From positions 27,192 to 91,191 of the forward strand of contig PS015106.1 of NCBI GenBank assembly GCA_048213135.1: DNA of 64,000 bases, in the 5' to 3' direction. Positions 1 through 64,000 of this stretch are shown here, piece by piece. The notes under the pieces are model-generated. The model worked only from the letters and a program-made list of their open reading frames with translations. It made no database searches and was not told where the DNA came from. Within the stretch, counting starts at the first letter, position 1. The number at the start of each line of letters is the position of its first letter. Source of the DNA: Reclinomonas americana ATCC 50394 (Eukaryota). A program made the position numbers and the translations under genes.

Positions 1-886
1 CGTACACGCACTGACGCTGTCGTCGTGTGCACAGTCCTCGCAACACGACATTCGCAAGACGCTGCATGCGGTGCTGAACAGCCGAGAAAAGCTGCAGCGG
101 CGTCTGCATGATTTGCTGCACAAGCATGAACAGTTGCGCGCCTCTTGCCGAGCGCACATGCGTGCGTGTGTGCATCTTCTGATATGCCATTTGCTGGCAG
201 CTCGCGACTCGACTGCGAGGAATTGTCGACACGGGTGAAGGAGTTGTCGTTGGAGCTGAGCCGCGAGCGATCTCTGCGGGACTCCATGTCTCTCGGTGCG
301 TTGTGAAAAAGAAGTCGCCTGTGCTCGACAACTGCCGATGATTGATTTACTCCATGCAGATCTGGAGCGATATCGCCTGCAGTTCGAGCTCCTGTCGAGT
401 GACCAGGACAGCAAGACGCACGAAAAGTCGCAGCTGCGACAGGAACTCGACGCAGTGAAGGTGAGAGCACCTTTGCTGTGCTCTGCACTGGTCTGGCACT
501 CAAGCATAGTGGCGCATCATAGGAACACGACAATCGACTGCGACGACAGGTGAAATTGCTGGAGACTGAGAAGGGAGTGTTGCAGCAGCAGCTGGAGAAG
601 GTGCAATCGTCGCTCGAGCAGTGCGTCAGCGAGGGCCGTGCGCTGCACGTCGGGAAGACGAAACTGGCCAGTGATTTGGAAGTGCAAAAGGCGGTGAGTG
701 ATGCGCAACAACTCGCTCGTCTCGTCTGTGTGGCCTCACTCACTCACTCCCGCGTTGCAGCTGCTGACGGCTGTCACCAACGACAAGAACAAGTTGGAGG
801 TGCGCATCGTCAACGAGTCGGACGCGGCGCAGCGGAGGATCCGCGAGCTGTCGGATGAACGTGATTTGCTCGGCCGCCGTGTGCAC
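1..886 (+). CDS. Partial multi-exon coiled-coil protein (5' end outside window, 3' end runs into gap)
   Basis: In-frame exons joined by GT-AG introns (e.g. 133-200, 295-359) give heptad-like E/L/Q/K-rich sequence (EELSTRVKELSLELSRERSLRDS; DLERYRLQFELL; KLLETEKGVLQQQLEK). Confidence 0.7.
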
Positions 887-1304
887 NNNNNNNNNNNNNN
901 NNNNNNNNNNNNNNNNNNNNNNNNNNNNNNNNNNNNNNNNNNNNNNNNNNNNNNNNNNNNNNNNNNNNNNNNNNNNNNNNNNNNNNNNNNNNNNNNNNNN
1001 NNNNNNNNNNNNNNNNNNNNNNNNNNNNNNNNNNNNNNNNNNNNNNNNNNNNNNNNNNNNNNNNNNNNNNNNNNNNNNNNNNNNNNNNNNNNNNNNNNNN
1101 NNNNNNNNNNNNNNNNNNNNNNNNNNNNNNNNNNNNNNNNNNNNNNNNNNNNNNNNNNNNNNNNNNNNNNNNNNNNNNNNNNNNNNNNNNNNNNNNNNNN
1201 NNNNNNNNNNNNNNNNNNNNNNNNNNNNNNNNNNNNNNNNNNNNNNNNNNNNNNNNNNNNNNNNNNNNNNNNNNNNNNNNNNNNNNNNNNNNNNNNNNNN
1301 NNNN

Positions 1305-2174
1305 TGAACGAGAACGAGGGATTACTCTCTTGCTGCACACGAACATCGTCCTTGTGGAGACCGGCGGCCGCCATGAGCGCCGCCACTGCGTTGCTGCCCG
1401 GTGACCCGTCCGGCGTCACCGAGCGACTGCTGAACGCACTGCCGGCCAGCGACGACGCCGCCGTAAAGGTGCCAGCAGTCACCGCCGAGTTCACCTCCTC
1501 CAGTCGCGCTCGAATGCTCGTCAGCTCCTGCTCCATGTCGGCATTGTGCTGCTGAAACAAGAGGTTCTGCTCGCTCAAATCCGCCACTTGTCGCTCCTTG
1601 TCCGCGCACGCCTCGATGAATCGCACAAACGAGTACCACGTCGACAGCGACGATGCACTCAGTCGTTCCTGCGCGAGTGTGTGGGGGTGTTGAGAGTCAT
1701 TCTCGGCGACCTGTAAGTGAGTGAGAGTGACCTTGATTTCAGAGGGCAGATCGGCCGAGAGTGCATGCGGATAGGCGCCCTGTGTGACCGCCTGCTCACT
1801 GACACTCCCAATGGCATCGATCAGGGCTTGCAGTGGCTGCGTACACACAGAGAGGGTGAGCGAGCGCGTGAGTGTGAGCGAGCACACTGGTGAGCGGGCC
1901 CACCTGCAAGTGCTGCTCAATGTCGGTCTTGTGTCGCGCCTCAGCGAGCTCCAACTGTGTCTGGAGCATGCGCGTCGACTTTTCGAACTCCAGGTTGTCA
2001 CTGTGTGTGCGTGTGCGTGTGTAAGTGGAGAGAGGGCGAGAGAGGCGGGATCTTGTATCTCTCTCACACACACGCGCGTTCTCTTTTGTCTCTTTTGTGA
2101 CACACTCACTGTTCAAGTGCGCTGATCAGGCGATCCTTTTCTGCCAGCACACGTTGAACATCGCTGGTCTCCAT
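1305..2174 (-). CDS. Unknown coiled-coil protein, spliced, 3' end in gap
   Basis: ATG at 2174 (METSDVQRVLAEKDRLISALE) followed by a GTGAGT donor. Later exons read NLEFEKSTRMLQTQLELAEARHK and KERQVADLSEQNLLFQQHNADMEQELTSIRARLEE. Confidence 0.6.
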
Positions 2175-2264
2175 CGTAACGATGGACGATCGACCTTGTG
2201 AGAGGACGGGACATTTTTTAATGCCCTTTTCTTCTCTTCCCTCACTTCTGCTCCCACTCTCTCT

Positions 2265-5376
<3,112 letters not shown>

Positions 5377-5755
5377 GGTGACAGTGAGGAAAGAAACGGC
5401 GAGGGAAGAGAGAGCCGCGCAGGACAGTTCTTCGGAAGGCGACTTCATGCAGATGTCGTGATGGCAAGCACAAGCAGGTGCGTAAAGGCAGCTGCTAAGT
5501 GTTCCCACCTGCACTTCTGCAAGCGATCTGCATCGAAGATGCGAGAGACCACCTGCTGCTGTCGATGGATTCATTGGCGATGTTCCTTGGATATCGATGA
5601 TCATGATGGCTTGCAGCTCGGTTGCCTTTCTTTACACTTCCTTCCTTCCTTCCTTTTTTTAAAAAAATAATAATAATTATAGTAGTAGTATACGTAGTAG
5701 TATAGTCCAAGGTAGAGTGACCTGACCATCATGATATCATCAGCACCATTCATTA

Positions 5756-8390
5756 CACAGCCAGGACCATAGTGAGCCGTCCGGCACCGTATTTGCTGGG
5801 CTTTCCTTCCACTTCACCGTCCGGTGCCGTATGAGTTGGGGAAGACGGTTTACCGTTGGACCTTCGTCCATGCGGTGTCGGTACGGTGAAGGGCAAAGCT
5901 CGAAGAGAGCCGGCGCTGGACAGTTCGGCTGTCGCCAGCGATTCCGATGCCGTCCGGCCACTCACCGCCACCTGAGTCTCCGTACGGCACCGTGACCATT
6001 GTTCTGCGCCGCCGGACGGTGCCGTCCGGCTACTCACCACTCCCACGAGTCTCCGAACGGCACCGTCTCCAACATCGTGAATCACCGAACGGTGTCGCGA
6101 GAATGCATGGCATCCTCACGCATTGATCACGCATCACGTGCACCACTCGAGCCCAGCCATGCACGTGAGCATTGCGAGACCACGACCATTGTCGCTTCGT
6201 GATCACTCGCCAGCGCAGCGGCCAGCGGGCAGCGTGCCATCTTCTGCATGTGCGCTGCAATGGTGTGGTGCTTGTGTTGATGCATCTCTCGCGCAACAGT
6301 CGAATCCACTGTCGATATGGACGAGCGGTTGGCATGCTCTTTGCCACAGTGTCGTGGATGGCTGCTGCAGCAGTGCAGCACTGCCACTGTTTCTTTGTGA
6401 GTGAGCATTCTGCCATTCCACTGTGATCAACCAACGACTTGTCTCTCTTGTTCGCTTGCATGTGCGCGCAGAAGTCGCTCTCCGTGTGTCAAGCACAGAG
6501 TTGTGCTGTCCGTCTCGATCATGTTCACTACTCACGCTGCTTGAGCCTCTGCCGTCTTGGCGTGGTAAGAGAGTGTTTTTTGTTGTTTGAGCATTTTTCC
6601 GCTGTGCTTCCTTGCTCACCCTTGTTCATGCCTGCGTATCCTTGCGTCGAGACAGGCTTCTCCAGCACACACTCAGTGATGCATGTGAGAGTGGCCCACT
6701 NNNNNNNNNNNNNNNNNNNNNNNNNNNNNNNNNNNNNNNNNNNNNNNNNNNNNNNNNNNNNNNNNNNNNNNNNNNNNNNNNNNNNNNNNNNNNNNNNNNN
6801 NNNNNNNNNNNNNNNNNNNNNNNNNNNNNNNNNNNNNNNNNNNNNNNNNNNNNNNNNNNNNNNNNNNNNNNNNNNNNNNNNNNNNNNNNNNNNNNNNCTG
6901 CACCTTGGCACTCTGCACCCTTGGTGCGTGCCTTGCTACCTGCGAGCTCGTGGTAACGCACATCATGCATGATCTCTTTGAGGTTTGGCTGTTGTGGTGT
7001 CCTCGCACACACTTCTCATCGCATGTGAGCACTCGTAACCACTTGCGCCATCTGTTCTCTCTCTCGTCGAGCAGCTTTGGCACCAGTGCTGCAATGCTCG
7101 TCATGCAGCGATCGGTGTGACTGAGCCTGTTTCCAGGAGCCCTCATTGGACCTGGCCCGTCACCTTCTCCGCAGCGTCGTCTTCATTGTTACGTGTTGAC
7201 ACCGTTGCAGTGCCACTCGTGTCGTCGGTATCCATGAGTAGTGCGTGCTCCCGGCGACTGTGATGTGCGCCGTGGTGTGCTGTTTTGTGGCAGACATGTC
7301 TCCTGGTGCTTTCTCCGTTCTCGACGAGGTGAGCAAAAATCTGTGCAAGTGCCATGTGCTGCATGATCACGGTTGGTTGACACTGAATCGCAGTGGCTTC
7401 TTGCTCAACCGAGCAACAGCATTGACGATGGTGCATTCGAAGGAACCAAGTGGCACAGATAGTACATTCGGTTTGATGGTGAGTCTCACTCTCTTCAGCC
7501 CTCCTGCTGACTTGATGCACTGGCGCATTGCGAGACACTGCGCACTATACGAACTGCACGTTCTAATACAATGTTCGCCGTGCAGATACTCGCTCATCTT
7601 CGTGGAGGCTCAGTGGAGTTCGTTTACGGCAATGTGTTTCAAGACTTGACTGCATCTCTGCCGGATGACGGGTGCTTGCGTCCCCGCTTGACGGTGGATC
7701 GGTTGTTTACGACCGTGCCCAGACTTGCTTGTGGAACGCTTGTGACGCTGGATGGCTCTTTGCATGTGCACCTTCCGAGCTGTTACAAGGAGGAGGTCGA
7801 TCTCGTCTGGTGACGGTGATGCGGAGGTGCTGGATCCTTCTGGGGTGGAGCTGGATTGTGTTTGCTTTTCGTGTGCCACCGATTACTGGGTGATGGATGC
7901 TTCTCGTGATTGGTGGCGCTTCCTGGGTCAACACTGTGTGGAGGACTTCACGAGTTTCCGACTCTGGCGTTTTTCTTTGTTTTTTCTCTCGTAGAGCATT
8001 TTGTATGAGCATGAGTGAATCCGTTGCCTGTTGTAGATGGTGGGTAGTGGGGCGAGGGAGTGCATGCAAAGCGGAGCGGGGGGCGGGGGGCGGGGGCGGG
8101 GCAGCCCCGGCTAAAAATGGGCACCGTCCCGGCACCGGACGACGCCGGATGAGCTTCATTCAGCAGAACTGGTGAGTTTTTTTCTCCTTATTTGTCGATT
8201 GCCGGAAGTATTAGGGACGGTCTAAGTGACAGAACGGTGCCGTTCGGCGTCGGGACGGTACCGTGGACGGTACCGTATTCATTCGTTGCATGTAAGGGTT
8301 CACTAAGGGAGGATTTTCACCGGACGGTGCCGGACGGCACCGTTGCCGAATTGATACGGTGCCGTACGACACGGGACAGTCCTGGCTGTG
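5756..8390. mobile_element. TIR DNA transposon, probably CMC/EnSpm (CACTA-like), possibly internally deleted
   Basis: 12-bp TIR CACAGCCAGGAC...GTCCTGGCTGTG. TA duplicated at 5754-5755 and 8391-8392. Empty site (cattaggttt) is seen at ~10456-10465. Many subterminal ACGG(T/C)(G/A)CCGT motifs lie at both ends. Confidence 0.9.
6898..6982 (+). pseudogene. Possible EnSpm-type transposase fragment
   Basis: Reads ...LVVTHIMHDLFE, resembling the D.MHDL.EG motif of EnSpm-like transposases. No complete ORF is reconstructable, and it adjoins a gap. Confidence 0.35.
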
Positions 8391-8521
8391 TAGGTTTACT
8401 TTTCTACTGCGCATGCAGATAGTCTTCCTGCGCTGCGATCGTACGCGTCGAGCGATTCCTGTAGCGGCATCCATCGTCGCTGATCAATCATGAATCCATG
8501 GCGCCCACCACCGATCCATCA

Positions 8522-8955
8522 TCAATCATCGATGAAACCATCGACAGCGCTAGCAGCAGGTGGTGTCCCACAAGCTCTGTGCACATGATTCGCGGCATGC
8601 ACGGTGTTGACGTCGGCATGCGCAATGGCACTGCGAATGACGGCGAGCAAGTTGTCCTCAGAAATGCCGTGATACCACTCTTGTGTATCGGCAAGCTGAT
8701 ATCCTTTTTTTCGAAGAATGGCATGAGCACGATATTCCGCATCCAGTCGACGTTCTGCTGACACCTGATGTCGCACAACAATGTCTGGATTGCCAGTCCT
8801 CAGTTGCATGTGACGCCTCTCCACGTCGTCACTGCTGCCGACTTTGAATCGGCGTCCGTCTCGGCAGTTCGGACGGGGATGAACGTGTGTGTCGGTCATG
8901 ATGTACACGAAACCTGGGCCGTTGCGGGTATTTCCCAGTCTCTGTGCATCACATT
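8522..8955 (-). CDS. GIY-YIG superfamily nuclease, T5orf172/MUG113-like domain
   Basis: GFVYIM...FKVGSSDDVERRHMQLRTGNP...AEYRAHAILR...TQEWY follows the T5orf172 pattern (VY, KVG.S, R..QL.TGNP, E..AH, EWF/Y). There is no upstream ATG in frame, so it may be spliced to the neighbouring ORF. Confidence 0.75.
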
Positions 8956-9050
8956 CTCAGCAGCATGTCAAAGTGCTCTTGCAGCCCTAAGGAATCGGGG
9001 TTCTAACAGTAAAAGCCTCAAGAATACGATGCAGGACGCGGCTCAACCAC

Positions 9051-10187
9051 TCAACTGGTACTTGAGGTATCTGATTGCAAGGTGTCAGAACACAGCCTAG
9101 ATCCGGAGAGGAGCTCGAGCATACACAGAGAACAAAAATCAAGCATCGGATTCACCTCGCGATCGGCTGCCCACTCGGCCGGCGCCATCGCCATTGGAGC
9201 CTGCGGTCGCACAGGCGCAACCACTGCCGACTCTTCCTCGTGCACGGCAACAGTCTGCTCCACGGCGCCGGCTGCGCCTGCCACTAGTACTGCAACTGCT
9301 TGCAATTGCCCGGCCATCGCCACCATGGCCACAGCCGGCGCCTGCTCGTGATCGGCCTCTTCTCCGGCAACAATTGCAACCTGCACATGCTCCACGGCTG
9401 CATCGAATTCTTGCCTGGGCGCCGGCATGGGCAACGGCGCTGCCGCCGCGAGCTCGGCCTCATGATCAAGATCGATATCGATATCGTGCCTGTTCACTTG
9501 CGCTTGATCCGAAACCACAGCTGCCTGCGCATGCACATCCTCCGGATCTTCTCCTTGGCCGGCCACCACCATCGGCGGCGCAACATCGTCAGCAGCCAAG
9601 TGCAACGCAGCAACATGGGTGCTAATGTCGTACGGAGCAACCACTTGCGGCGGATCCTCCGGCGCTTGCGCGGGCAGTTCACCCTCAGCGACGTCGACTT
9701 CGAGTAGTTCGCGTTCCAGTTGCAATTGTGCAAATAATGTTTCGATGGCCTCCTGTGCTTCCGGATCCAAATCCATGACCGGTACCTGCAGATCCGCGAG
9801 CGCCTGTTGACCCCTAGCGGCAATTGCAGCCAATCGCGAAGCCGTACGTTCTTGTATCTCTCGCAAGTGCCGTGCGAGCAAGCATGAGTGCAGTAGCAGC
9901 CTCATTCTGACGCCTGTTCGGGGGCGCTCATTGACTAAACTCAACCACTCACTGAGGTGGCCCTGCGTGTCACCGGCGAACTCGGCGAGCTCTCGCTGAG
10001 TGTGCCCTACTTGCCAAAGCCAGTGAACCAGACGCCGACAGCTATCCATTGTTATTATTGGATGCGGCAACTCGAGTCCTATCTCAGCAGCACCACGAGC
10101 AATGTCTTCTTCAAGACGCTGTCGTCGAGGGTCAGTCATGGTCAACCTGCGGCGGCTGACCGACGAGAGCTCCGAGATCTCCGGCAC
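9051..10187 (-). CDS. Unknown protein with N-terminal XRE-like helix-turn-helix and Ala/Val/Glu-rich tail
   Basis: Long open frame. GHTQRELAEFAGDTQGHLSEWL resembles an HTH_XRE. Probable GTGAAT donor near 9155. Confidence 0.55.
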   Translation of the reverse strand: MPEISELSSVSRRRLTMTDPRRQRLEEDIARGAAEIGLELPHPIITMDSCRRLVHWLWQVGHTQRELAEFAGDTQGHLSEWLSLVNERPRTGVRMRLLLHSCLLARHLREIQERTASRLAAIAARGQQALADLQVPVMDLDPEAQEAIETLFAQLQLERELLEVDVAEGELPAQAPEDPPQVVAPYDISTHVAALHLAADDVAPPMVVAGQGEDPEDVHAQAAVVSDQAQVNRHDIDIDLDHEAELAAAAPLPMPAPRQEFDAAVEHVQVAIVAGEEADHEQAPAVAMVAMAGQLQAVAVLVAGAAGAVEQTVAVHEEESAVVAPVRPQAPMAMAPAEWAADREVNPMLDFCSLCMLELLSGSRLCSDTLQSDTSSTS

Positions 10188-10270
10188 TCCGATGAACAGG
10201 ACACGCCGCTGCGGGACGTTATCGACGTGAAACAGATATGACAGTGCGCTGATCAGCTTTGTCCAACGGG

Positions 10271-10620
10271 CCTGCTGTCGATGGATTCATTGGCGATGTT
10301 CCTTGGATGATCATGATGGCTTGCAGCTCGGTTGCCTTTCTTTACACTTCCTTCCTTCCTTCCTTTTTTTAAAAAAATAATAATAATTATAGTAGTAGTA
10401 TACGTAGTAGTATAGTCCAAGGTAGAGTGACCATCATGATATCATCAGCACCATTCATTAGGTTTACTTTTCTACTGCAGATAGTCTTCCTGCGCTGCGA
10501 TCGTCGAGCGATTCCTGTAGCGGCATCCATCGTCGCTGATCAATCATGAATCCATGGCGCCCACCACCGATCCATCATCAATCATCGATGAAACCATCGA
10601 CAGCAGCAGGTGGTCCCACA
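10271..10620. mobile_element. Copy 2 (uninterrupted) of ~350 bp MITE-like repeat
   Basis: Direct repeat of 5552-5755 + 8393-8572. The right TIR is intact and the left TIR is truncated. Confidence 0.8.
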
Positions 10621-10837
10621 GAAGAGCGGATTTATCATGCCAGTTACGCCCGTTTCCTCGCCAACTTCATACGTATTCCGATGTTCGCACCTGCCTGTAC
10701 GCTCACTTCTTCTGCCGCTTGCCCATCTGCACCTTTGCAAGCAATCTGCATTGAGCATTGTGTCTGATGCACTTGCATGCATGAACATCGATCGAGAGTT
10801 ACGCCCACTTCATTTTCCGCTATGCTGCCCTTCACGC

Positions 10838-11800
10838 TTACTTCTTCTGCCGCTTGGTCTCCGGCGCCCCTTCCTCCTCCTCATCACCCGCTCGCTTACG
10901 CGATGCACTGCCCTCCTCGCCACCCTCTGCCTCCTCGCCCTCGCTGCCATCATCATCATCATCATCACCAGCAGCTGCATCGCCATACTCCTCATCGTCC
11001 TCATCGTCNNNNNNNNNNNNNNNNNNNNNNNNNNNNNNNNNNNNNNNNNNNNNNNNNNNNNNNNNNNNNNNNNNNNNNNNNNNNNNNNNNNNNNNNNNNN
11101 NNNNNNNNNNNNNNNNNNNNNNNNNNNNNNNNNNNNNNNNNNNNNNNNNNNNNNNNNNNNNNNNNNNNNNNNNNNNNNNNNNNNNNNNNNNNNNNNNNNN
11201 NNNNNNNNNNNNNNNNNNNNNNNNNNNNNNNNNNNNNNNNNNNNNNNNNNNNNNNNNNNNNNNNNNNNNNNNNNNNNNNNNNNNNNNNNNNNNNNNNNNN
11301 NNNNNNNNNNNNNNNNNNNNNNNNNNNNNNNNNNNNNNNNNNNNNNNNNNNNNNNNNNNNNNNNNNNNNNNNNNNNNNNNNNNNNNNNNNNNNNNNNNNN
11401 NNNNNNNNNNNNNNNNNNNNNNNNNNNNNNNNNNNNNNNNNNNNNNNNCTTACCAGTGGGGCCAGGGCGTCGACACTGCGGAACTTGTTTGCGGCGAGTG
11501 AGAGGGCGACGAGCTTTGGCAGTGCTGCAGAGGCCAAGTGCTCCAGTCCATCTTTCAGGTAGTTGTCGTCGAGAGACAGCTGCATGTGGAAGGCGTTGTG
11601 TGTGTGTGTGAGAGAGAGCGAGTGTGTGTGTGTGTGTGTGTGTTTGTGCGCAACTCGGACGAGTTCCGGAAGTGATGGGAAGCCCTCGAGTGACTTGAGT
11701 TTGCACACGTTCAACTCGAGCACTTGCAGCTTGTTGGCCAGCTCCTCGCCCAAGTCAGCCACCGCAGGCACGCGTGGCAACTGAGTGCAAGAGTGAGATA

Positions 11801-11846
<46 letters not shown>

Positions 11847-11943
11847 TTGTGTGCACCTTCTTGTCGAGGATGCACAAGGCGGTGCCGGTGTCGTCGGAGT
11901 ACATGGCGAGTGCCTCGCGAACAACATCGCTCAAGTCGCCCAT
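10838..11943 (-). CDS. ANP32: ANP32/LANP-like acidic leucine-rich repeat protein
   Basis: LRRs (LQVLELNVCKLKSLEGFPSLPELVRLSLDDNYLKDGLEHL...LPKLVALSLAANKFRSVDALAPL), then an acidic tail ending in a bipartite NLS-like RKR...KRQKK*. There is a gap in the middle. Confidence 0.85.
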
Positions 11944-12051
11944 GGTGAGTGTGGTGTGTGAGGGAAGGGAAAGGGGGGGACAGTGTGCGCCATGTGCGTG
12001 ACTCACTCTTTCACTCACACGCACGCACGCACACACGAGGAAGAGCGCAAC

Positions 12052-13179
12052 ATGGACGGCCCTCAGTTGACAGCGGTGTGTGTGTGTGTGTGACTCTTGC
12101 TCTCTCTTACAATGCATGTGGTCTTCTCAGTCACTGATTGTTCTCTAGCTCACTCTCTCTTCTCTTCTCCTCACTCTCTCTGCACCCATGTGTGTATGCA
12201 GTCTCATCCTCCTTCTCTTCCTCTTCCTCACTCTTCCTTTGTTCTTCTTCATCTTCTCTGTCTCTTATTGCTCTCCTTCATTCTCTTCTTCTTCTTTTCC
12301 TTCCCGTTGTTCTTTTTCTTGTTCTTCTTCTCCTTCTTCTTGTTCTTGTTCTTGTTCTTGTTCTTGTTCTTCTTCTTCTTCTTCTTCTTCTTCTTCTTCT
12401 TCTTCTTCTTCTTCTTCTTCTTCTTCTCCTTCTTTTGTTCTTCTTCTTCCTCCTCCTCTTCCTCCTCCTTGTTGTGCATGTTCTTCCTCTCCTTGTTCAT
12501 CTTCTTGTTCTTCTTCTTGTTCTTCTTCTTGTTCTTGTTCTTCTTGTTCTTGTTCTTCTTGCTCTCCTGCTTCTTCTTCTTCTTCTTCTTTCACTTCTTC
12601 TTCTTCCTCTTCTTCCGTGCCTTCTTCTTCCTCTTGTTCTCCTCCTCCTCCTCCTCCTCCTCGTTCTTCTTCATCTTCCTACATGTTCTTCTTCACCATC
12701 TTCTTCTCCTCCTTCCGTTCTTCGTCTTCTTCCTCTCCTTCTTCGTGTTCTCTCTCATCCTGCTCCTCTCCTCCTCCTCCTCCTCCTCCTCCTCCTCTAT
12801 CTCCTTCTCCTTCTCCTTGTTCATCCTGTTCCTCTTCCTCCTCCTTGTCCCTCCCTCTCTCTTCTCACCCCCTTCCCTCATTCAGGGAGAAGAGCAACTC
12901 CTCAACCAAGAGTACATGGCCATCGTGCTGCAACGGTGGAGCGAGGTGACCGAGCGATGCTTCAACGCGTGTGTGAATGATTTCCGGCAGCGGGATATGT
13001 CGTCGGGAGAGGAGGATTGCGTGCGACGATGCGTCTCCAAGCATCAAAAGTTCTTCTCGCGTGCCGAGGATCGGTGGACGCGCATCTCCACCGATGAGCA
13101 GATGCAGTTGCAGCAGCAGGGTGGATTCTTTAATCAGCAGCAGCAGCAGCAGCAGCCACCGCAGGCGCCGCCTTCGTGA
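12052..13179 (+). CDS. TIM9: Small Tim chaperone, Tim9-like (exons 12052-12075, 12886-13179)
   Basis: Twin CX3C motif: ERCFNACVNDF...EEDCVRRCVSK. Poly-Q C-terminus. Confidence 0.85.
12200..12880. repeat. Compound (TTC/TTG/TCC)n microsatellite filling the TIM9 intron
   Basis: Directly visible pyrimidine-rich tract of about 700 bp. Confidence 0.9.
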
Positions 13180-13283
13180 GTGCGTCGCTGCGACTTGAGA
13201 GGAGTGCGCTGGCTGTAGTGCGCCTCCGGTCCCCATTCCCTTGTAGAGAAAGAAAGAGAGAGCGAGAGACATGGATGTTGTTA

Positions 13284-16200
13284 TTATACTTCGTCACCTA
13301 ACATCACTGCCGACAGACGCTCCATTAGCTTTAGCGCGTCCTCTTCCTCGGCAGAGCCTCGTCGACGAGTGGCGTTCTCGTCTAGCGATCGTTGTGCGGC
13401 GTGTAATGGCGCAGGCTTGCTCGGTGCTTGCTTCTGGAAGGAGGAGGCGCGCAGACGATGATGCAGCTCCAGCGGCGAGGTCGGCGAACGAGCGACGTGG
13501 TCGAAGCGGTCCTGCTCGACGCCGCCGGCGTACTCGTTATCGGGGTGGATCACACGTGCGTCTGGCGTGGCGCGACTCGGATGCTCGTCCAGCTCTTGGT
13601 CGACATCCATGCGACGGCGCGCAATGCCGCCACCGTTCATGCCACCGTGCTGCCGACTGCTGCTGTATCTGCTGCTGCTGCCACCACCATCGTCGTCGTC
13701 GTCGTCATCGTACCCATCGCCGTCCACGTCACCGCTTTCACCAATGGCCTCGAGTGCCGCCGCGGCCACGCGAAGCAAACTGTCATCGGTGGCGACCCGC
13801 CGATGCGTAGTCACCGGAGTCGTCGGCAGCTTGCTCACCGTGGCGGCAGCGGCTGCTGCTGCTGTCGCGGCTGCTGCGGCGGTGGGCGACGGCCGTGATG
13901 CTGGTCCCTCCTTGCTGAAAGCCACCATGGCCGCCACCAAGTCCGACGGGAGCTTGTGAATCAGGCCAGTCTGTGCACAGACACACAGCCAGTGAGACAC
14001 ATGCCTCCATCTTGTCTGTCGCGGCACACCCAAACCTCATGAGCTTGCGCGAGAAGGGCAGCCAAATCCTGTTCCATGACATGCAAGTAACGACGCCCGC
14101 GGAACAAATACTCGGTCGCGTGTGCCTCCTCAAACATTTGCAGCCTGCGCAAACCAGTCAAGATAAGAAACACAATGGATTGCTGATGTTCTTCTGGTCA
14201 TTCTTCTCGACATTCTCTTCCTCCTTCTTCCTTTCTACTTTCCTTGTTCTTCTTGAGTTGTCCTTATTGTCGGTGTTCTTCTTCTTCTCTTCCTCCACTC
14301 CCTCCTCTCCCTCTTCTTCTTTTCATATACTTCTTCTATTTCTTCTCTTTCTTCTTCTGTCATCGCCATCCTCTTCTCATTCCTCTCATTCTTCTTCTTC
14401 TCCTCCTCCTCCTCCTCATCCTCATTCTCCGCCTTCTTCCCATTCTCATTCATTTTTCTTCTTTTTCTCTTGTTTTTGACCTTCATCTTCTTCTTCTTCA
14501 TCGTTCTCGTATTCTCTTCTTCCTCACCTCCTCCCCCTCTTCTTCTTCTTGCCTTCCGTCTCCTTCTTCTCCACCTCATCCTTTCTCTCCTCTTCCTCCT
14601 CCCCCTCCCCCTCTTGTGCTTCTTCTCCTCCTCCGCCTCCTCTTCCTTCTCCTCTCCCCCTCCTCCTCCTCCTTCTCCTTCCATCGCACGCAACATTGGT
14701 CGCAGCTCAAACGACAACTGCGTAATGACTAGATACAGCGATACACGCTCATTGTCGACCGCCTGCATCTGCTGCTGATCCATCTCAAACAGACGCGACG
14801 GATTGTGCTGCGACTGCCGCAGCGATTCGAGCTTGAACTTGAAGTACTCGCGCTTTGTCAGGACCTCCATCGACGGCACCTTGGCCTGCTGCTTCGCCAC
14901 CTCCTCCTCGTACACGGCCACCACCTCTGGCGTGACCGCCAATTTGGACTCGAGACGAGCCAAAAACGCCACAATGTCCATCATGTCGCACTCCATGGCC
15001 TTCCACAGTTTTCGCAGTTGATTGGCCGCCGTTCTGGCATTCTGTGCGATTGCGCGTCAGCAACTTGCGACAACACGCCCCCACATCGTAGTCGTGTCAC
15101 GCACCTGTCGCAATATCCTCTCCATCTCCTCCTTGGCCTCCTTCTCCGCCTCCACCGTGTTCGCTCGCGCATTGGCCTCCAGACGATCCGTGACTCGGGC
15201 TTCCCCGTCAAAAATGGCCCCCGCCGTCTCGATCTCTCGCTGCAGCACAAGACCGGCGGCGTGCTCTATCCACAACGAGTGTCAGATGGAGCGCAAGAGA
15301 GAGAAAAATGTGAGGGCACTCACCGTCGGCCAATGCCGACACCTTGCTCTCCAACTCTTGAATGATGCTGCCATACTTGCGCTCCATTTCCAGCTGATAA
15401 TCCTCCTTCCATTTGTGCAGCGACAGGCGCATTCGGCGGCTCTTGGCTTCGTACGCCAGCTCGCTCTCTGTACACGCGGTCCGGCGCTGCACCATGTCCA
15501 CCTCCATCTTCTCCAACAGCTGGTCCGCTTGCAAGCGATACTCGTTGGCGGCGTTCTCGTAGTGCGTTCTCATCTGCACACACGCAAATGTCAACCAATA
15601 GCAGAAGGAGTGCAAGTGACAATCGTGACGCACCTTTTCATCATACAGTGACATCGCAATAAACATTTCGTGCTTCAGCTCGGTGAGCGAGTCCAACACC
15701 TGCCCATTGGTCATGTCGGTGGCGGACTTGTGCACCTGCAGCCAGAACAAATTCAGCGATTGCCACAGTCCCCTCTTTTTCTTTTCAGGAAACGCACCTC
15801 GCCGATTCGCTTAATTAAACCCTCGATCGTGCTCATCAATCCCTCGTAGTGGTGTCTTTGATTCACCTGATCGCACAGAAGGTTATCAACCCACTCGCCA
15901 CACACACGTCAGGAGCCTCTCTCTTTCACACACCTCCTGCACCGCCGAGGCGTGCTGATATTCGGCATGCCAAAAGTCCTCCAGCCGTGTCAGCACCTCC
16001 GAAATCCGCTGTCGCAGTGCATTATCCTCTGTCCTAAAGGCCTGCCGCAACGCCTGCGCGCGCTGCTGCACCAGAGTCGTCATCTCGTCGAGTTCACCCA
16101 CCAAGCGTTCCCGCATGCCGGCCTCCACTGCCATGGTGTACTCGGCGAATTTGTCGAGCAGCGTATCTTTCCGCGTGGTCAGATCCTGCTCCCTGCTCTC

Positions 16201-18059
16201 AAACATCTCCTCCAGTCGCTTAATGTGCGACACAAATCTCTCCTCGGCCTGCGACAGTTGCTCGGCGTACAGCTCGCGTTGTTGCTGCAGGCGACAAGGA
16301 GAGATGAGGTCGCCGACTTAGGGATAGAAGAACACAGCGAGTGACAAACCCGAATGGCCTCGTCGCGCTCCGCATCCTTTTGCAAGTCGAGCGTCTCAAA
16401 CTTGTGTCGCAACTGCGCCTCGTACGCACGCTGCTCCCTCTTCAAGTTCTCCACATGCTTCGCAAACTCGGCCTCCTTCTGCTCCCACTTGCGCAGCTCG
16501 GCTTCGCGCTGCTCCGCCAGAACGGCCTCCGTGCGCGAGCGGAATTCGTCGAGCGACGAGTTGTACTGCCGGATCATGTGGTCCTCCACCTCAAACATGC
16601 GGAGATTCTCCCTATACAGTCGATCCTGCATCTGTGCCAAACGCCGCTGCACCTCCTCCTGCCGCTCCAGCTGCTGTTGCTGCAACTGGCGCATCATCGC
16701 TTGCTCCTGGAACGCAATGTCGTCACGCAGCCCCTCGGCAGCATGCTCGGCCGCCACGACTGCCGAGTCGACCGTCACCACCGCAGTCACCGCGGCTGCT
16801 GCTGCCGCCGCCGCCGACGTTGCTGTTGGCGTGGACGGTGATTGCTGCTGCTGCTGCTGCTGTTGTTGCTGTTGTTGCAAGTGCTGTAATTGTTGCTGAT
16901 GGAGCAGCAGCTGTTGCTGTTGTTGTAGTTGCTCCTGTTGTTGTTGCAGCTGCTGGCTGAGCGTGAACTGCGACATGGTGTGCGCCATCAGCTGCTGCTG
17001 CTGTTCCCGTTTCAGGTTCGACAACTCGTTGGTGAGCCGATCCAGCGCTTGATCGCGCACTGTATACACACAGAGATCGTTGAGCGAATGCGGTGAGGCG
17101 AGCGAGAACGAAAGCAAACATGAGAACCTCGAATGTCGCCCTCCAGAACCTGCACACGCGACTGATGCTCGCGCACCAACTCACGCTCCCGCTGCTGGTA
17201 ATGACGATGCAAGTCCGACAGCTCGCGCTGCAGCTGCCGAATGTGTCTCTCCTCCGACTGCACACGCAATCAGCAACAACCATCGCCACCAATCACCAAA
17301 CACGTCCGAATCACGCACCCAATGCCCTCCCTCAGCTCCCGGACTCCCATTGACCTCGCCGCCCGCCTGCACATACTGCCCAGCGACCGTCAGTCCACCC
17401 ACGATCAATCAGAGAGAGAAACAGCAGTGGGGGATGACGAAACTGGTCGCGCACTCAATGACTCGCCACCACCGCCACCAAGTGCCGGCGCCGATCGCAA
17501 CGACGGCGACGGCGGCGAGCTTCCCGCCTTGACGCGCGATGACGTCATCTGCGTCGGCGATCGCTTCATCACTGGAGTCGGCGATGAAGGAGGCTGAGGC
17601 AAAGGCGGAGGTGGAGGAGGAGCGACCACGGTCAAAGTCGGCGCCGTTTCATGATAGTGATCGCCGAGTTGCGATCGTTGCCAGGCGCGCATAGTGGCCG
17701 TGGGCGATAATGATGCTGGTGCGCCTATATGTGCACACAGACACACGCAGAGAGCGCGCAAGAGAGAGAGAGGACGAGCATGGCGGCGATCAGAGGCCCA
17801 CACCAAGAAACCGGTCCCTCAAAAACACACACACACACAAACCTTCTGCGGCGACTGGTGGTGCATGCGCGACACCAGCTGTGGCAGTGGTGGTGGTGGT
17901 GGTGGAGGATCGGGCGACTGGCGAGGAGGACGGGGGGGAAGCGGTGGCTGAGGAGGCCGCGGACGAGGACGTGGGACTGGCGGCGCGTCCTCCGGTGCTG
18001 GCGCTGCGAACGGCGCGGATGACACGCAGCCGTTGCAGAACCCGTTGCTTGTCCTCCAT
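13284..18059 (-). CDS. Large unknown coiled-coil protein with poly-Q/poly-A tracts, multi-exon
   Basis: Successive minus-strand exons join in frame where checked (MEDKQRVLQRLR..., EERHIRQLQRELSDLHRHYQQRE, LYRENLRMFEVEDHM, REYFKFKLESLRQ, ...AVMLGDEV*). A single-gene model is inferred. Confidence 0.6.
14185..14680. repeat. Compound TTC/TCC microsatellite inside intron ~14145-14694
   Basis: Directly visible. The flanking exons join in frame (RPM-LQMFEE). Confidence 0.85.
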
Positions 18060-19325
18060 GCGACGGCGGCGGCTGTGTGCTTGCTGTGCACTGTACGCGC
18101 GAGTATGTCCAGGTTTTGATTGTCACACGCCGGATCGTCTCAGTGCGTCTTGTGCCGCCGCTGCTCCTGCTGCTTCCCTTGTGCTTACGTGCGCTCTCTG
18201 TGTGTCTCTCCGTGTTCTTGTCGTGCAGCAGCAGCAGCTCCTCTCTGCGCAACCGAATTCACAGTCTCGCTCAATATGCTTGCCCGAGGTACGTTCTCGT
18301 CGTCGAGCGTATCTCGTCAGTGTGCGTGTGTGTGTGCCGTCTTCTCCCCCTGTGCGTGTGTGTGGCACGGCGTTTCTTGTCGTCTCCTTCTTGTCGAGAT
18401 TGTTGTGTGTGCTGCGCGAAGGCATGACCATGTCCATCGCTCGTCATCTCCTCCCCGCTCCTCCTTCCCGCGCGCTTTCTCTCCGCACGCACGCGCGCCT
18501 CTCCCTCTCAGCACACACTCCTCACACACGCTGTGCGTCTGTCTCTCTGTGTTGCATTGCCGTGCATGAGTTGCCACATTTTGCCCGCCAAAATTTTCCA
18601 TTTCATTTTGCCCACTTGTTGTTTGCGCGCGCACACGCACATTCCCCCCTTCCCTTTGCAGCCTCCGATTTGCCACAAGAGCTTGTGACAGCGCAATCCT
18701 CCGAGGCCAACACCGCCGCCGCTCTCTACTTTTCCTGCGCGCGCCTGACGAACATCCCGTTGCCGCCGCCCACCACCACCACAAAGGTCTACTCGCCCTC
18801 CCGAGCAGCCTCCTCCACATTACCTCCGAGACAACAACAACCNNNNNNNNNNNNNNNNNNNNNNNNNNNNNNNNNNNNNNNNNNNNNNNNNNNNNNNNNN
18901 NNNNNNNNNNNNNNNNNNNNNNNNNNNNNNNNNNNNNNNNNNNNNNNNNNNNNNNNNNNNNNNNNNNNNNNNNNNNNNNNNNNNNNNNNNNNNNNNNNNN
19001 NNNNNNNNNNNNNNNNNNNNNNNNNNNNNNNNNNNNNNNNNNNNNNNNNNNNNNNNNNNNNNNNNNNNNNNNNNNNNNNNNNNNNNNNNNNNNNNNNNNN
19101 NNNNNNNNNNNNNNNNNNNNNNNNNNNNNNNNNNNNNNNNNNNNNNNNNNNNNNNNNNNNNNNNNNNNNNNNNNNNNNNNNNNNNNNNNNNNNNNNNNNN
19201 NNNNNNNNNNNNNNNNNNNNNCGAGAGGGTAAAGGAGAGAGTGAGAGAGAGAAGCCAAGAAACGACAGGACGGCACCGCAACGAAGTCCTTCCTCAATTC
19301 TTCCGACGCACTCAACGCAAACGCC

Positions 19326-20307
19326 ATGCTCTTCCTCATTGGTCTCGGTCTCGGCGATGTCAAAGACATTACGCTGCGTGGTCTCGAGCTGGTGAAGCGC
19401 AGCGAGAAGGTGTACCTGGAGATGTACACGGCCATTCTCATGTGCGACGCCCAGACACTGGTTCATCACATGCATTCCTCTCTCTCTCTCTCTGCATCCA
19501 CTCACTCATCTCCATCAGAGTGAGTTCTATGGCAAGACAGTGCAGGTGGCCGATCGCGAGTTTGTCGAGTCAGGCTGCGAGGCCATGCTGGAGGAGGCGC
19601 GTCACATTGATGTGGCCTTTCTGGTGGTGGGCGATCCGTTCGCGGCCACCACACACTCCGACCTGTTCCTGCGTGCGCGTCAGATGGGCACACAGGTGCA
19701 GGTGGTGCACAATGCCTCTATCATGACGGCAATCGGGGCCACGGGACTGCAGATGTATCGCTTTGGGCAGACGGTGACAGTCGTGTTCTTCACGGAGGAG
19801 TGGCGACCCGAGTCGTTCTATGACCGCATTGCGGAGAATCGGCGCATGAACCTGCACACGCTGTGCTTGCTGGGTAAGCGATCAAGAGCGAGCGAGTGAG
19901 TGAGTTTAGCTGCTGAAAAGCGTGACGATTGCGCAGATCTCAAGGTCAAGGAGCAGAGCATTGAGAACTTGCTGAAGGGCCGCAAGATCTACGAGCCGCC
20001 ACGGTACATGACGGTGAACCAGGCGGTGGAGGAGCTGCTGGAGGTGGAGGGCAAGCGCGGCGAGTCGGTGTGCACGGCGTCGACGCCGGCGTTCGGGCTG
20101 GCTCGTGTCGGCACCGACTCGCAGCTGATTGTGAGTGGCACGTTGGGTGAGCTGCTGGAGGTCGACTTTGGCGGCCCGCTGCACTCGCTGATTGTGTGCG
20201 CCGAGTTGCACTTTATGGAGGAGGAGATGTATCAGTATTACAGACAGCCAAGCGCGCAGGCAGCGGCCGCCGCCTCGGATGCTCCCGCACCGACGGCCGC
20301 GGAATGA
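19326..20307 (+). CDS. DPH5: Diphthine methyl ester synthase (3 exons)
   Basis: [21 protein letters not shown]...ADREFVE...[15 protein letters not shown]...[23 protein letters not shown]...HTLCLLDLKVKE...YEPPRYM...DFGGPLHSL. Confidence 0.98.
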
Positions 20308-20481
20308 TGCTTATCACCGTGCATAATGAAACCCTCTTTCCCTCGTAGAGTACGCTGTTCTCACCCAGACCTCGTTGCCACTTTTACACTCGCGCGATAG
20401 AGGCAGGGAGATGCAGAGGCGAAAAAAAAAAGAGAAAACATGTATGACAAAAAAGACAGAAGAATTACATGATCATCACTA

Positions 20482-23165
20482 CTACATGTCGAGCTTGACA
20501 GATGGGCGCGCCTTTGCTTGCGGTGCCCATGCGCGCTCGAGAATGGCTTCGAACTCGCCGTCCGTGTCCACACTCGCACTAATGTTGGCAAAGTATTTCT
20601 CGAATTCTGTGATGGAGAATGCACGATGAGCACAGACTGGACAGGAAAGAACATGGGAGGAGACCAACGAACCGGGCAAGTGGATTTCTCCGTCGCGCTC
20701 GTCGTCGTACGTCTCGATGAAATGCCGCGCCACCTCGTCGGCCGATGCCGATCCCTGCAACAGAAGTTAGTCGCAATACTTTTGTGTTTCACACGACGAC
20801 GAGTGGACGCACCGAAGGGCGGAACTTGTCGCGCAGATCATTGATATCGAGCACACCGCTGCCGTCCACGTCGAGTCGGGCAAACATGCGCTGCACTGCG
20901 GCGCGCCGCCTGTCGTTCATCTCGCCGCGGAGGACGTGAATGAACTCGTCGTACCTGCCGTGCATGCATGATGGATTTGAGTGGCGGAGTGCAACAAATA
21001 GTCGTGCTGTTGGACACCACGCAACGAGATGCCACCCGAGCTGTCGGCGTCGAAGAAGTTCAGCATCTGCTTGAACTCGTCGTCCTTCAGGTCGAGTCCG
21101 AAGCGATACAATGCAATCTTGAACTCGTCGGCATCGATCTGGCCGCTCTTGTCCGAGTCCTGAATGCGGAAGTTGCGACCGAGCTGCGCGATGCCTGTGG
21201 CGCGCGCGCTTGGGGTAAGCTACGAACACGCCGCTGTTCCTCAGAGGAGGTTGACGCAACTCGTAACACCTCGGTCGGACAGCTTCTGGCGGAGCGCCAT
21301 GATGATCTCGCTCAGCGTCATCGATGCGCGGTTGAGGTTGGGCTTTTGTCGGTACGACACCGACGCCGCCGCCTTGGCGCGTTGTCGCTGCAGCGCGGGG
21401 TCACGCTTGTCGCGGAATGCACTCTGAATCATCGCCACAAAGTAATCGTCGTCGTCGATCGAGGCCGACACCGAGGCATAGTAGCGCTCGAATTCTGCAC
21501 AAGTGGTTTGAGATGACGGAAAGAAGACCGCACTCAACAGAGTGACTCACCCTCGGGATACACACGCCCGTCCTTCAGGCCGCCGTCGAACGAGTTGAGG
21601 AACTCGGCAAGAATCTGCTCCTCGGTCTTGATGCCACCGACCACACTCGGGTGACGGCTGGCGTTGTAGAGTCCCTTCAGGTCGTCGACCTCAACCACAC
21701 CGTTGCCGTTCGTGTCGAGCTGCTGGAAGGCCTGACGAATCGCCTCGCGACGAATCGGGCTCAAGTCGCCACGCAGACCAGTGAGGAACTCGTCGTACGA
21801 CAGCGTGCCATCGCCGTCCACGTCGAACTCGCGCATCAGCAAGTCAAACTCGCGGCTGCTCAGCTCCAGACCCACTTCGCGGAACGCTTTCAGGATCTCC
21901 TCCGGATCGAGCTTCCCCGAGTTGTCATCGTCCATGATGCGGAAGCGCTTGCCGAGAGCAGCAATACCCGTGACACCGCGACCCTTGAGCACCGCACGAA
22001 TCTTGTTGAGCAGCTCCTGCGAGGTGCGCGCCGGACCCGCCAGGCCATTCACGCGTGCCGTGGTGCCACTCATTGTTCCGCTCTGCACGCAGCGATGAGT
22101 GTGACAAACAAGGGGAGAAAAATGCGGCGCAGTAAGTGAGACCTTGATGGTGGCCACCAACTGCGGAGCGAGTGCAGAGCCCTGTGACTTGACGCGGGAT
22201 GATTCGGCCATCGCTGCGCGAGTAAAGACTGTCGACTGCGAATACGGCTTGGGTTCGGCACCGTCGGACTGTGGCGCATTCAGTGAGCAACCTCGAAACA
22301 TGCCATCGTTCCCCCCTTTTTTTGCAACACACAGTACCATGCCAGGCGGCGCGAAATCGGTGGGCTTGGTGATGACCTCGGTGGCCAGCTGCACTTGCCC
22401 CTCGGCAGCCAACGCCGTCTTCAGTCCACGCTCACGACGCACCGACGCCAGCACACTCGGCGGCAGATTGCGCGGCTTGTACGAGATCTTCAAGTCGCCC
22501 GAATCGAGGAAGCCAAGCGCCGAACCGGCCGGCGGCTTTTGCGGGAGGACATTCGAGTAAAAGATGGCATTCATCGTCAGCCCACTCGCATCGATTCCCG
22601 AGTCGGCCGAGTCCACCGGCGGCGACACCGACTTGCCAGTGCCCGTCAGCGGCGACTGTGTCACCTTGAAGCTGGAACGCGCCAGAGATCCAGCCTGCCA
22701 CGCAACAACAACAACAACCAGGTGTCAGAGAAAAACGGGAAACAACATGCCGAACAATCAATCAGCTACACACAGCGCACCGTATCGTCCTCCTCGGCCT
22801 TGGCACGCTGATAGGAGACACCGACGGTCTCCAGCTTTCGTGGCACATGCCCCGAGTACCCAGGCACATACGCTCCCGATCGCTGCAACGCCTGCTTTCT
22901 CTCTGTGCGTGAGTGACCTGCGGGCTGGCACCCCAGCTACACGCACGTGCTCAGAACTCAACTGCCTCCTCCTCCGCCGACCGCGCATACGGCGCTCCAT
23001 CGCCCTGTCGCGCCGCCGAATCTCGCAGCTTGGCCTCCTCCTTGTAGAACTTGGCCTCCTGCACCGGATTCACATCCCAGAAACCGTTCTCGCGCTTGCC
23101 TCGCGTCACCTCCGGGTCGCGCACAATGAAGAAATCACGACCCGAGCCACTCGGTTGATAGCTGC
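20482..23165 (-). CDS. Calcyphosin-like multi-EF-hand protein with two tandem calcyphosin modules; 5' end in gap
   Basis: Two RG..(G/S)I..LG+.FRI.D starts, EF loops DDDNSGKLDPEE, DVDGDGTLSYDE, DTNGNGVVEVDD, DADSSGGISYDE and DVDGSGVLDIND, plus HP.V..G.KTE and YYA.VSAS.D.D motifs. Confidence 0.85.
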
Positions 23166-23872
23166 CACAGTCACACGCACACGCACGCGCACACCAAGTC
23201 AGCCAACATGCACACGCACACACTGAGACTCTANNNNNNNNNNNNNNNNNNNNNNNNNNNNNNNNNNNNNNNNNNNNNNNNNNNNNNNNNNNNNNNNNNN
23301 NNNNNNNNNNNNNNNNNNNNNNNNNNNNNNNNNNNNNNNNNNNNNNNNNNNNNNNNNNNNNNNNNNNNNNNNNNNNNNNNNNNNNNNNNNNNNNNNNNNN
23401 NNNNNNNNNNNNNNNNNNNNNNNNNNNNNNNNNNNNNNNNNNNNNNNNNNNNNNNNNNNNNNNNNNNNNNNNNNNNNNNNNNNNNNNNNNNNNNNNNNNN
23501 NNNNNNNNNNNNNNNNNNNNNNNNNNNNNNNNNNNNNNNNNNNNNNNNNNNNNNNNNNNNNNNNNNNNNNNNNNNNNNNNNNNNNNNNNNNNNNNNNNNN
23601 NNNNNNNNNNNNNNNNNNNNNNNNNNNNNNNNNNNNNNNNNNNNNNNNNNNNNNNNNNNNNNNNNNNNNNNNNNNNNNNNNNNNNNNNNNNNNNNNNNNN
23701 NNNNNNNNNNNNNNNNNNNNNNNNNNNNNNNNNNNNNNNNNNNNNNNNNNNNNNNNNNNNNNNNNNNNNAGAGAGAGAGAGAGAAGGCGAGGCGGTACAA
23801 CCAGAAGAGCGGAGTGAAGGAGCACACGTTGACACACGTACCGCAGCCATGGCTTGCTCAATGTCGCGCGCC

Positions 23873-25403
23873 TCAATGTCGAGTCGTGGACGTGGTCTGC
23901 CTTGCGGCGATAATGACAGATCTGCATCCGGACTGCAGCAGGTACAATGTAGAGATCAGAGTCTCCATAAAAAGATTGCTGCTGCGTGAGACACCACGCT
24001 GCACGCAACGTATCGCGACCCATCGACGGAGACATGGGTGGTGCTGATGAGGCGGCGGCGGCGCTGTGAACCTCTTGCATCTCGCGCGACTCGCGCGCTT
24101 CCTGTGCCGCACGCTCCTTCTTTCGTTGCTCCAGAATCCAGTCGTAGGTCGTCATGTTCTTAAAGTCTGCCGAGTGCATCAGCAACCAGTCTACTATATC
24201 CAGCGTCACTAGGCCACGCAACATATCCAAATGTGGAAGCTGAGCAGCTGCAGCAGCAGTGCTCCGGCCACACAGCCGAGCACCGCGAACAGCGCCAACA
24301 GCGCCAGATGAAGACCAAAGGGCATCGAACTGTACACACGACGAACTGCAGCCATACGAGATGATGAGCGACACTTTCCGACACACTGTTCTCTCTCTCT
24401 TTCTTGTATACATACCATCGGCCTTGGTCGCATCCTCATTGGTGAAGTAGATAACAAAATGGTACACACTCATAATCACAATAAACGCCGCCGTCAACAG
24501 CGTACATAGCACAAAGGCGAAGAATTGTCTGCGATGATTAATTGGACGCGATCAACATCGGCGATGCTTCGTTCTGCAACCACACACACACACACGCTCC
24601 ACTCACCGATAGTTCCTCTGGCCGACACACGTGTTGAGCCACTGGCAGTGATGATCGAAATGGCCGACGCACTTGTTGCAGAGGCGGCAGTGCTTGCTCC
24701 TCTTGTGCCTGGAGACCACACATCAGCAGCACTGCGCGACCACCAGAGCACCACCAGCAAGATGACTCACACATACAGCTGGCAGTAGTAGCAGTCCTCG
24801 TAGTCCTTGTTGCTGTCGCTAAACGTGCTGGCAAACTTCGCCTGCATCGCCTTATCCAGGATCATGGGATCCGACGGGTCAATCACCGTCGCCCAGATCT
24901 TCAGCGTCACCACCGTCGCCAGCAACACACCAAAGATCTGTCACGCACAAACATTCAAGACCTGCTCTTATCGGGAGAAGGGCGATGAGCGTGCACGCAA
25001 CAGCCATCGTCACAATGCCCGCCTCCCGCGGCAACGTGGGTCCCACCAGCACGTAGTAATACACGGCAAACACCACAATGAGCGCCCACGCAATGAGCTG
25101 CGGAGGTCCCAGCGGTCGCGAGAATCCAGTCACACGAACATAATCCTATCGGGAAATGATGATGATATGACGATGATAGAAGACAACGATGATGACGAAT
25201 GAACACACCGTGAAGAACTCCTGTGTGTGTGAGAGAGAGAGAGAGAGCGAGTGAGTGTGAGTGAGTGGAAAAACGAAATCGAGCTCATTCTCGTTCTGAA
25301 TAACGATCACAGCACGCACACACTCTCTCACACACGCGAACACACACAGAGAGGGCGACAGAGAGAAAGAGAGAGCGATCACTCGCACACACTTTCGCGT
25401 CAT
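23873..25403 (-). CDS. DHHC-type protein S-palmitoyltransferase
   Basis: [33 protein letters not shown] segments, IDPSD and [16 protein letters not shown]. The start is approximate. Confidence 0.93.
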
Positions 25404-25894
25404 GGCAAGCCCCCTCTCACCTCTGGCGCACTCCCTGAGCACAGCGGCATGTGAGAGCCGGAGACTGCGCGTCGCTCCTCTTGCGACATGACCACGCGCG
25501 GAGACGCAAGTCGACTCGATCGCGAGGAGGCAGGTGGTGCAGAGCTCATTTGCACTTCTTACTGCTGCACTCTCTCTCTCTAACTGTGACTCTGACTCAC
25601 TCACACCACACGCACGTGCGTTGGAGCCCTACCACGTGCGCTCACTGCGTGCGTTCTCTCTCTTGGAGGCCCGGTGGTGATCGGAGTGCGATCGACCGTT
25701 GGGTCGGTCGGTTCATTCCATGGCAGTTACTCTTGGCGGTGTGCGAGAGAAGGAGTTTTGTTTTTCCTTTGCCATCTCTCTTCTCTCTCACCGAGCGTGT
25801 GTGTGTGCGTGAAGGCTTGTTCTGACTGCGTACTTACCCGCTCAGAGCGTCCGATTGACGAGCAATGTCGCACAACTTTACACGGTGTGTTTTC

Positions 25895-25949
<55 letters not shown>

Positions 25950-27435
25950 TAGTACNNNNNNNNNNNNNNNNNNNNNNNNNNNNNNNNNNNNNNNNNNNNN
26001 NNNNNNNNNNNNNNNNNNNNNNNNNNNNNNNNNNNNNNNNNNNNNNNNNNNNNNNNNNNNNNNNNNNNNNNNNNNNNNNNNNNNNNNNNNNNNNNNNNNN
26101 NNNNNNNNNNNNNNNNNNNNNNNNNNNNNNNNNNNNNNNNNNNNNNNNNNNNNNNNNNNNNNNNNNNNNNNNNNNNNNNNNNNNNNNNNNNNNNNNNNNN
26201 NNNNNNNNNNNNNNNNNNNNNNNNNNNNNNNNNNNNNNNNNNNNNNNNNNNNNNNNNNNNNNNNNNNNNNNNNNNNNNNNNNNNNNNNNNNNNNNNNNNN
26301 NNNNNNNNNNNNNTTTCTCACTCACGGTCGCGTCCGTGTTCAACTTGAGCGGAGTTGCGGTCGCATGGACACACAGCACCTGTCTTGTGGTGGTGCACAC
26401 GTGTGTGCGCGCGCGCGTGCGTGTGTGGGGGTGATTCAGAGGACAACACACACGAGCGTGGAGGGTGTTTTGCGCAGCGCTGCGAATCACGGTTTTCGAG
26501 TTGCATGATTCGTTTGCCCGCCCCCGTCTTTCACGCCAGACTACACCTGCACATGTGCACACTCGTGGCGTGTGCACAACACCCACGCCACGGAGCGAGT
26601 CGCACAACGGCCACACGCGTCCAGTCGCATGGGGGACATATTCCCAAAGAGGTGTTTCGCGCCGTCGATATCTTGTGCTTGCCGCATTCGTGCGGACCGT
26701 TTTGTGACCGCTCTGCGCGTGTCTCTCTCCACGCATTGCACTGTGCTCATGTGTACCCACATGCGGGCCCGCTTTTCCCTGCCATGTTCGGGGCAAGTGC
26801 AAGTTGAGAATGCATGTATGATCGATGTGCAGTCCGGAAATCCCGATTTGCCGATCACATTCACTGACCGCGCTTGTGTGTGTGCGCACACGCTCAACTC
26901 GCACACAAACGCACACACAGTGGCAGTTGTTTGTGCGCGTTTCTGCAACACGTGCACACGACAGAGACAGTGAAAGGAAGAGAGAGAGAGAGAGAGAGCA
27001 CACGCACACACAAACGCGTCCGTGTTGTAGCTCTTGTTAATACGCGCACCTTGGACGACGATCCCGGACTCACACTCCACTCGCACCCTCACTCGCACAC
27101 CTTTCTGTGCGAGTGTGTGCGTGCGTGTCATTGGCGGCACTTGTGTGCGTGTGTGAAAACCAGTGAGGCAGCCTCATGGTGCGTGTGTGCGCGCGCGCGT
27201 CAATAGCGCGACATGTTTGCTCAAACGCTCACTTCTCTCTCTCCTCTCACACACGCACACAGTTTGGCCTCTTCTCCATCTCCACCAAGGAGGGAGGAGA
27301 ACCGCAGCCATTATACCCATGTGGTGCGCTCTCATACACACACACACACACTCTATGCCTCATTGATTACGTTGTATTGATCTCTCTTTCTCTGTCACAG
27401 ACCTATGCGAAAAGGTCTTCACCTCGCAAGGCAAC

Positions 27436-29921
27436 ATGCGACGACACAGGACAGTGGCTCACCGTGGTGCGCCTCCACCTCCTCCACTGGAGCAACTGGT
27501 GGTCATGTCGCCGACATTCATCAGTCGCACGGAGAAGTATGGAGCCTCGGTGCAGCCTGTGCTCGGCATCAAGCCACCGCCTACAAGTAGTCACGCTGTT
27601 GATGATGATGATGAAGGCTATGATGGAGGGGATCAGCTGCAACAGCAACGGCAACGAGACGAGGAGCTGTTGGCCATGAGCAGACGGCGATCGTCGATTG
27701 CGGTAGTTGCTCCGTCGGCGACGGCCGCGGGAAGGAGAGGTCGTCGCGCGAGTGCAGAGGATGCGTTTAGCAATGCGACGCTGGAGAGTGGGAGCGGCGG
27801 CGGCGGCGGTGACAGTGGCAGCAGTCGGATGGAGAGCGATCGCGAGAGCGGTGGAGTCGAAGCGTTGATGAGAATGCCGTCCGGTCGAGGTTCATTCGCC
27901 TGTCTCTGTTTGCTCTGTCATTGTTAGTTGCTGACTGTGCGTGCGCAGGCGCGTTCATGTCGGCGGAGATCGTATTTGAGCCGGCGCTGTCGTCGTCGGG
28001 CGGCAGTCACACGGGGTCGGTGTCGTCGGTGACGTCGCGCACGGGTGCCAGCCACATGTCGAGTGTGATTGCGAGCGAACGGAGTGGCCTGCGTGGGGCG
28101 GCGGTGGTGCCGAGCAGTCGACATGTGTCGCTGTCGTCGTGGCAAGATGCTACGGGCGGCAATGAGGATTACACGACGCTGTCGCGGCACTCGTCCGAGT
28201 CGTCGTTTGGCGACTCGTCGCGGCGGCCGCCGAGCTCCAATGTCAGCGAGGGTCGTCGTGCCTCGGAGTCACTGGCCATTCACGAGGGCACGGGCCAGCT
28301 GCGCCCGGTCACGGCTCAAGTGGAGATGCCGTTGTCGGCCGTGCTGTTTCCGCGCAGTGGCAGCAGTTCGCGCATGACGGCGTCTCGGCGCTCGTCGCAC
28401 TCCTCGTCAGGTCGCTCGCTGCTCGCCTCTCGGCGCTCCTCCCACTCGTCGTCTGGTCGGTCGTTGGTGGCGGCTGGCCAGCGGGCGGCGGCGCTTCTAG
28501 ACACCACCAACATTATCATGGACGAGGAGGAGTCGGAGGAAGAGGAAGACGAAGACGAAGAAGAAGAAGAGGAGGAAGAGGCAGCGGCGGCAGAAGGCCA
28601 AGGACACGCAGCAAGAGATCGAGAGCAAGGGCGTTCTCGGAGTGGCAGTGGTGGCGACGGCGACGGAGACCACGGCATGTGGGCGCGGAAGCGCGAACGT
28701 GCATCCGACAAAACGGGTGACACGACAGCGTCGCGTGGCATGGCCATTGATCTGTCGTCGATGCACGCCGAGGACATTGAGGATGGAGACGACAGCGAGC
28801 AAGGACCGTTCACACCGGGTGCTGGGCCGTCGCCGTCGCGCCCCTCGATACCGGCAGCGGCCGACTCTCACCTTTATCACCGACAACCTCAGTCTGCCTG
28901 GGCGGCCTCGGCGCCGGCTCCACCACCTCCGTCATTAGCTGCTGATTCGCGACAGAGCAGCCGCCACTATCAGCAACAACAACAACAACCGCCGCAGCAG
29001 CAACAACATCACCAGCCGTCGTATCAACAATTACCGTCACCTGCTTCATTATCGCCGTCGCTTTCACAACAGTTCCGTCAACATTCCCAGCCTCAGCAAC
29101 AACAACAACTGCCGTTGTCGCATTTCCACCATCGACACAACACCATATTACTGCATCAATCTCCGGCCAACGTCGCAGCAGCGCCCATGCTTCCCGCACC
29201 GCCATTACTATACCACGCGCATCAATATCACGCGCCGCCGCAGTTTACACCTCTCGCTGGCTACGGTTCCGCGTCTTCGTCGTCCTCGTCAACCTCGTCG
29301 TCACCGCTGCCGATGTCGTCGACACCATCGCCGGCAATGTCACCTGCGCCATCGCCCTCCATAATGTACGGGGCCGGTGGCAGTCGGAGTGGCAACAGAA
29401 GTCCGGTGCTGCACGGCCGCAGCGGTGCTTACGGGCATGCCTCGCCGCCGGCCACTGGCCCGCTCGCCACCATCCACGCACTCCGGCAACAAATGGGCTT
29501 GGTCGCCGACGCGGAAATGATGTCCATGGACGAGACGGAGGCCGCCGAGGCCGCCGCAGCCGCTGCGGTACTCCAGCAAGTGCGGATGAGTGCGCCATCG
29601 GACATTGGCGCGCTGATGCGGCAGGCGCCGCCGCGGCACTCGTCGGATGTGGAGATTCAAGAGTTGATATCGCGGAGCATGGGCGCTCCGGGCTCCGCTG
29701 CACCCACGCCCCCCCTCAATGATTCTTTAGGGAGCGACCGGGACGCAGACGGCGCTGCGGGAGACGGCGGCGACGGAGCGAGTGGCGATGACGGCTTTAG
29801 TCGAGCGAGTGGCAGTGGCACGGAGGAGAGCGGCAGTGTGGATGGGTCGCGGCCGATGGATGCTGATCAGGAGGGTCTGCGAGAGGCACGGCGATCGCTG
29901 GCTCGCGCTTTGTGGAGATAG
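27436..29921 (+). CDS. Unknown intrinsically disordered Ser/Ala/Gln-rich protein
   Basis: ORF 27436-27889 is spliced to a long exon ~27949-29921. It has many RRxS motifs plus acidic and poly-Q tracts, with no recognisable domain. Confidence 0.6.
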
Positions 29922-30407
29922 AAGTGGTGGTAATAGTCTGGCCCATACCGGTAATGATGCTTTCTTTTTCACTGTTAGTGGTTGTTGATATTGCTGCCAT
30001 GCATTCGTCACTCTCTATCTTCTCCGCTCGTCGTAATCGTTGTCGATTTTCTGCTCTGCGTCTCGGTTTTCTTTTTTGTTTGATTTCTTTGTTGTTTTGT
30101 TGTTGTTGTTGTTGTTGTCGCTTGTTTGCTTGCAGCGTTAGGCATAAGTTTTGAATACGAGAAGAGAGTACATGAAAAGCACACATCCACGTATATCACT
30201 TGCTCTGCTGCTGCTGCTGCTGTTGTTGTGTTGGACTTGAGCTGCCAGCAGCCTTCTTGTGCGGTCGCACCTCGGCCACCAGGTGAGCCACGTACGCCAG
30301 CAGCCCACTGCCGGTGAGCACCAGCAGCGTCCAGTACGACTTTTGATGCAACGAGTCCTACCACACAATGCTGCATGTCAGCGCACCGAGACAAGAAGAA
30401 GAACCGG

Positions 30408-30830
30408 TTACAAAGAGCGCACCTTTCTAAAGTCACTGAGACGACCTCCAAAGAGCGCCAGCCACGCGACCAAGACCACTTGTGTGGACAAGATCAGCGG
30501 GCGATTGGTGGGTGCCAGGAACAAGATGAGTGCCAAGAAGAGCGACGCCAGCAGCAGCGACAAGGCCGAGAACTCGTAATGCATGTAGAAGAAGCGACGA
30601 GCGAGGCTAACAAAGCTCGTGAGAAAGGATGCGGAAGGGAAGCAGAGTGGAGCAGGAACGCAACTCGGCATTGGCACCGAGCGAGTCCACGTAATGAGTG
30701 AGCTCATCCATGTGCACCGTCCCTTCGCCACTCTCCTTGACACCAAAGAACGCCATGTTGCCGGGTCGATCGAGGTTCCACGGGTCGGGCGACATGAGCT
30801 GCAGAGTGGCCAGCATCAGCCCGAGGGTCG
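30408..30830 (-). CDS. Partial unknown gene with hydrophobic C-terminal segment; 5' part in gap
   Basis: Exon LQLMSPDPWNLDRPGNMAFFGVKE...LGANA, a GTTGCG donor at 30664, then FSALSLLLASLFLALILFLAP. Confidence 0.4.
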
Positions 30831-30842
30831 CCGCTGTGAACG

Positions 30843-30900
<58 letters not shown>

Positions 30901-31759
30901 NNNNNNNNNNNNNNNNNNNNNNNNNNNNNNNNNNNNNNNNNNNNNNNNNNNNNNNNNNNNNNNNNNNNNNNNNNNNNNNNNNNNNNNNNNNNNNNNNNNN
31001 NNNNNNNNNNNNNNNNNNNNNNNNNNNNNNNNNNNNNNNNNNNNNNNNNNNNNNNNNNNNNNNNNNNNNNNNNNNNNNNNNNNNNNNNNNNNNNNNNNNN
31101 NNNNNNNNNNNNNNNNNNNNNNNNNNNNNNNNNNNNNNNNNNNNNNNNNNNNNNNNNNNNNNNNNNNNNNNNNNNNNNNNNNNNNNNNNNNNNNNNNNNN
31201 NNNNNNNNNNNNNNNNNNNNNNNNNNNNNNNNNNNNNNNNNNNNNNNNNNNNNNNNNNNNNNNNNNNNNNNNNNNNNNNNNNNNNNNNNNNNNNNNNNNN
31301 NNNNNNNNNNNNNNNNNNNNNNNNNNNNNNNNNNNNNNNNNNNNNNNNNNNNNNNNNNNNNNNNNNNNNNNNNNNNNNNNNNNNNNNNNNNNNNNNNNNN
31401 NNNNNNNNNNNNNNNNNNNNNNNNNNNNNNNNNNNNNNNNNNNNNNNNNNNNNNNNNNNNNNNNNNNNNNNNNNNNNNNNNNNNNNNNNNNNNNNNNNNN
31501 NNNNNNNNNNNNNNNNNNNNNNNNNNNNNNNNNNNNNNNNNNNNNNNNNNNNNNNNNNNNNNNNNNNNNNNNNNNNNNNNNNNNNNNNNNNNNNNNNNNN
31601 NNNNNNNNNNNNNNNNNNNNNNNNNNNNNNNNNNNNNNNNNNNNNNNNNNNNNNNNNNNNNNNNNNNNNNNNNNNNNNNNNNNNNNNNNNNNNNNNNNNN
31701 NNNNNNNNNNNNNNNNNNNNNNNNNNNNNNNNNNNNNNNNNNNNNNNNNNNNNNNNNNN

Positions 31760-34031
31760 AGCGGGAGAGTAGCAGTGTTGCCTCTGCGGAGTTGCTGGCG
31801 GTGGAGAACAGGGAGCTGCGGGTGGAGCTGGAGGAGCTGAAGAAGGAGTTTGTCGATCTCAGGAATCAGGAGGTGGTGATTGAGAGGCTGCAGACGGAGC
31901 TGATGGAGATGCGGGCAGAGGTGAGGCAGCGACGAAGCGCGTGTGCACTCTGCAGCTGCACTCCTTCTGTCTCTCAAGCACGCGAGAGTGCAGATTGAGC
32001 GCAAGGTGAATGAAAAGGTGAAGCAGCGACAGACGGTGTGGCTGGAGGAGCACCGAGCGGAGCTGGAGCTGAGCCGCACGCGGTGAGGCGCTGTCATGCT
32101 GCTGCTGGTGTGCGAGTGTTTGTCTCTGACGCACGCACAGCGAAGCAGCCGCGCGATCCGAGGCCGAGACGCTCCGTGCAGAGAACGGCAAGCTGCGAGT
32201 GGAGGTCACCGAGTTGAAGACGAGTCTGTTTGCGGCCAAAGAGAAGCAGAGTGAGTGAGTGGCGAGTAGCAGAGCACGGTGAAACTTCTTCCCTCACTGT
32301 TGCCATTAGGTGGCACGGACACTGGACTGCAGGCGCAAGTCGACTTCCAGTCGGCGGAGCTGGAGCGCCTGCAAGGCGAATTGCACACGGCTAACGAACG
32401 AGCGGTTTGTCGGCAGCCGCCTACGCTATCCCGCCGTTTCTTTCCTACGTTGTTGCTGACCTGTCGCCAGACACAGAGTGCCTCCAAGCAGGCCTCGGGG
32501 CGAGAGGACAGGTACATTCTGATTGCAGCATTCATCACGAGTTGTGTCAATCACCGATTCTTTCTCGCATGCGCAGTCAGGCACGCGCAGTCGACGAGGA
32601 GTTCCGGGAACTGGAGCAGTCGTTGCGTCGAGAGCTCGACGCAATGCGCGAGTACTCGGCGCAGCAGGAGCAGGAGCATATGGCCACAGAGAATGCACTC
32701 ATTCAGCAAGTGGCTGCTCTGCGCTCCGCTGTCGCCACCAAAGTGCGTTGGACTGTGTGTGTGTGTGTGTGCGTGTGCTTCTAGGAGGGGAGGATACATC
32801 CTTTGCCAACAATACCACGTGCAGGAGAAGCAAGTTCTGCAACTAGAAAAACAGATCGAAGAGGCGCCATCACGAGAAGACTTTGATCGCGTGCGGTCGC
32901 AACTGCGTGTGTTGGAGGCCATGCAACTGGACGGCGATGGCGGTGATGGCGACGTGAGTGCACTGGCGCTGGAGAGCTCCGCTGATGGCGTATCAGCGGA
33001 AACAATTGCGGGCTTGCGCATCATGGCCCGCCGATTGCAGGACCAGGTCGTGCAACACAAGGTACGCGGTGGACAACTTCTTCGCCGTTGCTACTGTGAC
33101 CAGTGCCTCCGAAATGACTCAGCATGCCACTCCTACTCCCAGAATGCCCTGCAAGAGCGCACCGACGAGCGTGACCGCCTTCAGCAGCAGCTCATCGCTG
33201 CGGAGACGCTCAGCTCTGATTTGCGTGCCGAAGTCGCCCGGCTGGAGGCGGCCAGCGAGCTGACTGCTGCACAGGCCGCCCCGTCCTTCGCCTTGTCGAC
33301 TGTGATTACTGCTCCACACAAGGTATGTGTGTGCGTGTTCTTGCTTTCGATTCTGCACGCTACGTGTCACCCACGTTGCTCGACCGCAGCAGGGCGACAG
33401 CGACGCCGAAGCCATGCTCAAAATTGTGACGGAGCAACGGGAACGGCACAAGCGCAAGTGTGCCGAACTGCAAGAGGTGAGAGTCGGCCGATGCTTCCCC
33501 CGTCGCGTGCTTTGTGCGTTCTACGCCTTCTCACAAACACGCTTGCAGGAGGTCAACCACGCCAACGAACAGCTGTTCTTGACGCGACACGAAAACGAAA
33601 AGCTGACAGCCGACAATGTCAAGCTGTACGAGAAGATTCGCTTCCTGCAGAGTTACAAGGAGCGAGAGAGCGGCGGCTCTGCGTCGTCGTCCACGCTGTC
33701 CTCGGCTGCTGCGCGGCTCTCCGACCCCACAGAAACCAAGTACCGGCGTCTGTATGAGGATCAAGTGCACGTCGATCCGTACATGTCATTCAAGGCCAAT
33801 GTGCGTCCTTTTGCAGCCCATCGTCTCACCTTTTGTCACCTCGTAACGCCCGCCCTGCACGCACAGGAACGAGACGACAAGCTGCGGTCGCTGAATGCGG
33901 CGGAGCGCGTGACGTTGACCGTGTCGCGCATCATGCTGGGCAGTCGATACGGTCGGCTGTTTCTCCTCGTGTACTCAGTGCTGCTGCACTTGCTGGTGGT
34001 GGTCATCTTGTACAGATACGGTCGGCGGTGA
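31760..34031 (+). CDS. COY1: Golgin CASP / Coy1 (5' part in gap)
   Basis: Coiled coil. MLKIVTEQRERHKRKCAEL and LTADNVKLYEKIRFLQSY are CASP_C motifs, followed by KY...YE...DPY..F and a C-terminal TM YSVLLHLLVVVILY with the conserved Y/H. Confidence 0.9.
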
Positions 34032-34070
34032 TAACAGTGATTATAGATTCATTATATTTTCGCATTCTTG

Positions 34071-37000
34071 TTATTCCTCGCCGGAGCGAGGCAGTTGGAG
34101 TGGTGCCAGTCTAACTGGCACAAAATGCCTCCCTTCATCCCCAAGCTCACTCGGGTCACTGGAATCGAAAAAGGCGGAGTTTGTGACGCCGGTTGGCGAC
34201 ATGGTTGTGGGCGACAGCGGCTCCGCGTCCAAGGCCGCTCCATCGATCTCGGCCTCGTCAAGCACACTGGCGACGATTTCGAAATTCACGCCGCGTCGAC
34301 ACCACTCGCGCACGTCAAGGCCGTCGACTGCCTCGTGCTCGAGGCCGGCAAACTGGCCTTCGTCAATGTTCGACGAGCCGGCAAGCAGGACCACAAACTC
34401 GTCAAAGTCAATGCACTGTAAGCAGCAAAAGGCGAGTCTGTGTCAGCAGTTGCACAGAGAGCGGAAGTGAGAGATTTTAGGCACGGGTGCACGCAACTCC
34501 GTCGCCGTCGTCGTCAAACTCTGTGGTCATGGCCACGAGGTCGGCGTACGACCGCATCTCCCCGACTTCTTCGAGAATGGCACGCAGTTCGTCCTGGTCG
34601 ATCTTGCCACTGCCGTCGGCATCGTACGTGTTGAACACCTCGCGCAGCTCTTCCACCGAAGACCCTTGCAGCGATGACACANNNNNNNNNNNNNNNNNNN
34701 NNNNNNNNNNNNNNNNNNNNNNNNNNNNNNNNNNNNNNNNNNNNNNNNNNNNNNNNNNNNNNNNNNNNNNNNNNNNNNNNNNNNNNNNNNNNNNNNNNNN
34801 NNNNNNNNNNNNNNNNNNNNNNNNNNNNNNNNNNNNNNNNNNNNNNNNNNNNNNNNNNNNNNNNNNNNNNNNNNNNNNNNNNNNNNNNNNNNNNNNNNNN
34901 NNNNNNNNNNNNNNNNNNNNNNNNNNNNNGGTTGCTGCTCATATGTAACGCTGCGCAACTTTTGCATATCGTCCTTCGAGATGACAAAGGTGGCCTTGCG
35001 GTACACGTGCCCGAACTCGTCCAGAATAATGGCCACCACCAGGTTGAGGAACACAAAGGCCAGGAAGGCGTACACAAACACGAAGAATATGTACACCAGA
35101 GCCGGTTGGCCGCAGTTGGGCTCCGCACAAAACGGTTTTTGCACCGCAAGGTCGCGCATGACGCACTGCCAGTTGTCGGCTGAGGGGGAGCGCACGTGTC
35201 ACAAGGGCGGTAAAACAAACGCACAGCGGTTATAGACACAAAAGACGAAACCAGTTGTCACCCGCATGACCGTCAAGAAGGCGGGCACGAAGGAGCGGAA
35301 GTTGGCCTGTCGGTTGAGGCAGCTGCCGAAGCGTACGGTGCCGAACTGTTGCACGCCGAGTGTCGCGAAAATCACCACAAAGATGAAGAACACAAATGTG
35401 GTGTTGATCAGTCGCGGCAGCGCGGAACTGTACGAAAGTTCGAGGGTTAGACGCAGATATAACACGGCGTTCTCGTCGAGCAGTCAGGGAGCACGCAACA
35501 TCAAGGTCTCGAAGATGAGCCGCGTCGGCCGGTAAATGTGCACGAGACGCAGAATTCGCAAGATGCGCGAAATGTCTTGAATGGCGTACCCCACCGACGC
35601 CACCTCAGACACACTGCTGAATGTCATGAACCAGCCGAGCCAGGAGCCGACAATGATGGAAAAGTCAAACACATGCCATCCCGATTGCATGAAATATCCG
35701 CTGTGTGCAGATAGGCAGACGCATCCTGTCAGTCTCGCGCAGCAACTCTAAAGCACGCACAAATTCAATAAGAAAACGCACCCTGGTAGATAGGCTGTCA
35801 TGCGAATCACGGCTTCGACAGTGAACACGGCGAGGAACATGAAGTTTCCGATGTTGATGGCATCCGAGACAGCCTGCGACTGACCAAAGTGGCGCACTGC
35901 CAACAGGGCGGTGTTGCCGACCACACAAAAGAGGATGGCACTGCATCGCGCACAATATTATCGAATGCTGTCTTTCTTGTGAAGAGGCAAGAAGAGCAGC
36001 AAGAGAGACGCAACGGCTCAAACCACTTGCTTTCGCAGCAAGCCAATGCCAGTTTACGGACGCGGCTGCGCGCTTCGCGTGCCGTCGGTGGCAGTGCCTG
36101 GAGCAGAATGCCACGTCGAATGTCGCGCCACGCACGCTGCGTATCGGTGAGATACGCAGTACCCACTTGCATTTGCATGTTCTGAACCACGATGGCGATG
36201 AAGATGTTGACCAGGAAAAAGTTGGCGGTGAGCACGAAAGCCACAAAGAACACCGAGTAGTAGGGGGCGCTGTTGGTGACCGGTGCCTGGCCTTGGCCTG
36301 TCATGCTGGTCGTGGCCCACAAGACCGGTGTCCAGTTGCTGAGAGTGGATGACTCGAACAGAACCAGCAGCGAATTGGCGGTGTTGTCGAAATTGTAGTA
36401 TGGTGTCTTCCACGTGCGCGGAGCCACCACTCCAAGCGAGTTGGTGTAGTAGCCGAAACAACTGGTCTGATTGAGTGCACTATCGCTGCATCGGTAGAGA
36501 CCGCCAGCGAACAAGTTGACGCCAAACAGGGCAAACAGGAGGTAGATGAACAAGCCGACAATGGCGACGTTGAGTAGCTGACTGGAGGCCTTGCCGAGAG
36601 ATTCGAGCACAACCTGTGCGCCTGGGAGGAGAGAGACAATTGACGGTAAGGGAGTGACGGCGATGTGATGCAGAGAACAAAACGCACCTCGATTCCGTTT
36701 GAAGAGACGGAGTACTTTCAAGCAGCGAAGCGCGTCGAAACCGGCAATATGCAGCAATTCACCGTACAGTTCGATGAGCAGCAGCAGATCCAGCCAGTTC
36801 CACTTGCTACGCAGATAGCCGTCGGGGCTGAAGAGGACGCCGTGTGCCACTGTCTTCAACACAAAGTCCAACGAGAACACCACCGCCAGCACGTAGTTGG
36901 TGATGTTGAGTGCACGCAACACATCCGGCGAGTTGTCATCGTCAGCGTGATTCAGAATCAGGAACGCCAGCGTCACCAATGTGGCCAGCAACACTGTCCA

Positions 37001-40000
37001 GTTCCACACCGTGGATTCCACCCACACATGAGCGATTTTGCGGACGGTGTTGTTGGGCCCGAGCCAGCCGAACGAATAATCGGGGAATTGGTTGTCTGCA
37101 AGCAAGTGCTGTGCGTGAGCCATCACCCGATACACAGCTACCTTCCATAGCAGTGACGCAACTCAAGATCGACTTGTACCGATCAGTCTCGCCCAGACCA
37201 TTCAGCCTAGTCACCTTGGTCATGCTGCAGTGATCGATGATCAGACAACATAGTTCTGGCATGGCGGTGCACACGACAGTAAGGGCGGTTCCTCACCTGC
37301 TCATCTTGTCGTCCTTCTTAGGCGCTTTTTCCGGATCCACATCGTCAACTGCTTCCTCTTCTGCCTGCTCAACGACGAAGCCGCAGCCAATCAACAGACT
37401 GCGACCGCACGTCCGCTTCGTCGGTTGCTTGATCTTGCGAGCGCGAACAGTAGTCTTTTCCCATCGTGAGGCATCGTAGTACATCTTGCAGCGGCGCTCG
37501 TACTCCTCTGGGGTCTGTCCCGGTGGTCCACTGTCATCCGAACCTATCAGCAAACCACAGAGCTTGTGAGTTGTCTTCTCTTACAGAACACAGGCTGACT
37601 TTGCAACATGTATCCGCAACTCGACGAAGAGGAATAACCGTCGTCGTCGTCCTCTGGCTCGCCCTTCTCGGACGGAATCGCAGCCGATTGAACAGATGCC
37701 GCTGACACCAGAAGCGTCGGCTTGTTGGCTGCCGACACGAACAAACTGTCGGTTCGTGACTTGCCAAACTGCGCAATGTTGCTCGTGCTGTCGGCCATGC
37801 TTCCGACAGCTGGCAGCACCTTGCCACGCGTGCTCTGCTTGGACGACGGTCGTGAGCTCTGCTTCGATGACGGCCGTCCACTCCTCCGCGCCGTGTGTTC
37901 CTCTCGCGGCTGGCAAAACATGATGCGGAACAGTCGTCGTAGCGCCATGTAGAGGCGGAACAGGGTGGTGATAGGCAACTGCGCAGTGTTCACACGCACA
38001 CCAACATCAGTCAACATGGATCACCAAAGAGGAGTGTGGGAGGAATGCGAAACCTTTCTCTTGCCGCTTGCCTCGACATCCATCACCTCCTGCTGCTGCA
38101 TGCGCTGCTTGGTGTCTTGGTCGACATCGAACGCCTCGACGATGATGGCCAAGAACAGGTTGATGACAATGACTGGTGAGAGAAAGCACAAAGCAGTGTG
38201 AGACTGCCTGTGGATTCCACCCTTCCAAAATCATCACAGCATACGCAACATTTGGCAAAGAGAATGTAACACACAAAGTAGAGGATCGTCGACAACAGGC
38301 GCTCGCTCATCAGTGGGTAAATGAGATATGGCCAGCCGTCTGCCGACATTAGCTGGAACGGAAGCGTTATCATGCGTGTGAGAAAGAAGACGGATGACCA
38401 TAGACTGCTCTTGAAGCCTGCAGCACAGACCTGAAATGCAACAATCAAGGCCTCCCAAAAAGTGGTAAACTGCCCGTACGATGTCGGAATGACCAAGTCG
38501 CCGAACAACTGCATGCCGATGATGCCGAACACGATCAACACAAAGGCGATGAAGATGAACACGTTGAGGATGCCTTCGATCGAGTTGCTGAGCTTGCTCT
38601 GTTGAGTGACGCAACACAGAACAGTGCAGGTGTAAGCAAGACAGATAAACAGTATGCGTCTGCGTTTGTATGACACGCCACGCACAATCAGTTCTCGTGG
38701 TCCCTTGAGACGCCGGAACAGTTTGAACAGGCGGAGCAAACGGAACGAGCGCAGCAGACTGAGATTCGACGAGGCCAGTACGACGCTGATTACCGAAGCG
38801 ACCACCACCACGAAATCAAACAGGAAGCGCCCTGGATGCCACACATCTAGCAGTTAGTCGCACTGACATTATGAAGAAAAGGAACGAGAACGAATGCCGC
38901 ACCCCAGCGGAAGTACTCGAGCGGGTTGCCGAGTGCGCACATGATGAGAACCATCTCCAGCGCAAACACGCAGGTGAATGCGATTTCCGAAATGTCTGCG
39001 TCACGGACGCAGAGCAGTTAAGTATCGCGCCCAGCGAGAAGCACTCACGAGCGCAAACGCACTGAGAAGTTCCATGAGTGCGTTGTCGGCCGGATATCTG
39101 TAGAGCACCATGAACGCCGTGTTGGCCACTGTGGGAAAAGAGGGGGAGTGGTCAGATGCAGTTCAACTGGGTAGATGATCTGCCTACGAACCGATGAACA
39201 AGCTGATGACAATCTCAAACGATGGCGACAGAATCCAGCGCTGAAGTCTGTGGACCCATTCGTAGCTGCCAATCAGGCGCATGCGGCTGAGCGGAGTTAC
39301 TTCGTCTTCCACGTCGATCACAACAACGGTAGAGATGTCCTCGGTACTCTTGGTGCGTCCAAACGCCACTGAGTTTCCCACACTCGGTCGTGCTCCTGCC
39401 GGCCACATTTCTCCCACAGAAGTGCTCGAGTACTGCACAAACAAGTGAGCGACATGCTGGTGGTGGCAGGAGAAGAAACAGGAGTACATCCACGAACCGC
39501 GCCGCCAGCCATGATGCGTCGACGAGCGACTTCCGCCAGTTCCTGTCAGCATCGAGTACAGTGAGTCGCTTATAATGCATCATTGTCGGAAACGCAGTCG
39601 CTGCTGACCTCTGAAGTAATCTGCAGAAACGAAATGCAATGCGCAGAAATGAGAAACGTTGCGAAAACACAGATTTCAGACGAAAAGAACTCACTCCTCG
39701 GGCTCGCACAAGATCTTCCTCCTGATCAGGAAGCTGAAACGACATACGGAAGAAATGAGTTGAACAAGCTGTGAAGGTATTGAGAAGGCGAAAGGGATTC
39801 TGCTACGCACCGACTCCACCGACAACTGGTTCTGACTCGGGACAATCTGCAGAGGCTGCAACACATGTGAGAAAACCAGAGACAACATTGGAGGAGTGAC
39901 GTTTTTTGCTTCACATACCTGCACACTGGCGGCGTCATCCCTGCTTGAGAATCCCTCACTCACCTGCGACTTGCGTCGCACAACGCGCACTGTCGCCTGC

Positions 40001-42250
40001 TGCACAGAGCCCGATCTGGCCGACTCTGCATGACCCATAGAGTAACATGAGAGACTGACGCGCTCGCAAGATGCCCTCTTTTCCACACACGTACCCAGCG
40101 GATTGGGCGACAGGCGGTCCGTGAGTAGTGGCGATTGACGACCTTGCAGTCGCGGAGAAATGCCGCCGCGGAGGGTGACCGGATTCGGCGCCTCGACCGC
40201 TTCTGCGTCGAGGAGCGACGGCACACTGCGTTCCGTCATCAAGTCCGGCGTGACCGCACGAACACGGTTTCCGACAGATTGTGCGTGCCGCGCGGACAGC
40301 AATGTCGACGGTCGCCGTGCCGATGCCAGGAGACTAGCTTCGGTGAGAGTCGCTCCAGGCAGATTCGACTCCGCCACTCTCTCGACCGCCTGCGTCGGCG
40401 GGGGCGCCCATTGATCGGTAACGGGAATGCGGGTGAAGTCGTATGAGCTTCGCACGTCCACGTCAGCCACCGATGCCCGTCGAATGCCGGCAAGCGATCC
40501 ACGCCGTACGACTACAAAGTCGGGTCGTGGTGACGTCTGCGCGTCGTTGATGTCGTGTCCTTCCAGGCGCACGCGGAAGCCGATGCGGCTGTCTCGTCGA
40601 CTCATGTTTCGCTGGGAGAACTTGGCACTGATGGCAGCCACTGACGACCTTCGTCGTGGCGTGGATGCACTTCCCGGAGCTGCGCTGTCCAGTCGTCGTT
40701 TTGAGCTGTTGTATGGTGCTCATTTTTCAGTGACCATTTTCTGCAGTGACCGCGCACACAACAGAGATAGATAAACAAACCTCTGTTGTGACACAAAGCC
40801 GGATTCACCACGGGCACGAATGCGTGCAAACGTCTCACTGATCACGGCGACGAAGAGATTGACCGCGATGCTGCATTGGTGTCGCAGGCAGGTGAGACAA
40901 GGAAATGTAACGCGTTGTCGTGAAAGCCGCCCAGCGCACGCAACAAGCAAAGCAGCACCACAAGAATCATGTTGTACAAGAGGCTGTAGGAGAATGTGGC
41001 ATCCATCTGCGTGCAAGACAGTGTTAGAGCGCTCGTGTGACGCATGCCGGCGGCGTTTCAAGCGCACGGCACGTGCAGACCTCGGCATACATAAAGTCGG
41101 TCCATCCGATTAGTGTCAGCGTGTGCAACACCGCCATCATGGCGCTTCCCATGTTGTCAAAGTGCGCAAAGTATGGAGGATTTCCGTAATCCTGTGCATG
41201 TACACGGAGGTGAGTGAGGGCAAGTCGCGCGCATTCATATTTCGGAAGCTATCAACAAGACGTACCGCCATGCACTGCTGCTGACCGGGACATTGAAAGC
41301 CCTGTGTGCCTTGTGGTGGAACATACGGCGGCTGGGATGGATACGAGCGTGCTGTCGTTTTCCAGTGCACACCGACCACGAAAACTGCCGCTGAACATCA
41401 CCAGGCCAATGATTGCAAAGAGCGTCACCGTGACCAGCAGGAAGAGGGAGACGTTGATCAGCAGCGACAGAGACTCGCGCAGGCTCTCCAGGATGGCACG
41501 CATGCCCTTCAGCATCTTGATAGCGCGCAGCGGTCGAATGGCACGCAGCGCACGAATGGCCGACAGTGAGACACTCACTTCGGCGGTCATGGCAATCCAC
41601 GAAGTGACCAGAATGATAAAGTCCAAGCGGTGCCACGGATTCCGCAGATACGAGTGTTTGTGCAGCACTGCTCCGAGTGCCACTATTTTCAAGCCCACCT
41701 CCGCCGTGAAGAAGACCAGCATGTAAAAGTCAATCTGGTACAGCACGTGCTGAAAGCCCTTGGCCGATGACATGGTCAAACGCGGGTCCTCGGCCGCCAG
41801 CGTCACCACACTGAGAATCACCACGGTGTAGACGATAAAGTCGCACACTGGATGGAAGAGTGCAGCAGCGAGCCACTTGCGAAACACGTTGTCGGCCGAC
41901 ACCAGCCACAATGAGCGTGAATGGAGCTCATATTTCGGTTCTGGTGCCACGGGTGCTGCTGCTGCTGCTGCTGCTCCTCCCGTGTCGTCCGTCGATATGT
42001 TGGAACTGCTGGTGCGACGTGCGGGCGAAGCGCATCGTGAGGCGTTGCGCGTGGCGGTGGCCTGCGGGGTTCACACAGCATGCGTTGGCAATCAGTGTGG
42101 GGTGAGTTTTGGGACACGTGCACTCACCGGACTCTTCAGCTCATCCTCTGTGAAGAACTGCACCGACTTGCGCTGCACTATCGGCGCAAGCGACAGATGT
42201 TGCCTCGGCGTGGTGCCGAGGCCGCCACTGCTCTCACTTGTCAGTCCATC
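34071..42250 (-). CDS. Four-domain voltage-gated cation channel (Cav/Nav/NALCN-Cch1 superfamily) with C-terminal EF-hands
   Basis: Four S4 segments (AIRALRAIRPLRAIK; LLRSFRLLRLFK; ALRCLKVLRLFK; ISRILRILRLV), four S6 segments (NLFVAVI, NLFLAII, NIFIAIV, NLVVAII), pore loops, and EF loops DADGSGKIDQDE and DDDGDGCIDFDE. The start is uncertain and there is one frame break at ~41300. Confidence 0.92.
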
Positions 42251-42628
42251 ACGCACATGTGCAAAAAAGAGGTGTGTGTGTGTGTGTGACACACACGCAC
42301 GCGCGCAACTCTGTCTCTCTGTTCATGGGAGGGCGTGGGGGAGAACGGCGACACGCTTCCTCACTTGCGCGGCCGAATAAACCGTCTTCTCGCCTTTTCT
42401 CACAGGAAACTCAAAAATCAATTGAATGCGCGCGACCGTTAGGACTGTTTCGATCGGTTTGGTGTGACGTGGCCGAGGAGCTCCCGGTGCGCACGTACAC
42501 AACGCTGACCACAAGCACGCAGAAAGAAGGGGAGGGGGAGGAGGAGGGAGAAGAGGAGACTATCCAAGGTTGGGGTGCTTGGACATACCCGTATGAAATG
42601 CAATGTACCCGGCATGTCACGAGCAGTT

Positions 42629-45600
42629 TCATTGCTCGACATTGCGGCGCAAGAGCAGGGGGATAACGGCCAAAATCCGATAGACGACGGGCAGCAGGAT
42701 GCACAGCAGCATGTTCTGCAACTGACCGTCGGCCGTGAAGCCGAATGTCGCCAGCACTGCGCGACGCACCGAGTGAGCAAGTCGTGCTCAAAAAAAGCAG
42801 TATTTTTTCATGCTTGCCGAAAATGGCAGTTTTCATCTGCAGGTCACACACACCTTGTGCACCGTTCTGAATGGGACACTGGCCGTTGGGCAAGCGCTCG
42901 CTGTCGGTGCATGTGAATNNNNNNNNNNNNNNNNNNNNNNNNNNNNNNNNNNNNNNNNNNNNNNNNNNNNNNNNNNNNNNNNNNNNNNNNNNNNNNNNNN
43001 NNNNNNNNNNNNNNNNNNNNNNNNNNNNNNNNNNNNNNNNNNNNNNNNNNNNNNNNNNNNNNNNNNNNNNNNNNNACTGGGAGCACACTGCAGGTACGCG
43101 ACGCAACAGGCAGCAGCAGCACAAATCGTGCCCAGGAAATATGGACCGGCAAGAGCCTGTGCGTCGTGTTGATTTTTGTGAGGGTCTCCCACTCGCTTTC
43201 CCATTCACAGCAACGAGCCAAACCTCGTAAATGAGACCGATGCGATCGTGCACGCCGTTCTGATCGTTACCGAGGCGAAAGATGAAAGCCATCATGATCA
43301 CGGAGAAGGCGATGAGACCGGCCATGCGGTTTCCAGTGTTGGTGAAATCGCGCATCAGCCCGCGGAACATGCGACCGGTGAGCAAGAACACGGCGCGGAA
43401 AAAGTTGGCGCGATGCATCGACACTAACGACGCACAGTGGATGCACGATCAGCGCAGAGTGGAAAGGGCAAGGGCGTGCAAAAAATCGCAACATTGGGAC
43501 AGCTGCTTGGGATCAGCGCGTTCGTCGTGGCGGCGGCCGCCGGCCGCGGCCACCAACGGAGACAAGTCGTCGGATTCCGAGACATCGCTCAGCGTGTGAG
43601 TCAGAGCACTGCCAGTAGTGCTTGTGCGTCGTGGTCGCTTGACAACAGCCTGCTGCTGCTCCACATCGCTCTTGATGGCGCGTGTGGCGAACATGCGTCT
43701 CCTCATGTCGGAGTCGGCATAGTGCCGCGCGAGGTCCTCCAGTCTCTGCGTCGTCGCCGTTTCCAGTTCTGGTGTGCGACGATCGACCGTGGCCAGATCA
43801 ACTGTGACACGCGAGAGGTGAGTCTGCGACAGAGGCTGCGAAAAAAGAAAGCAACACAGGCTCACTTGCAAAGTCGGCTGGATTGGTGTAGATGCCGCAC
43901 TCGTAGCCGACTGCTCTTGGTGGGTGAGTACACTTCTTTGTCTCTCTTGTGCACGTCGGAGCAACACAATCATCAGCAATTGCGACGGAACTGCGTGAGA
44001 AATAGTCGACCAGGTCGGCGGCCGGACCAAAGTAGGCCACACGACCCTCACTCAGCACCATGACCACGTCAAACAGTTCTGCGCAATACACGATAAGTGG
44101 GATGAAGTTGGGAAGCCAGCGGCACGCTGCATGTACACACCATAAATGTCCGAGCGAGGCTGGTGAACTGCATTCGACGACGAGGAGAAGGAGGATGAGC
44201 GAGCGAGTAATTTTTGGCCTGCAGACAAAGAGGGAACACACCCGTACACACGACCGTGTGCCCATCGCGAGCCAGATCACCCAGCGACTCCATGACATGG
44301 TGGCTGGTGAAGGCGTCCAAGCCGGTGGTGGGCTATGCAATAACACCGGAGTTAACCAAGAACACAGGCGCGACGCAAGGCACACACACTGCAAACCTCG
44401 TCCAGCAGGAGCAAGCCTGTGCGCACAAGTCAAGATATCAGCGGAAGAAGCAACAGCGACGGCAAAAGAAAAAGGAAACGCAACTGGGATTTGTGATTAG
44501 CTGAATGCCGATTGTTGTGCGACGACGCTCGCCTCCGCTGATTCCCCGCTGCGAAGCAAAAGAGCATGAGAGCACTTGTTCAGCAGGTGACGAGACCACC
44601 GCACGTACGCAACATGCAGCTCATCGCCCACTCGCCGATCGGCACAGTGCAGCAGACCGAGCTCACTCAGCACCTGATTCNNNNNNNNNNNNNNNNNNNN
44701 NNNNNNNNNNNNNNNNNNNNNNNNNNNNNNNNNNNNNNNNNNNNNNNNNNNNNNNNNNNNNNNNNNNNNNNNNNNNNNNNNNNNNNNNNNNNNNNNNNNN
44801 NNNNNNNNNNNNNNNNNNNNNNNNNNNNNNNNNNNNNNNNNNNNNNNNNNNNNNNNNNNNNNNNNNNNNNNNNNNNNNNNNNNNNNNNNNNNNNNNNNNN
44901 NNNNNNNNNNNNNNNNNNNNNNNNNNNNNNNNNNNNNNNNNNNNNNNNNNNNNNNNNNNNNNNNNNNNNNNNNNNNNNNNNNNNNNNNNNNNNNNNNNNN
45001 NNNNNNNNNNNNNNNNACAGCCAACAACGTACTCGTTTCTCCTTCTCACGCCGGGTAAGCGTCTGCGGCAGTCGAAACTCGGCGGCATACGTCAGTGTCT
45101 CCCGCACCGTCAGGTAATGCAAGAGACTGTCGGATTGCACCACATAGCCGGCGACTCGATCCCACAGTGAGCGCGAGTACGGCACTCCATTGACGGTCAC
45201 CGAGCCACTCTCCAGTCGCAGCGCCTTGGCCAGGCGACCGGCCAACAGATTCAACAGACTCGTCTTGCCTGCATATGCATCAGTCATTTTTTCATGCATG
45301 ATCAGTCTTTCCCTCATGCGCATTTCTCACACCTGATCCACTGCCACCGACAATGGCCATGAGCTGACCAGGCATGACACGACCACTGACATTGTCGAGA
45401 ATCACGCGACCTTGACGCGAGGCACCACCAGTGCTCTTCTGAATGATTGGCGCACGCACAGTCACATTGCTGAACTCCAGTGTCAATGGCACTGTCTCGC
45501 GACTGCAGTGAGACAAGAGTGTGTCAGTGGCACAGGCGAGCGAGTGAGAGCAGAGACACACACACACACACAGACTTGAGAATGCGAGCGAGTGCCACAG

Positions 45601-45685
45601 AAGAGTCGTCGTTCACGGAATGCCCGTCGACGGAGCCCGAGGTCACACCACCACCGGCAGACAGCAGTCGAGTGCGCTCGTTCAT
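42629..45685 (-). CDS. ABCG (White-family) half transporter, NBD-TMD
   Basis: Walker A GGSGSGKTSLLN, LTVRETLTYAAEFRLP, signature RGISGGERRR, Walker B LLLLDE/PTTGLD, NPADF and a TMD. Contains two gaps. Confidence 0.93.
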
Positions 45686-45775
45686 TTGCACTCACTGATG
45701 CACACAAACACAACACAACACAGACGGAGGACGGAGACTGACAAACGAAACTCCGACGACTGTGACTAACAAACA

Positions 45776-48700
45776 ATGCGTCGGTGAGCACACTGTGTCT
45801 AATGCTCTCTCTCTTTCTCACTCACACTCACTCACACACAACGTGAGCGCAGTGGAGCAGACGACGACCGCGACGGGCTTCTCGTTGCGTCGCAGCCGAC
45901 CTCGATTGCCAGTCTGCAAGCTGTGCGCAGTCGCGAGTTTGGCTCCCAGCTGCGCCACAATCGCCTGCCTGTCACGGTCGAGTTCCGCCACTTGAGTGTG
46001 CATGTGCGCCCGCGTCGTGGCATGATGGAACGCCTCGTGCAGTGCTGCAAGACAACGAAGAGTGATGGTGATGCAGATGATGCGCGACTGCTGCGCGTGT
46101 TGAATGATGTGTCGGGCGTGGTGCGACCGGGCCAGTTGCGTGTCTCGTGTCTGCTGCTGCTGCTGTGAGACGAGTAGTGCATGGTGTGACTCTTGTGTAG
46201 GTGTCTGGCGATTCTGGGCACGAGTGGTGCGGGCAAGACGACGCTGCTGAATGCGCTGGCGAACCGCAGCGAGGGTGGCACGTACTTTCAGGGCTCGTGC
46301 TCGTTGAATGGAGAGGATCTGCTGCGAACGGCCGGCGACACCACAGGTTTTCCGAGTAGCAAGTTGGAGTGTTTGGTGTCGGCTGCTGACTAACGTACGT
46401 GGCGCAGACTTGGTGGCGGCCAAGCGGTCGCCCATTGCGCACGAGTTGAGTGGGTACGTGAAGCAGGATGACATCCTGCCGGAGCACGTCACGGTGCAGG
46501 AGTACTTGCAGTTCTGTGCGCGTCTGCGTCTGCCAGCTTCGTACTCGGCCGAGGAGCGGCAAGCGCGTGTCGAGGCTGTCATTGCGGAGCTGAACTTGAA
46601 GCATGTGGCGCACACGCGAATCGGTGGCACCTTTGTGCGCGGCATCTCTGGTGGCGAGCGACGACGAGTGAGTCCGTCTGCGTGCGCGCCTCGCACAGAG
46701 TCCCCGTCTGCTCAACTGGCGCGCGTTTGCAGGTCAGCATCGGAGTGCAGCTGATCAGCGATCCACCACTGTTGTTCCTGGACGAAGTGCGTGAAACTCG
46801 GCAGTCAACATGTTCCTCTGTCACTCACTCACCCACTCGTGTGTGTGGCAGCCGACGTCTGGGCTGGACGGCTTCACGGCACTCGCCGTGATGGACTTGT
46901 TGCTGGAGATTGCCCGCAACAATCGCACTGTGCGTGTGTTTCTCTTCGTAGCCTCCTCCTCGTCAGTTCGCTCACAATGGCGTGCTCCATACCAGGTGAT
47001 TTGCACCATTCACGCTCCGCGCAGTGACATTTTCCGAAACATGGATCTGGTGGCCTGCCTGTCGGACGGACGCATGGCGTACTTTGGGCCTGCTGCCTCG
47101 GTCTGTCGCTCGTCTTGTCCGAGCACTGTGTTGCGGTCGTGCGATCGCTCACGCGATTGTACATGCACAGATGGTCGACTTTTTCAACACGGAGCTGGGC
47201 ATGCCGTTCCCGCACTACGCCAACCCTGCCGACCACGTGTTGGACTTGATCGCCATCGACAATCGATTCCCGGAGATGGCGACAGAGACGCGCAGTCGCC
47301 TGAATCGAATTGTCGAGGCCTTTGAGCGCTCCGATGCGCACCGCTCGCTGTTCGACAAGGACGCTGCTGGCGGCAAGGCGAGTGGTGGTGGTGGTGGTGG
47401 TGGCGATGGTAGGGCCGACGCACATCAAGTCAACGGGTATGGCCGCGGTGGTCTGGTGGCCTATCTGGAACGCGAGGGACTGCGCCGTCGCGCTGGCTTT
47501 TTCGCGCAGCTGTCGGCGCTGCTGTACCGCAATTTCCTCATCATGATTCGCGACCCGAAAGTGGTGCTCTCTTCACTGCTGCAAGCCACCGGCATGGTAC
47601 GCGAATGTGTGCACTTGGTTTTTTTCGCGAGTGCTTGTGTGAGACTCACCGCACACGCAGGCTCTGTTGCTTGGAGGCGTATTCTTTCAGATGAGCAACG
47701 ATCAGCCAGGTGAGCGTGTGTGTGTGTCTCTCCTTGTCGGTGTGGTCTTGCCAGTGCTGATGGCACGTCACACAGCCGTGCAAGACATGCAAGGAGCGCT
47801 CTACATTTACAGTTGCGTGCCGCCCGCATGCCCAAATCGCGCTCACACTGCCTGCCACTGACAGCCTCTCTCTTTTCTCTCTCCGACAGTGAGCCTGTTC
47901 ACATGTTTCGTTCAATGGCGCTGATGGGTAATGTGTATGTGCGTTGCGTGGTGTGTACTCATGTCGCGCATGCAGACATTACAATGATTGCCGCCATCGT
48001 GCAATGTTGCGTGTCCCTATGACCGTCTCCTACCGATTGCATCCTTCGCTCACTCTGATCTGCAATTCCGCACAGACGAACCGCAGCGATTTGTGTACGC
48101 CCGCGAACAAGAAGGTGCGTGTGTGTGCCTCCCTGCGCCGTGTGCACTCCCTGCATTTCGCTCAGTCATCGCGTCAGACTCGATGTACGGTGCATTGCCG
48201 TTCCTCATGGCGAAACTTTTGGCCGAGTTCACTCCGGTCATTGTGTACCACATTCTGTTCTGGTGAGCACGCCTATTGTTGCAGTCGTGAATCCACATGG
48301 ACAACTCACGTGGCCATTGAATTTCTCGGCAAAATATTCACAGCACCATCAGCTACTGGATGGAGGGCCTCAATTCGACGCCGACTCGATTCTTCATCTT
48401 TGTGGGCATTGTGTTCTCGCTGACATACTCGTGCATGATGCTCGGATTGGCCATCACCACACTCGTTGGCAATTTTGCCACGGCCAGCACCACGGGGTGT
48501 GTGCATCAAAGTGTCCCCCCCCTTTTCGTTGCCTAGCGACTCACGAACTGCTCTTGCGTGCCGCAGGAATACCTTGTTCACATTGTTCCTGTTCAGTTCT
48601 GGATGGGTCTTCAATCTGGAGAGCATCAGTTTCGTGTCACAGCGACGTACTGTCGCCCCTCTTTTTTTTCTCACTCTCCCGTGTCTCCACATGCAGAGAT

Positions 48701-49252
48701 TTATCTGCGCTGGTTCCGACACGGTTCGGCTTGCGTGTTTCCGAAACGCTCCATCTCTCTTGCCGCTCACCTTCTCTCCTTCACTTGACAGTATCGCCGC
48801 TTCAGTACGGCTACTCTGGTCTGTCGTCGTGTTACTTTTGTGTGAAGTGATTGCCGAGTGTTGACACTCTTTGTGGCTTGCAGCCATGGCGTTGAACCAG
48901 TTCACCGACATGGTGTTCACATGTCCCGGCAATCAGGCCATTCAACCCGGCAACATTTGCCCCATTCCGAATGGCAACGCGGTCGGTGTTTGCATGTGCT
49001 GGCATGGGTTGATGGTGACGGACTGCCGTCTTATTTTGTTATGTGCACACAGTTGCTGCACATGCTCAACCTGGCCGACGCTGTGTTGTGGCATTCGATT
49101 GCGTTCCTCTGGGGATTTGCGCTCTTCAACATGACGATCGCCTACTTGAATCTGCGATTCGTCAAGCAGGTATGTCGTCGACACGCCTGGGTGCACGCCG
49201 CTCTGCTCTCTTACCCACTGTTGTTTTTGCGTACATGCAGACTCCAAAGTAA
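45776..49252 (+). CDS. ABCG (White-family) half transporter, NBD-TMD
   Basis: Walker A GTSGAGKTTLLN, YVKQDD, RGISGGERRRVSIG, LFLDEPTSGLD, CTIH, NPADH, TMD with FVYAREQ and C-terminal CPIPNG. Confidence 0.95.
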
Positions 49253-49287
49253 ATCCTCTACAACGTAAAGAAACACTTTCCTCCTCT

Positions 49288-52200
49288 TCATTCCTCGGCA
49301 TCGCCTTCCTCGGCATCCTCCTCCTCTCCGTCCTCCTCTTCCTCTTCCTCTTCCTCTTCGCCCTCTTCGGCAGTCCCGTCGATTTCGCTGTCGTCGCCAT
49401 GATCCTGAGCGCTGGAACGGCCGCTCTCTTCACCCTCCTCTGGGGTCTCCACAAGACGCACTCGTCGCTGTCGCGCGCTGCCCGGCGATTTCATAGCCGA
49501 CGGTGGAGATGGTTCTGTCGCCGGCTGCTGGATGAGCTGCACGGCTTGCTGCAGCAGATTCACCGTCTCCACCGCGTACGCCGTACGGTAGCCCTCAAAC
49601 AGACGCGTACCACCAGGTAGCGCGCTACTGAATGATTTGGATCGGCGTGGCGCCGCAGTGCGACGCGAGGCAGCTGGTGGTGACTGCGGCCATCGGATCG
49701 CTACTCCGCGCGGCGACTGGGCGGTGTCAGTGGAGATCTGTTGCGGACGCTGCGGCAACTGCGCAGTGGATCCTTGCGGTCGCAGCAGTGTTCCCGGCGC
49801 ACGCGCACCTCGATCATCACCTGCCGTCAGCAGCTCTGGCATCGGGAACTCAGGAACTGGTGCAATCGCTGCTTGGCGTGACACTGGACGCCGGTCGTTG
49901 TTGGGGCTGTATGTCGCAACACAAAGGTCATCATCCTTGTCTCAGCGACGCATTCCTTCGTGTGCATACACAGTACCTTGTGAGCCGCGGCGATGCAGGC
50001 GGCGATGTGAGGCTTCTGGTTGGCGAGAACCCTCGCGGCGCACTGGGTGGGCTCGACGAGCGAGGTGACAGGAGTGACGATGATGGTCGCCCACCCTCTG
50101 CCGAAGTCAACAGCCGACTCTCACGTGCTCCGCCCTCGCCGCCACGAGGCGACGGTGCGGCGCCCGCTTGCGCCTACAACCAACAAAACGCAGTCAACAC
50201 CCACGGTACACAAACCACTGAATAAATGGAACCAAATACTGACCGCCAGAGTCGAGAGATACGACGAGCGCGGGGGTGCTGCCTGGCGGCGGGGCGAAGA
50301 AGCCTGCTCGACACTCTCACCAGCTTCGTCCGCATCGGCGGCCGCGCGTTGACGAATCGAGTACAGAGAGCCAAGAGGCGAGTCCACCGACAGCGGCTGT
50401 CGAACAATCTTGTCACTCTGCCACTGGTGCTCATGCGTTCTGCAACCCGGTACGCGCGTCAGCAAAACTCGCACGCACATGCATGCTGCGTGGGCGGAGA
50501 CGCAACGATCGGTACACTGAACTGAGTTGATTACGCCCGTCACGGATCTACGACGACGAGTCAGAAAACGAGAACACATCAAGCGGACAATGTCGACACA
50601 AATCCCTGCTACCTTCAGCTCGCCAACGTAGCCAGTCGTTGGGAATTCTGGCGGTTGCAGTCGAGGGAAGGGAAGTGGCGGCGGCAGGCGCCGCGGTGGC
50701 GACACGCTCGATTCCGGACTCTGGCCAGATTTCTGTTGCGCGCGCAGGTTCTCTGCCAGCTGACGCATAATGTCGTCTGTGCTCTCAGCCGAATCCACTG
50801 CCGACGGAAGTCGACGACGACGCGGCGGAGATACATCAAACGGAAGTCGCAACTCGGCCTGCTCACGGTCCAAATCAGCCGTCGACTCTCGAGGCGGCGA
50901 AACACGTGCACGCTCGCGTTCAGCGGCCGCCGGTCGTGGAGCTCGCTTTCCGGCACGTCGCTGCACTGGAGGCGAGGGAGAGCCAAATGGGGAAGCCTCC
51001 AGAGCTGCATCAGCGGCCTTGGAACGCTTCCTCCTCCGTGTTGGCGATGAGTGCAACGGCTGTGAGAAAAAAGGAGCCGAGTCAGACTTGTGGGTGCCAC
51101 ATGGAGTAAGGAGCAATAACATGCCGAAGCACCTCAGCCTCGGGAGGCGGCGGAGTTGGCGGTAGCGGCGGTGGAATGCGCTCTGGATCTCGATCCACGG
51201 CAGCAAGCAGCTCTCCACCTATCGGAGACGGCGACGACGTCTGCCACGGAATCAGTTCCTGTGTGCATGTGCAGCACATGTGAGTGCCGACAATGACGCG
51301 CAGAGCAGAGATCGCAAGTGGCTGGCCGACGAACCTCCGGTTCGGTACGCTCAGTCGCTGTCGGAGCCACTTCGTTGGCTGCGCCTGCAGCTGCACTGCC
51401 GCGCTTGCCAGTCTTACCACCAACTTTCCGAGACGACGGCGACACCGATCTGGAAGATCCCTTTGTGGTCTGCGTGCATCAAATGAGCAACGGCCACACA
51501 ACGACTGATAGACATCCGTAATAGACCCCCCGCAATACCTTGTCAACGACGTCTTGCGCGGCGCCCACCTTGGCCTTCTTGCCTTTCTTGCCACTTCTCG
51601 GCGATGCCAGTGCCTCAGCCGCATCGTCACCCGACTCCTCCGCTGCCGCAGCCTTCTTCTTGTCCTCTCTGCCTTCGCCGCCCGTCTCCGCACCATCCTC
51701 CTTGTCAGTTGCACCAGCGTCCTCCTCCCCCTCCTGTACCGCAGCCTTGGTCTTATTCCCCTTCTTGCCACTCTTCGGCGATGCCTCACCAGCCGCCGCC
51801 TCGTCACCCGACTCCTCCGCAGCTGCACCCTTCTTCTTCGCCTTGCCACCCTTTTTGCCCTTGCCAGTAGGAGTCTTCGACTCCTCAGCCTCACCCTCCG
51901 TCTCGGCGCCATCCTCCTTGTCAGTTGTGCCAGCTTCCTCCTCCCCCTCCTGTGCCGCAGCCTTGGTCTTCTTCCCCTTCTTGCCACTCTTCGGCGACGC
52001 CTCACCAGCCGCCGATTCGTCACCCGACTCCTCCGCCGCCACGCCCTTCTTCTTCGCCTTGCCACCCTTCTTGCCCTTGCCAGTGGGAGTCTTTGACTCC
52101 TCAGCCTCACCCTCCGTCTCGGCGCCATCCTCCTTGTCAGTTGCGCCAGCCTCCTCCTCCACCTCCTTTGCCGCAGCCTTGGTCTTCTTCCCCTTCTTGC

Positions 52201-54521
52201 CACTCTTCGGCGACGCCTCACCAGCCGCCGATTCGTCACCCGACTCCTCCGTCGCCACGCCCTTCTTCTTCGCCTTGCCGCCCTTCTTGCCCTTGCCAGT
52301 GGGAGTCTTTGACTCCTCAGCCTCACCCTCCGTCTCGGCGCCATCCTCCTTGTCGGATACACCAGCCTCCTCCTCCACCTCCTTTGCCGCAGCCTTGGTC
52401 TTCTTGCCCTTCTTGCCACTCTCCGGCGATGCCTCACCAGCCGCCGATTCGTCACCCGACTCCTCCGCAGCTGCACCCTTCTTCTTCGGCTTGCCGCCCT
52501 TCTTGCCCTTGACAGTGGGAGTCTTCAACACCTCAGCCTCACCCTCCGTCTCGGCGCCATCCTCCTTGTCGGTTACACCAGCCTCCTCCTCCTCCTCCTT
52601 TGCCGCAGCCTTGGTCTTCTTGCCCTTCTTGCCGCTCCTCGGTGATGCCTCACCAGCTGCCGATTCGTCACCCGACTCCTCCGCAGCTGCACCCTTCTTC
52701 TTCGGCTTGCCGCCCTTCTTGCCCTTGCCAGTAGGAGTCTTTGACTCCTCAGCCTCACCCTCCGTCTCGGCGCCATCCTCCTTGTCAGTTGCGCCAGCCT
52801 CCTCCTCCACCTCCTTTGCCGCAGCCTTGGTTTTCTTCCCCTTCTTGCCGCTCCTCGGCGACGCCAGTGCCTCAGCAGCAGCAGCCTCGTCACCCGACTC
52901 CTCCGCAGCAGCACTCTTCTTCTTCGCCTTGCCGCCCTTCTTGCCCTTGCCGCCCTCTTCCACTTCAGCAGGCGTTGGCGGCGCAGCTTCCTCGACGGCA
53001 GCATCCTTGGTCTTCTTTCCTTTCTTGCCGCTCCTCGGTGATGCCAGAGCCTCTGCCGCCTCGTCACCCGACTCCTCTGCCGCCGCACCCTTCTTCTTCG
53101 ACTTGCTACTGCTGGTCTTCTTGCCGCCCTCTTCCGCTTCAGTGACAGGCGTCGGCGGCGCAGCCTCCTCGACAGCAGCATCCTTGGTCTTCTTCCCCTT
53201 CTTGCCGCTCCTCGGCGACGTCAGTGCCTCAGCAGCAGCAGCCTCGTCACCCGACTCCTCCGCAGCCGCACCCTTCTTCTTCGACTTGCTACTGCTCTTC
53301 TTGCCGCCCACCTCCGCTTCAGCAGCAACGGGCGTTGGTGGCGCAGCCTCCTCGACGGCAGCATCCTTGGTCTTCTTCCCCTTCTTGCCACTCCGCGGAG
53401 ACGCCAGAGCCTCTGCAGCCTCGTCACCCGACTCCTCCCCCGCCGCACCCTTCTTCGCCTTGCCACCCTTCTTGCCCTTGCCGCCCTCTTCCGCTTCAGC
53501 AACAGGCGTTGGTGGTGCAGCCTCCTCGACGGCAGCATCCTTCGTCTTCTTCCCCTTCTTGCTACCCCTCGGCGACGCCAGTGCCTCTGCCGCCTCATCG
53601 CCCGACTCCTCCGCCGCCGCACCCTTCTTTTTCGACCTACTACTGCTGCTGCTGGCCTTCTTGCCGCCCTCTTCCGCTTCAGCAACAGGCGTTGGTGGCG
53701 CCGCCTCTTCGACGGCAGCATCCTTGGTCTTCTTTCCTTTCTTGCCGCTCCTCGGCGATGCCAGAGCCTCTGCAGCCTCGTCACCCGACTCCTCTGCCGC
53801 CGCACCCTTCTTCTTCGACTTGCTGCTGCTGGTCTTCTTGCCGCCCTCTTCCGCTTCAGCAACAGGCGTTGGTGGTGCAGCCTCCTCCGCGGCAGCATCC
53901 TTGGTCTTCTTCCCCTTCTTGCCACTCCTCGGTGATGCCAGAGCCTCTGCAGCAGCAGCCTCGTCACCCGACTCCTCCGCCGCCGCACCCTTCTTCTTCG
54001 ACTTGCTACTGCTGCTCTTCTTGCTGCCCTCTTCCGCTTCAGCAGCAACAGGCGTTGGTGGTGGTGCCGCCTCTTCAGCAGCATCCTTGGTCTTCTTCCC
54101 CTTCTTGCCACTCCTCGGCGACGCAAGTGCCTCTGCAGCAGCCGCCTCGTCACCCGACTCCTCCGCAGCCGCACCCTTCTTCTTCGACCTACTACTGCTG
54201 CTCTTCTTGCCGCCCTCTTCCGCCTCAGCAGCAACAGGCGTTGGTGGTGGTGCCGCCTCTTCCGCAGCGCCCTTGGTCTTCTTGTCGCGCCGGCTGCGTG
54301 CCTTGTCGATCTCCTCCACTGCCGGAGAGGGTGCCTCCACTTCGGCTGGCACAGTTGCGCCCTTGCGACTGCTCCGCGGCGTCTCGGCGGTCTTTTTCGC
54401 AGCCACCTTGTCCGCTGCTGGTGCCGGTTGCGGAGGCGCCTCAACAGCAACCTCCTCCGGCGTCGAGACCTTCTTGTCCCTCCGACTGCTGCGCGGCTTC
54501 TCCGTGGTCGCGGCAGGCTCA

Positions 54522-54557
<36 letters not shown>

Positions 54558-57500
54558 GCCGTGGCTTTGCTGTCTCGACTCTTGTCTGTTGACGGCAACT
54601 TGCCGCCCTTCACGGGCGTGGCCGGGGCCTCAGGCTCCACGGAGACCGGTTTCCCGCGACTCTCGGGAGCCGGTGGCGAAGCGTCGCGCGACCGCTTTCC
54701 ACCCTTCTTTTCCACAACCTCTGCGGCTGCAACTGGGACCTCAACCGGTGCAGGCGTCGCGTCCTTGCCGCGCCGATCCTTTCGCTTGTTGTCGACGGCG
54801 GCGTTGGCAGCAGCGACAACGGCCGGCGATTTTGGTTCTTGCGGTGTTATCGCGGCTCCGGTGGCCCGGCCGCCCTTTTTTCCCGCCACCGGTTGCTCTG
54901 CGGTCGGTGGTGCGGTGGTGGCGACTGCAGGCTGTGCATCGGGGGCAGTGGGCTTGTCACGCGGCGTCCTGCCACTTGTCTTGGGTTGCACAGGTGCTGC
55001 TGCTGCTGCTGGCGCCTCCTGCGCGACGGTTGCCGGTGGTACTGTTGCTGTAGCCGGCGCAGGCTGTCCACGGCGCGGTGACGTGTCGCGCGAACCCCGA
55101 TCCCGTCCCTTGCCGCCATCTGCACCAGCCACTGGAGCAGGGGCAGCTGGCACGACAGGAGCAGGAGTAGCTGGCGCCGCCGCAGCCGCGACCTTGCCTC
55201 CGGGAGGCGCACGCTTTCCACCATCTGGCGCTGGCGTCGCTGCGGAAGCGGCTGCCGCCTCCGCCGGCCCGGCCTTCCCTCCACGTTTACCGGCGACGGC
55301 AGCAGCGGCTGTAGCGGCAGTCGGACTGGCTGCTGCTGCGGCAGCCGGTGGGGCGGCAGGACCAGTTTTTCCGGCAGCAGGTGCAGTCTTTCCGGCGGCT
55401 ACTCCAGCCTTACCCGCCGGAGCCACCTTGCCAGCCGGAGCCGTCTTGCCAGTGGGTGCGGTCTTGCCGCCCGCAGACGCCACTGGAGTCTGCACAGCGG
55501 CAGGTTCCTGCAAGATGCGTGTTACACGTCTGTGAACGCAAACTCTACATCTCGACAGGCTCGGCAACTCACCGGCGGCTTGTCCTTCTCGGTAGCTTTG
55601 ACAGTCCCAGCAGCGACAGCCTCGGCCACTCGCGCCCACCTGCTCCTTCGTGGCGACTCGCCAGAAATCATTTCGTCACTGCCAGTGCCGCCAATCGCAG
55701 CAGATGCCGCCATGGCTGCCGGTCCACGGACTGCACGGCAGTGTGAGTGACTGATGGTGGGGAGACAAGTACCGTCAACTGAATTGAACGCACCACCCTT
55801 GAGCACAGCACGCTGTGCCCACGCTGCATCCTCTTCGGCAGTCTGCATTCGCCCTCGCCCTCGACGCTCCGCCAGCAGCCGCAGCTGCTCATTCAACACT
55901 GAATCGTCTCCGTGACCCTCCTCGTGGTCTCTCTCCGCCATGGCCAGCTCTGCATCCGTGCGTGACTGCGCGGCAGAGCCTCTCACAATGCCTCCCGCCG
56001 CCCCTCCCGCAGCGCGACCGCCATACCGAGGCGGCGCAGCGCCATGAGGACTCAAGATGGTGTCACCAGCCCCGACTGCCGAGGCGAGTGTCGGCAACGC
56101 CGACGATGAAGTCGAGATGTCGTCCGACGACACGGTCGACGCCGTGCTGTGGTGACCACGCTTGCGCAGCTTCTCGAGCTGCTGACGGAACCGTTCGTCA
56201 TCCTCTTCCGCGTCGGCCTCATCGTCAGCATCGCCACTGACGTCGGCCAGTCGTTCACGGATGCTGGGCGGCTTGTCGAGTCCGTGGAACGGCAAAATTG
56301 CACGATGACCAGGTCGCTCAGGCGACGCATCGCGAGCACGCACATGTCGTGCACCGGCGCCGGCACCCACTGGGAACTCTTGCGCGCTCGCCACCGATGA
56401 GGCGTCGTCGTCGTGCACCGCCCACTGCACCTTTTCCATTAAAGTGCGCACGTCGCCTCCACCGGCTGGTGGCTGCACCTGCGGCCGTAACACCGGCCGT
56501 GCCGCCATGCGCGCCACTGGATACTCTTCAGCACCAGCCTCCGACATGGCGTCGTCAACTGAGTCCGTCTCCCTTGTCGCCTTGTGCGACACTCCCGTGG
56601 AATTCACCAGTCGGCGCGGATCCGTTCCGTGACCGGCCAGCGGTGGCCCCGGTACCACCGACTCCAACATGGTTCGCAGCGGTGGTCGTGCTGTGTGATT
56701 CACTGAGAGTCGCGACGAAGCTGGGGCCATGCCAGGCACCTCCCCGTCTACGACAGCCGTGCTCTCGTCATCATCCGACGCGGCGCTATTCGGAGTACGT
56801 GTGACGCGGCGCGCACGCACCGCTGACGACGCCGTGGCTGTCGGTCCGGCGTCGGGATGAGGGGCACGGACACGTGGGCCGGGCACACGAGGCATCAAAT
56901 CCCGCGGCCGTGATCCACCGTCGTAGTAGCTCACGCGCACAGACGNNNNNNNNNNNNNNNNNNNNCCGGCGGTAGTCAAGTGTGCGTACGCCGCATCTGG
57001 CGGAGTCGGCGGCCGCCCCTGCCCCGACTCATACTTGCTGGAGACCGGCCGTTGCGCAGCGCTGAGCAGTCCCTGCGAGACAGCCGCAGTGCGCTGCTGC
57101 TCCGACATGTTCACCCAATCATCCGTAAACGCGCGCAGATCTGCATACCCACGCAGTGCTGTCGCCGCCACTCGTGGATTGTCGCACTCGAACTCGGCCA
57201 GCACACGATTACTGGCCGACATGAGCACCACCAGCCCACGATCCACATCCTGCATCACTTGCGTCGAGCTGCTGAGCGGATACTGCACGGAAATCGTCGG
57301 CGGAATGTCGGCCACATCCACGCCGCTTTGGATCTGTGCGACAGGGGGAACGAGTGAGAGGGATAGAGGAGGAGGAGGAAGAAGAAGAACAAGAGAGGGA
57401 GAGAGAGAGGGAGGAGGAGACGGGGCAAGAGAATGAGGAGCTCACCAGCTTGTTGCTCTCCGTGGCCGTGACGGCCCTCTCAAACGCCACCTCCTTGGCA

Positions 57501-57914
57501 TTGACCGTCATGAATGCCGGCACGTACGATCCATCATCCATTTCATCGAGCGTCGGCAGCGGTGTGCGTGCGGCCTCGTTGACTCCCTGCTGCGCCTCGT
57601 GCTGCCGCCGGAAGAGCGCACGTTGCATGCGACCGTGCACATCGACCAGTTGCACGCGCATCGAGAATTGCCCTTCTTCCATTAGCTGGCGCAGCATTGA
57701 GTGCTCGTACGGGAGAAGAAGCTGAGCACCGGCCGCTGTGTGTGTGTGTGTGCGTGTATTGAGTGAAGAGTCCGGTAAGTTGAACGTTGGACATTGATAT
57801 GTGCTTGACACGCAAGAGAAGACATACTCGTGCGCGCGCTCTGTTCTCTCACTTACCAGTGGCACTGGGTGCCAGAGCAGGCAGCTGCGGTGAAGGCGAC
57901 ACGGGAGTCGCCAT
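49288..57914 (-). CDS. Very large low-complexity Ala/Glu/Lys/Pro-rich protein with internal tandem repeats (may be more than one gene)
   Basis: Long exons (55522-57321 and 51479-55639 ORFs) with splice junctions from the ATG at 57914 to an acidic end at 49288. No recognisable family. Confidence 0.6.
51560..54290 (-). repeat. Coding minisatellite: ~6 units of 216 bp plus ~8 related units of ~180 bp
   Basis: GCCTTGGT anchor recurs every 216 bp (51744 to 52824). Shared core KKKGAAAEESGDE..A...SPRSGKKGKKTK. Confidence 0.92.
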
Positions 57915-58272
57915 CTGTGTGTGTTTTTCGGGTGTGACAGATACGTTTTTGCGAGCACCACCGACGTCTGTCCCCTCGGCCACAGTCTGATCGAGTCTTG
58001 GTTGGACAACTAGCGGTACAGCAAGTGGTCCCAGCAAGTGTTGTGCCAGGAGCCGGCAAGCTGTCACGTCACTCCGGCGCAGCGGAGACCAATCGACGTC
58101 GACGTTGTTCGAAGTTGGCGCAAAACAACCGACCGCCGTCTTGCAAACGATGTGCAAGGTAAGAGGCAGAGAGAATGCACTACCGCAATGCCGCGCGACA
58201 AGAGACTCATGCTCCGCGAATCGTGGGACTCGCGTGTCCTGTTACTTTCTTTTCTTCATTCTATTCGCCACA

Positions 58273-61200
58273 ATGCAACGCCGGCAGCAGAAACGACAAA
58301 AGCGGCCTCGCGTGGAAGAGGTCATTGATGAAGAGCCTGCGGCTGCAGTCGTAGAAGAGGAGGAGCAAGCCGATGCCAATCACTGGCACGGTGGTGGCGA
58401 CTTGCCTTGGGACGACGAGGATGACGAGGAGGAGGAGGATGGCGACTTTGAAGACGATGAGGATGATGATGACGACGACGATGCATTCAGCGACGATGTT
58501 GTCGAAGAAGAGGACGATCTGGATGCGTTGATTGAGGCGGCGGCTGCACGAGGTCCGCCATGCATGTGCACATTCACACACTTTTTTTCTTTGCGCCCCC
58601 CCACTTCATTCACACAATCCACTGTTGCTTGTGCAGCACCGGCGCGGACCGATGCCCGTGATGAGAAGCGTGCGCGTCCGGCCGAGGACGATGAGGACTC
58701 GTCGGATGATGAGACGCTGACGAATACGATTGGCAATGTGCCGCTGGAGTGGTACGATGATTACGACCATGTGGGGTATGACGTGGCGGGCGAACGGATT
58801 GGCAAGTCGGCCTCGAAGAAGATGGATTTGGTCGATCGGCTGCTGCGCATGCAGGATGATCCGGACTACATGTTGCGTTTTTTCTTCCATTTGCGAACAA
58901 GAGACAAGAGTGTTGACTCTCTGTGCATAGTCGAACTGTATACGATGCACTGCATGATCAGGAGCATGTGTTGACGCACGAGGAGCTGGAGACGATCCTG
59001 CGCATTCGGCGTGGCCAGTTTGCGGAAAAGTCGGTCGCCACCGAGATTGTTGCGTCGCTTTTGTGCACTCTCATTAGTGTGGCATGCATGTTTTTCTCAC
59101 CTTTGCTCGCTGCAGCCTCTGTATGGCACCGGCGAGAAAGAGTTGCATCCGCTGCGCAATGCACCGCTCAAGAAGAGCCGCTTCATCCCGTCCAAGAACG
59201 AAGGCAAGATTGTGGCGCACTACCGCAAGCTGATCCGCGAAGGCAAGATCCCGCCGTTTGAGCCGAAGCTGGATCCGGAGGCACTGGAGCAGTTGCCGAC
59301 GCCTCACGATTTGTGGGGCCGTGGCTCCGACGCCAAGCTGCCGTCGTACCACGTGCCGCCGCCGAAGCTGCCGCTGCCGGGTCACGCCGAGTCGTACAAT
59401 CCTCCTGCCGAGTACCTGCTAACGCCCGAGGAGGAGGAAGTTTGGCGCAATCGCGATNNNNNNNNNNNNNNNNNNNNNNNNNNNNNNNNNNNNNNNNNNN
59501 NNNNNNNNNNNNNNNNNNNNNNNNNNNNNNNNNNNNNNNNNNNNNNNNNNNNNNNNNNNNNNNNNNNNNNNNNNNNNNNNNNNNNNNNNNNNNNNNNNNN
59601 NNNNNNNNNNNNNNNNNNNNNNNNNNNNNNNNNNNNNNNNNNNNNNNNNNNNNNNNNNNNNNNNNNNNNNNNNNNNNNNNNNNNNNNNNNNNNNNNNNNN
59701 NNNNNNNNNNNNNNNNNNNNNNNNNNNNNNNNNNNNNNNNNNNNNNNNNNNNNNNNNNNNNNNNNNNNNNNNNNNNNNNNNNNNNNNNNNNNNNNNNNNN
59801 NNNNNNNNNNNNNNNNNNNNNNNNNNNNNNNNNNNNNNNNNNNNNNNNNNNNNNNNNNNNNNNNNNNNNNNNNNNNNNNNNNNNNNNNNNNNNNNNNNNN
59901 NNNNNNNNNNNNNNNNNNNNNNNNNNNNNNNNNNNNNNNNNNNNNNNNNNNNNNNNNNNNNNNNNNNNNNNNNNNNNNNNNGTTCACAGGTGGCGATGAC
60001 TGCACGCTGCGATTATGGGAGGTGCGCACGGGTCGGTGCTTGCGAATGTGGCGCGCAAAGGACGTGGTGCAGTGTGTTGAGTTCCATCCGCTGGCCACTG
60101 TTCCGCTGTTGGTGGCTGGTGTCGACACGGGTGAGTGGTAGCCGATGACTGTTTGTGTGTGTGTGCGGGGGGTGCGATGATGGCTCACGCTTTCGCGATG
60201 CAGATCTCGTCTTCTTTGACAGCAAGATCGGCAATGCCGACTGCCGTGAACGTGTGCTTTCTGTGGCCCGTGCGGCGCGACAGGAGATTCCGACCGGCCA
60301 GCGACCGGTGGCAGAGTGGATTTCGCACCTGGATGGGTCGGTGGCGCCTGAGGCTGCCGCCGAGGGCCCGAGCGACGGACAACGTAACCAGTGGCGTGAA
60401 CTGGAACCACTGTTCACCATTCGCCACGAGTTCAAGCTTCGTCAAGTCACCTTCCATCACAAGGGCGACTACCTCGCTGCTGTGTGCCCCGACGCCAACA
60501 CTCGCGGTGTGGTGATTCATCACCTCGGCAAGCGCCAGAGCCAGTGCCCGTTCAAGAAGACCAAGGGCCAAGTGCAGGTGAGCACACGCGCCCGCATAAC
60601 ATGCGTATCGTATCCTTGCTGATCACCCTCTCTCTCGTTCCCTATCTCTTGCACGCTCGCAGCAAGTTGCCTTCCACCCCACCGAGCCACGCTTCTTTGT
60701 GGCCACGCAAAAGTTTGTGCGCATCTACGACCTGGTCAAGCAGGAGTTGGTGAAGCGACTGCAGCCGGGCGTGCGCTACATTTCCAGGTTTCGTCCCCGT
60801 GATTTGCCACCTGCTGCTGTCGGTGGGTTGTTGATCCTCACGTGGGTGCGTGTGTGTGTGTGCATGCAGTCTGGATGTGCATCCGGGTGGCGAGAATGTG
60901 CTGTTGGGCTCGTACGATCGCAAAGTGGTGTGGTTCGACACGGAGCTCAGCTCGCAGCCGTACCGCACCATGCGTCACCACAAGGAGGCTGTCCGTGCGG
61001 TGCGTGCGGATTTGTGTGTGTATCGTTTCCATGTTTGAGAGCAGATGACTGATGTCTTGCTGTTGCAGGTGGCATATCACCGTCGGTTACCGCTGTTCGC
61101 CACGTGCAGTGACGACTTGTCGCTCAGCATTTTCCACGGCATGGTGTACTCGGATCTGTTGCAAAACCCGCTGATTGTGCCCGTCAAGCGCATTCGTCAG

Positions 61201-61308
61201 GGTCACATGCGTGCCGAGGACATGGGTCTCTTGGTGTGCAAGTGGCACCCACACCAGCCGTGGATCTTCACTGGCGGTGCTGATTTCATGATCAATCTGT
61301 ACTCGTGA
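58273..61308 (+). CDS. BOP1: Ribosome biogenesis WD40 protein BOP1/Erb1
   Basis: DSSDDE...[76 protein letters not shown] and [14 protein letters not shown]. Confidence 0.97.
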
Positions 61309-61544
61309 GCCTCGTCAGTGAGTACACAATAACCCTACGCCACTAAAACAACAACAACATCAACAGTTTATTCGTTCACCTCTGTGCGACAGAGATTTAT
61401 AATTATATTGTGAATTGCAGCAATTATCATTATTATTGTCGCGCCGAATCGGCGGTCGGCGCAGGCGATTCCGAGTGTGGTGGCGTTGGCGGCGCCTCGT
61501 CCAGTATTACGCCGCTCTCAGTCATCTGTGCACGCAAGAGAAGT

Positions 61545-64000
61545 GGGTCACGAGAGCTCTCTAGCGCAGCAAATGCACAAAACTGACCTCGTCTCCCGTG
61601 GCTCCCGTTTCCGCGGCGACGCCATCAAATGCCTGCGGCATCTGCAGACAGCGACAACGTGGTGAATGATGGTGTGCACAACAACAACAACTGCAACATT
61701 GTTGAGCAGCCAGACAGCGTACCGTGGCCTCATCCAGCAGCTGCAGGCGAAGCATCTGCGATGCGACACACGGCTAAGTACCAACAAAGGCGAAAAGAGA
61801 AAGAAAGAGAGACGTGAAGAGTCAGACAACAACGTACCTCGGCGGCTTCAGCGGCCACTCGTTGGCGCTGCGCACGACAAGTCAGTGACAAGTGTACGAC
61901 GATTTTTTGCGTAGCAGTAGTACTCACCTCTTGTTCTTCGGCTGCCTCGCGCTCTTGCTGTGGGAGAATGCACAGACAATACAGTCAGTGTCGGCATGTG
62001 CGTGGCTGAGCATGAAGGCGACACGAACCTGCTCCCGTGCCAATCGAGCCCGTTCTTGAATGGCGGCCACTTCTTCGGCCTGCCGGCGCTCCACAGCCTC
62101 CTCGCGCTCCATTAGCTCCTTGAGGGCCCGACGCTCCGCCATGATGCGCTCGCGATGCTCAGCCTCCTACAGAAGCACAACCCCACCAACGCGATGAGTT
62201 GACCACAGTAGCGCACTATGAAGAACTCAATAAGTGCACCTCACGCGCACGCCGATCACGCTCCTGTCGCTGCAACATGATGGTGTCCTCGTTGGCCAAA
62301 CGCGCCATGGCCTGATCCGCAGGCACGGGGATGGTGGTGCGTCCGAGCCACTGTTGAACGCACTGGCCACCGATCTCCGGCTCCAGGAGTGCCAAGTAGT
62401 AACAGAAGCGCTCAACGAGCCGTCGACGTGGTCCGATTTTCGCCAGCACCTCCTCGTACACATTGCGATTGGTGAGTTCTGTGTCTTTGGGGGCGGCAAA
62501 GGGGTCGTCGTCCGGCGTTTCCGGTGTCTCGGAGGGTATCTCAAAAAGCTGCACGCGCGACGGAGTGGCAGCTTCCGGTCCGCTCGGCGACTTGCTCCGC
62601 TGCTCGTGCTCCAATTGTCTCTCGATCTCGTCGGCCTCCTCCTTGAGCACCGCGAGAAGCTCCTGCCCAAACGTGCCTGCCAAGAGAGTGGCAATCAGTG
62701 CACCCAAACACAAGCTGCATACATACTGGGAGGGCATGCACGCACTCGGCTGTCCTTCGGCCAGCAGTGAGCGCCGCACAGTGTCCAGCACACGCTTGGT
62801 CGGCTTCTCCATCCGACATTCCAGCATGTTCATCATGGCACGCACAAGCAGCATGGCGTCGTGAAACACGCCCACGCGGTACCCTGCGTGGCGCATCATG
62901 ATCATCACTTATTAGCATCGCCTGATCGCAGAAAAAGAAGCACTGTGCTGTCACGCAACCGCACAGCAGCACGCGCTGCAGCATCTTGGAGGCCTTGGAA
63001 GCGGTGGCCGCCGACAGCAGGCGGCGGTCAACGTCGGCAATGATGCGCAGGTACGCAAACACCGGGCTCTGCAGCGATGGCTCACGCAGTGCCGAGTGTG
63101 CATACATGGACACAATGCGCTCTGCAAACGAGTGCAGAATAGATGAATTGATGTGGAAGAGCAAAAAAAGGAAACCACCAAGCCGCCACACCATTGAGTG
63201 TTGCCTGCGTCAGACCGAACGTGTACAAGTCGAATGTCTCCACATCTTGCAGCGTGAGATGCTCGCTGAGTACCCACAGCTGCGAGAGGAGGGTAGTCGA
63301 TTGCCGCATGTCACGCAATACTTCCTCTGTGTACGCAGGTCACAACACGGTGACGACGACGCAAGCGGGCACGTACACACAGCAGCAACAGCGCGCTCGC
63401 ACCTTGTTCAGTGAGCAAGATGAAGCACTTGAGCAGAGCACGAGCAGCGTCGGTCTTCCAGTCCACAAGGTGCAGAATGGTGACCACGGCGTGATGAATC
63501 GAGTCGGTCGAAAGCACTGCGAAGCAAGGTCACAATCTCCACATCACGCACACGCATACATAAACGCATGGCACACCTGAAAGGTCTCCAGCACCAGTCA
63601 GCCGCTGCAAAATGTCGGCCAGCATGATAAACAGCGGCTGATCAACCGAGAACAGCTCGACTTCGCGCAGCGGCACAATTACAGTCTCGAATGGGAGGGA
63701 GCCACTGGAGGAGCCAATCTTCGCTGCCGCATGAACTGATACAGAGTGGTGAGCGTGGGGAGGCGCTACAATGAGCTTGATGCGAGTGCGTTCCGCACCT
63801 GCCAGACATGGATTCTCGGCAGCCTTCATGGCCAGCCAACGGCTAGCATCGCTGGCACACAGTTTGAAGAAGGAGCGACGGAATGTCGACCCCAGTAGCG
63901 TGTCGATACCAAACTCTGTATAGAAGCAGGTTAGTGCACGTGCTGCTGCGACATCGCTCGACATGCACAGGCGACGAAACTGGTCGAAGTCAAATCCCAC
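61545..64000 (-). CDS. Partial unknown multi-exon protein (5' end outside window), helical with C-terminal coiled coil
   Basis: Open exons at 63577-64000, 62238-62682 and 62029-62168 with GT-AG junctions. Family not recognised and 3' end approximate. Confidence 0.55.

Follow-up and report, generated by a model that had tools for sequence, protein, structure and literature searches.

A second 5' splice-site class, GTTGCGT, on ordinary-sized introns in a 64-kb stretch of Reclinomonas americana DNA

In a 64,000-nt stretch of Reclinomonas americana DNA (the window), a large share of the ordinary-sized U2-type introns begin with a discrete second 5' splice site, GUUGCGU, or with its rarer sister, GUUUCGU. 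The usual donor carries a near-invariant G one base nearer the junction than GTTGCGT does, and this displacement implies an unusual reading of the splice site. A sequence-only reading had listed 32 such donors and spoken of about 30 GTTGCG introns with a possible shifted recognition; as a whole, its interpretation is partly supported. All 32 coordinates, 6 on the plus strand and 26 on the minus strand, read GTTGCG in the given orientation, and 29 give a frame-keeping GT..AG intron of 53-206 nt. The introns at 34959 and 43107 enter N gaps. The site at 14694 is doubtful as a donor: a purine-rich open frame runs on behind it for several hundred bases and shows no acceptor-like site. The sites, one further candidate and two related donors are as follows.

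133..200 (+): GTTGCG intron, 68 nt; frame-keeping GT..AG join in a gene of no known family
2678..2745 (-): GTTGCGT intron, 68 nt, glucosidase II beta gene; frame join, PF07915 from the next exon's first codon
3756..3835 (-): GTTGCGT intron, 80 nt; frame join only
3894..3964 (-): GTTGCG intron, 71 nt; frame join only
4797..5002 (-): GTTGCGT intron, 206 nt, with an internal (GT)n microsatellite; continuous spliced peptide, PF12999 from the next exon's first codon (E=1e-20)
5088..5246 (-): GTTGCG intron, 159 nt; frame join only
11580..11654 (-): GTTGCG intron, 75 nt, LRR gene; frame join, LRR family match
14689..14694 (-): GTTGCGT site, doubtful donor; followed by the long open frame described above
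20955..21025 (-): GTTGCGT intron, 71 nt, EF-hand gene; unique EF-hand-loop join, EF-hand_7 match to the exon end
21195..21260 (-): GTTGCGT intron, 66 nt; frame join
23933..24009 (-): GTTGCGT intron, 77 nt; frame join, a 113-nt alternative acceptor also in frame
24167..24222 (-): GTTGCGT intron, 56 nt; frame join
24938..25001 (-): candidate GTTGCGT intron, 64 nt, outside the earlier list; weak, from ab initio runs only
30607..30664 (-): GTTGCGT intron, 58 nt; frame join
34416..34497 (-): GTTGCGT intron, 82 nt, EF-hand gene; unique EF-hand-loop join, EF-hand_7 match to the exon end
34930..34959 (-): GTTGCG donor, intron entering the N gap 34682-34929; called from sequence only
35180..35251 (-): related atypical donor GTTTCGT, 72 nt, channel gene; donor-blind alignment, 21/24 homologs
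35428..35499 (-): GTTGCGT intron, 72 nt, four-domain ion channel gene; 24/24 homologs
35941..36014 (-): GTTGCGT intron, 74 nt, channel gene; 24/24 homologs
37096..37162 (-): GTTGCGT intron, 67 nt, channel linker; frame join, 0/24 homologs in an unconserved region
37544..37620 (-): GTTGCG intron, 77 nt, channel linker; frame join, donor in 2/24 homologs with other acceptors
38173..38249 (-): GTTGCGT intron, 77 nt, channel gene; 18/24 homologs
40871..40944 (-): GTTGCGT intron, 74 nt, channel gene; 20/24 homologs
43076..43107 (-): GTTGCGT donor, intron entering the N gap 42919-43075; called from sequence only
43424..43492 (-): GTTGCG intron, 69 nt, minus-strand ABCG gene; frame join, 1/4 homologs
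44417..44484 (-): GTTGCGT intron, 68 nt, directly before the Walker B motif; 4/4 homologs
44549..44613 (-): GTTGCGT intron, 65 nt, directly before the ABC signature; 3/4 homologs
46135..46200 (+): GTTGCGT intron, 66 nt, within the Walker A region of the plus-strand ABCG gene; 4/4 homologs
47812..47864 (+): GTTGCGT intron, 53 nt; 2/4 homologs, frame join
48006..48075 (+): GTTGCGT intron, 70 nt, after a 30-nt exon; frame join only, 0/4 homologs
50440..50506 (-): GTTGCGT intron, 67 nt; frame join only
58872..58930 (+): GTTGCGT intron, 59 nt, BOP1/ERB1 gene; 51/55 homologs
59049..59115 (+): GTTGCGT intron, 67 nt, BOP1/ERB1 gene; 46/55 homologs
60788..60869 (+): related atypical donor GTTTCGT, 82 nt, BOP1 gene; 46/55 homologs
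62884..62959 (-): GTTGCGT intron, 76 nt, the sole listed site with G at -1; frame join only

The junctions of four conserved genes were placed by donor-blind protein-to-genome spliced alignment, in which any GT..AG pair was admitted at a flat penalty. A junction was counted as homology-consistent when 75% or more of the homologs selected it, and 29 were found. GTTGCG starts nine of them, compared with 0.93% of the GT sites of the window (70/7499; P=4.6e-12), which bears out the proposal that it is a frequent donor class. These nine donors (58872, 59049, 46135, 44484, 44613, 40944, 38249, 36014 and 35499) were each picked by 75-100% of homologs. The sister donor GTTTCGT was confirmed in the same way at 60788 (46/55) and 35251 (21/24). 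The four genes contain 16 of the listed donors. The remaining seven (47812, 48006, 43492, 43107, 37162, 37620 and 34959) lie in poorly conserved stretches or adjoin N gaps, and the donor-blind alignment gave no consistent alternative junction against any of them. Two further junctions, at 21025 and 34497, are singled out by an EF-hand loop that spans the join: no other of the 17 in-frame GT..AG joins at the first site, or of the 11 at the second, produces one. Conserved protein thus fixes several donors, as the earlier reading had it: nine by homologs and two by EF-hand loops. In addition, Pfam domain matches adjoin four GTTGCG junctions, beginning at the first codon after introns 5002 and 2745 and extending to the last codon before introns 21025 and 34497. 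The other listed sites are placed by reading frame only.

It is very improbable that the listed sites are largely mis-called, with GTTGCG being exonic or the true junctions lying at neighbouring GTs. Such a view can point to in-phase neighbouring GTs that keep the frame, as when a donor-blind ab initio run picked 46147 over 46135, to the exonic appearance of 14694, to the seven of 16 donors without homology confirmation, and to the ab initio gene finder, which missed all but 9-11 of the 28 reference junctions. However, it does not account for nine junctions selected by homologs without a donor model, for the unique EF-hand joins, or for two features of the sites themselves. T at +7, which had been noted as usual for the listed sites, is enriched at these only (25/32 vs 7/38 other GTTGCG sites; p=7e-7), and the donor consensus is supported as reaching +7, GTTGCGT. 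The copies also show a strong sense-strand bias, with 22 sense and 3 antisense copies in the four homology-defined genes (binomial p=1.6e-4).

The window holds 70 copies of GTTGCG (23 on the plus and 47 on the minus strand), where base composition would predict about 37. It was the top-ranked hexamer in a stringent donor-blind local test (6/69 pass vs 75/7434 overall; p=7e-5); in a loose test based on ORFs alone it did not stand out (21/68 pass vs a background of 20.6%). The last exon base of the 32 listed donors is A in 15, T in 11, C in 5 and G in 1, so that 62959 is indeed the sole site with G. The suggested avoidance of G at -1 is real in comparison with ordinary donors (1/32 vs 15/19; Fisher p=1.7e-8), but it is not specific to donors, as G is also scarce at the non-listed GTTGCG sites (3/38; p=0.62 vs listed). 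A slid register predicts A at -1; the excess of A at listed sites (15/32 vs 10/38 at other GTTGCG sites) is not significant (p=0.086).

Apart from the donor, the introns are like their neighbours. Median length is 68.5 nt in GTTGCG introns and 69 nt in the others, and the two sets agree in GC content, in the position of a branch-like CTNAY motif and in the C at -3. Of 24 GTTGCG introns, 20 have the motif, with a median distance of 19 nt to the 3' end; 19 have C and 5 have T at -3. Both features, and with them the usual CAG end, agree with the other introns. By frame, protein restoration and branch-like motif, the GTTGCG introns appear to be of the U2-type GT-AG kind. U12-type introns, with an RTATCCTT-type donor and a TCCTTAAC-type branch site, likewise form a second sharp donor consensus beside a major one. 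They differ in both donor and branch from the class described here, which has the ordinary CTNAY motif and CAG end; U12-type identity was rejected for the mismatched donor and for branch-like motifs identical to those of other introns.

Since many introns share their first seven bases, they might be taken for mobile introner copies that end by chance in GTTGCGT. We regard this as hardly credible. No motif common to GTTGCG introns was found beyond +7. When the interiors of 24 class introns and 19 other introns were compared all-vs-all by blastn-short, only chance matches of 8-14 nt appeared, no better within than between classes. No consistent internal complement to the intron 5' end was found, a complement of at least 6 nt being present in only 2/29, and the lengths equal those of other introns. 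The introns share no further sequence and are therefore not introners.

The ordinary donors are GTGCGT and GTGAGT, with the GTGAGT type about as common as the GTGCGT type. GTGAGT-type donors used here fit standard U1, an observation that counts against a changed U1. Among the other confirmed donors degeneracy is considerable (GTCTGC, GTCGGT, GTACGC). In ordinary donors such as GUGCGU and GUUCGU, C-G-U occupies +4 to +6; in GUUGCGU and GUUUCGU an extra U moves it to +5 to +7. As the sequence-only reading pointed out, a one-base slide formally turns AG|GTGCGT into A|GTTGCGT, and the two agree at 7/8 positions.

This likeness favours the view that standard U1/U6 reads GUUGCGU by shifted or bulged pairing, aided by U1-C and other proteins and by intron definition across very short introns. 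Experiments in human cells have established both shifted and one-nucleotide-bulge registers (PMC4856993, PMC9311317), and standard U1 can persist in species with +4 C. Because other confirmed donors are degenerate, weak U1 pairing may also be tolerated. Duplexfold energies computed with the standard U1 5' end, all registers being allowed and 1000 random GT sites serving as reference, speak otherwise. Ordinary donors suit standard U1, with a mean of -5.5 kcal/mol for the other confirmed donors, whereas confirmed GTTGCG donors average -0.8 kcal/mol (Mann-Whitney p=7e-5 between the two), worse than random GT sites at -2.7 kcal/mol. The 32 listed donors range from -3.4 to +0.7 kcal/mol, compared with -6.5 for the human shifted-register test oligonucleotide (PMC4856993), and the +6G:U1 C4 pair appears in the minimum-energy duplex of only 11/32. 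By this modelling, standard U1 would not form a usable, clearly more stable shifted or bulged helix. Moreover, a standard U1 that tolerates an extra U should accept GUUGAGU at least as well, and use of GTTGAGT would be expected because GTGAGT-type donors are as common as GTGCGT-type ones; yet GTTGAGT is at background level (10 copies vs 32 of GTTGCGT). Nor would it explain a sharply defined 7-mer beside degenerate other donors. Recognition by standard U1, as proposed earlier, thus fares poorly, and we consider it unlikely.

A variant U1 or U6, which the sequence-only reading offered as its alternative, fits better in silico than a shifted standard U1. When 64 hypothetical U1 5' ends were varied at nt 5-7, the two best for both donor classes had G at nt 5 and would pair +3 to +7 contiguously, at -7.8 or -5.8 kcal/mol for the class, -9.2 or -7.8 for the others and -5.5 or -4.2 for random sites. 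GC-richer hypothetical ends lower all energies, and the gain for the GTTGCG class after subtracting random sites is only about 1.7-2.3 kcal/mol. The scan drew on 9 and 19 donors, and its nearest-neighbour energies concern very short helices and take no account of U1-C or other proteins. One of the two best ends is the Mastigamoeba U1 variant reported by Roy & Bowser (bioRxiv 10.1101/2022.06.08.495308).

The reader of GUUGCGU is pure inference. GUUGCGU would most likely be read one nucleotide slid, so that +3U to +7U face the normal partners of +2 to +6. The reading snRNA would probably lack the standard 5' end; the best candidate may be a U1, whether the organism's sole U1 or an additional variant, in which G replaces the pseudouridine that faces the C. 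Later U5/U6 steps would still fix cleavage at GU. Introns of a second donor class together with slid-register reading by a probably non-standard snRNA are the joint explanation that we put forward, tentatively and a little short of an even judgement. The 64-kb window holds no snRNA match. The heptamer might instead be read mainly by a factor other than U1, through direct U6/U5 pairing in the tri-snRNP or a sequence-specific protein bound at UGCGU. The poor U1 fit and the near absence of G at -1 (1/32) would suit this reading, and 5' splice sites are reported to split into U5-loop-1- and U6-ACAGA-dependent classes (PMC11732430), and non-canonical U6 registers have been proposed (PMC11162779). 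The window yields no positive evidence for such a reader, however, and no class-shared motif beyond +7, and we hold it to be improbable.

Among the closest known systems, human shifted and +2/+3 bulge donors (Roca & Krainer 2009; Roca et al. 2012; Tan et al. 2016) likewise displace the pairing block by one nucleotide, and like the GTTGCGT class they start with GU and are cleaved there. The human sites are rare, the +2/+3 bulge sites predicted by Tan et al. (2016, PMC4856993) numbering 68 and falling to 54 on curation, and they keep a long, A-rich match to standard U1. By contrast, the class described here makes up about one third of homology-confirmed junctions, has a fixed 7-mer whose +5 base is C, and pairs less well with standard U1 than random sites do. 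Roy & Bowser (10.1101/2022.06.08.495308) also report a co-evolved U1 for Entamoeba, and Entamoeba and Mastigamoeba resemble our case in having a lineage-specific donor that does not pair with classical U1. The Mastigamoeba U1 change faces a +4 C, and the same change is favoured by our in-silico scan. In those lineages a single atypical consensus has taken the place of the usual one without a change of register, whereas here two discrete donor classes coexist, one displaced by a base, in an intron-dense genome, and the variant U1 is a prediction. The ordinary GTGCGT donors here resemble the +4 C donors (GYGCGY) of Thecamonas and Mamiellales, which keep a standard U1 according to section 16 of that preprint; therefore, a GTGCGT preference alone does not predict a changed U1. 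That section mentions no GTTGCG-type class for these organisms, and we found no printed description of a GTTGCGT donor class in the literature.

It is possible, but on balance doubtful, that two co-dominant donor registers are served here by a U1 with G opposite the +4/+5 C, or by two U1 species. If true, a one-nucleotide-displaced donor without +5 G would be a major class in an intron-rich genome.

The GTTGCG(T) donor class is real and lies well above chance. All 32 donors listed by the sequence-only reading, each named here by its donor coordinate, read GTTGCG in the orientation assigned to them. The hexamer also exceeds the expectation from base composition, with 70 copies on both strands of the window versus ~37 expected, and makes up 0.93% of the 7499 GT sites of the window. 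In four homology-defined genes, 22 copies are sense and 3 antisense (p=1.6e-4). The same reading had described +7 as usually T, a base outside the GTTGCG search word: 25/32 listed sites carry it, compared with 7/38 other GTTGCG sites (Fisher p=7e-7). Therefore, a longer consensus, GTTGCGT, is common to the listed sites and absent from the remaining copies.

The window is eukaryotic draft sequence with 13 N gaps and a G+C content of 58% of called bases (34,454/59,508). Its genes were placed by a Pfam search of the 150 longest stop-free frames:

about 1306-5350, minus strand, glucosidase II beta gene
20480-23230, minus strand, EF-hand gene
31760-34030, plus strand, CASP gene
34930-42900, minus strand, four-domain ion channel gene
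43076-45700, minus strand, ABCG transporter gene, head to head with the plus-strand ABCG gene
45800-49500, plus strand, ABCG transporter gene, head to head with the minus-strand ABCG gene
57990-61310, plus strand, BOP1/ERB1 gene

In protein searches, the best relatives reach 58% identity (an ABCG exon) and 45% (a BOP1 exon); none of the window's own proteins is among the matches, and the glucosidase II beta query gave zero matches. A metagenome scan gave 80 loci, with identity of at most 49% over most of the query and up to 68% in short segments. Elsewhere in the window, an open frame at 8525-8956 (minus strand) encodes a T5orf172/MUG113 (GIY-YIG-like) domain (E=5e-7). The region 51482-55675 has 65% G+C, carries open frames of ~1400 codons (minus strand) and ~1340 codons (plus strand), and contains near-identical repeats ~648 nt apart (the same 30-nt contexts at 52140 and 52788); the Pfam search found no credible family there.

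Junctions were obtained with a purpose-written protein-to-genome aligner. It has no donor or acceptor model and charges the same fixed penalty for every GT..AG intron between 35 and 400 nt. Homologs were retrieved with single-exon queries, and a junction chosen by at least 75% of them was called consistent.

Consistent junctions in four genes (number of homologs choosing each in brackets)
BOP1, 55 homologs: GTTGCG at 58872 (51), 59049 (46); others at 60578 GTGAGC (47), 60788 GTTTCG (46), 61000 GTGCGT (44)
ABCG plus strand, 4 homologs: GTTGCG at 46135 (4); eight others
ABCG minus strand, 4 homologs: GTTGCG at 44613 (3), 44484 (4); four others, with one 'junction' across an N gap left out
Channel, 24 homologs: GTTGCG at 40944 (20), 38249 (18), 36014 (24), 35499 (24); others at 41080 GTCTGC (20), 39062 GTGCGT (19), 38902 GTGCGG (19), 35781 GTGCGT (24), 35251 GTTTCG (21)

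GTTGCG thus accounts for 9/29 consistent junctions in these genes (P=4.6e-12 versus its background share), and this share of 31% is too high because the four genes were picked for their many listed sites. The CASP gene has ~ten predicted introns, 0 of them with a GTTGCG donor. The four genes contain 16 listed donors, and seven of these have no consistent homolog call: 34959 and 43107 adjoin N gaps, whereas 47812, 48006, 43492, 37162 and 37620 lie in unconserved stretches or adjoin exons of very small size. No consistent alternative junction in these alignments contradicts any of the seven. The two ABCG half-transporter genes have few intron positions in common within the nucleotide-binding domain: only one is shared (after LDE), and there the donors are GTGCGT and GTTTGC.

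A stringent, donor-blind local test, combining an acceptor score trained on non-GTTGCG introns only, a branch-like motif, flanking coding potential and a broken read-through frame, passes 75/7434 GT sites and ranks GTTGCG first (6/69; p=7e-5). A looser test on open frames only is unspecific, passing 17-21% of all GT sites. In ab initio runs free of any donor model, GTTGCG is the first or joint first donor hexamer in two (13 in one, 7/112 in the other) and third after GTGCGT and GTGAGT in a further one (5-8 of 78-92). An EM version of the finder with a learned donor table assigns it 11/88 donors. Because only 9-11 of 28 reference junctions were recovered, with genes merged or lost, the ab initio finder was not used for a census. 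A single donor weight matrix also performed poorly; if displaced donors are roughly as common as ordinary ones, gene finders trained on one donor model will mis-annotate this genome.

Further support comes from reading frames and protein domains. At 29/32 listed sites, a GT..AG intron can be removed with the frame kept; these introns measure 53-206 nt, and 27 of them 53-82 nt. Pfam matches begin at the first codon downstream of introns 5002 (PF12999, E=1e-20) and 2745 (PF07915), and end at the last codon upstream of introns 21025 and 34497. At the latter two, there are 17 (21025) and 11 (34497) open in-frame GT..AG combinations within 45 nt, and in each case the listed join alone restores an EF-hand loop spanning the junction, as judged by a PROSITE-type loop pattern. 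The strict pattern missed 21025, which has G at loop position 7, and a one-position relaxation gave the unique match. Donor 14694 (minus strand) has the GTTGCG word, but its status as a donor is doubtful. Directly after it, 14200-14690 (minus strand) is a purine-rich (GAG/GAA) stretch of several hundred bases, open in one frame.

Apart from the donor, 24 class introns resemble 19 other reference introns.

Anatomy of class introns and other reference introns
Median length: class 68.5 nt; other 69 nt
G+C: class 0.53; other 0.54
Distance of the last CTNAY-like motif to the 3' end: class 19 nt; other 22 nt
C at -3: class 19/24; other 18/19

The class therefore consists of ordinary short U2-type introns in which the first seven bases are different. 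A U12-type identity was rejected, as neither the class donor nor its branch sites resemble that type. Similarity between intron interiors is limited to chance matches of 8-14 nt, which rules out copies of a mobile element. The intron 5' end has a mean longest complement of 3.6 nt in its own interior (2.5 when shuffled), and since complements of at least 6 nt occur in just 2/29 introns, there is no consistent internal structure. The intron 4797-5002 (minus strand) of the glucosidase II beta gene contains a long (GT)n microsatellite that brings it to ~3x the usual length.

A sister form, GTTTCGT, likewise lacks G at +5 and is confirmed by homologs at 60788-60869 (plus strand, 46/55) and 35180-35251 (minus strand, 21/24). 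It has 10 copies in the window, with further candidates at 48629 (plus strand), picked by a few homologs, and 17443 (minus strand), from an ab initio run. Aligned to the ordinary GTGCGT and GTTCGT, both atypical forms read 'GT + T + (G/T)CGT'. Homology also confirms very degenerate donors at 41080 (minus strand, GTCTGC), 48982 (plus strand, GTCGGT) and 47597 (plus strand, GTACGC). In general, donor recognition here thus seems permissive, and against this background the sharply defined GTTGCGT class is more conspicuous.

How is this donor read? The sequence-only reading had proposed a variant snRNA, or pairing with U1 in a shifted or bulged register. For rare donors in humans such registers are established (PMC4856993, PMC9311317), and a one-base slide does describe the class sequence. 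A standard U1, however, is a poor reader of it. With the standard U1 5' end taken from Tan et al. 2016 and any register allowed, mean pairing energies are -0.8 kcal/mol for 9 confirmed class donors, -5.5 for 19 other confirmed donors and -2.7 for 1000 random GT sites. At minimum energy, +6G pairs with U1 C4 in only 11/32 listed sites. At class +5 a standard U1 should favor A over C, and GTTGAGT stays at background (10 copies versus 32 of GTTGCGT), although donors of the GTGAGT and GTGCGT types occur at about the same frequency. The scarcity of G at -1 was confirmed (1/32 class donors versus 15/19 other confirmed donors, p=1.7e-8), but it is equally low at non-donor GTTGCG (3/38) and hence shows only that the usual -1G selection is absent from the class. 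An excess of A at -1, predicted by the slid register, is not significant (p=0.086). Together, the -1 pattern, the weak pairing and the specificity for C at +5 argue against simple tolerance of the class by a standard U1.

Alternatively, U1 itself may differ. Among 64 hypothetical U1 5' ends with nt 5-7 varied, the top two both have G at nt 5, favor each of the two donor classes over random GT sites and pair contiguously with class +3..+7, which is the slid register. Such a U1 would then read the class donors with its pairing block moved one nucleotide inward. One of these two ends is the U1 variant reported for Mastigamoeba (Roy & Bowser, bioRxiv 10.1101/2022.06.08.495308). Since the sites are few and the energies crude, the scan speaks only to plausibility, and the reading mechanism is one that we infer. 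Rfam gave 0 matches in the window at gathering thresholds and, at E<=1, 7 weak matches to unrelated families with no snRNA among them.

Related systems are known. The same preprint (Roy & Bowser, bioRxiv 10.1101/2022.06.08.495308) describes transformed donor consensuses with matching U1 changes in Archamoebae, another co-evolved U1 in Entamoeba, and a standard U1 kept in Thecamonas and Mamiellales despite C at +4. In humans, 68 +2/+3 bulge sites are predicted, according to Tan et al. 2016 (PMC4856993). Unlike the rare human donors and the Archamoebae, this intron-dense genome has a sharply defined, one-base-displaced donor as a major class alongside the ordinary donors. The motifs in a diplonemid splice-site paper differ from GTTGCG(T), and we found no description of such a class in the literature searched on splice and intron motifs, divergent U1 and Thecamonas, although a genome paper or its supplements could mention it.

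In spliceosomal introns, G at +5 and a constant distance from the cleaved GU to the block that pairs with snRNA rank among the best-conserved features. To our knowledge, donors displaced by one base have been described only in human genes, where they are rare exceptions, and the known cases of snRNA/splice-site co-evolution are mostly from intron-poor lineages. If displaced donors are about as common as ordinary ones here, this organism would offer a natural system for how U1, U6 and U5 set cleavage independently of register, and a test of snRNA/splice-site co-evolution in an intron-rich lineage.

Follow-up and report, generated by a model that had tools for sequence, protein, structure and literature searches.

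Within a window of 64,000 nucleotides of Reclinomonas americana DNA (the whole stretch that was analysed), a single unit at positions 5547-10620 carries a dense cluster of sites in which a triplet X is followed directly by its reverse complement and then by X again (X-rc(X)-X). These stereotyped 6-bp insertions suggest a very local, unusually regular break-and-repair process. We give a probability of roughly 0.4 to the reading that the insertions confined to this unit were made by joining two hairpin-closed ends that share a 3-nt stagger, through an agent tied to the unit. All of the evidence comes from one locus in a gapped draft (13 N gaps in the window), and no description of clusters of such insertions was found in the limited literature searched.

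The unit comprises two 350-bp direct repeats around one minus-strand gene, plus a nested transposon. Its main parts other than the gene are as follows.

5547-5755, plus strand: left arm of repeat copy 1, aligned to 10272-10460, with the left terminal inverted repeat at 5547-5574
5756-8392, unstranded: nested non-autonomous transposon; its target duplication is TA, its inverted ends are 12 bp long (CACAGCCAGGAC), positions 6701-6897 are a gap of 197 N, and copy 2 preserves the empty site
8393-8572, plus strand: right arm of copy 1, with the right inverted end at 8534-8567 (including the AGCGCT and GT insertions) and the stop codon of the gene at 8522-8524
10272-10620, plus strand: repeat copy 2, with the right inverted end at 10588-10615 and a truncated or altered left end; it lacks the insertions specific to copy 1

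The terminal inverted repeats of the unit (5547-5574 versus 10615-10588) are identical at 27 of 28 positions. This architecture suggests a compact, mobile-looking unit in which the TA-site transposon arrived later. There is no target-site duplication at the boundaries of the 350-bp repeat, where GCGAGA lies to the left and CCACA to the right, and the right ends of both copies have CCCACA in common beyond the inverted end. As a candidate TIR transposon or MITE, the repeat therefore has terminal inverted repeats but no target-site duplication. It was rejected as an element with a 3-bp target-site duplication, since no reading of the flanks yields one. Likewise, the unit was rejected as an LTR retrotransposon or TRIM: direct repeats are present, but they have inverted ends of their own, and there is neither an RT domain nor a flanking duplication. 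The arrangement resembles composite or Pack-type TIR transposons and MITE pairs in that a gene lies between two short TIR-bearing repeats whose outermost ends are inverted. Here, however, the boundaries lack a target duplication, the copies are direct, 5-6 bp are common to them beyond the inverted end, and copy 2 is without the outer left end. A metagenome pattern scan for the end of the 350-bp repeat gave 0 matches. The nested insert has a TA duplication, a single-TA empty site and inverted ends, as in Tc1/mariner-like elements; no transposase ORF was found in it, and none of its ORFs has a Pfam match.

With the nested element removed, copy 1 (5556-5755 plus 8393-8572) aligns to copy 2 (10272-10620) with 0 mismatches in 380 columns and 0 substitutions in 349 aligned base pairs. 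Every difference consists of additional bases on the copy 1 side, with no deletions among them: four 6-bp changes of X to X-rc(X)-X, one 5-bp and one 2-bp tandem duplication, and the nested transposon. In addition, the left edge reads CTGCTGCTG in copy 1 and CTGCTG in copy 2. A sequence-only reading had described these differences by eye as insertions only, and the alignment bears this out along with every position that it gave for the hexamers, the TGACC and GT duplications, the shared motifs and the TA-flanked element. The small features, all unstranded, are listed below.

5590-5598: GAT-ATC-GAT, a 6-bp insertion in copy 1 only; copy 2 has a single GAT
8408-8416: TGC-GCA-TGC, copy 1 only
8440-8448: CGT-ACG-CGT, copy 1 only
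8546-8554: AGC-GCT-AGC, copy 1 only, within the right inverted end; the two other complete inverted ends, which lack it, mark it as an insertion
5718-5727: TGACC tandem duplication, copy 1 only
8563-8566: GT tandem duplication, copy 1 only, within the right inverted end
5598-5606: TGA-TCA-TGA, common to both copies (10308-10316 in copy 2)
5688-5696: GTA-TAC-GTA, which breaks a (GTA)n run, common to both copies (10398-10406 in copy 2)
5728-5739: ATCA-TGAT-ATCA, a 4-nt version of the pattern, common to both copies (10433-10444 in copy 2)

The 4-nt version (5728 and 10433) had been overlooked by the sequence-only reading. The presence of TGA-TCA-TGA in both copies implies that it predates the duplication of the repeat.

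As judged from the alignment, the differences between the copies are insertions in copy 1 rather than deletions in copy 2. The AGCGCT and GT extras are present in the right end of copy 1 and absent from both the left inverted end (5547-5574) and the right end of copy 2. Similarly, GTA-TAC-GTA can be polarised as an insertion because gta repeats flank it on both sides. It is this comparison of inverted ends, together with the interrupted (GTA)n run, that sets the direction of change. On the same alignment, insertions outpace point mutation at the two copies, as had been proposed, with six small insertions against 0 substitutions. None of these six recent insertions fell in copy 2 (two-sided binomial P = 0.03).

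The X-rc(X)-X 9-mers are strongly over-represented when the unit is compared with shuffled sequence, a comparison that the sequence-only reading had suggested. There are three in the right arm of copy 1 (0.09 expected; 0 of 300 shuffles) and three in the left arm (0.09 expected; 1 of 300 shuffles). A further 20 are present in the 1699 bp between the copies, against about 0.7 (0.61-0.74) expected (0 of 300 shuffles); these had been overlooked previously. For the unit without the nested element (2437 bp), the count is 28 against 0.84 expected (0 of 200 shuffles). Neighbouring classes of pattern are not enriched in the unit, as the class n = 3 with one palindromic base numbers 19 against 20.1 expected and that with two palindromic bases 4 against 6.1, although the class with n = 4 and p = 4 was observed twice (0.09 expected). 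Strong enrichment is seen only for triplets: in the internal region, k = 3 gives 20 against 0.61 expected, k = 2 gives 9 against 6.1, and none is seen at k = 4 or k = 5. There are also 66 six-bp palindromes against 32 expected, an excess for roughly all of which the 20 partly overlapping 9-mers, with up to two each, account (by arithmetic).

This signature ends at the edges of the unit, and the rest of the 64-kb window is at chance level. The share of X-Y-X words that have the form X-rc(X)-X is 0.235 in the internal region, 0.281 in its hot zone (9155-9800), 0.60 in copy 1 and 0.286 in copy 2. By chance it would be 0.016; the nested element has 0.014 and the remaining 54,631 bp of the window 0.015. 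The contrast between the unit and the DNA outside it has a Fisher odds ratio of 24.7 (P = 3e-23). The rest of the window does contain 31 X-rc(X)-X words against 14-16 expected (Markov orders 1-5). However, X-Y-X words of every kind are over-represented there by a factor of 2.07, and X-rc(X)-X keeps its chance share, so a genome-wide process was rejected. The nested element (~2.4 kb) contains one X-rc(X)-X against about 0.7 expected and thus lacks the palindromic signature. It was also rejected as the generator of the pattern, given that its target duplication is 2 bp and that it does not carry the signature.

The sequence-only reading had taken the repeat to be the hotspot. A local hotspot does exist, but it is the whole unit with its T5orf172 gene, and above all positions 9155-9800, rather than the 350-bp repeat. 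The gene and its hot zone are arranged as follows.

8522-8941, minus strand: exon or ORF with a T5orf172/MUG113 domain (GIY-YIG superfamily; Pfam), containing one 9-mer, at 8616
8942-9155, minus strand: putative intron, the best of 10 possible GT-AG introns that join both ORFs in frame, with a predicted 467-aa product
9156-10139, minus strand: ORF of 362 codons to a stop at 9051, comprising an HTH-like N-terminus and a linker rich in Ala, Val, Pro and Glu
9155-9800, unstranded: hot zone within the gene, with 16 events in 646 bp

The 9-mers of the hot zone start at 9157, 9178, 9264, 9283, 9300, 9323, 9334, 9371, 9418 and 9460, in a run at 9471-9485, and at 9526, 9690, 9720, 9760 and 9778. Event density in the unit peaks at up to 2.5 per 100 bp and is uneven: at the rate of the hot zone, 8.5 events would be expected in the 341 bp covered by the provisional intron (binned as 8946-9154) and the leader, but one is seen (P = 0.002). 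Of the inverted segments, 24 have a length of 3 nt and one has 4 nt; fifteen different X/rc(X) classes are represented among the 24. The 19 9-mers located in ORFs fall into the three codon phases as 8, 2 and 9, and because they are spread over all three phases they are not a codon effect. There are 31 9-mers with one change (15.7 expected) beside the 20 perfect ones, and this proportion, taken with the absence of substitutions between the copies, suggests that the events are recent. In six of the 24 events X is repeated beside the 9-mer, a weak signal against roughly 1.8 expected (an estimate from the local density of triplet repeats).

The gene probably encodes an HTH-like/linker/T5orf172 protein whose two ORFs are joined by the putative intron. 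The downstream ORF scores 30.8 bits for T5orf172 (PF10544; cut-off 20) and 25.1 bits for MUG113 (PF13455; cut-off 22.3). It is 41% identical over 100 aligned positions to P0001, a longer protein with an unrelated N-terminus that one source names a GIY-YIG endonuclease, and GFVY, KVG, R and E motifs can be picked out by eye in this alignment. Searches with the T5orf172 ORF gave no relative of similar length, no PDB sequence match (E <= 10) and no NCBIfam match, and its AlphaFold model, made from single-sequence input, is unusable (mean pLDDT 32.7). For the 362-aa ORF there are weak HTH leads (phrog_4779, E 0.0025; ESM Atlas score 0.92). A word-indexed search found no relatives of this ORF, and the one match from HMMER over 1.84 billion representatives, P0002 (E 6.7e-4), was dismissed as spurious, being a repeat protein that aligns to residues 307-343 only. 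No related locus for either ORF was found in viral contigs, and a metagenome scan with P0001 gave 0 confirmed loci.

The reading that we favour is as follows. The unit would have taken at least 24 insertions in which a triplet X became X-rc(X)-X (+6 bp), and one in which a 4-mer did likewise (+8 bp). In each event, a double-strand break would be sealed after both of its ends, which terminate in the same three nucleotides, had been closed covalently as hairpins. Opening of these hairpins a few nucleotides off the tip would leave palindromic (P-nucleotide) overhangs. Because X is present on both ends, the overhangs would overlap and give exactly X-rc(X)-X without a spacer. Flank-hairpin cut-and-paste transposases would work in this way on a target with a 3-bp stagger. 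Hairpin chemistry at a 3-nt duplication is expected to leave palindromes without a spacer, a point on which the sequence-only reading was right. Since the pattern is confined to the unit, the agent may be tied to it, either as the nuclease-family protein that the unit encodes or as an enzyme targeted to it. The pattern and its enrichment, polarity and confinement are seen directly in the sequence, whereas hairpins, a stagger of 3 nt and the agent behind them are inferred.

According to one account, hAT, Transib, RAG1 and a MULE form flank hairpins, with end joining as the next step (PMC5499845). The footprints of hAT, Transib/RAG1 and MULE elements and the coding joints of V(D)J recombination resemble the present sites in having spacer-less inverted flanking bases with a direct repeat on both sides. 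They differ in that a spectrum of products with deletions is found there, whereas the sites described here are uniform (3 nt, +6 bp), packed in a 2.4-kb unit and without a donor element. This uniformity counts against the hairpin reading, as the footprints of flank-hairpin elements are usually heterogeneous and those of CACTA in Arabidopsis are reported to have varied within single plants (PMC6379663). Excision should also leave variants such as deletions and partial P additions, but the copy 1 differences include no deletions and the classes with one or two palindromic bases are not enriched. The uneven density within the unit, and the lack of recent small insertions in copy 2, count against the reading as well.

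One unlikely alternative is that the sites are the excision footprints of a roaming, CACTA-like cut-and-paste family with a 3-bp duplication that repeatedly inserted here and left. A 3-bp duplication with hairpin opening predicts X-rc(X)-X, and all four hexamers specific to copy 1 and the 20 internal 9-mers fit this form, as does strong enrichment at k = 3 only. CACTA/En-Spm elements are known for a 3-bp stagger and no target sequence preference, in keeping with the 15 X classes here; variable 3-bp duplications are attributed to them in one study (PMC4423477), and another DNA transposon did insert in copy 1. However, no pair of inverted repeats with a credible 3-bp duplication was found in the 64 kb (the candidates all have arms of 10-14 bp, a length that chance would give), and a scan of 145 ORF translations (12 of at least 200 aa and 133 of at least 140 aa) detected no transposase domain. 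CACTA-like ends and an occupied site were likewise not found in the window, and the nested element has the 2-bp duplication TA. Neither the 54.6 kb of host sequence, in which about ten genes lie, nor the 2.4-kb nested element has an excess of footprints, and to score 16 hits in 646 bp the family would have to be targeted extremely tightly or make about 20 very short-range hops in succession. CACTA footprints are also heterogeneous in the source cited above. A roaming element is therefore poorly supported, since the window has neither a transposon with a 3-bp duplication nor footprints elsewhere. Of the sequence-only interpretation, the insertions, their pace and their palindromic form are supported, and the repeat as hotspot and the 3-bp-duplication element are not.

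Template switching during replication or repair is also an improbable source. Perhaps a polymerase reversed over 3 nt and then returned, making a miniature inverted triplication, in a replication mode specific to the unit, such as that of a former episome or virus or of repeated gap repair. Formally, X-rc(X)-X is an inverted triplication. The topology of copy, inverted copy and copy is that of ODIRA, DUP-TRP/INV-DUP and events in rad27-deleted yeast. Reports propose template switching for larger inverted triplications (PMC4689423, PMC11293582), and in rad27-deleted yeast palindromes are reported to be made and extended along with duplications (PMC5677150). A process that acted outside the present chromosomal context would fit the lack of signature in host DNA and in the later nested element, and the HTH and T5orf172 leads, albeit weak, suggest a virus-like gene make-up. 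However, those known events are tens of bases to kilobases long, variable, and start at pre-existing inverted repeats, whereas the segment here is fixed (3 nt in 24 cases, 4 nt in one) and, by inspection, most of the 24 sites have no priming inverted repeat or microhomology. In addition, the events specific to copy 1 arose after the duplication, and the unit has no sign of autonomous replication.

It is very improbable that the long alleles are ancestral and that copy 2 lost the hexamers through deletion between 3-bp direct repeats. Microhomology (X..X) does flank every hexamer and all differences fall on one side, but just one of the three inverted ends that are complete has the AGCGCT and GT extras (the left end of copy 2 is truncated), GTA-TAC-GTA splits an otherwise pure microsatellite in both copies, and deletion leaves the constant rc(X) of the middle triplet unexplained.

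An artefact of assembly or sequencing is scarcely credible even in a gapped draft, as the right arm of copy 1, the gene and copy 2 lie within one gap-free contig (6898-11008), the 362-codon frame stays open with events in all three phases, and we know of no sequencing error mode that yields target-dependent palindromic hexamers. A search for public sequencing runs that match 8573-10620 listed none. Selection in place of mutation is just as hard to credit: HTH proteins often bind palindromes, and the linker has a-b-a peptide motifs (QLQ, VDV, DIDID and AGA) that might be favoured, but fifteen X/rc(X) classes among 24 events imply no common site, the 9-mers occupy all codon phases, and the same events are found in the non-coding repeats.

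For the hairpin-joining reading, the encoded protein is a candidate agent. Free-standing homing endonuclease genes of the I-TevI type encode a DNA-binding domain, a long linker and a GIY-YIG-type domain. The gene described here resembles them in its predicted modular product and as a small selfish gene located between other genes; it differs in its reversed domain order, T5orf172 branch, eukaryotic nuclear setting and probable intron. Neither hairpins nor 3-nt staggers are known products of GIY-YIG nucleases, which counts against the hairpin reading. A bolder and distinctly doubtful proposal is that this HTH/linker/GIY-YIG-family protein, or an enzyme that it recruits, cuts the DNA of its own unit in cis and that repair adds in-frame palindromic hexamers, so that the linker would be lengthened and diversified by self-targeted insertional hypermutation. 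We know of no such insertional mutator in any mobile element.

If the events are real and recent, the locus preserves the traces of a route of break repair whose outcome is nearly deterministic and which is restricted to a single selfish gene. It would then illustrate how a disordered linker can grow by hexamers inserted in frame, and about 100 bp of the linker would consist of such additions (about 17 events of 6 bp each, by arithmetic). The fraction of X-Y-X words that read X-rc(X)-X would offer a clean signature with which whole genomes could be screened, and the locus would be a tractable case for finding the enzyme behind 3-nt staggered, hairpin-type breaks. Should a transposon family be responsible instead, the locus would be a hotspot of insertion of an extreme kind, whose footprints are unusually uniform.

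There are no mismatches over the 380 alignment columns between the two 350-bp direct repeats, copy 1 (5556-5755 plus 8393-8572, with the nested element cut out) and copy 2 (10272-10620), and every difference consists of additional bases in copy 1. The sequence-only reading, which had claimed insertions without substitutions, is thus borne out, and the alignment recovers the four hexamers, two short duplications and TA-flanked element that it listed. In the following, X·rc(X)·X denotes a triplet, its reverse complement and the triplet again.

Starts 5590, 8408, 8440 and 8546: four hexamers turning X into X·rc(X)·X, copy 1 only
5718-5727: TGACC duplication, copy 1 only
8563-8566: GT duplication, copy 1 only
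5598 and 5688: X·rc(X)·X 9-mers common to both copies
5728: ATCA-TGAT-ATCA, a 4-nt version common to both copies
5756-8392: nested element of 2637 bp, with a TA target duplication and 12-bp inverted ends CACAGCCAGGAC

Copy 1 holds all six of the recent small insertions (two-sided binomial P = 0.03); in copy 2, one CTG and the outermost bases on the left were apparently lost. Sequence comparison indicates that the copy 1 extras are insertions. Each repeat has inverted ends of some 28 bp (27 of 28 positions match between 5547-5574 and 10615-10588). The left end of copy 1 agrees with the right end of copy 2, and only the right end of copy 1 carries the extra AGCGCT and GT, which are therefore read as insertions because two other inverted ends agree without them. 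In addition, the shared GTA-TAC-GTA breaks an otherwise pure GTA run. Both observations argue against the longer alleles being ancestral.

The two copies flank one minus-strand gene, whose stop codon lies within the right arm of copy 1.

10139-9051, minus strand: 362-codon ORF with an HTH-like N-terminus, then an Ala/Val/Pro/Glu-rich linker
8935-8522, minus strand: second ORF with T5orf172 and MUG113 matches above Pfam cut-offs

The HTH-like N-terminus has weak leads (phrog_4779, E 0.0025; ESM Atlas score 0.92 to small phage HTH clusters), and two very large sequence searches detected no relatives of the 362-aa part. The T5orf172 ORF is 41% identical to a longer relative, P0001, which one source names a GIY-YIG endonuclease. 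There are 10 GT-AG introns able to join both ORFs in frame, and the best candidate (8942-9155) would give a 467-aa product. Searches of viral contigs and metagenomes returned no loci related to the unit (5547-10620, both repeats and the enclosed gene).

The unit is placed between host genes of a gapped eukaryotic nuclear draft, with 13 N runs in the window and introns rich in microsatellites. The host genes include glucosidase II beta, a multi-domain ion channel, an EF-hand protein and BOP1. Three separate Ion_trans matches on the minus strand within 35810-42070 (35810-37162, 38086-38853 and 41255-42070) point to a single large gene for a multi-domain cation channel, interrupted by long introns. 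A Tim10/DDP zinc-finger match (12094-13176, plus strand) adjoins a long CTT/CTC-rich low-complexity tract (12200-12900) that gives dozens of overlapping copies in a repeat search. At about 51480-55675, tandem repeats of 174-216 bp form a long array without a Pfam match, lying in frames that stay free of stops for over 1300 codons on each strand.

The unit's flanks (5428-5536 and 10654-10754, also 10802-10872) were rejected as a target duplication, being diverged copies of a local ~150-bp repeat (local alignment score 53; the best of 200 shuffles scored 32). A short tandem array seems to have been the unit's landing site, or to have been split by it. The nested element, whose empty site is intact in copy 2, contains many subterminal GGCACCG/CCGGAC-type repeats, a 197-N gap and no ORF with a Pfam match. 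A non-autonomous Tc1/mariner-like element is its probable identity, with the superfamily provisional.

The signal is much larger than first reported, and the original observation is confirmed and extended. The 9-mer form X·rc(X)·X occurs 20 times in the 1699 bp between the copies, where 0.74 occurrences would be expected, and none of 300 dinucleotide shuffles reaches this count; Markov orders 1-4 predict 0.6-2.3. The enrichment is limited to k=3, since k=2 gives 9 against 6.1 and k=4 and k=5 give 0. When all combinations of direct-repeat length (n) and palindromic bases (p) are scanned in the 2437-bp unit, n=3 with p=3 stands out (28 against 0.84) and n=3 with p=1 or p=2 is flat. Neither control form, X·rev(X)·X or X·comp(X)·X, is enriched. 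There are 66 6-bp palindromes against 32 expected, an excess that by arithmetic is about what the overlapping 9-mers themselves contribute.

A hot zone within the gene (9155-9800) holds 16 events, or 2.5 per 100 bp, which together with the 20 9-mers between the copies contradicts the suggestion that the 350-bp repeat is the target. There is one event each in the 373-bp T5orf172 exon and the provisional intron (8946-9154 as binned), and none in the 339-bp HTH exon or the 132-bp leader. Intron and leader thus hold one event against 8.5 predicted from the hot-zone rate (P = 0.002), so density is uneven among the non-coding parts of the unit. The 19 ORF 9-mers occupy all three codon phases (8, 2 and 9), and therefore the pattern acts at the DNA level rather than through codon usage. 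Each event lengthens the sequence by 6 bp, so an intact reading frame does not by itself demonstrate selection. A pre-existing X adjoins 6 of 24 events. At 9272, 9289, 9424 and 10135 lie four 10-mers, X(4)-rc(last 2 of X)-X(4) in structure, that do not arise as by-products of triplet 9-mers. They likewise add 6 bp each and may reflect the same process acting with a 4-nt stagger; the excess of the whole class (17 against 1.6) derives mostly from 9-mers.

The right arm of copy 1, the gene and copy 2 share one gap-free contig (6898-11008), which argues against an assembly artefact. All counts rest on one locus, and a literature search of limited coverage found no description of comparable clusters.

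The best reading, to which we give a probability of roughly 0.4, is hairpin-type repair of 3-nt staggered breaks. Two hairpin-sealed ends, both carrying X, would be joined after each hairpin is opened off its tip to leave palindromic overhangs; if the ends share 3 nt, the overhangs would overlap to yield, by our derivation, exactly X·rc(X)·X. A duplicated X with the two spacer-less junctions X|rc(X) and rc(X)|X is the product expected from such ends. The single 4-nt event is compatible with the same scheme. Artemis prefers to open hairpins at 2 nt. Hairpin formation on the flanks, with end joining afterwards, is described for hAT, Transib, RAG1 and a MULE (PMC5499845), and CACTA elements make variable 3-bp duplications (PMC4423477). 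Template switching would give the right topology (PMC5677150), but it does not account for a tract length fixed at 3 nt where priming repeats are lacking, and is unlikely. A roaming transposon family with 3-bp target duplications is similarly doubtful, since neither such an element nor, in the 145 ORF translations scanned, a transposase domain was found in the window, its footprints are not found elsewhere in the window, reported CACTA footprints are heterogeneous (PMC6379663), and 16 events fall within 646 bp. Thus, the hairpin chemistry proposed by the sequence-only reading is plausible, whereas its agent and target were misjudged.

The rest of the window shows an apparent twofold excess (31 X·rc(X)·X against 14-16 expected under Markov orders 1-5). 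This is removed by a control, as X-Y-X 9-mers (any triplet recurring around any middle triplet) outside 5547-10620 are overall 2.07-fold above Markov orders 2, 3 and 5, presumably reflecting low-complexity and periodic sequence. Motif tests of this type are easily misled by such a general excess.

Share of X·rc(X)·X among X-Y-X words (chance level 1/63 = 0.016)
Rest of window, 54,631 bp: 0.015
Nested element: 0.014
Internal region between the copies, 8573-10271: 0.235
Hot zone, 9155-9800: 0.281
Copy 1: 0.60
Copy 2: 0.286

The unit differs from its surroundings with a Fisher odds ratio of 24.7 (P = 3e-23). Therefore, the process is neither genome-wide nor a property of the neighbourhood after the nested element's arrival. 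The confinement would be explained by a putative unit-linked agent, for which the unit's own nuclease-family protein is one candidate.
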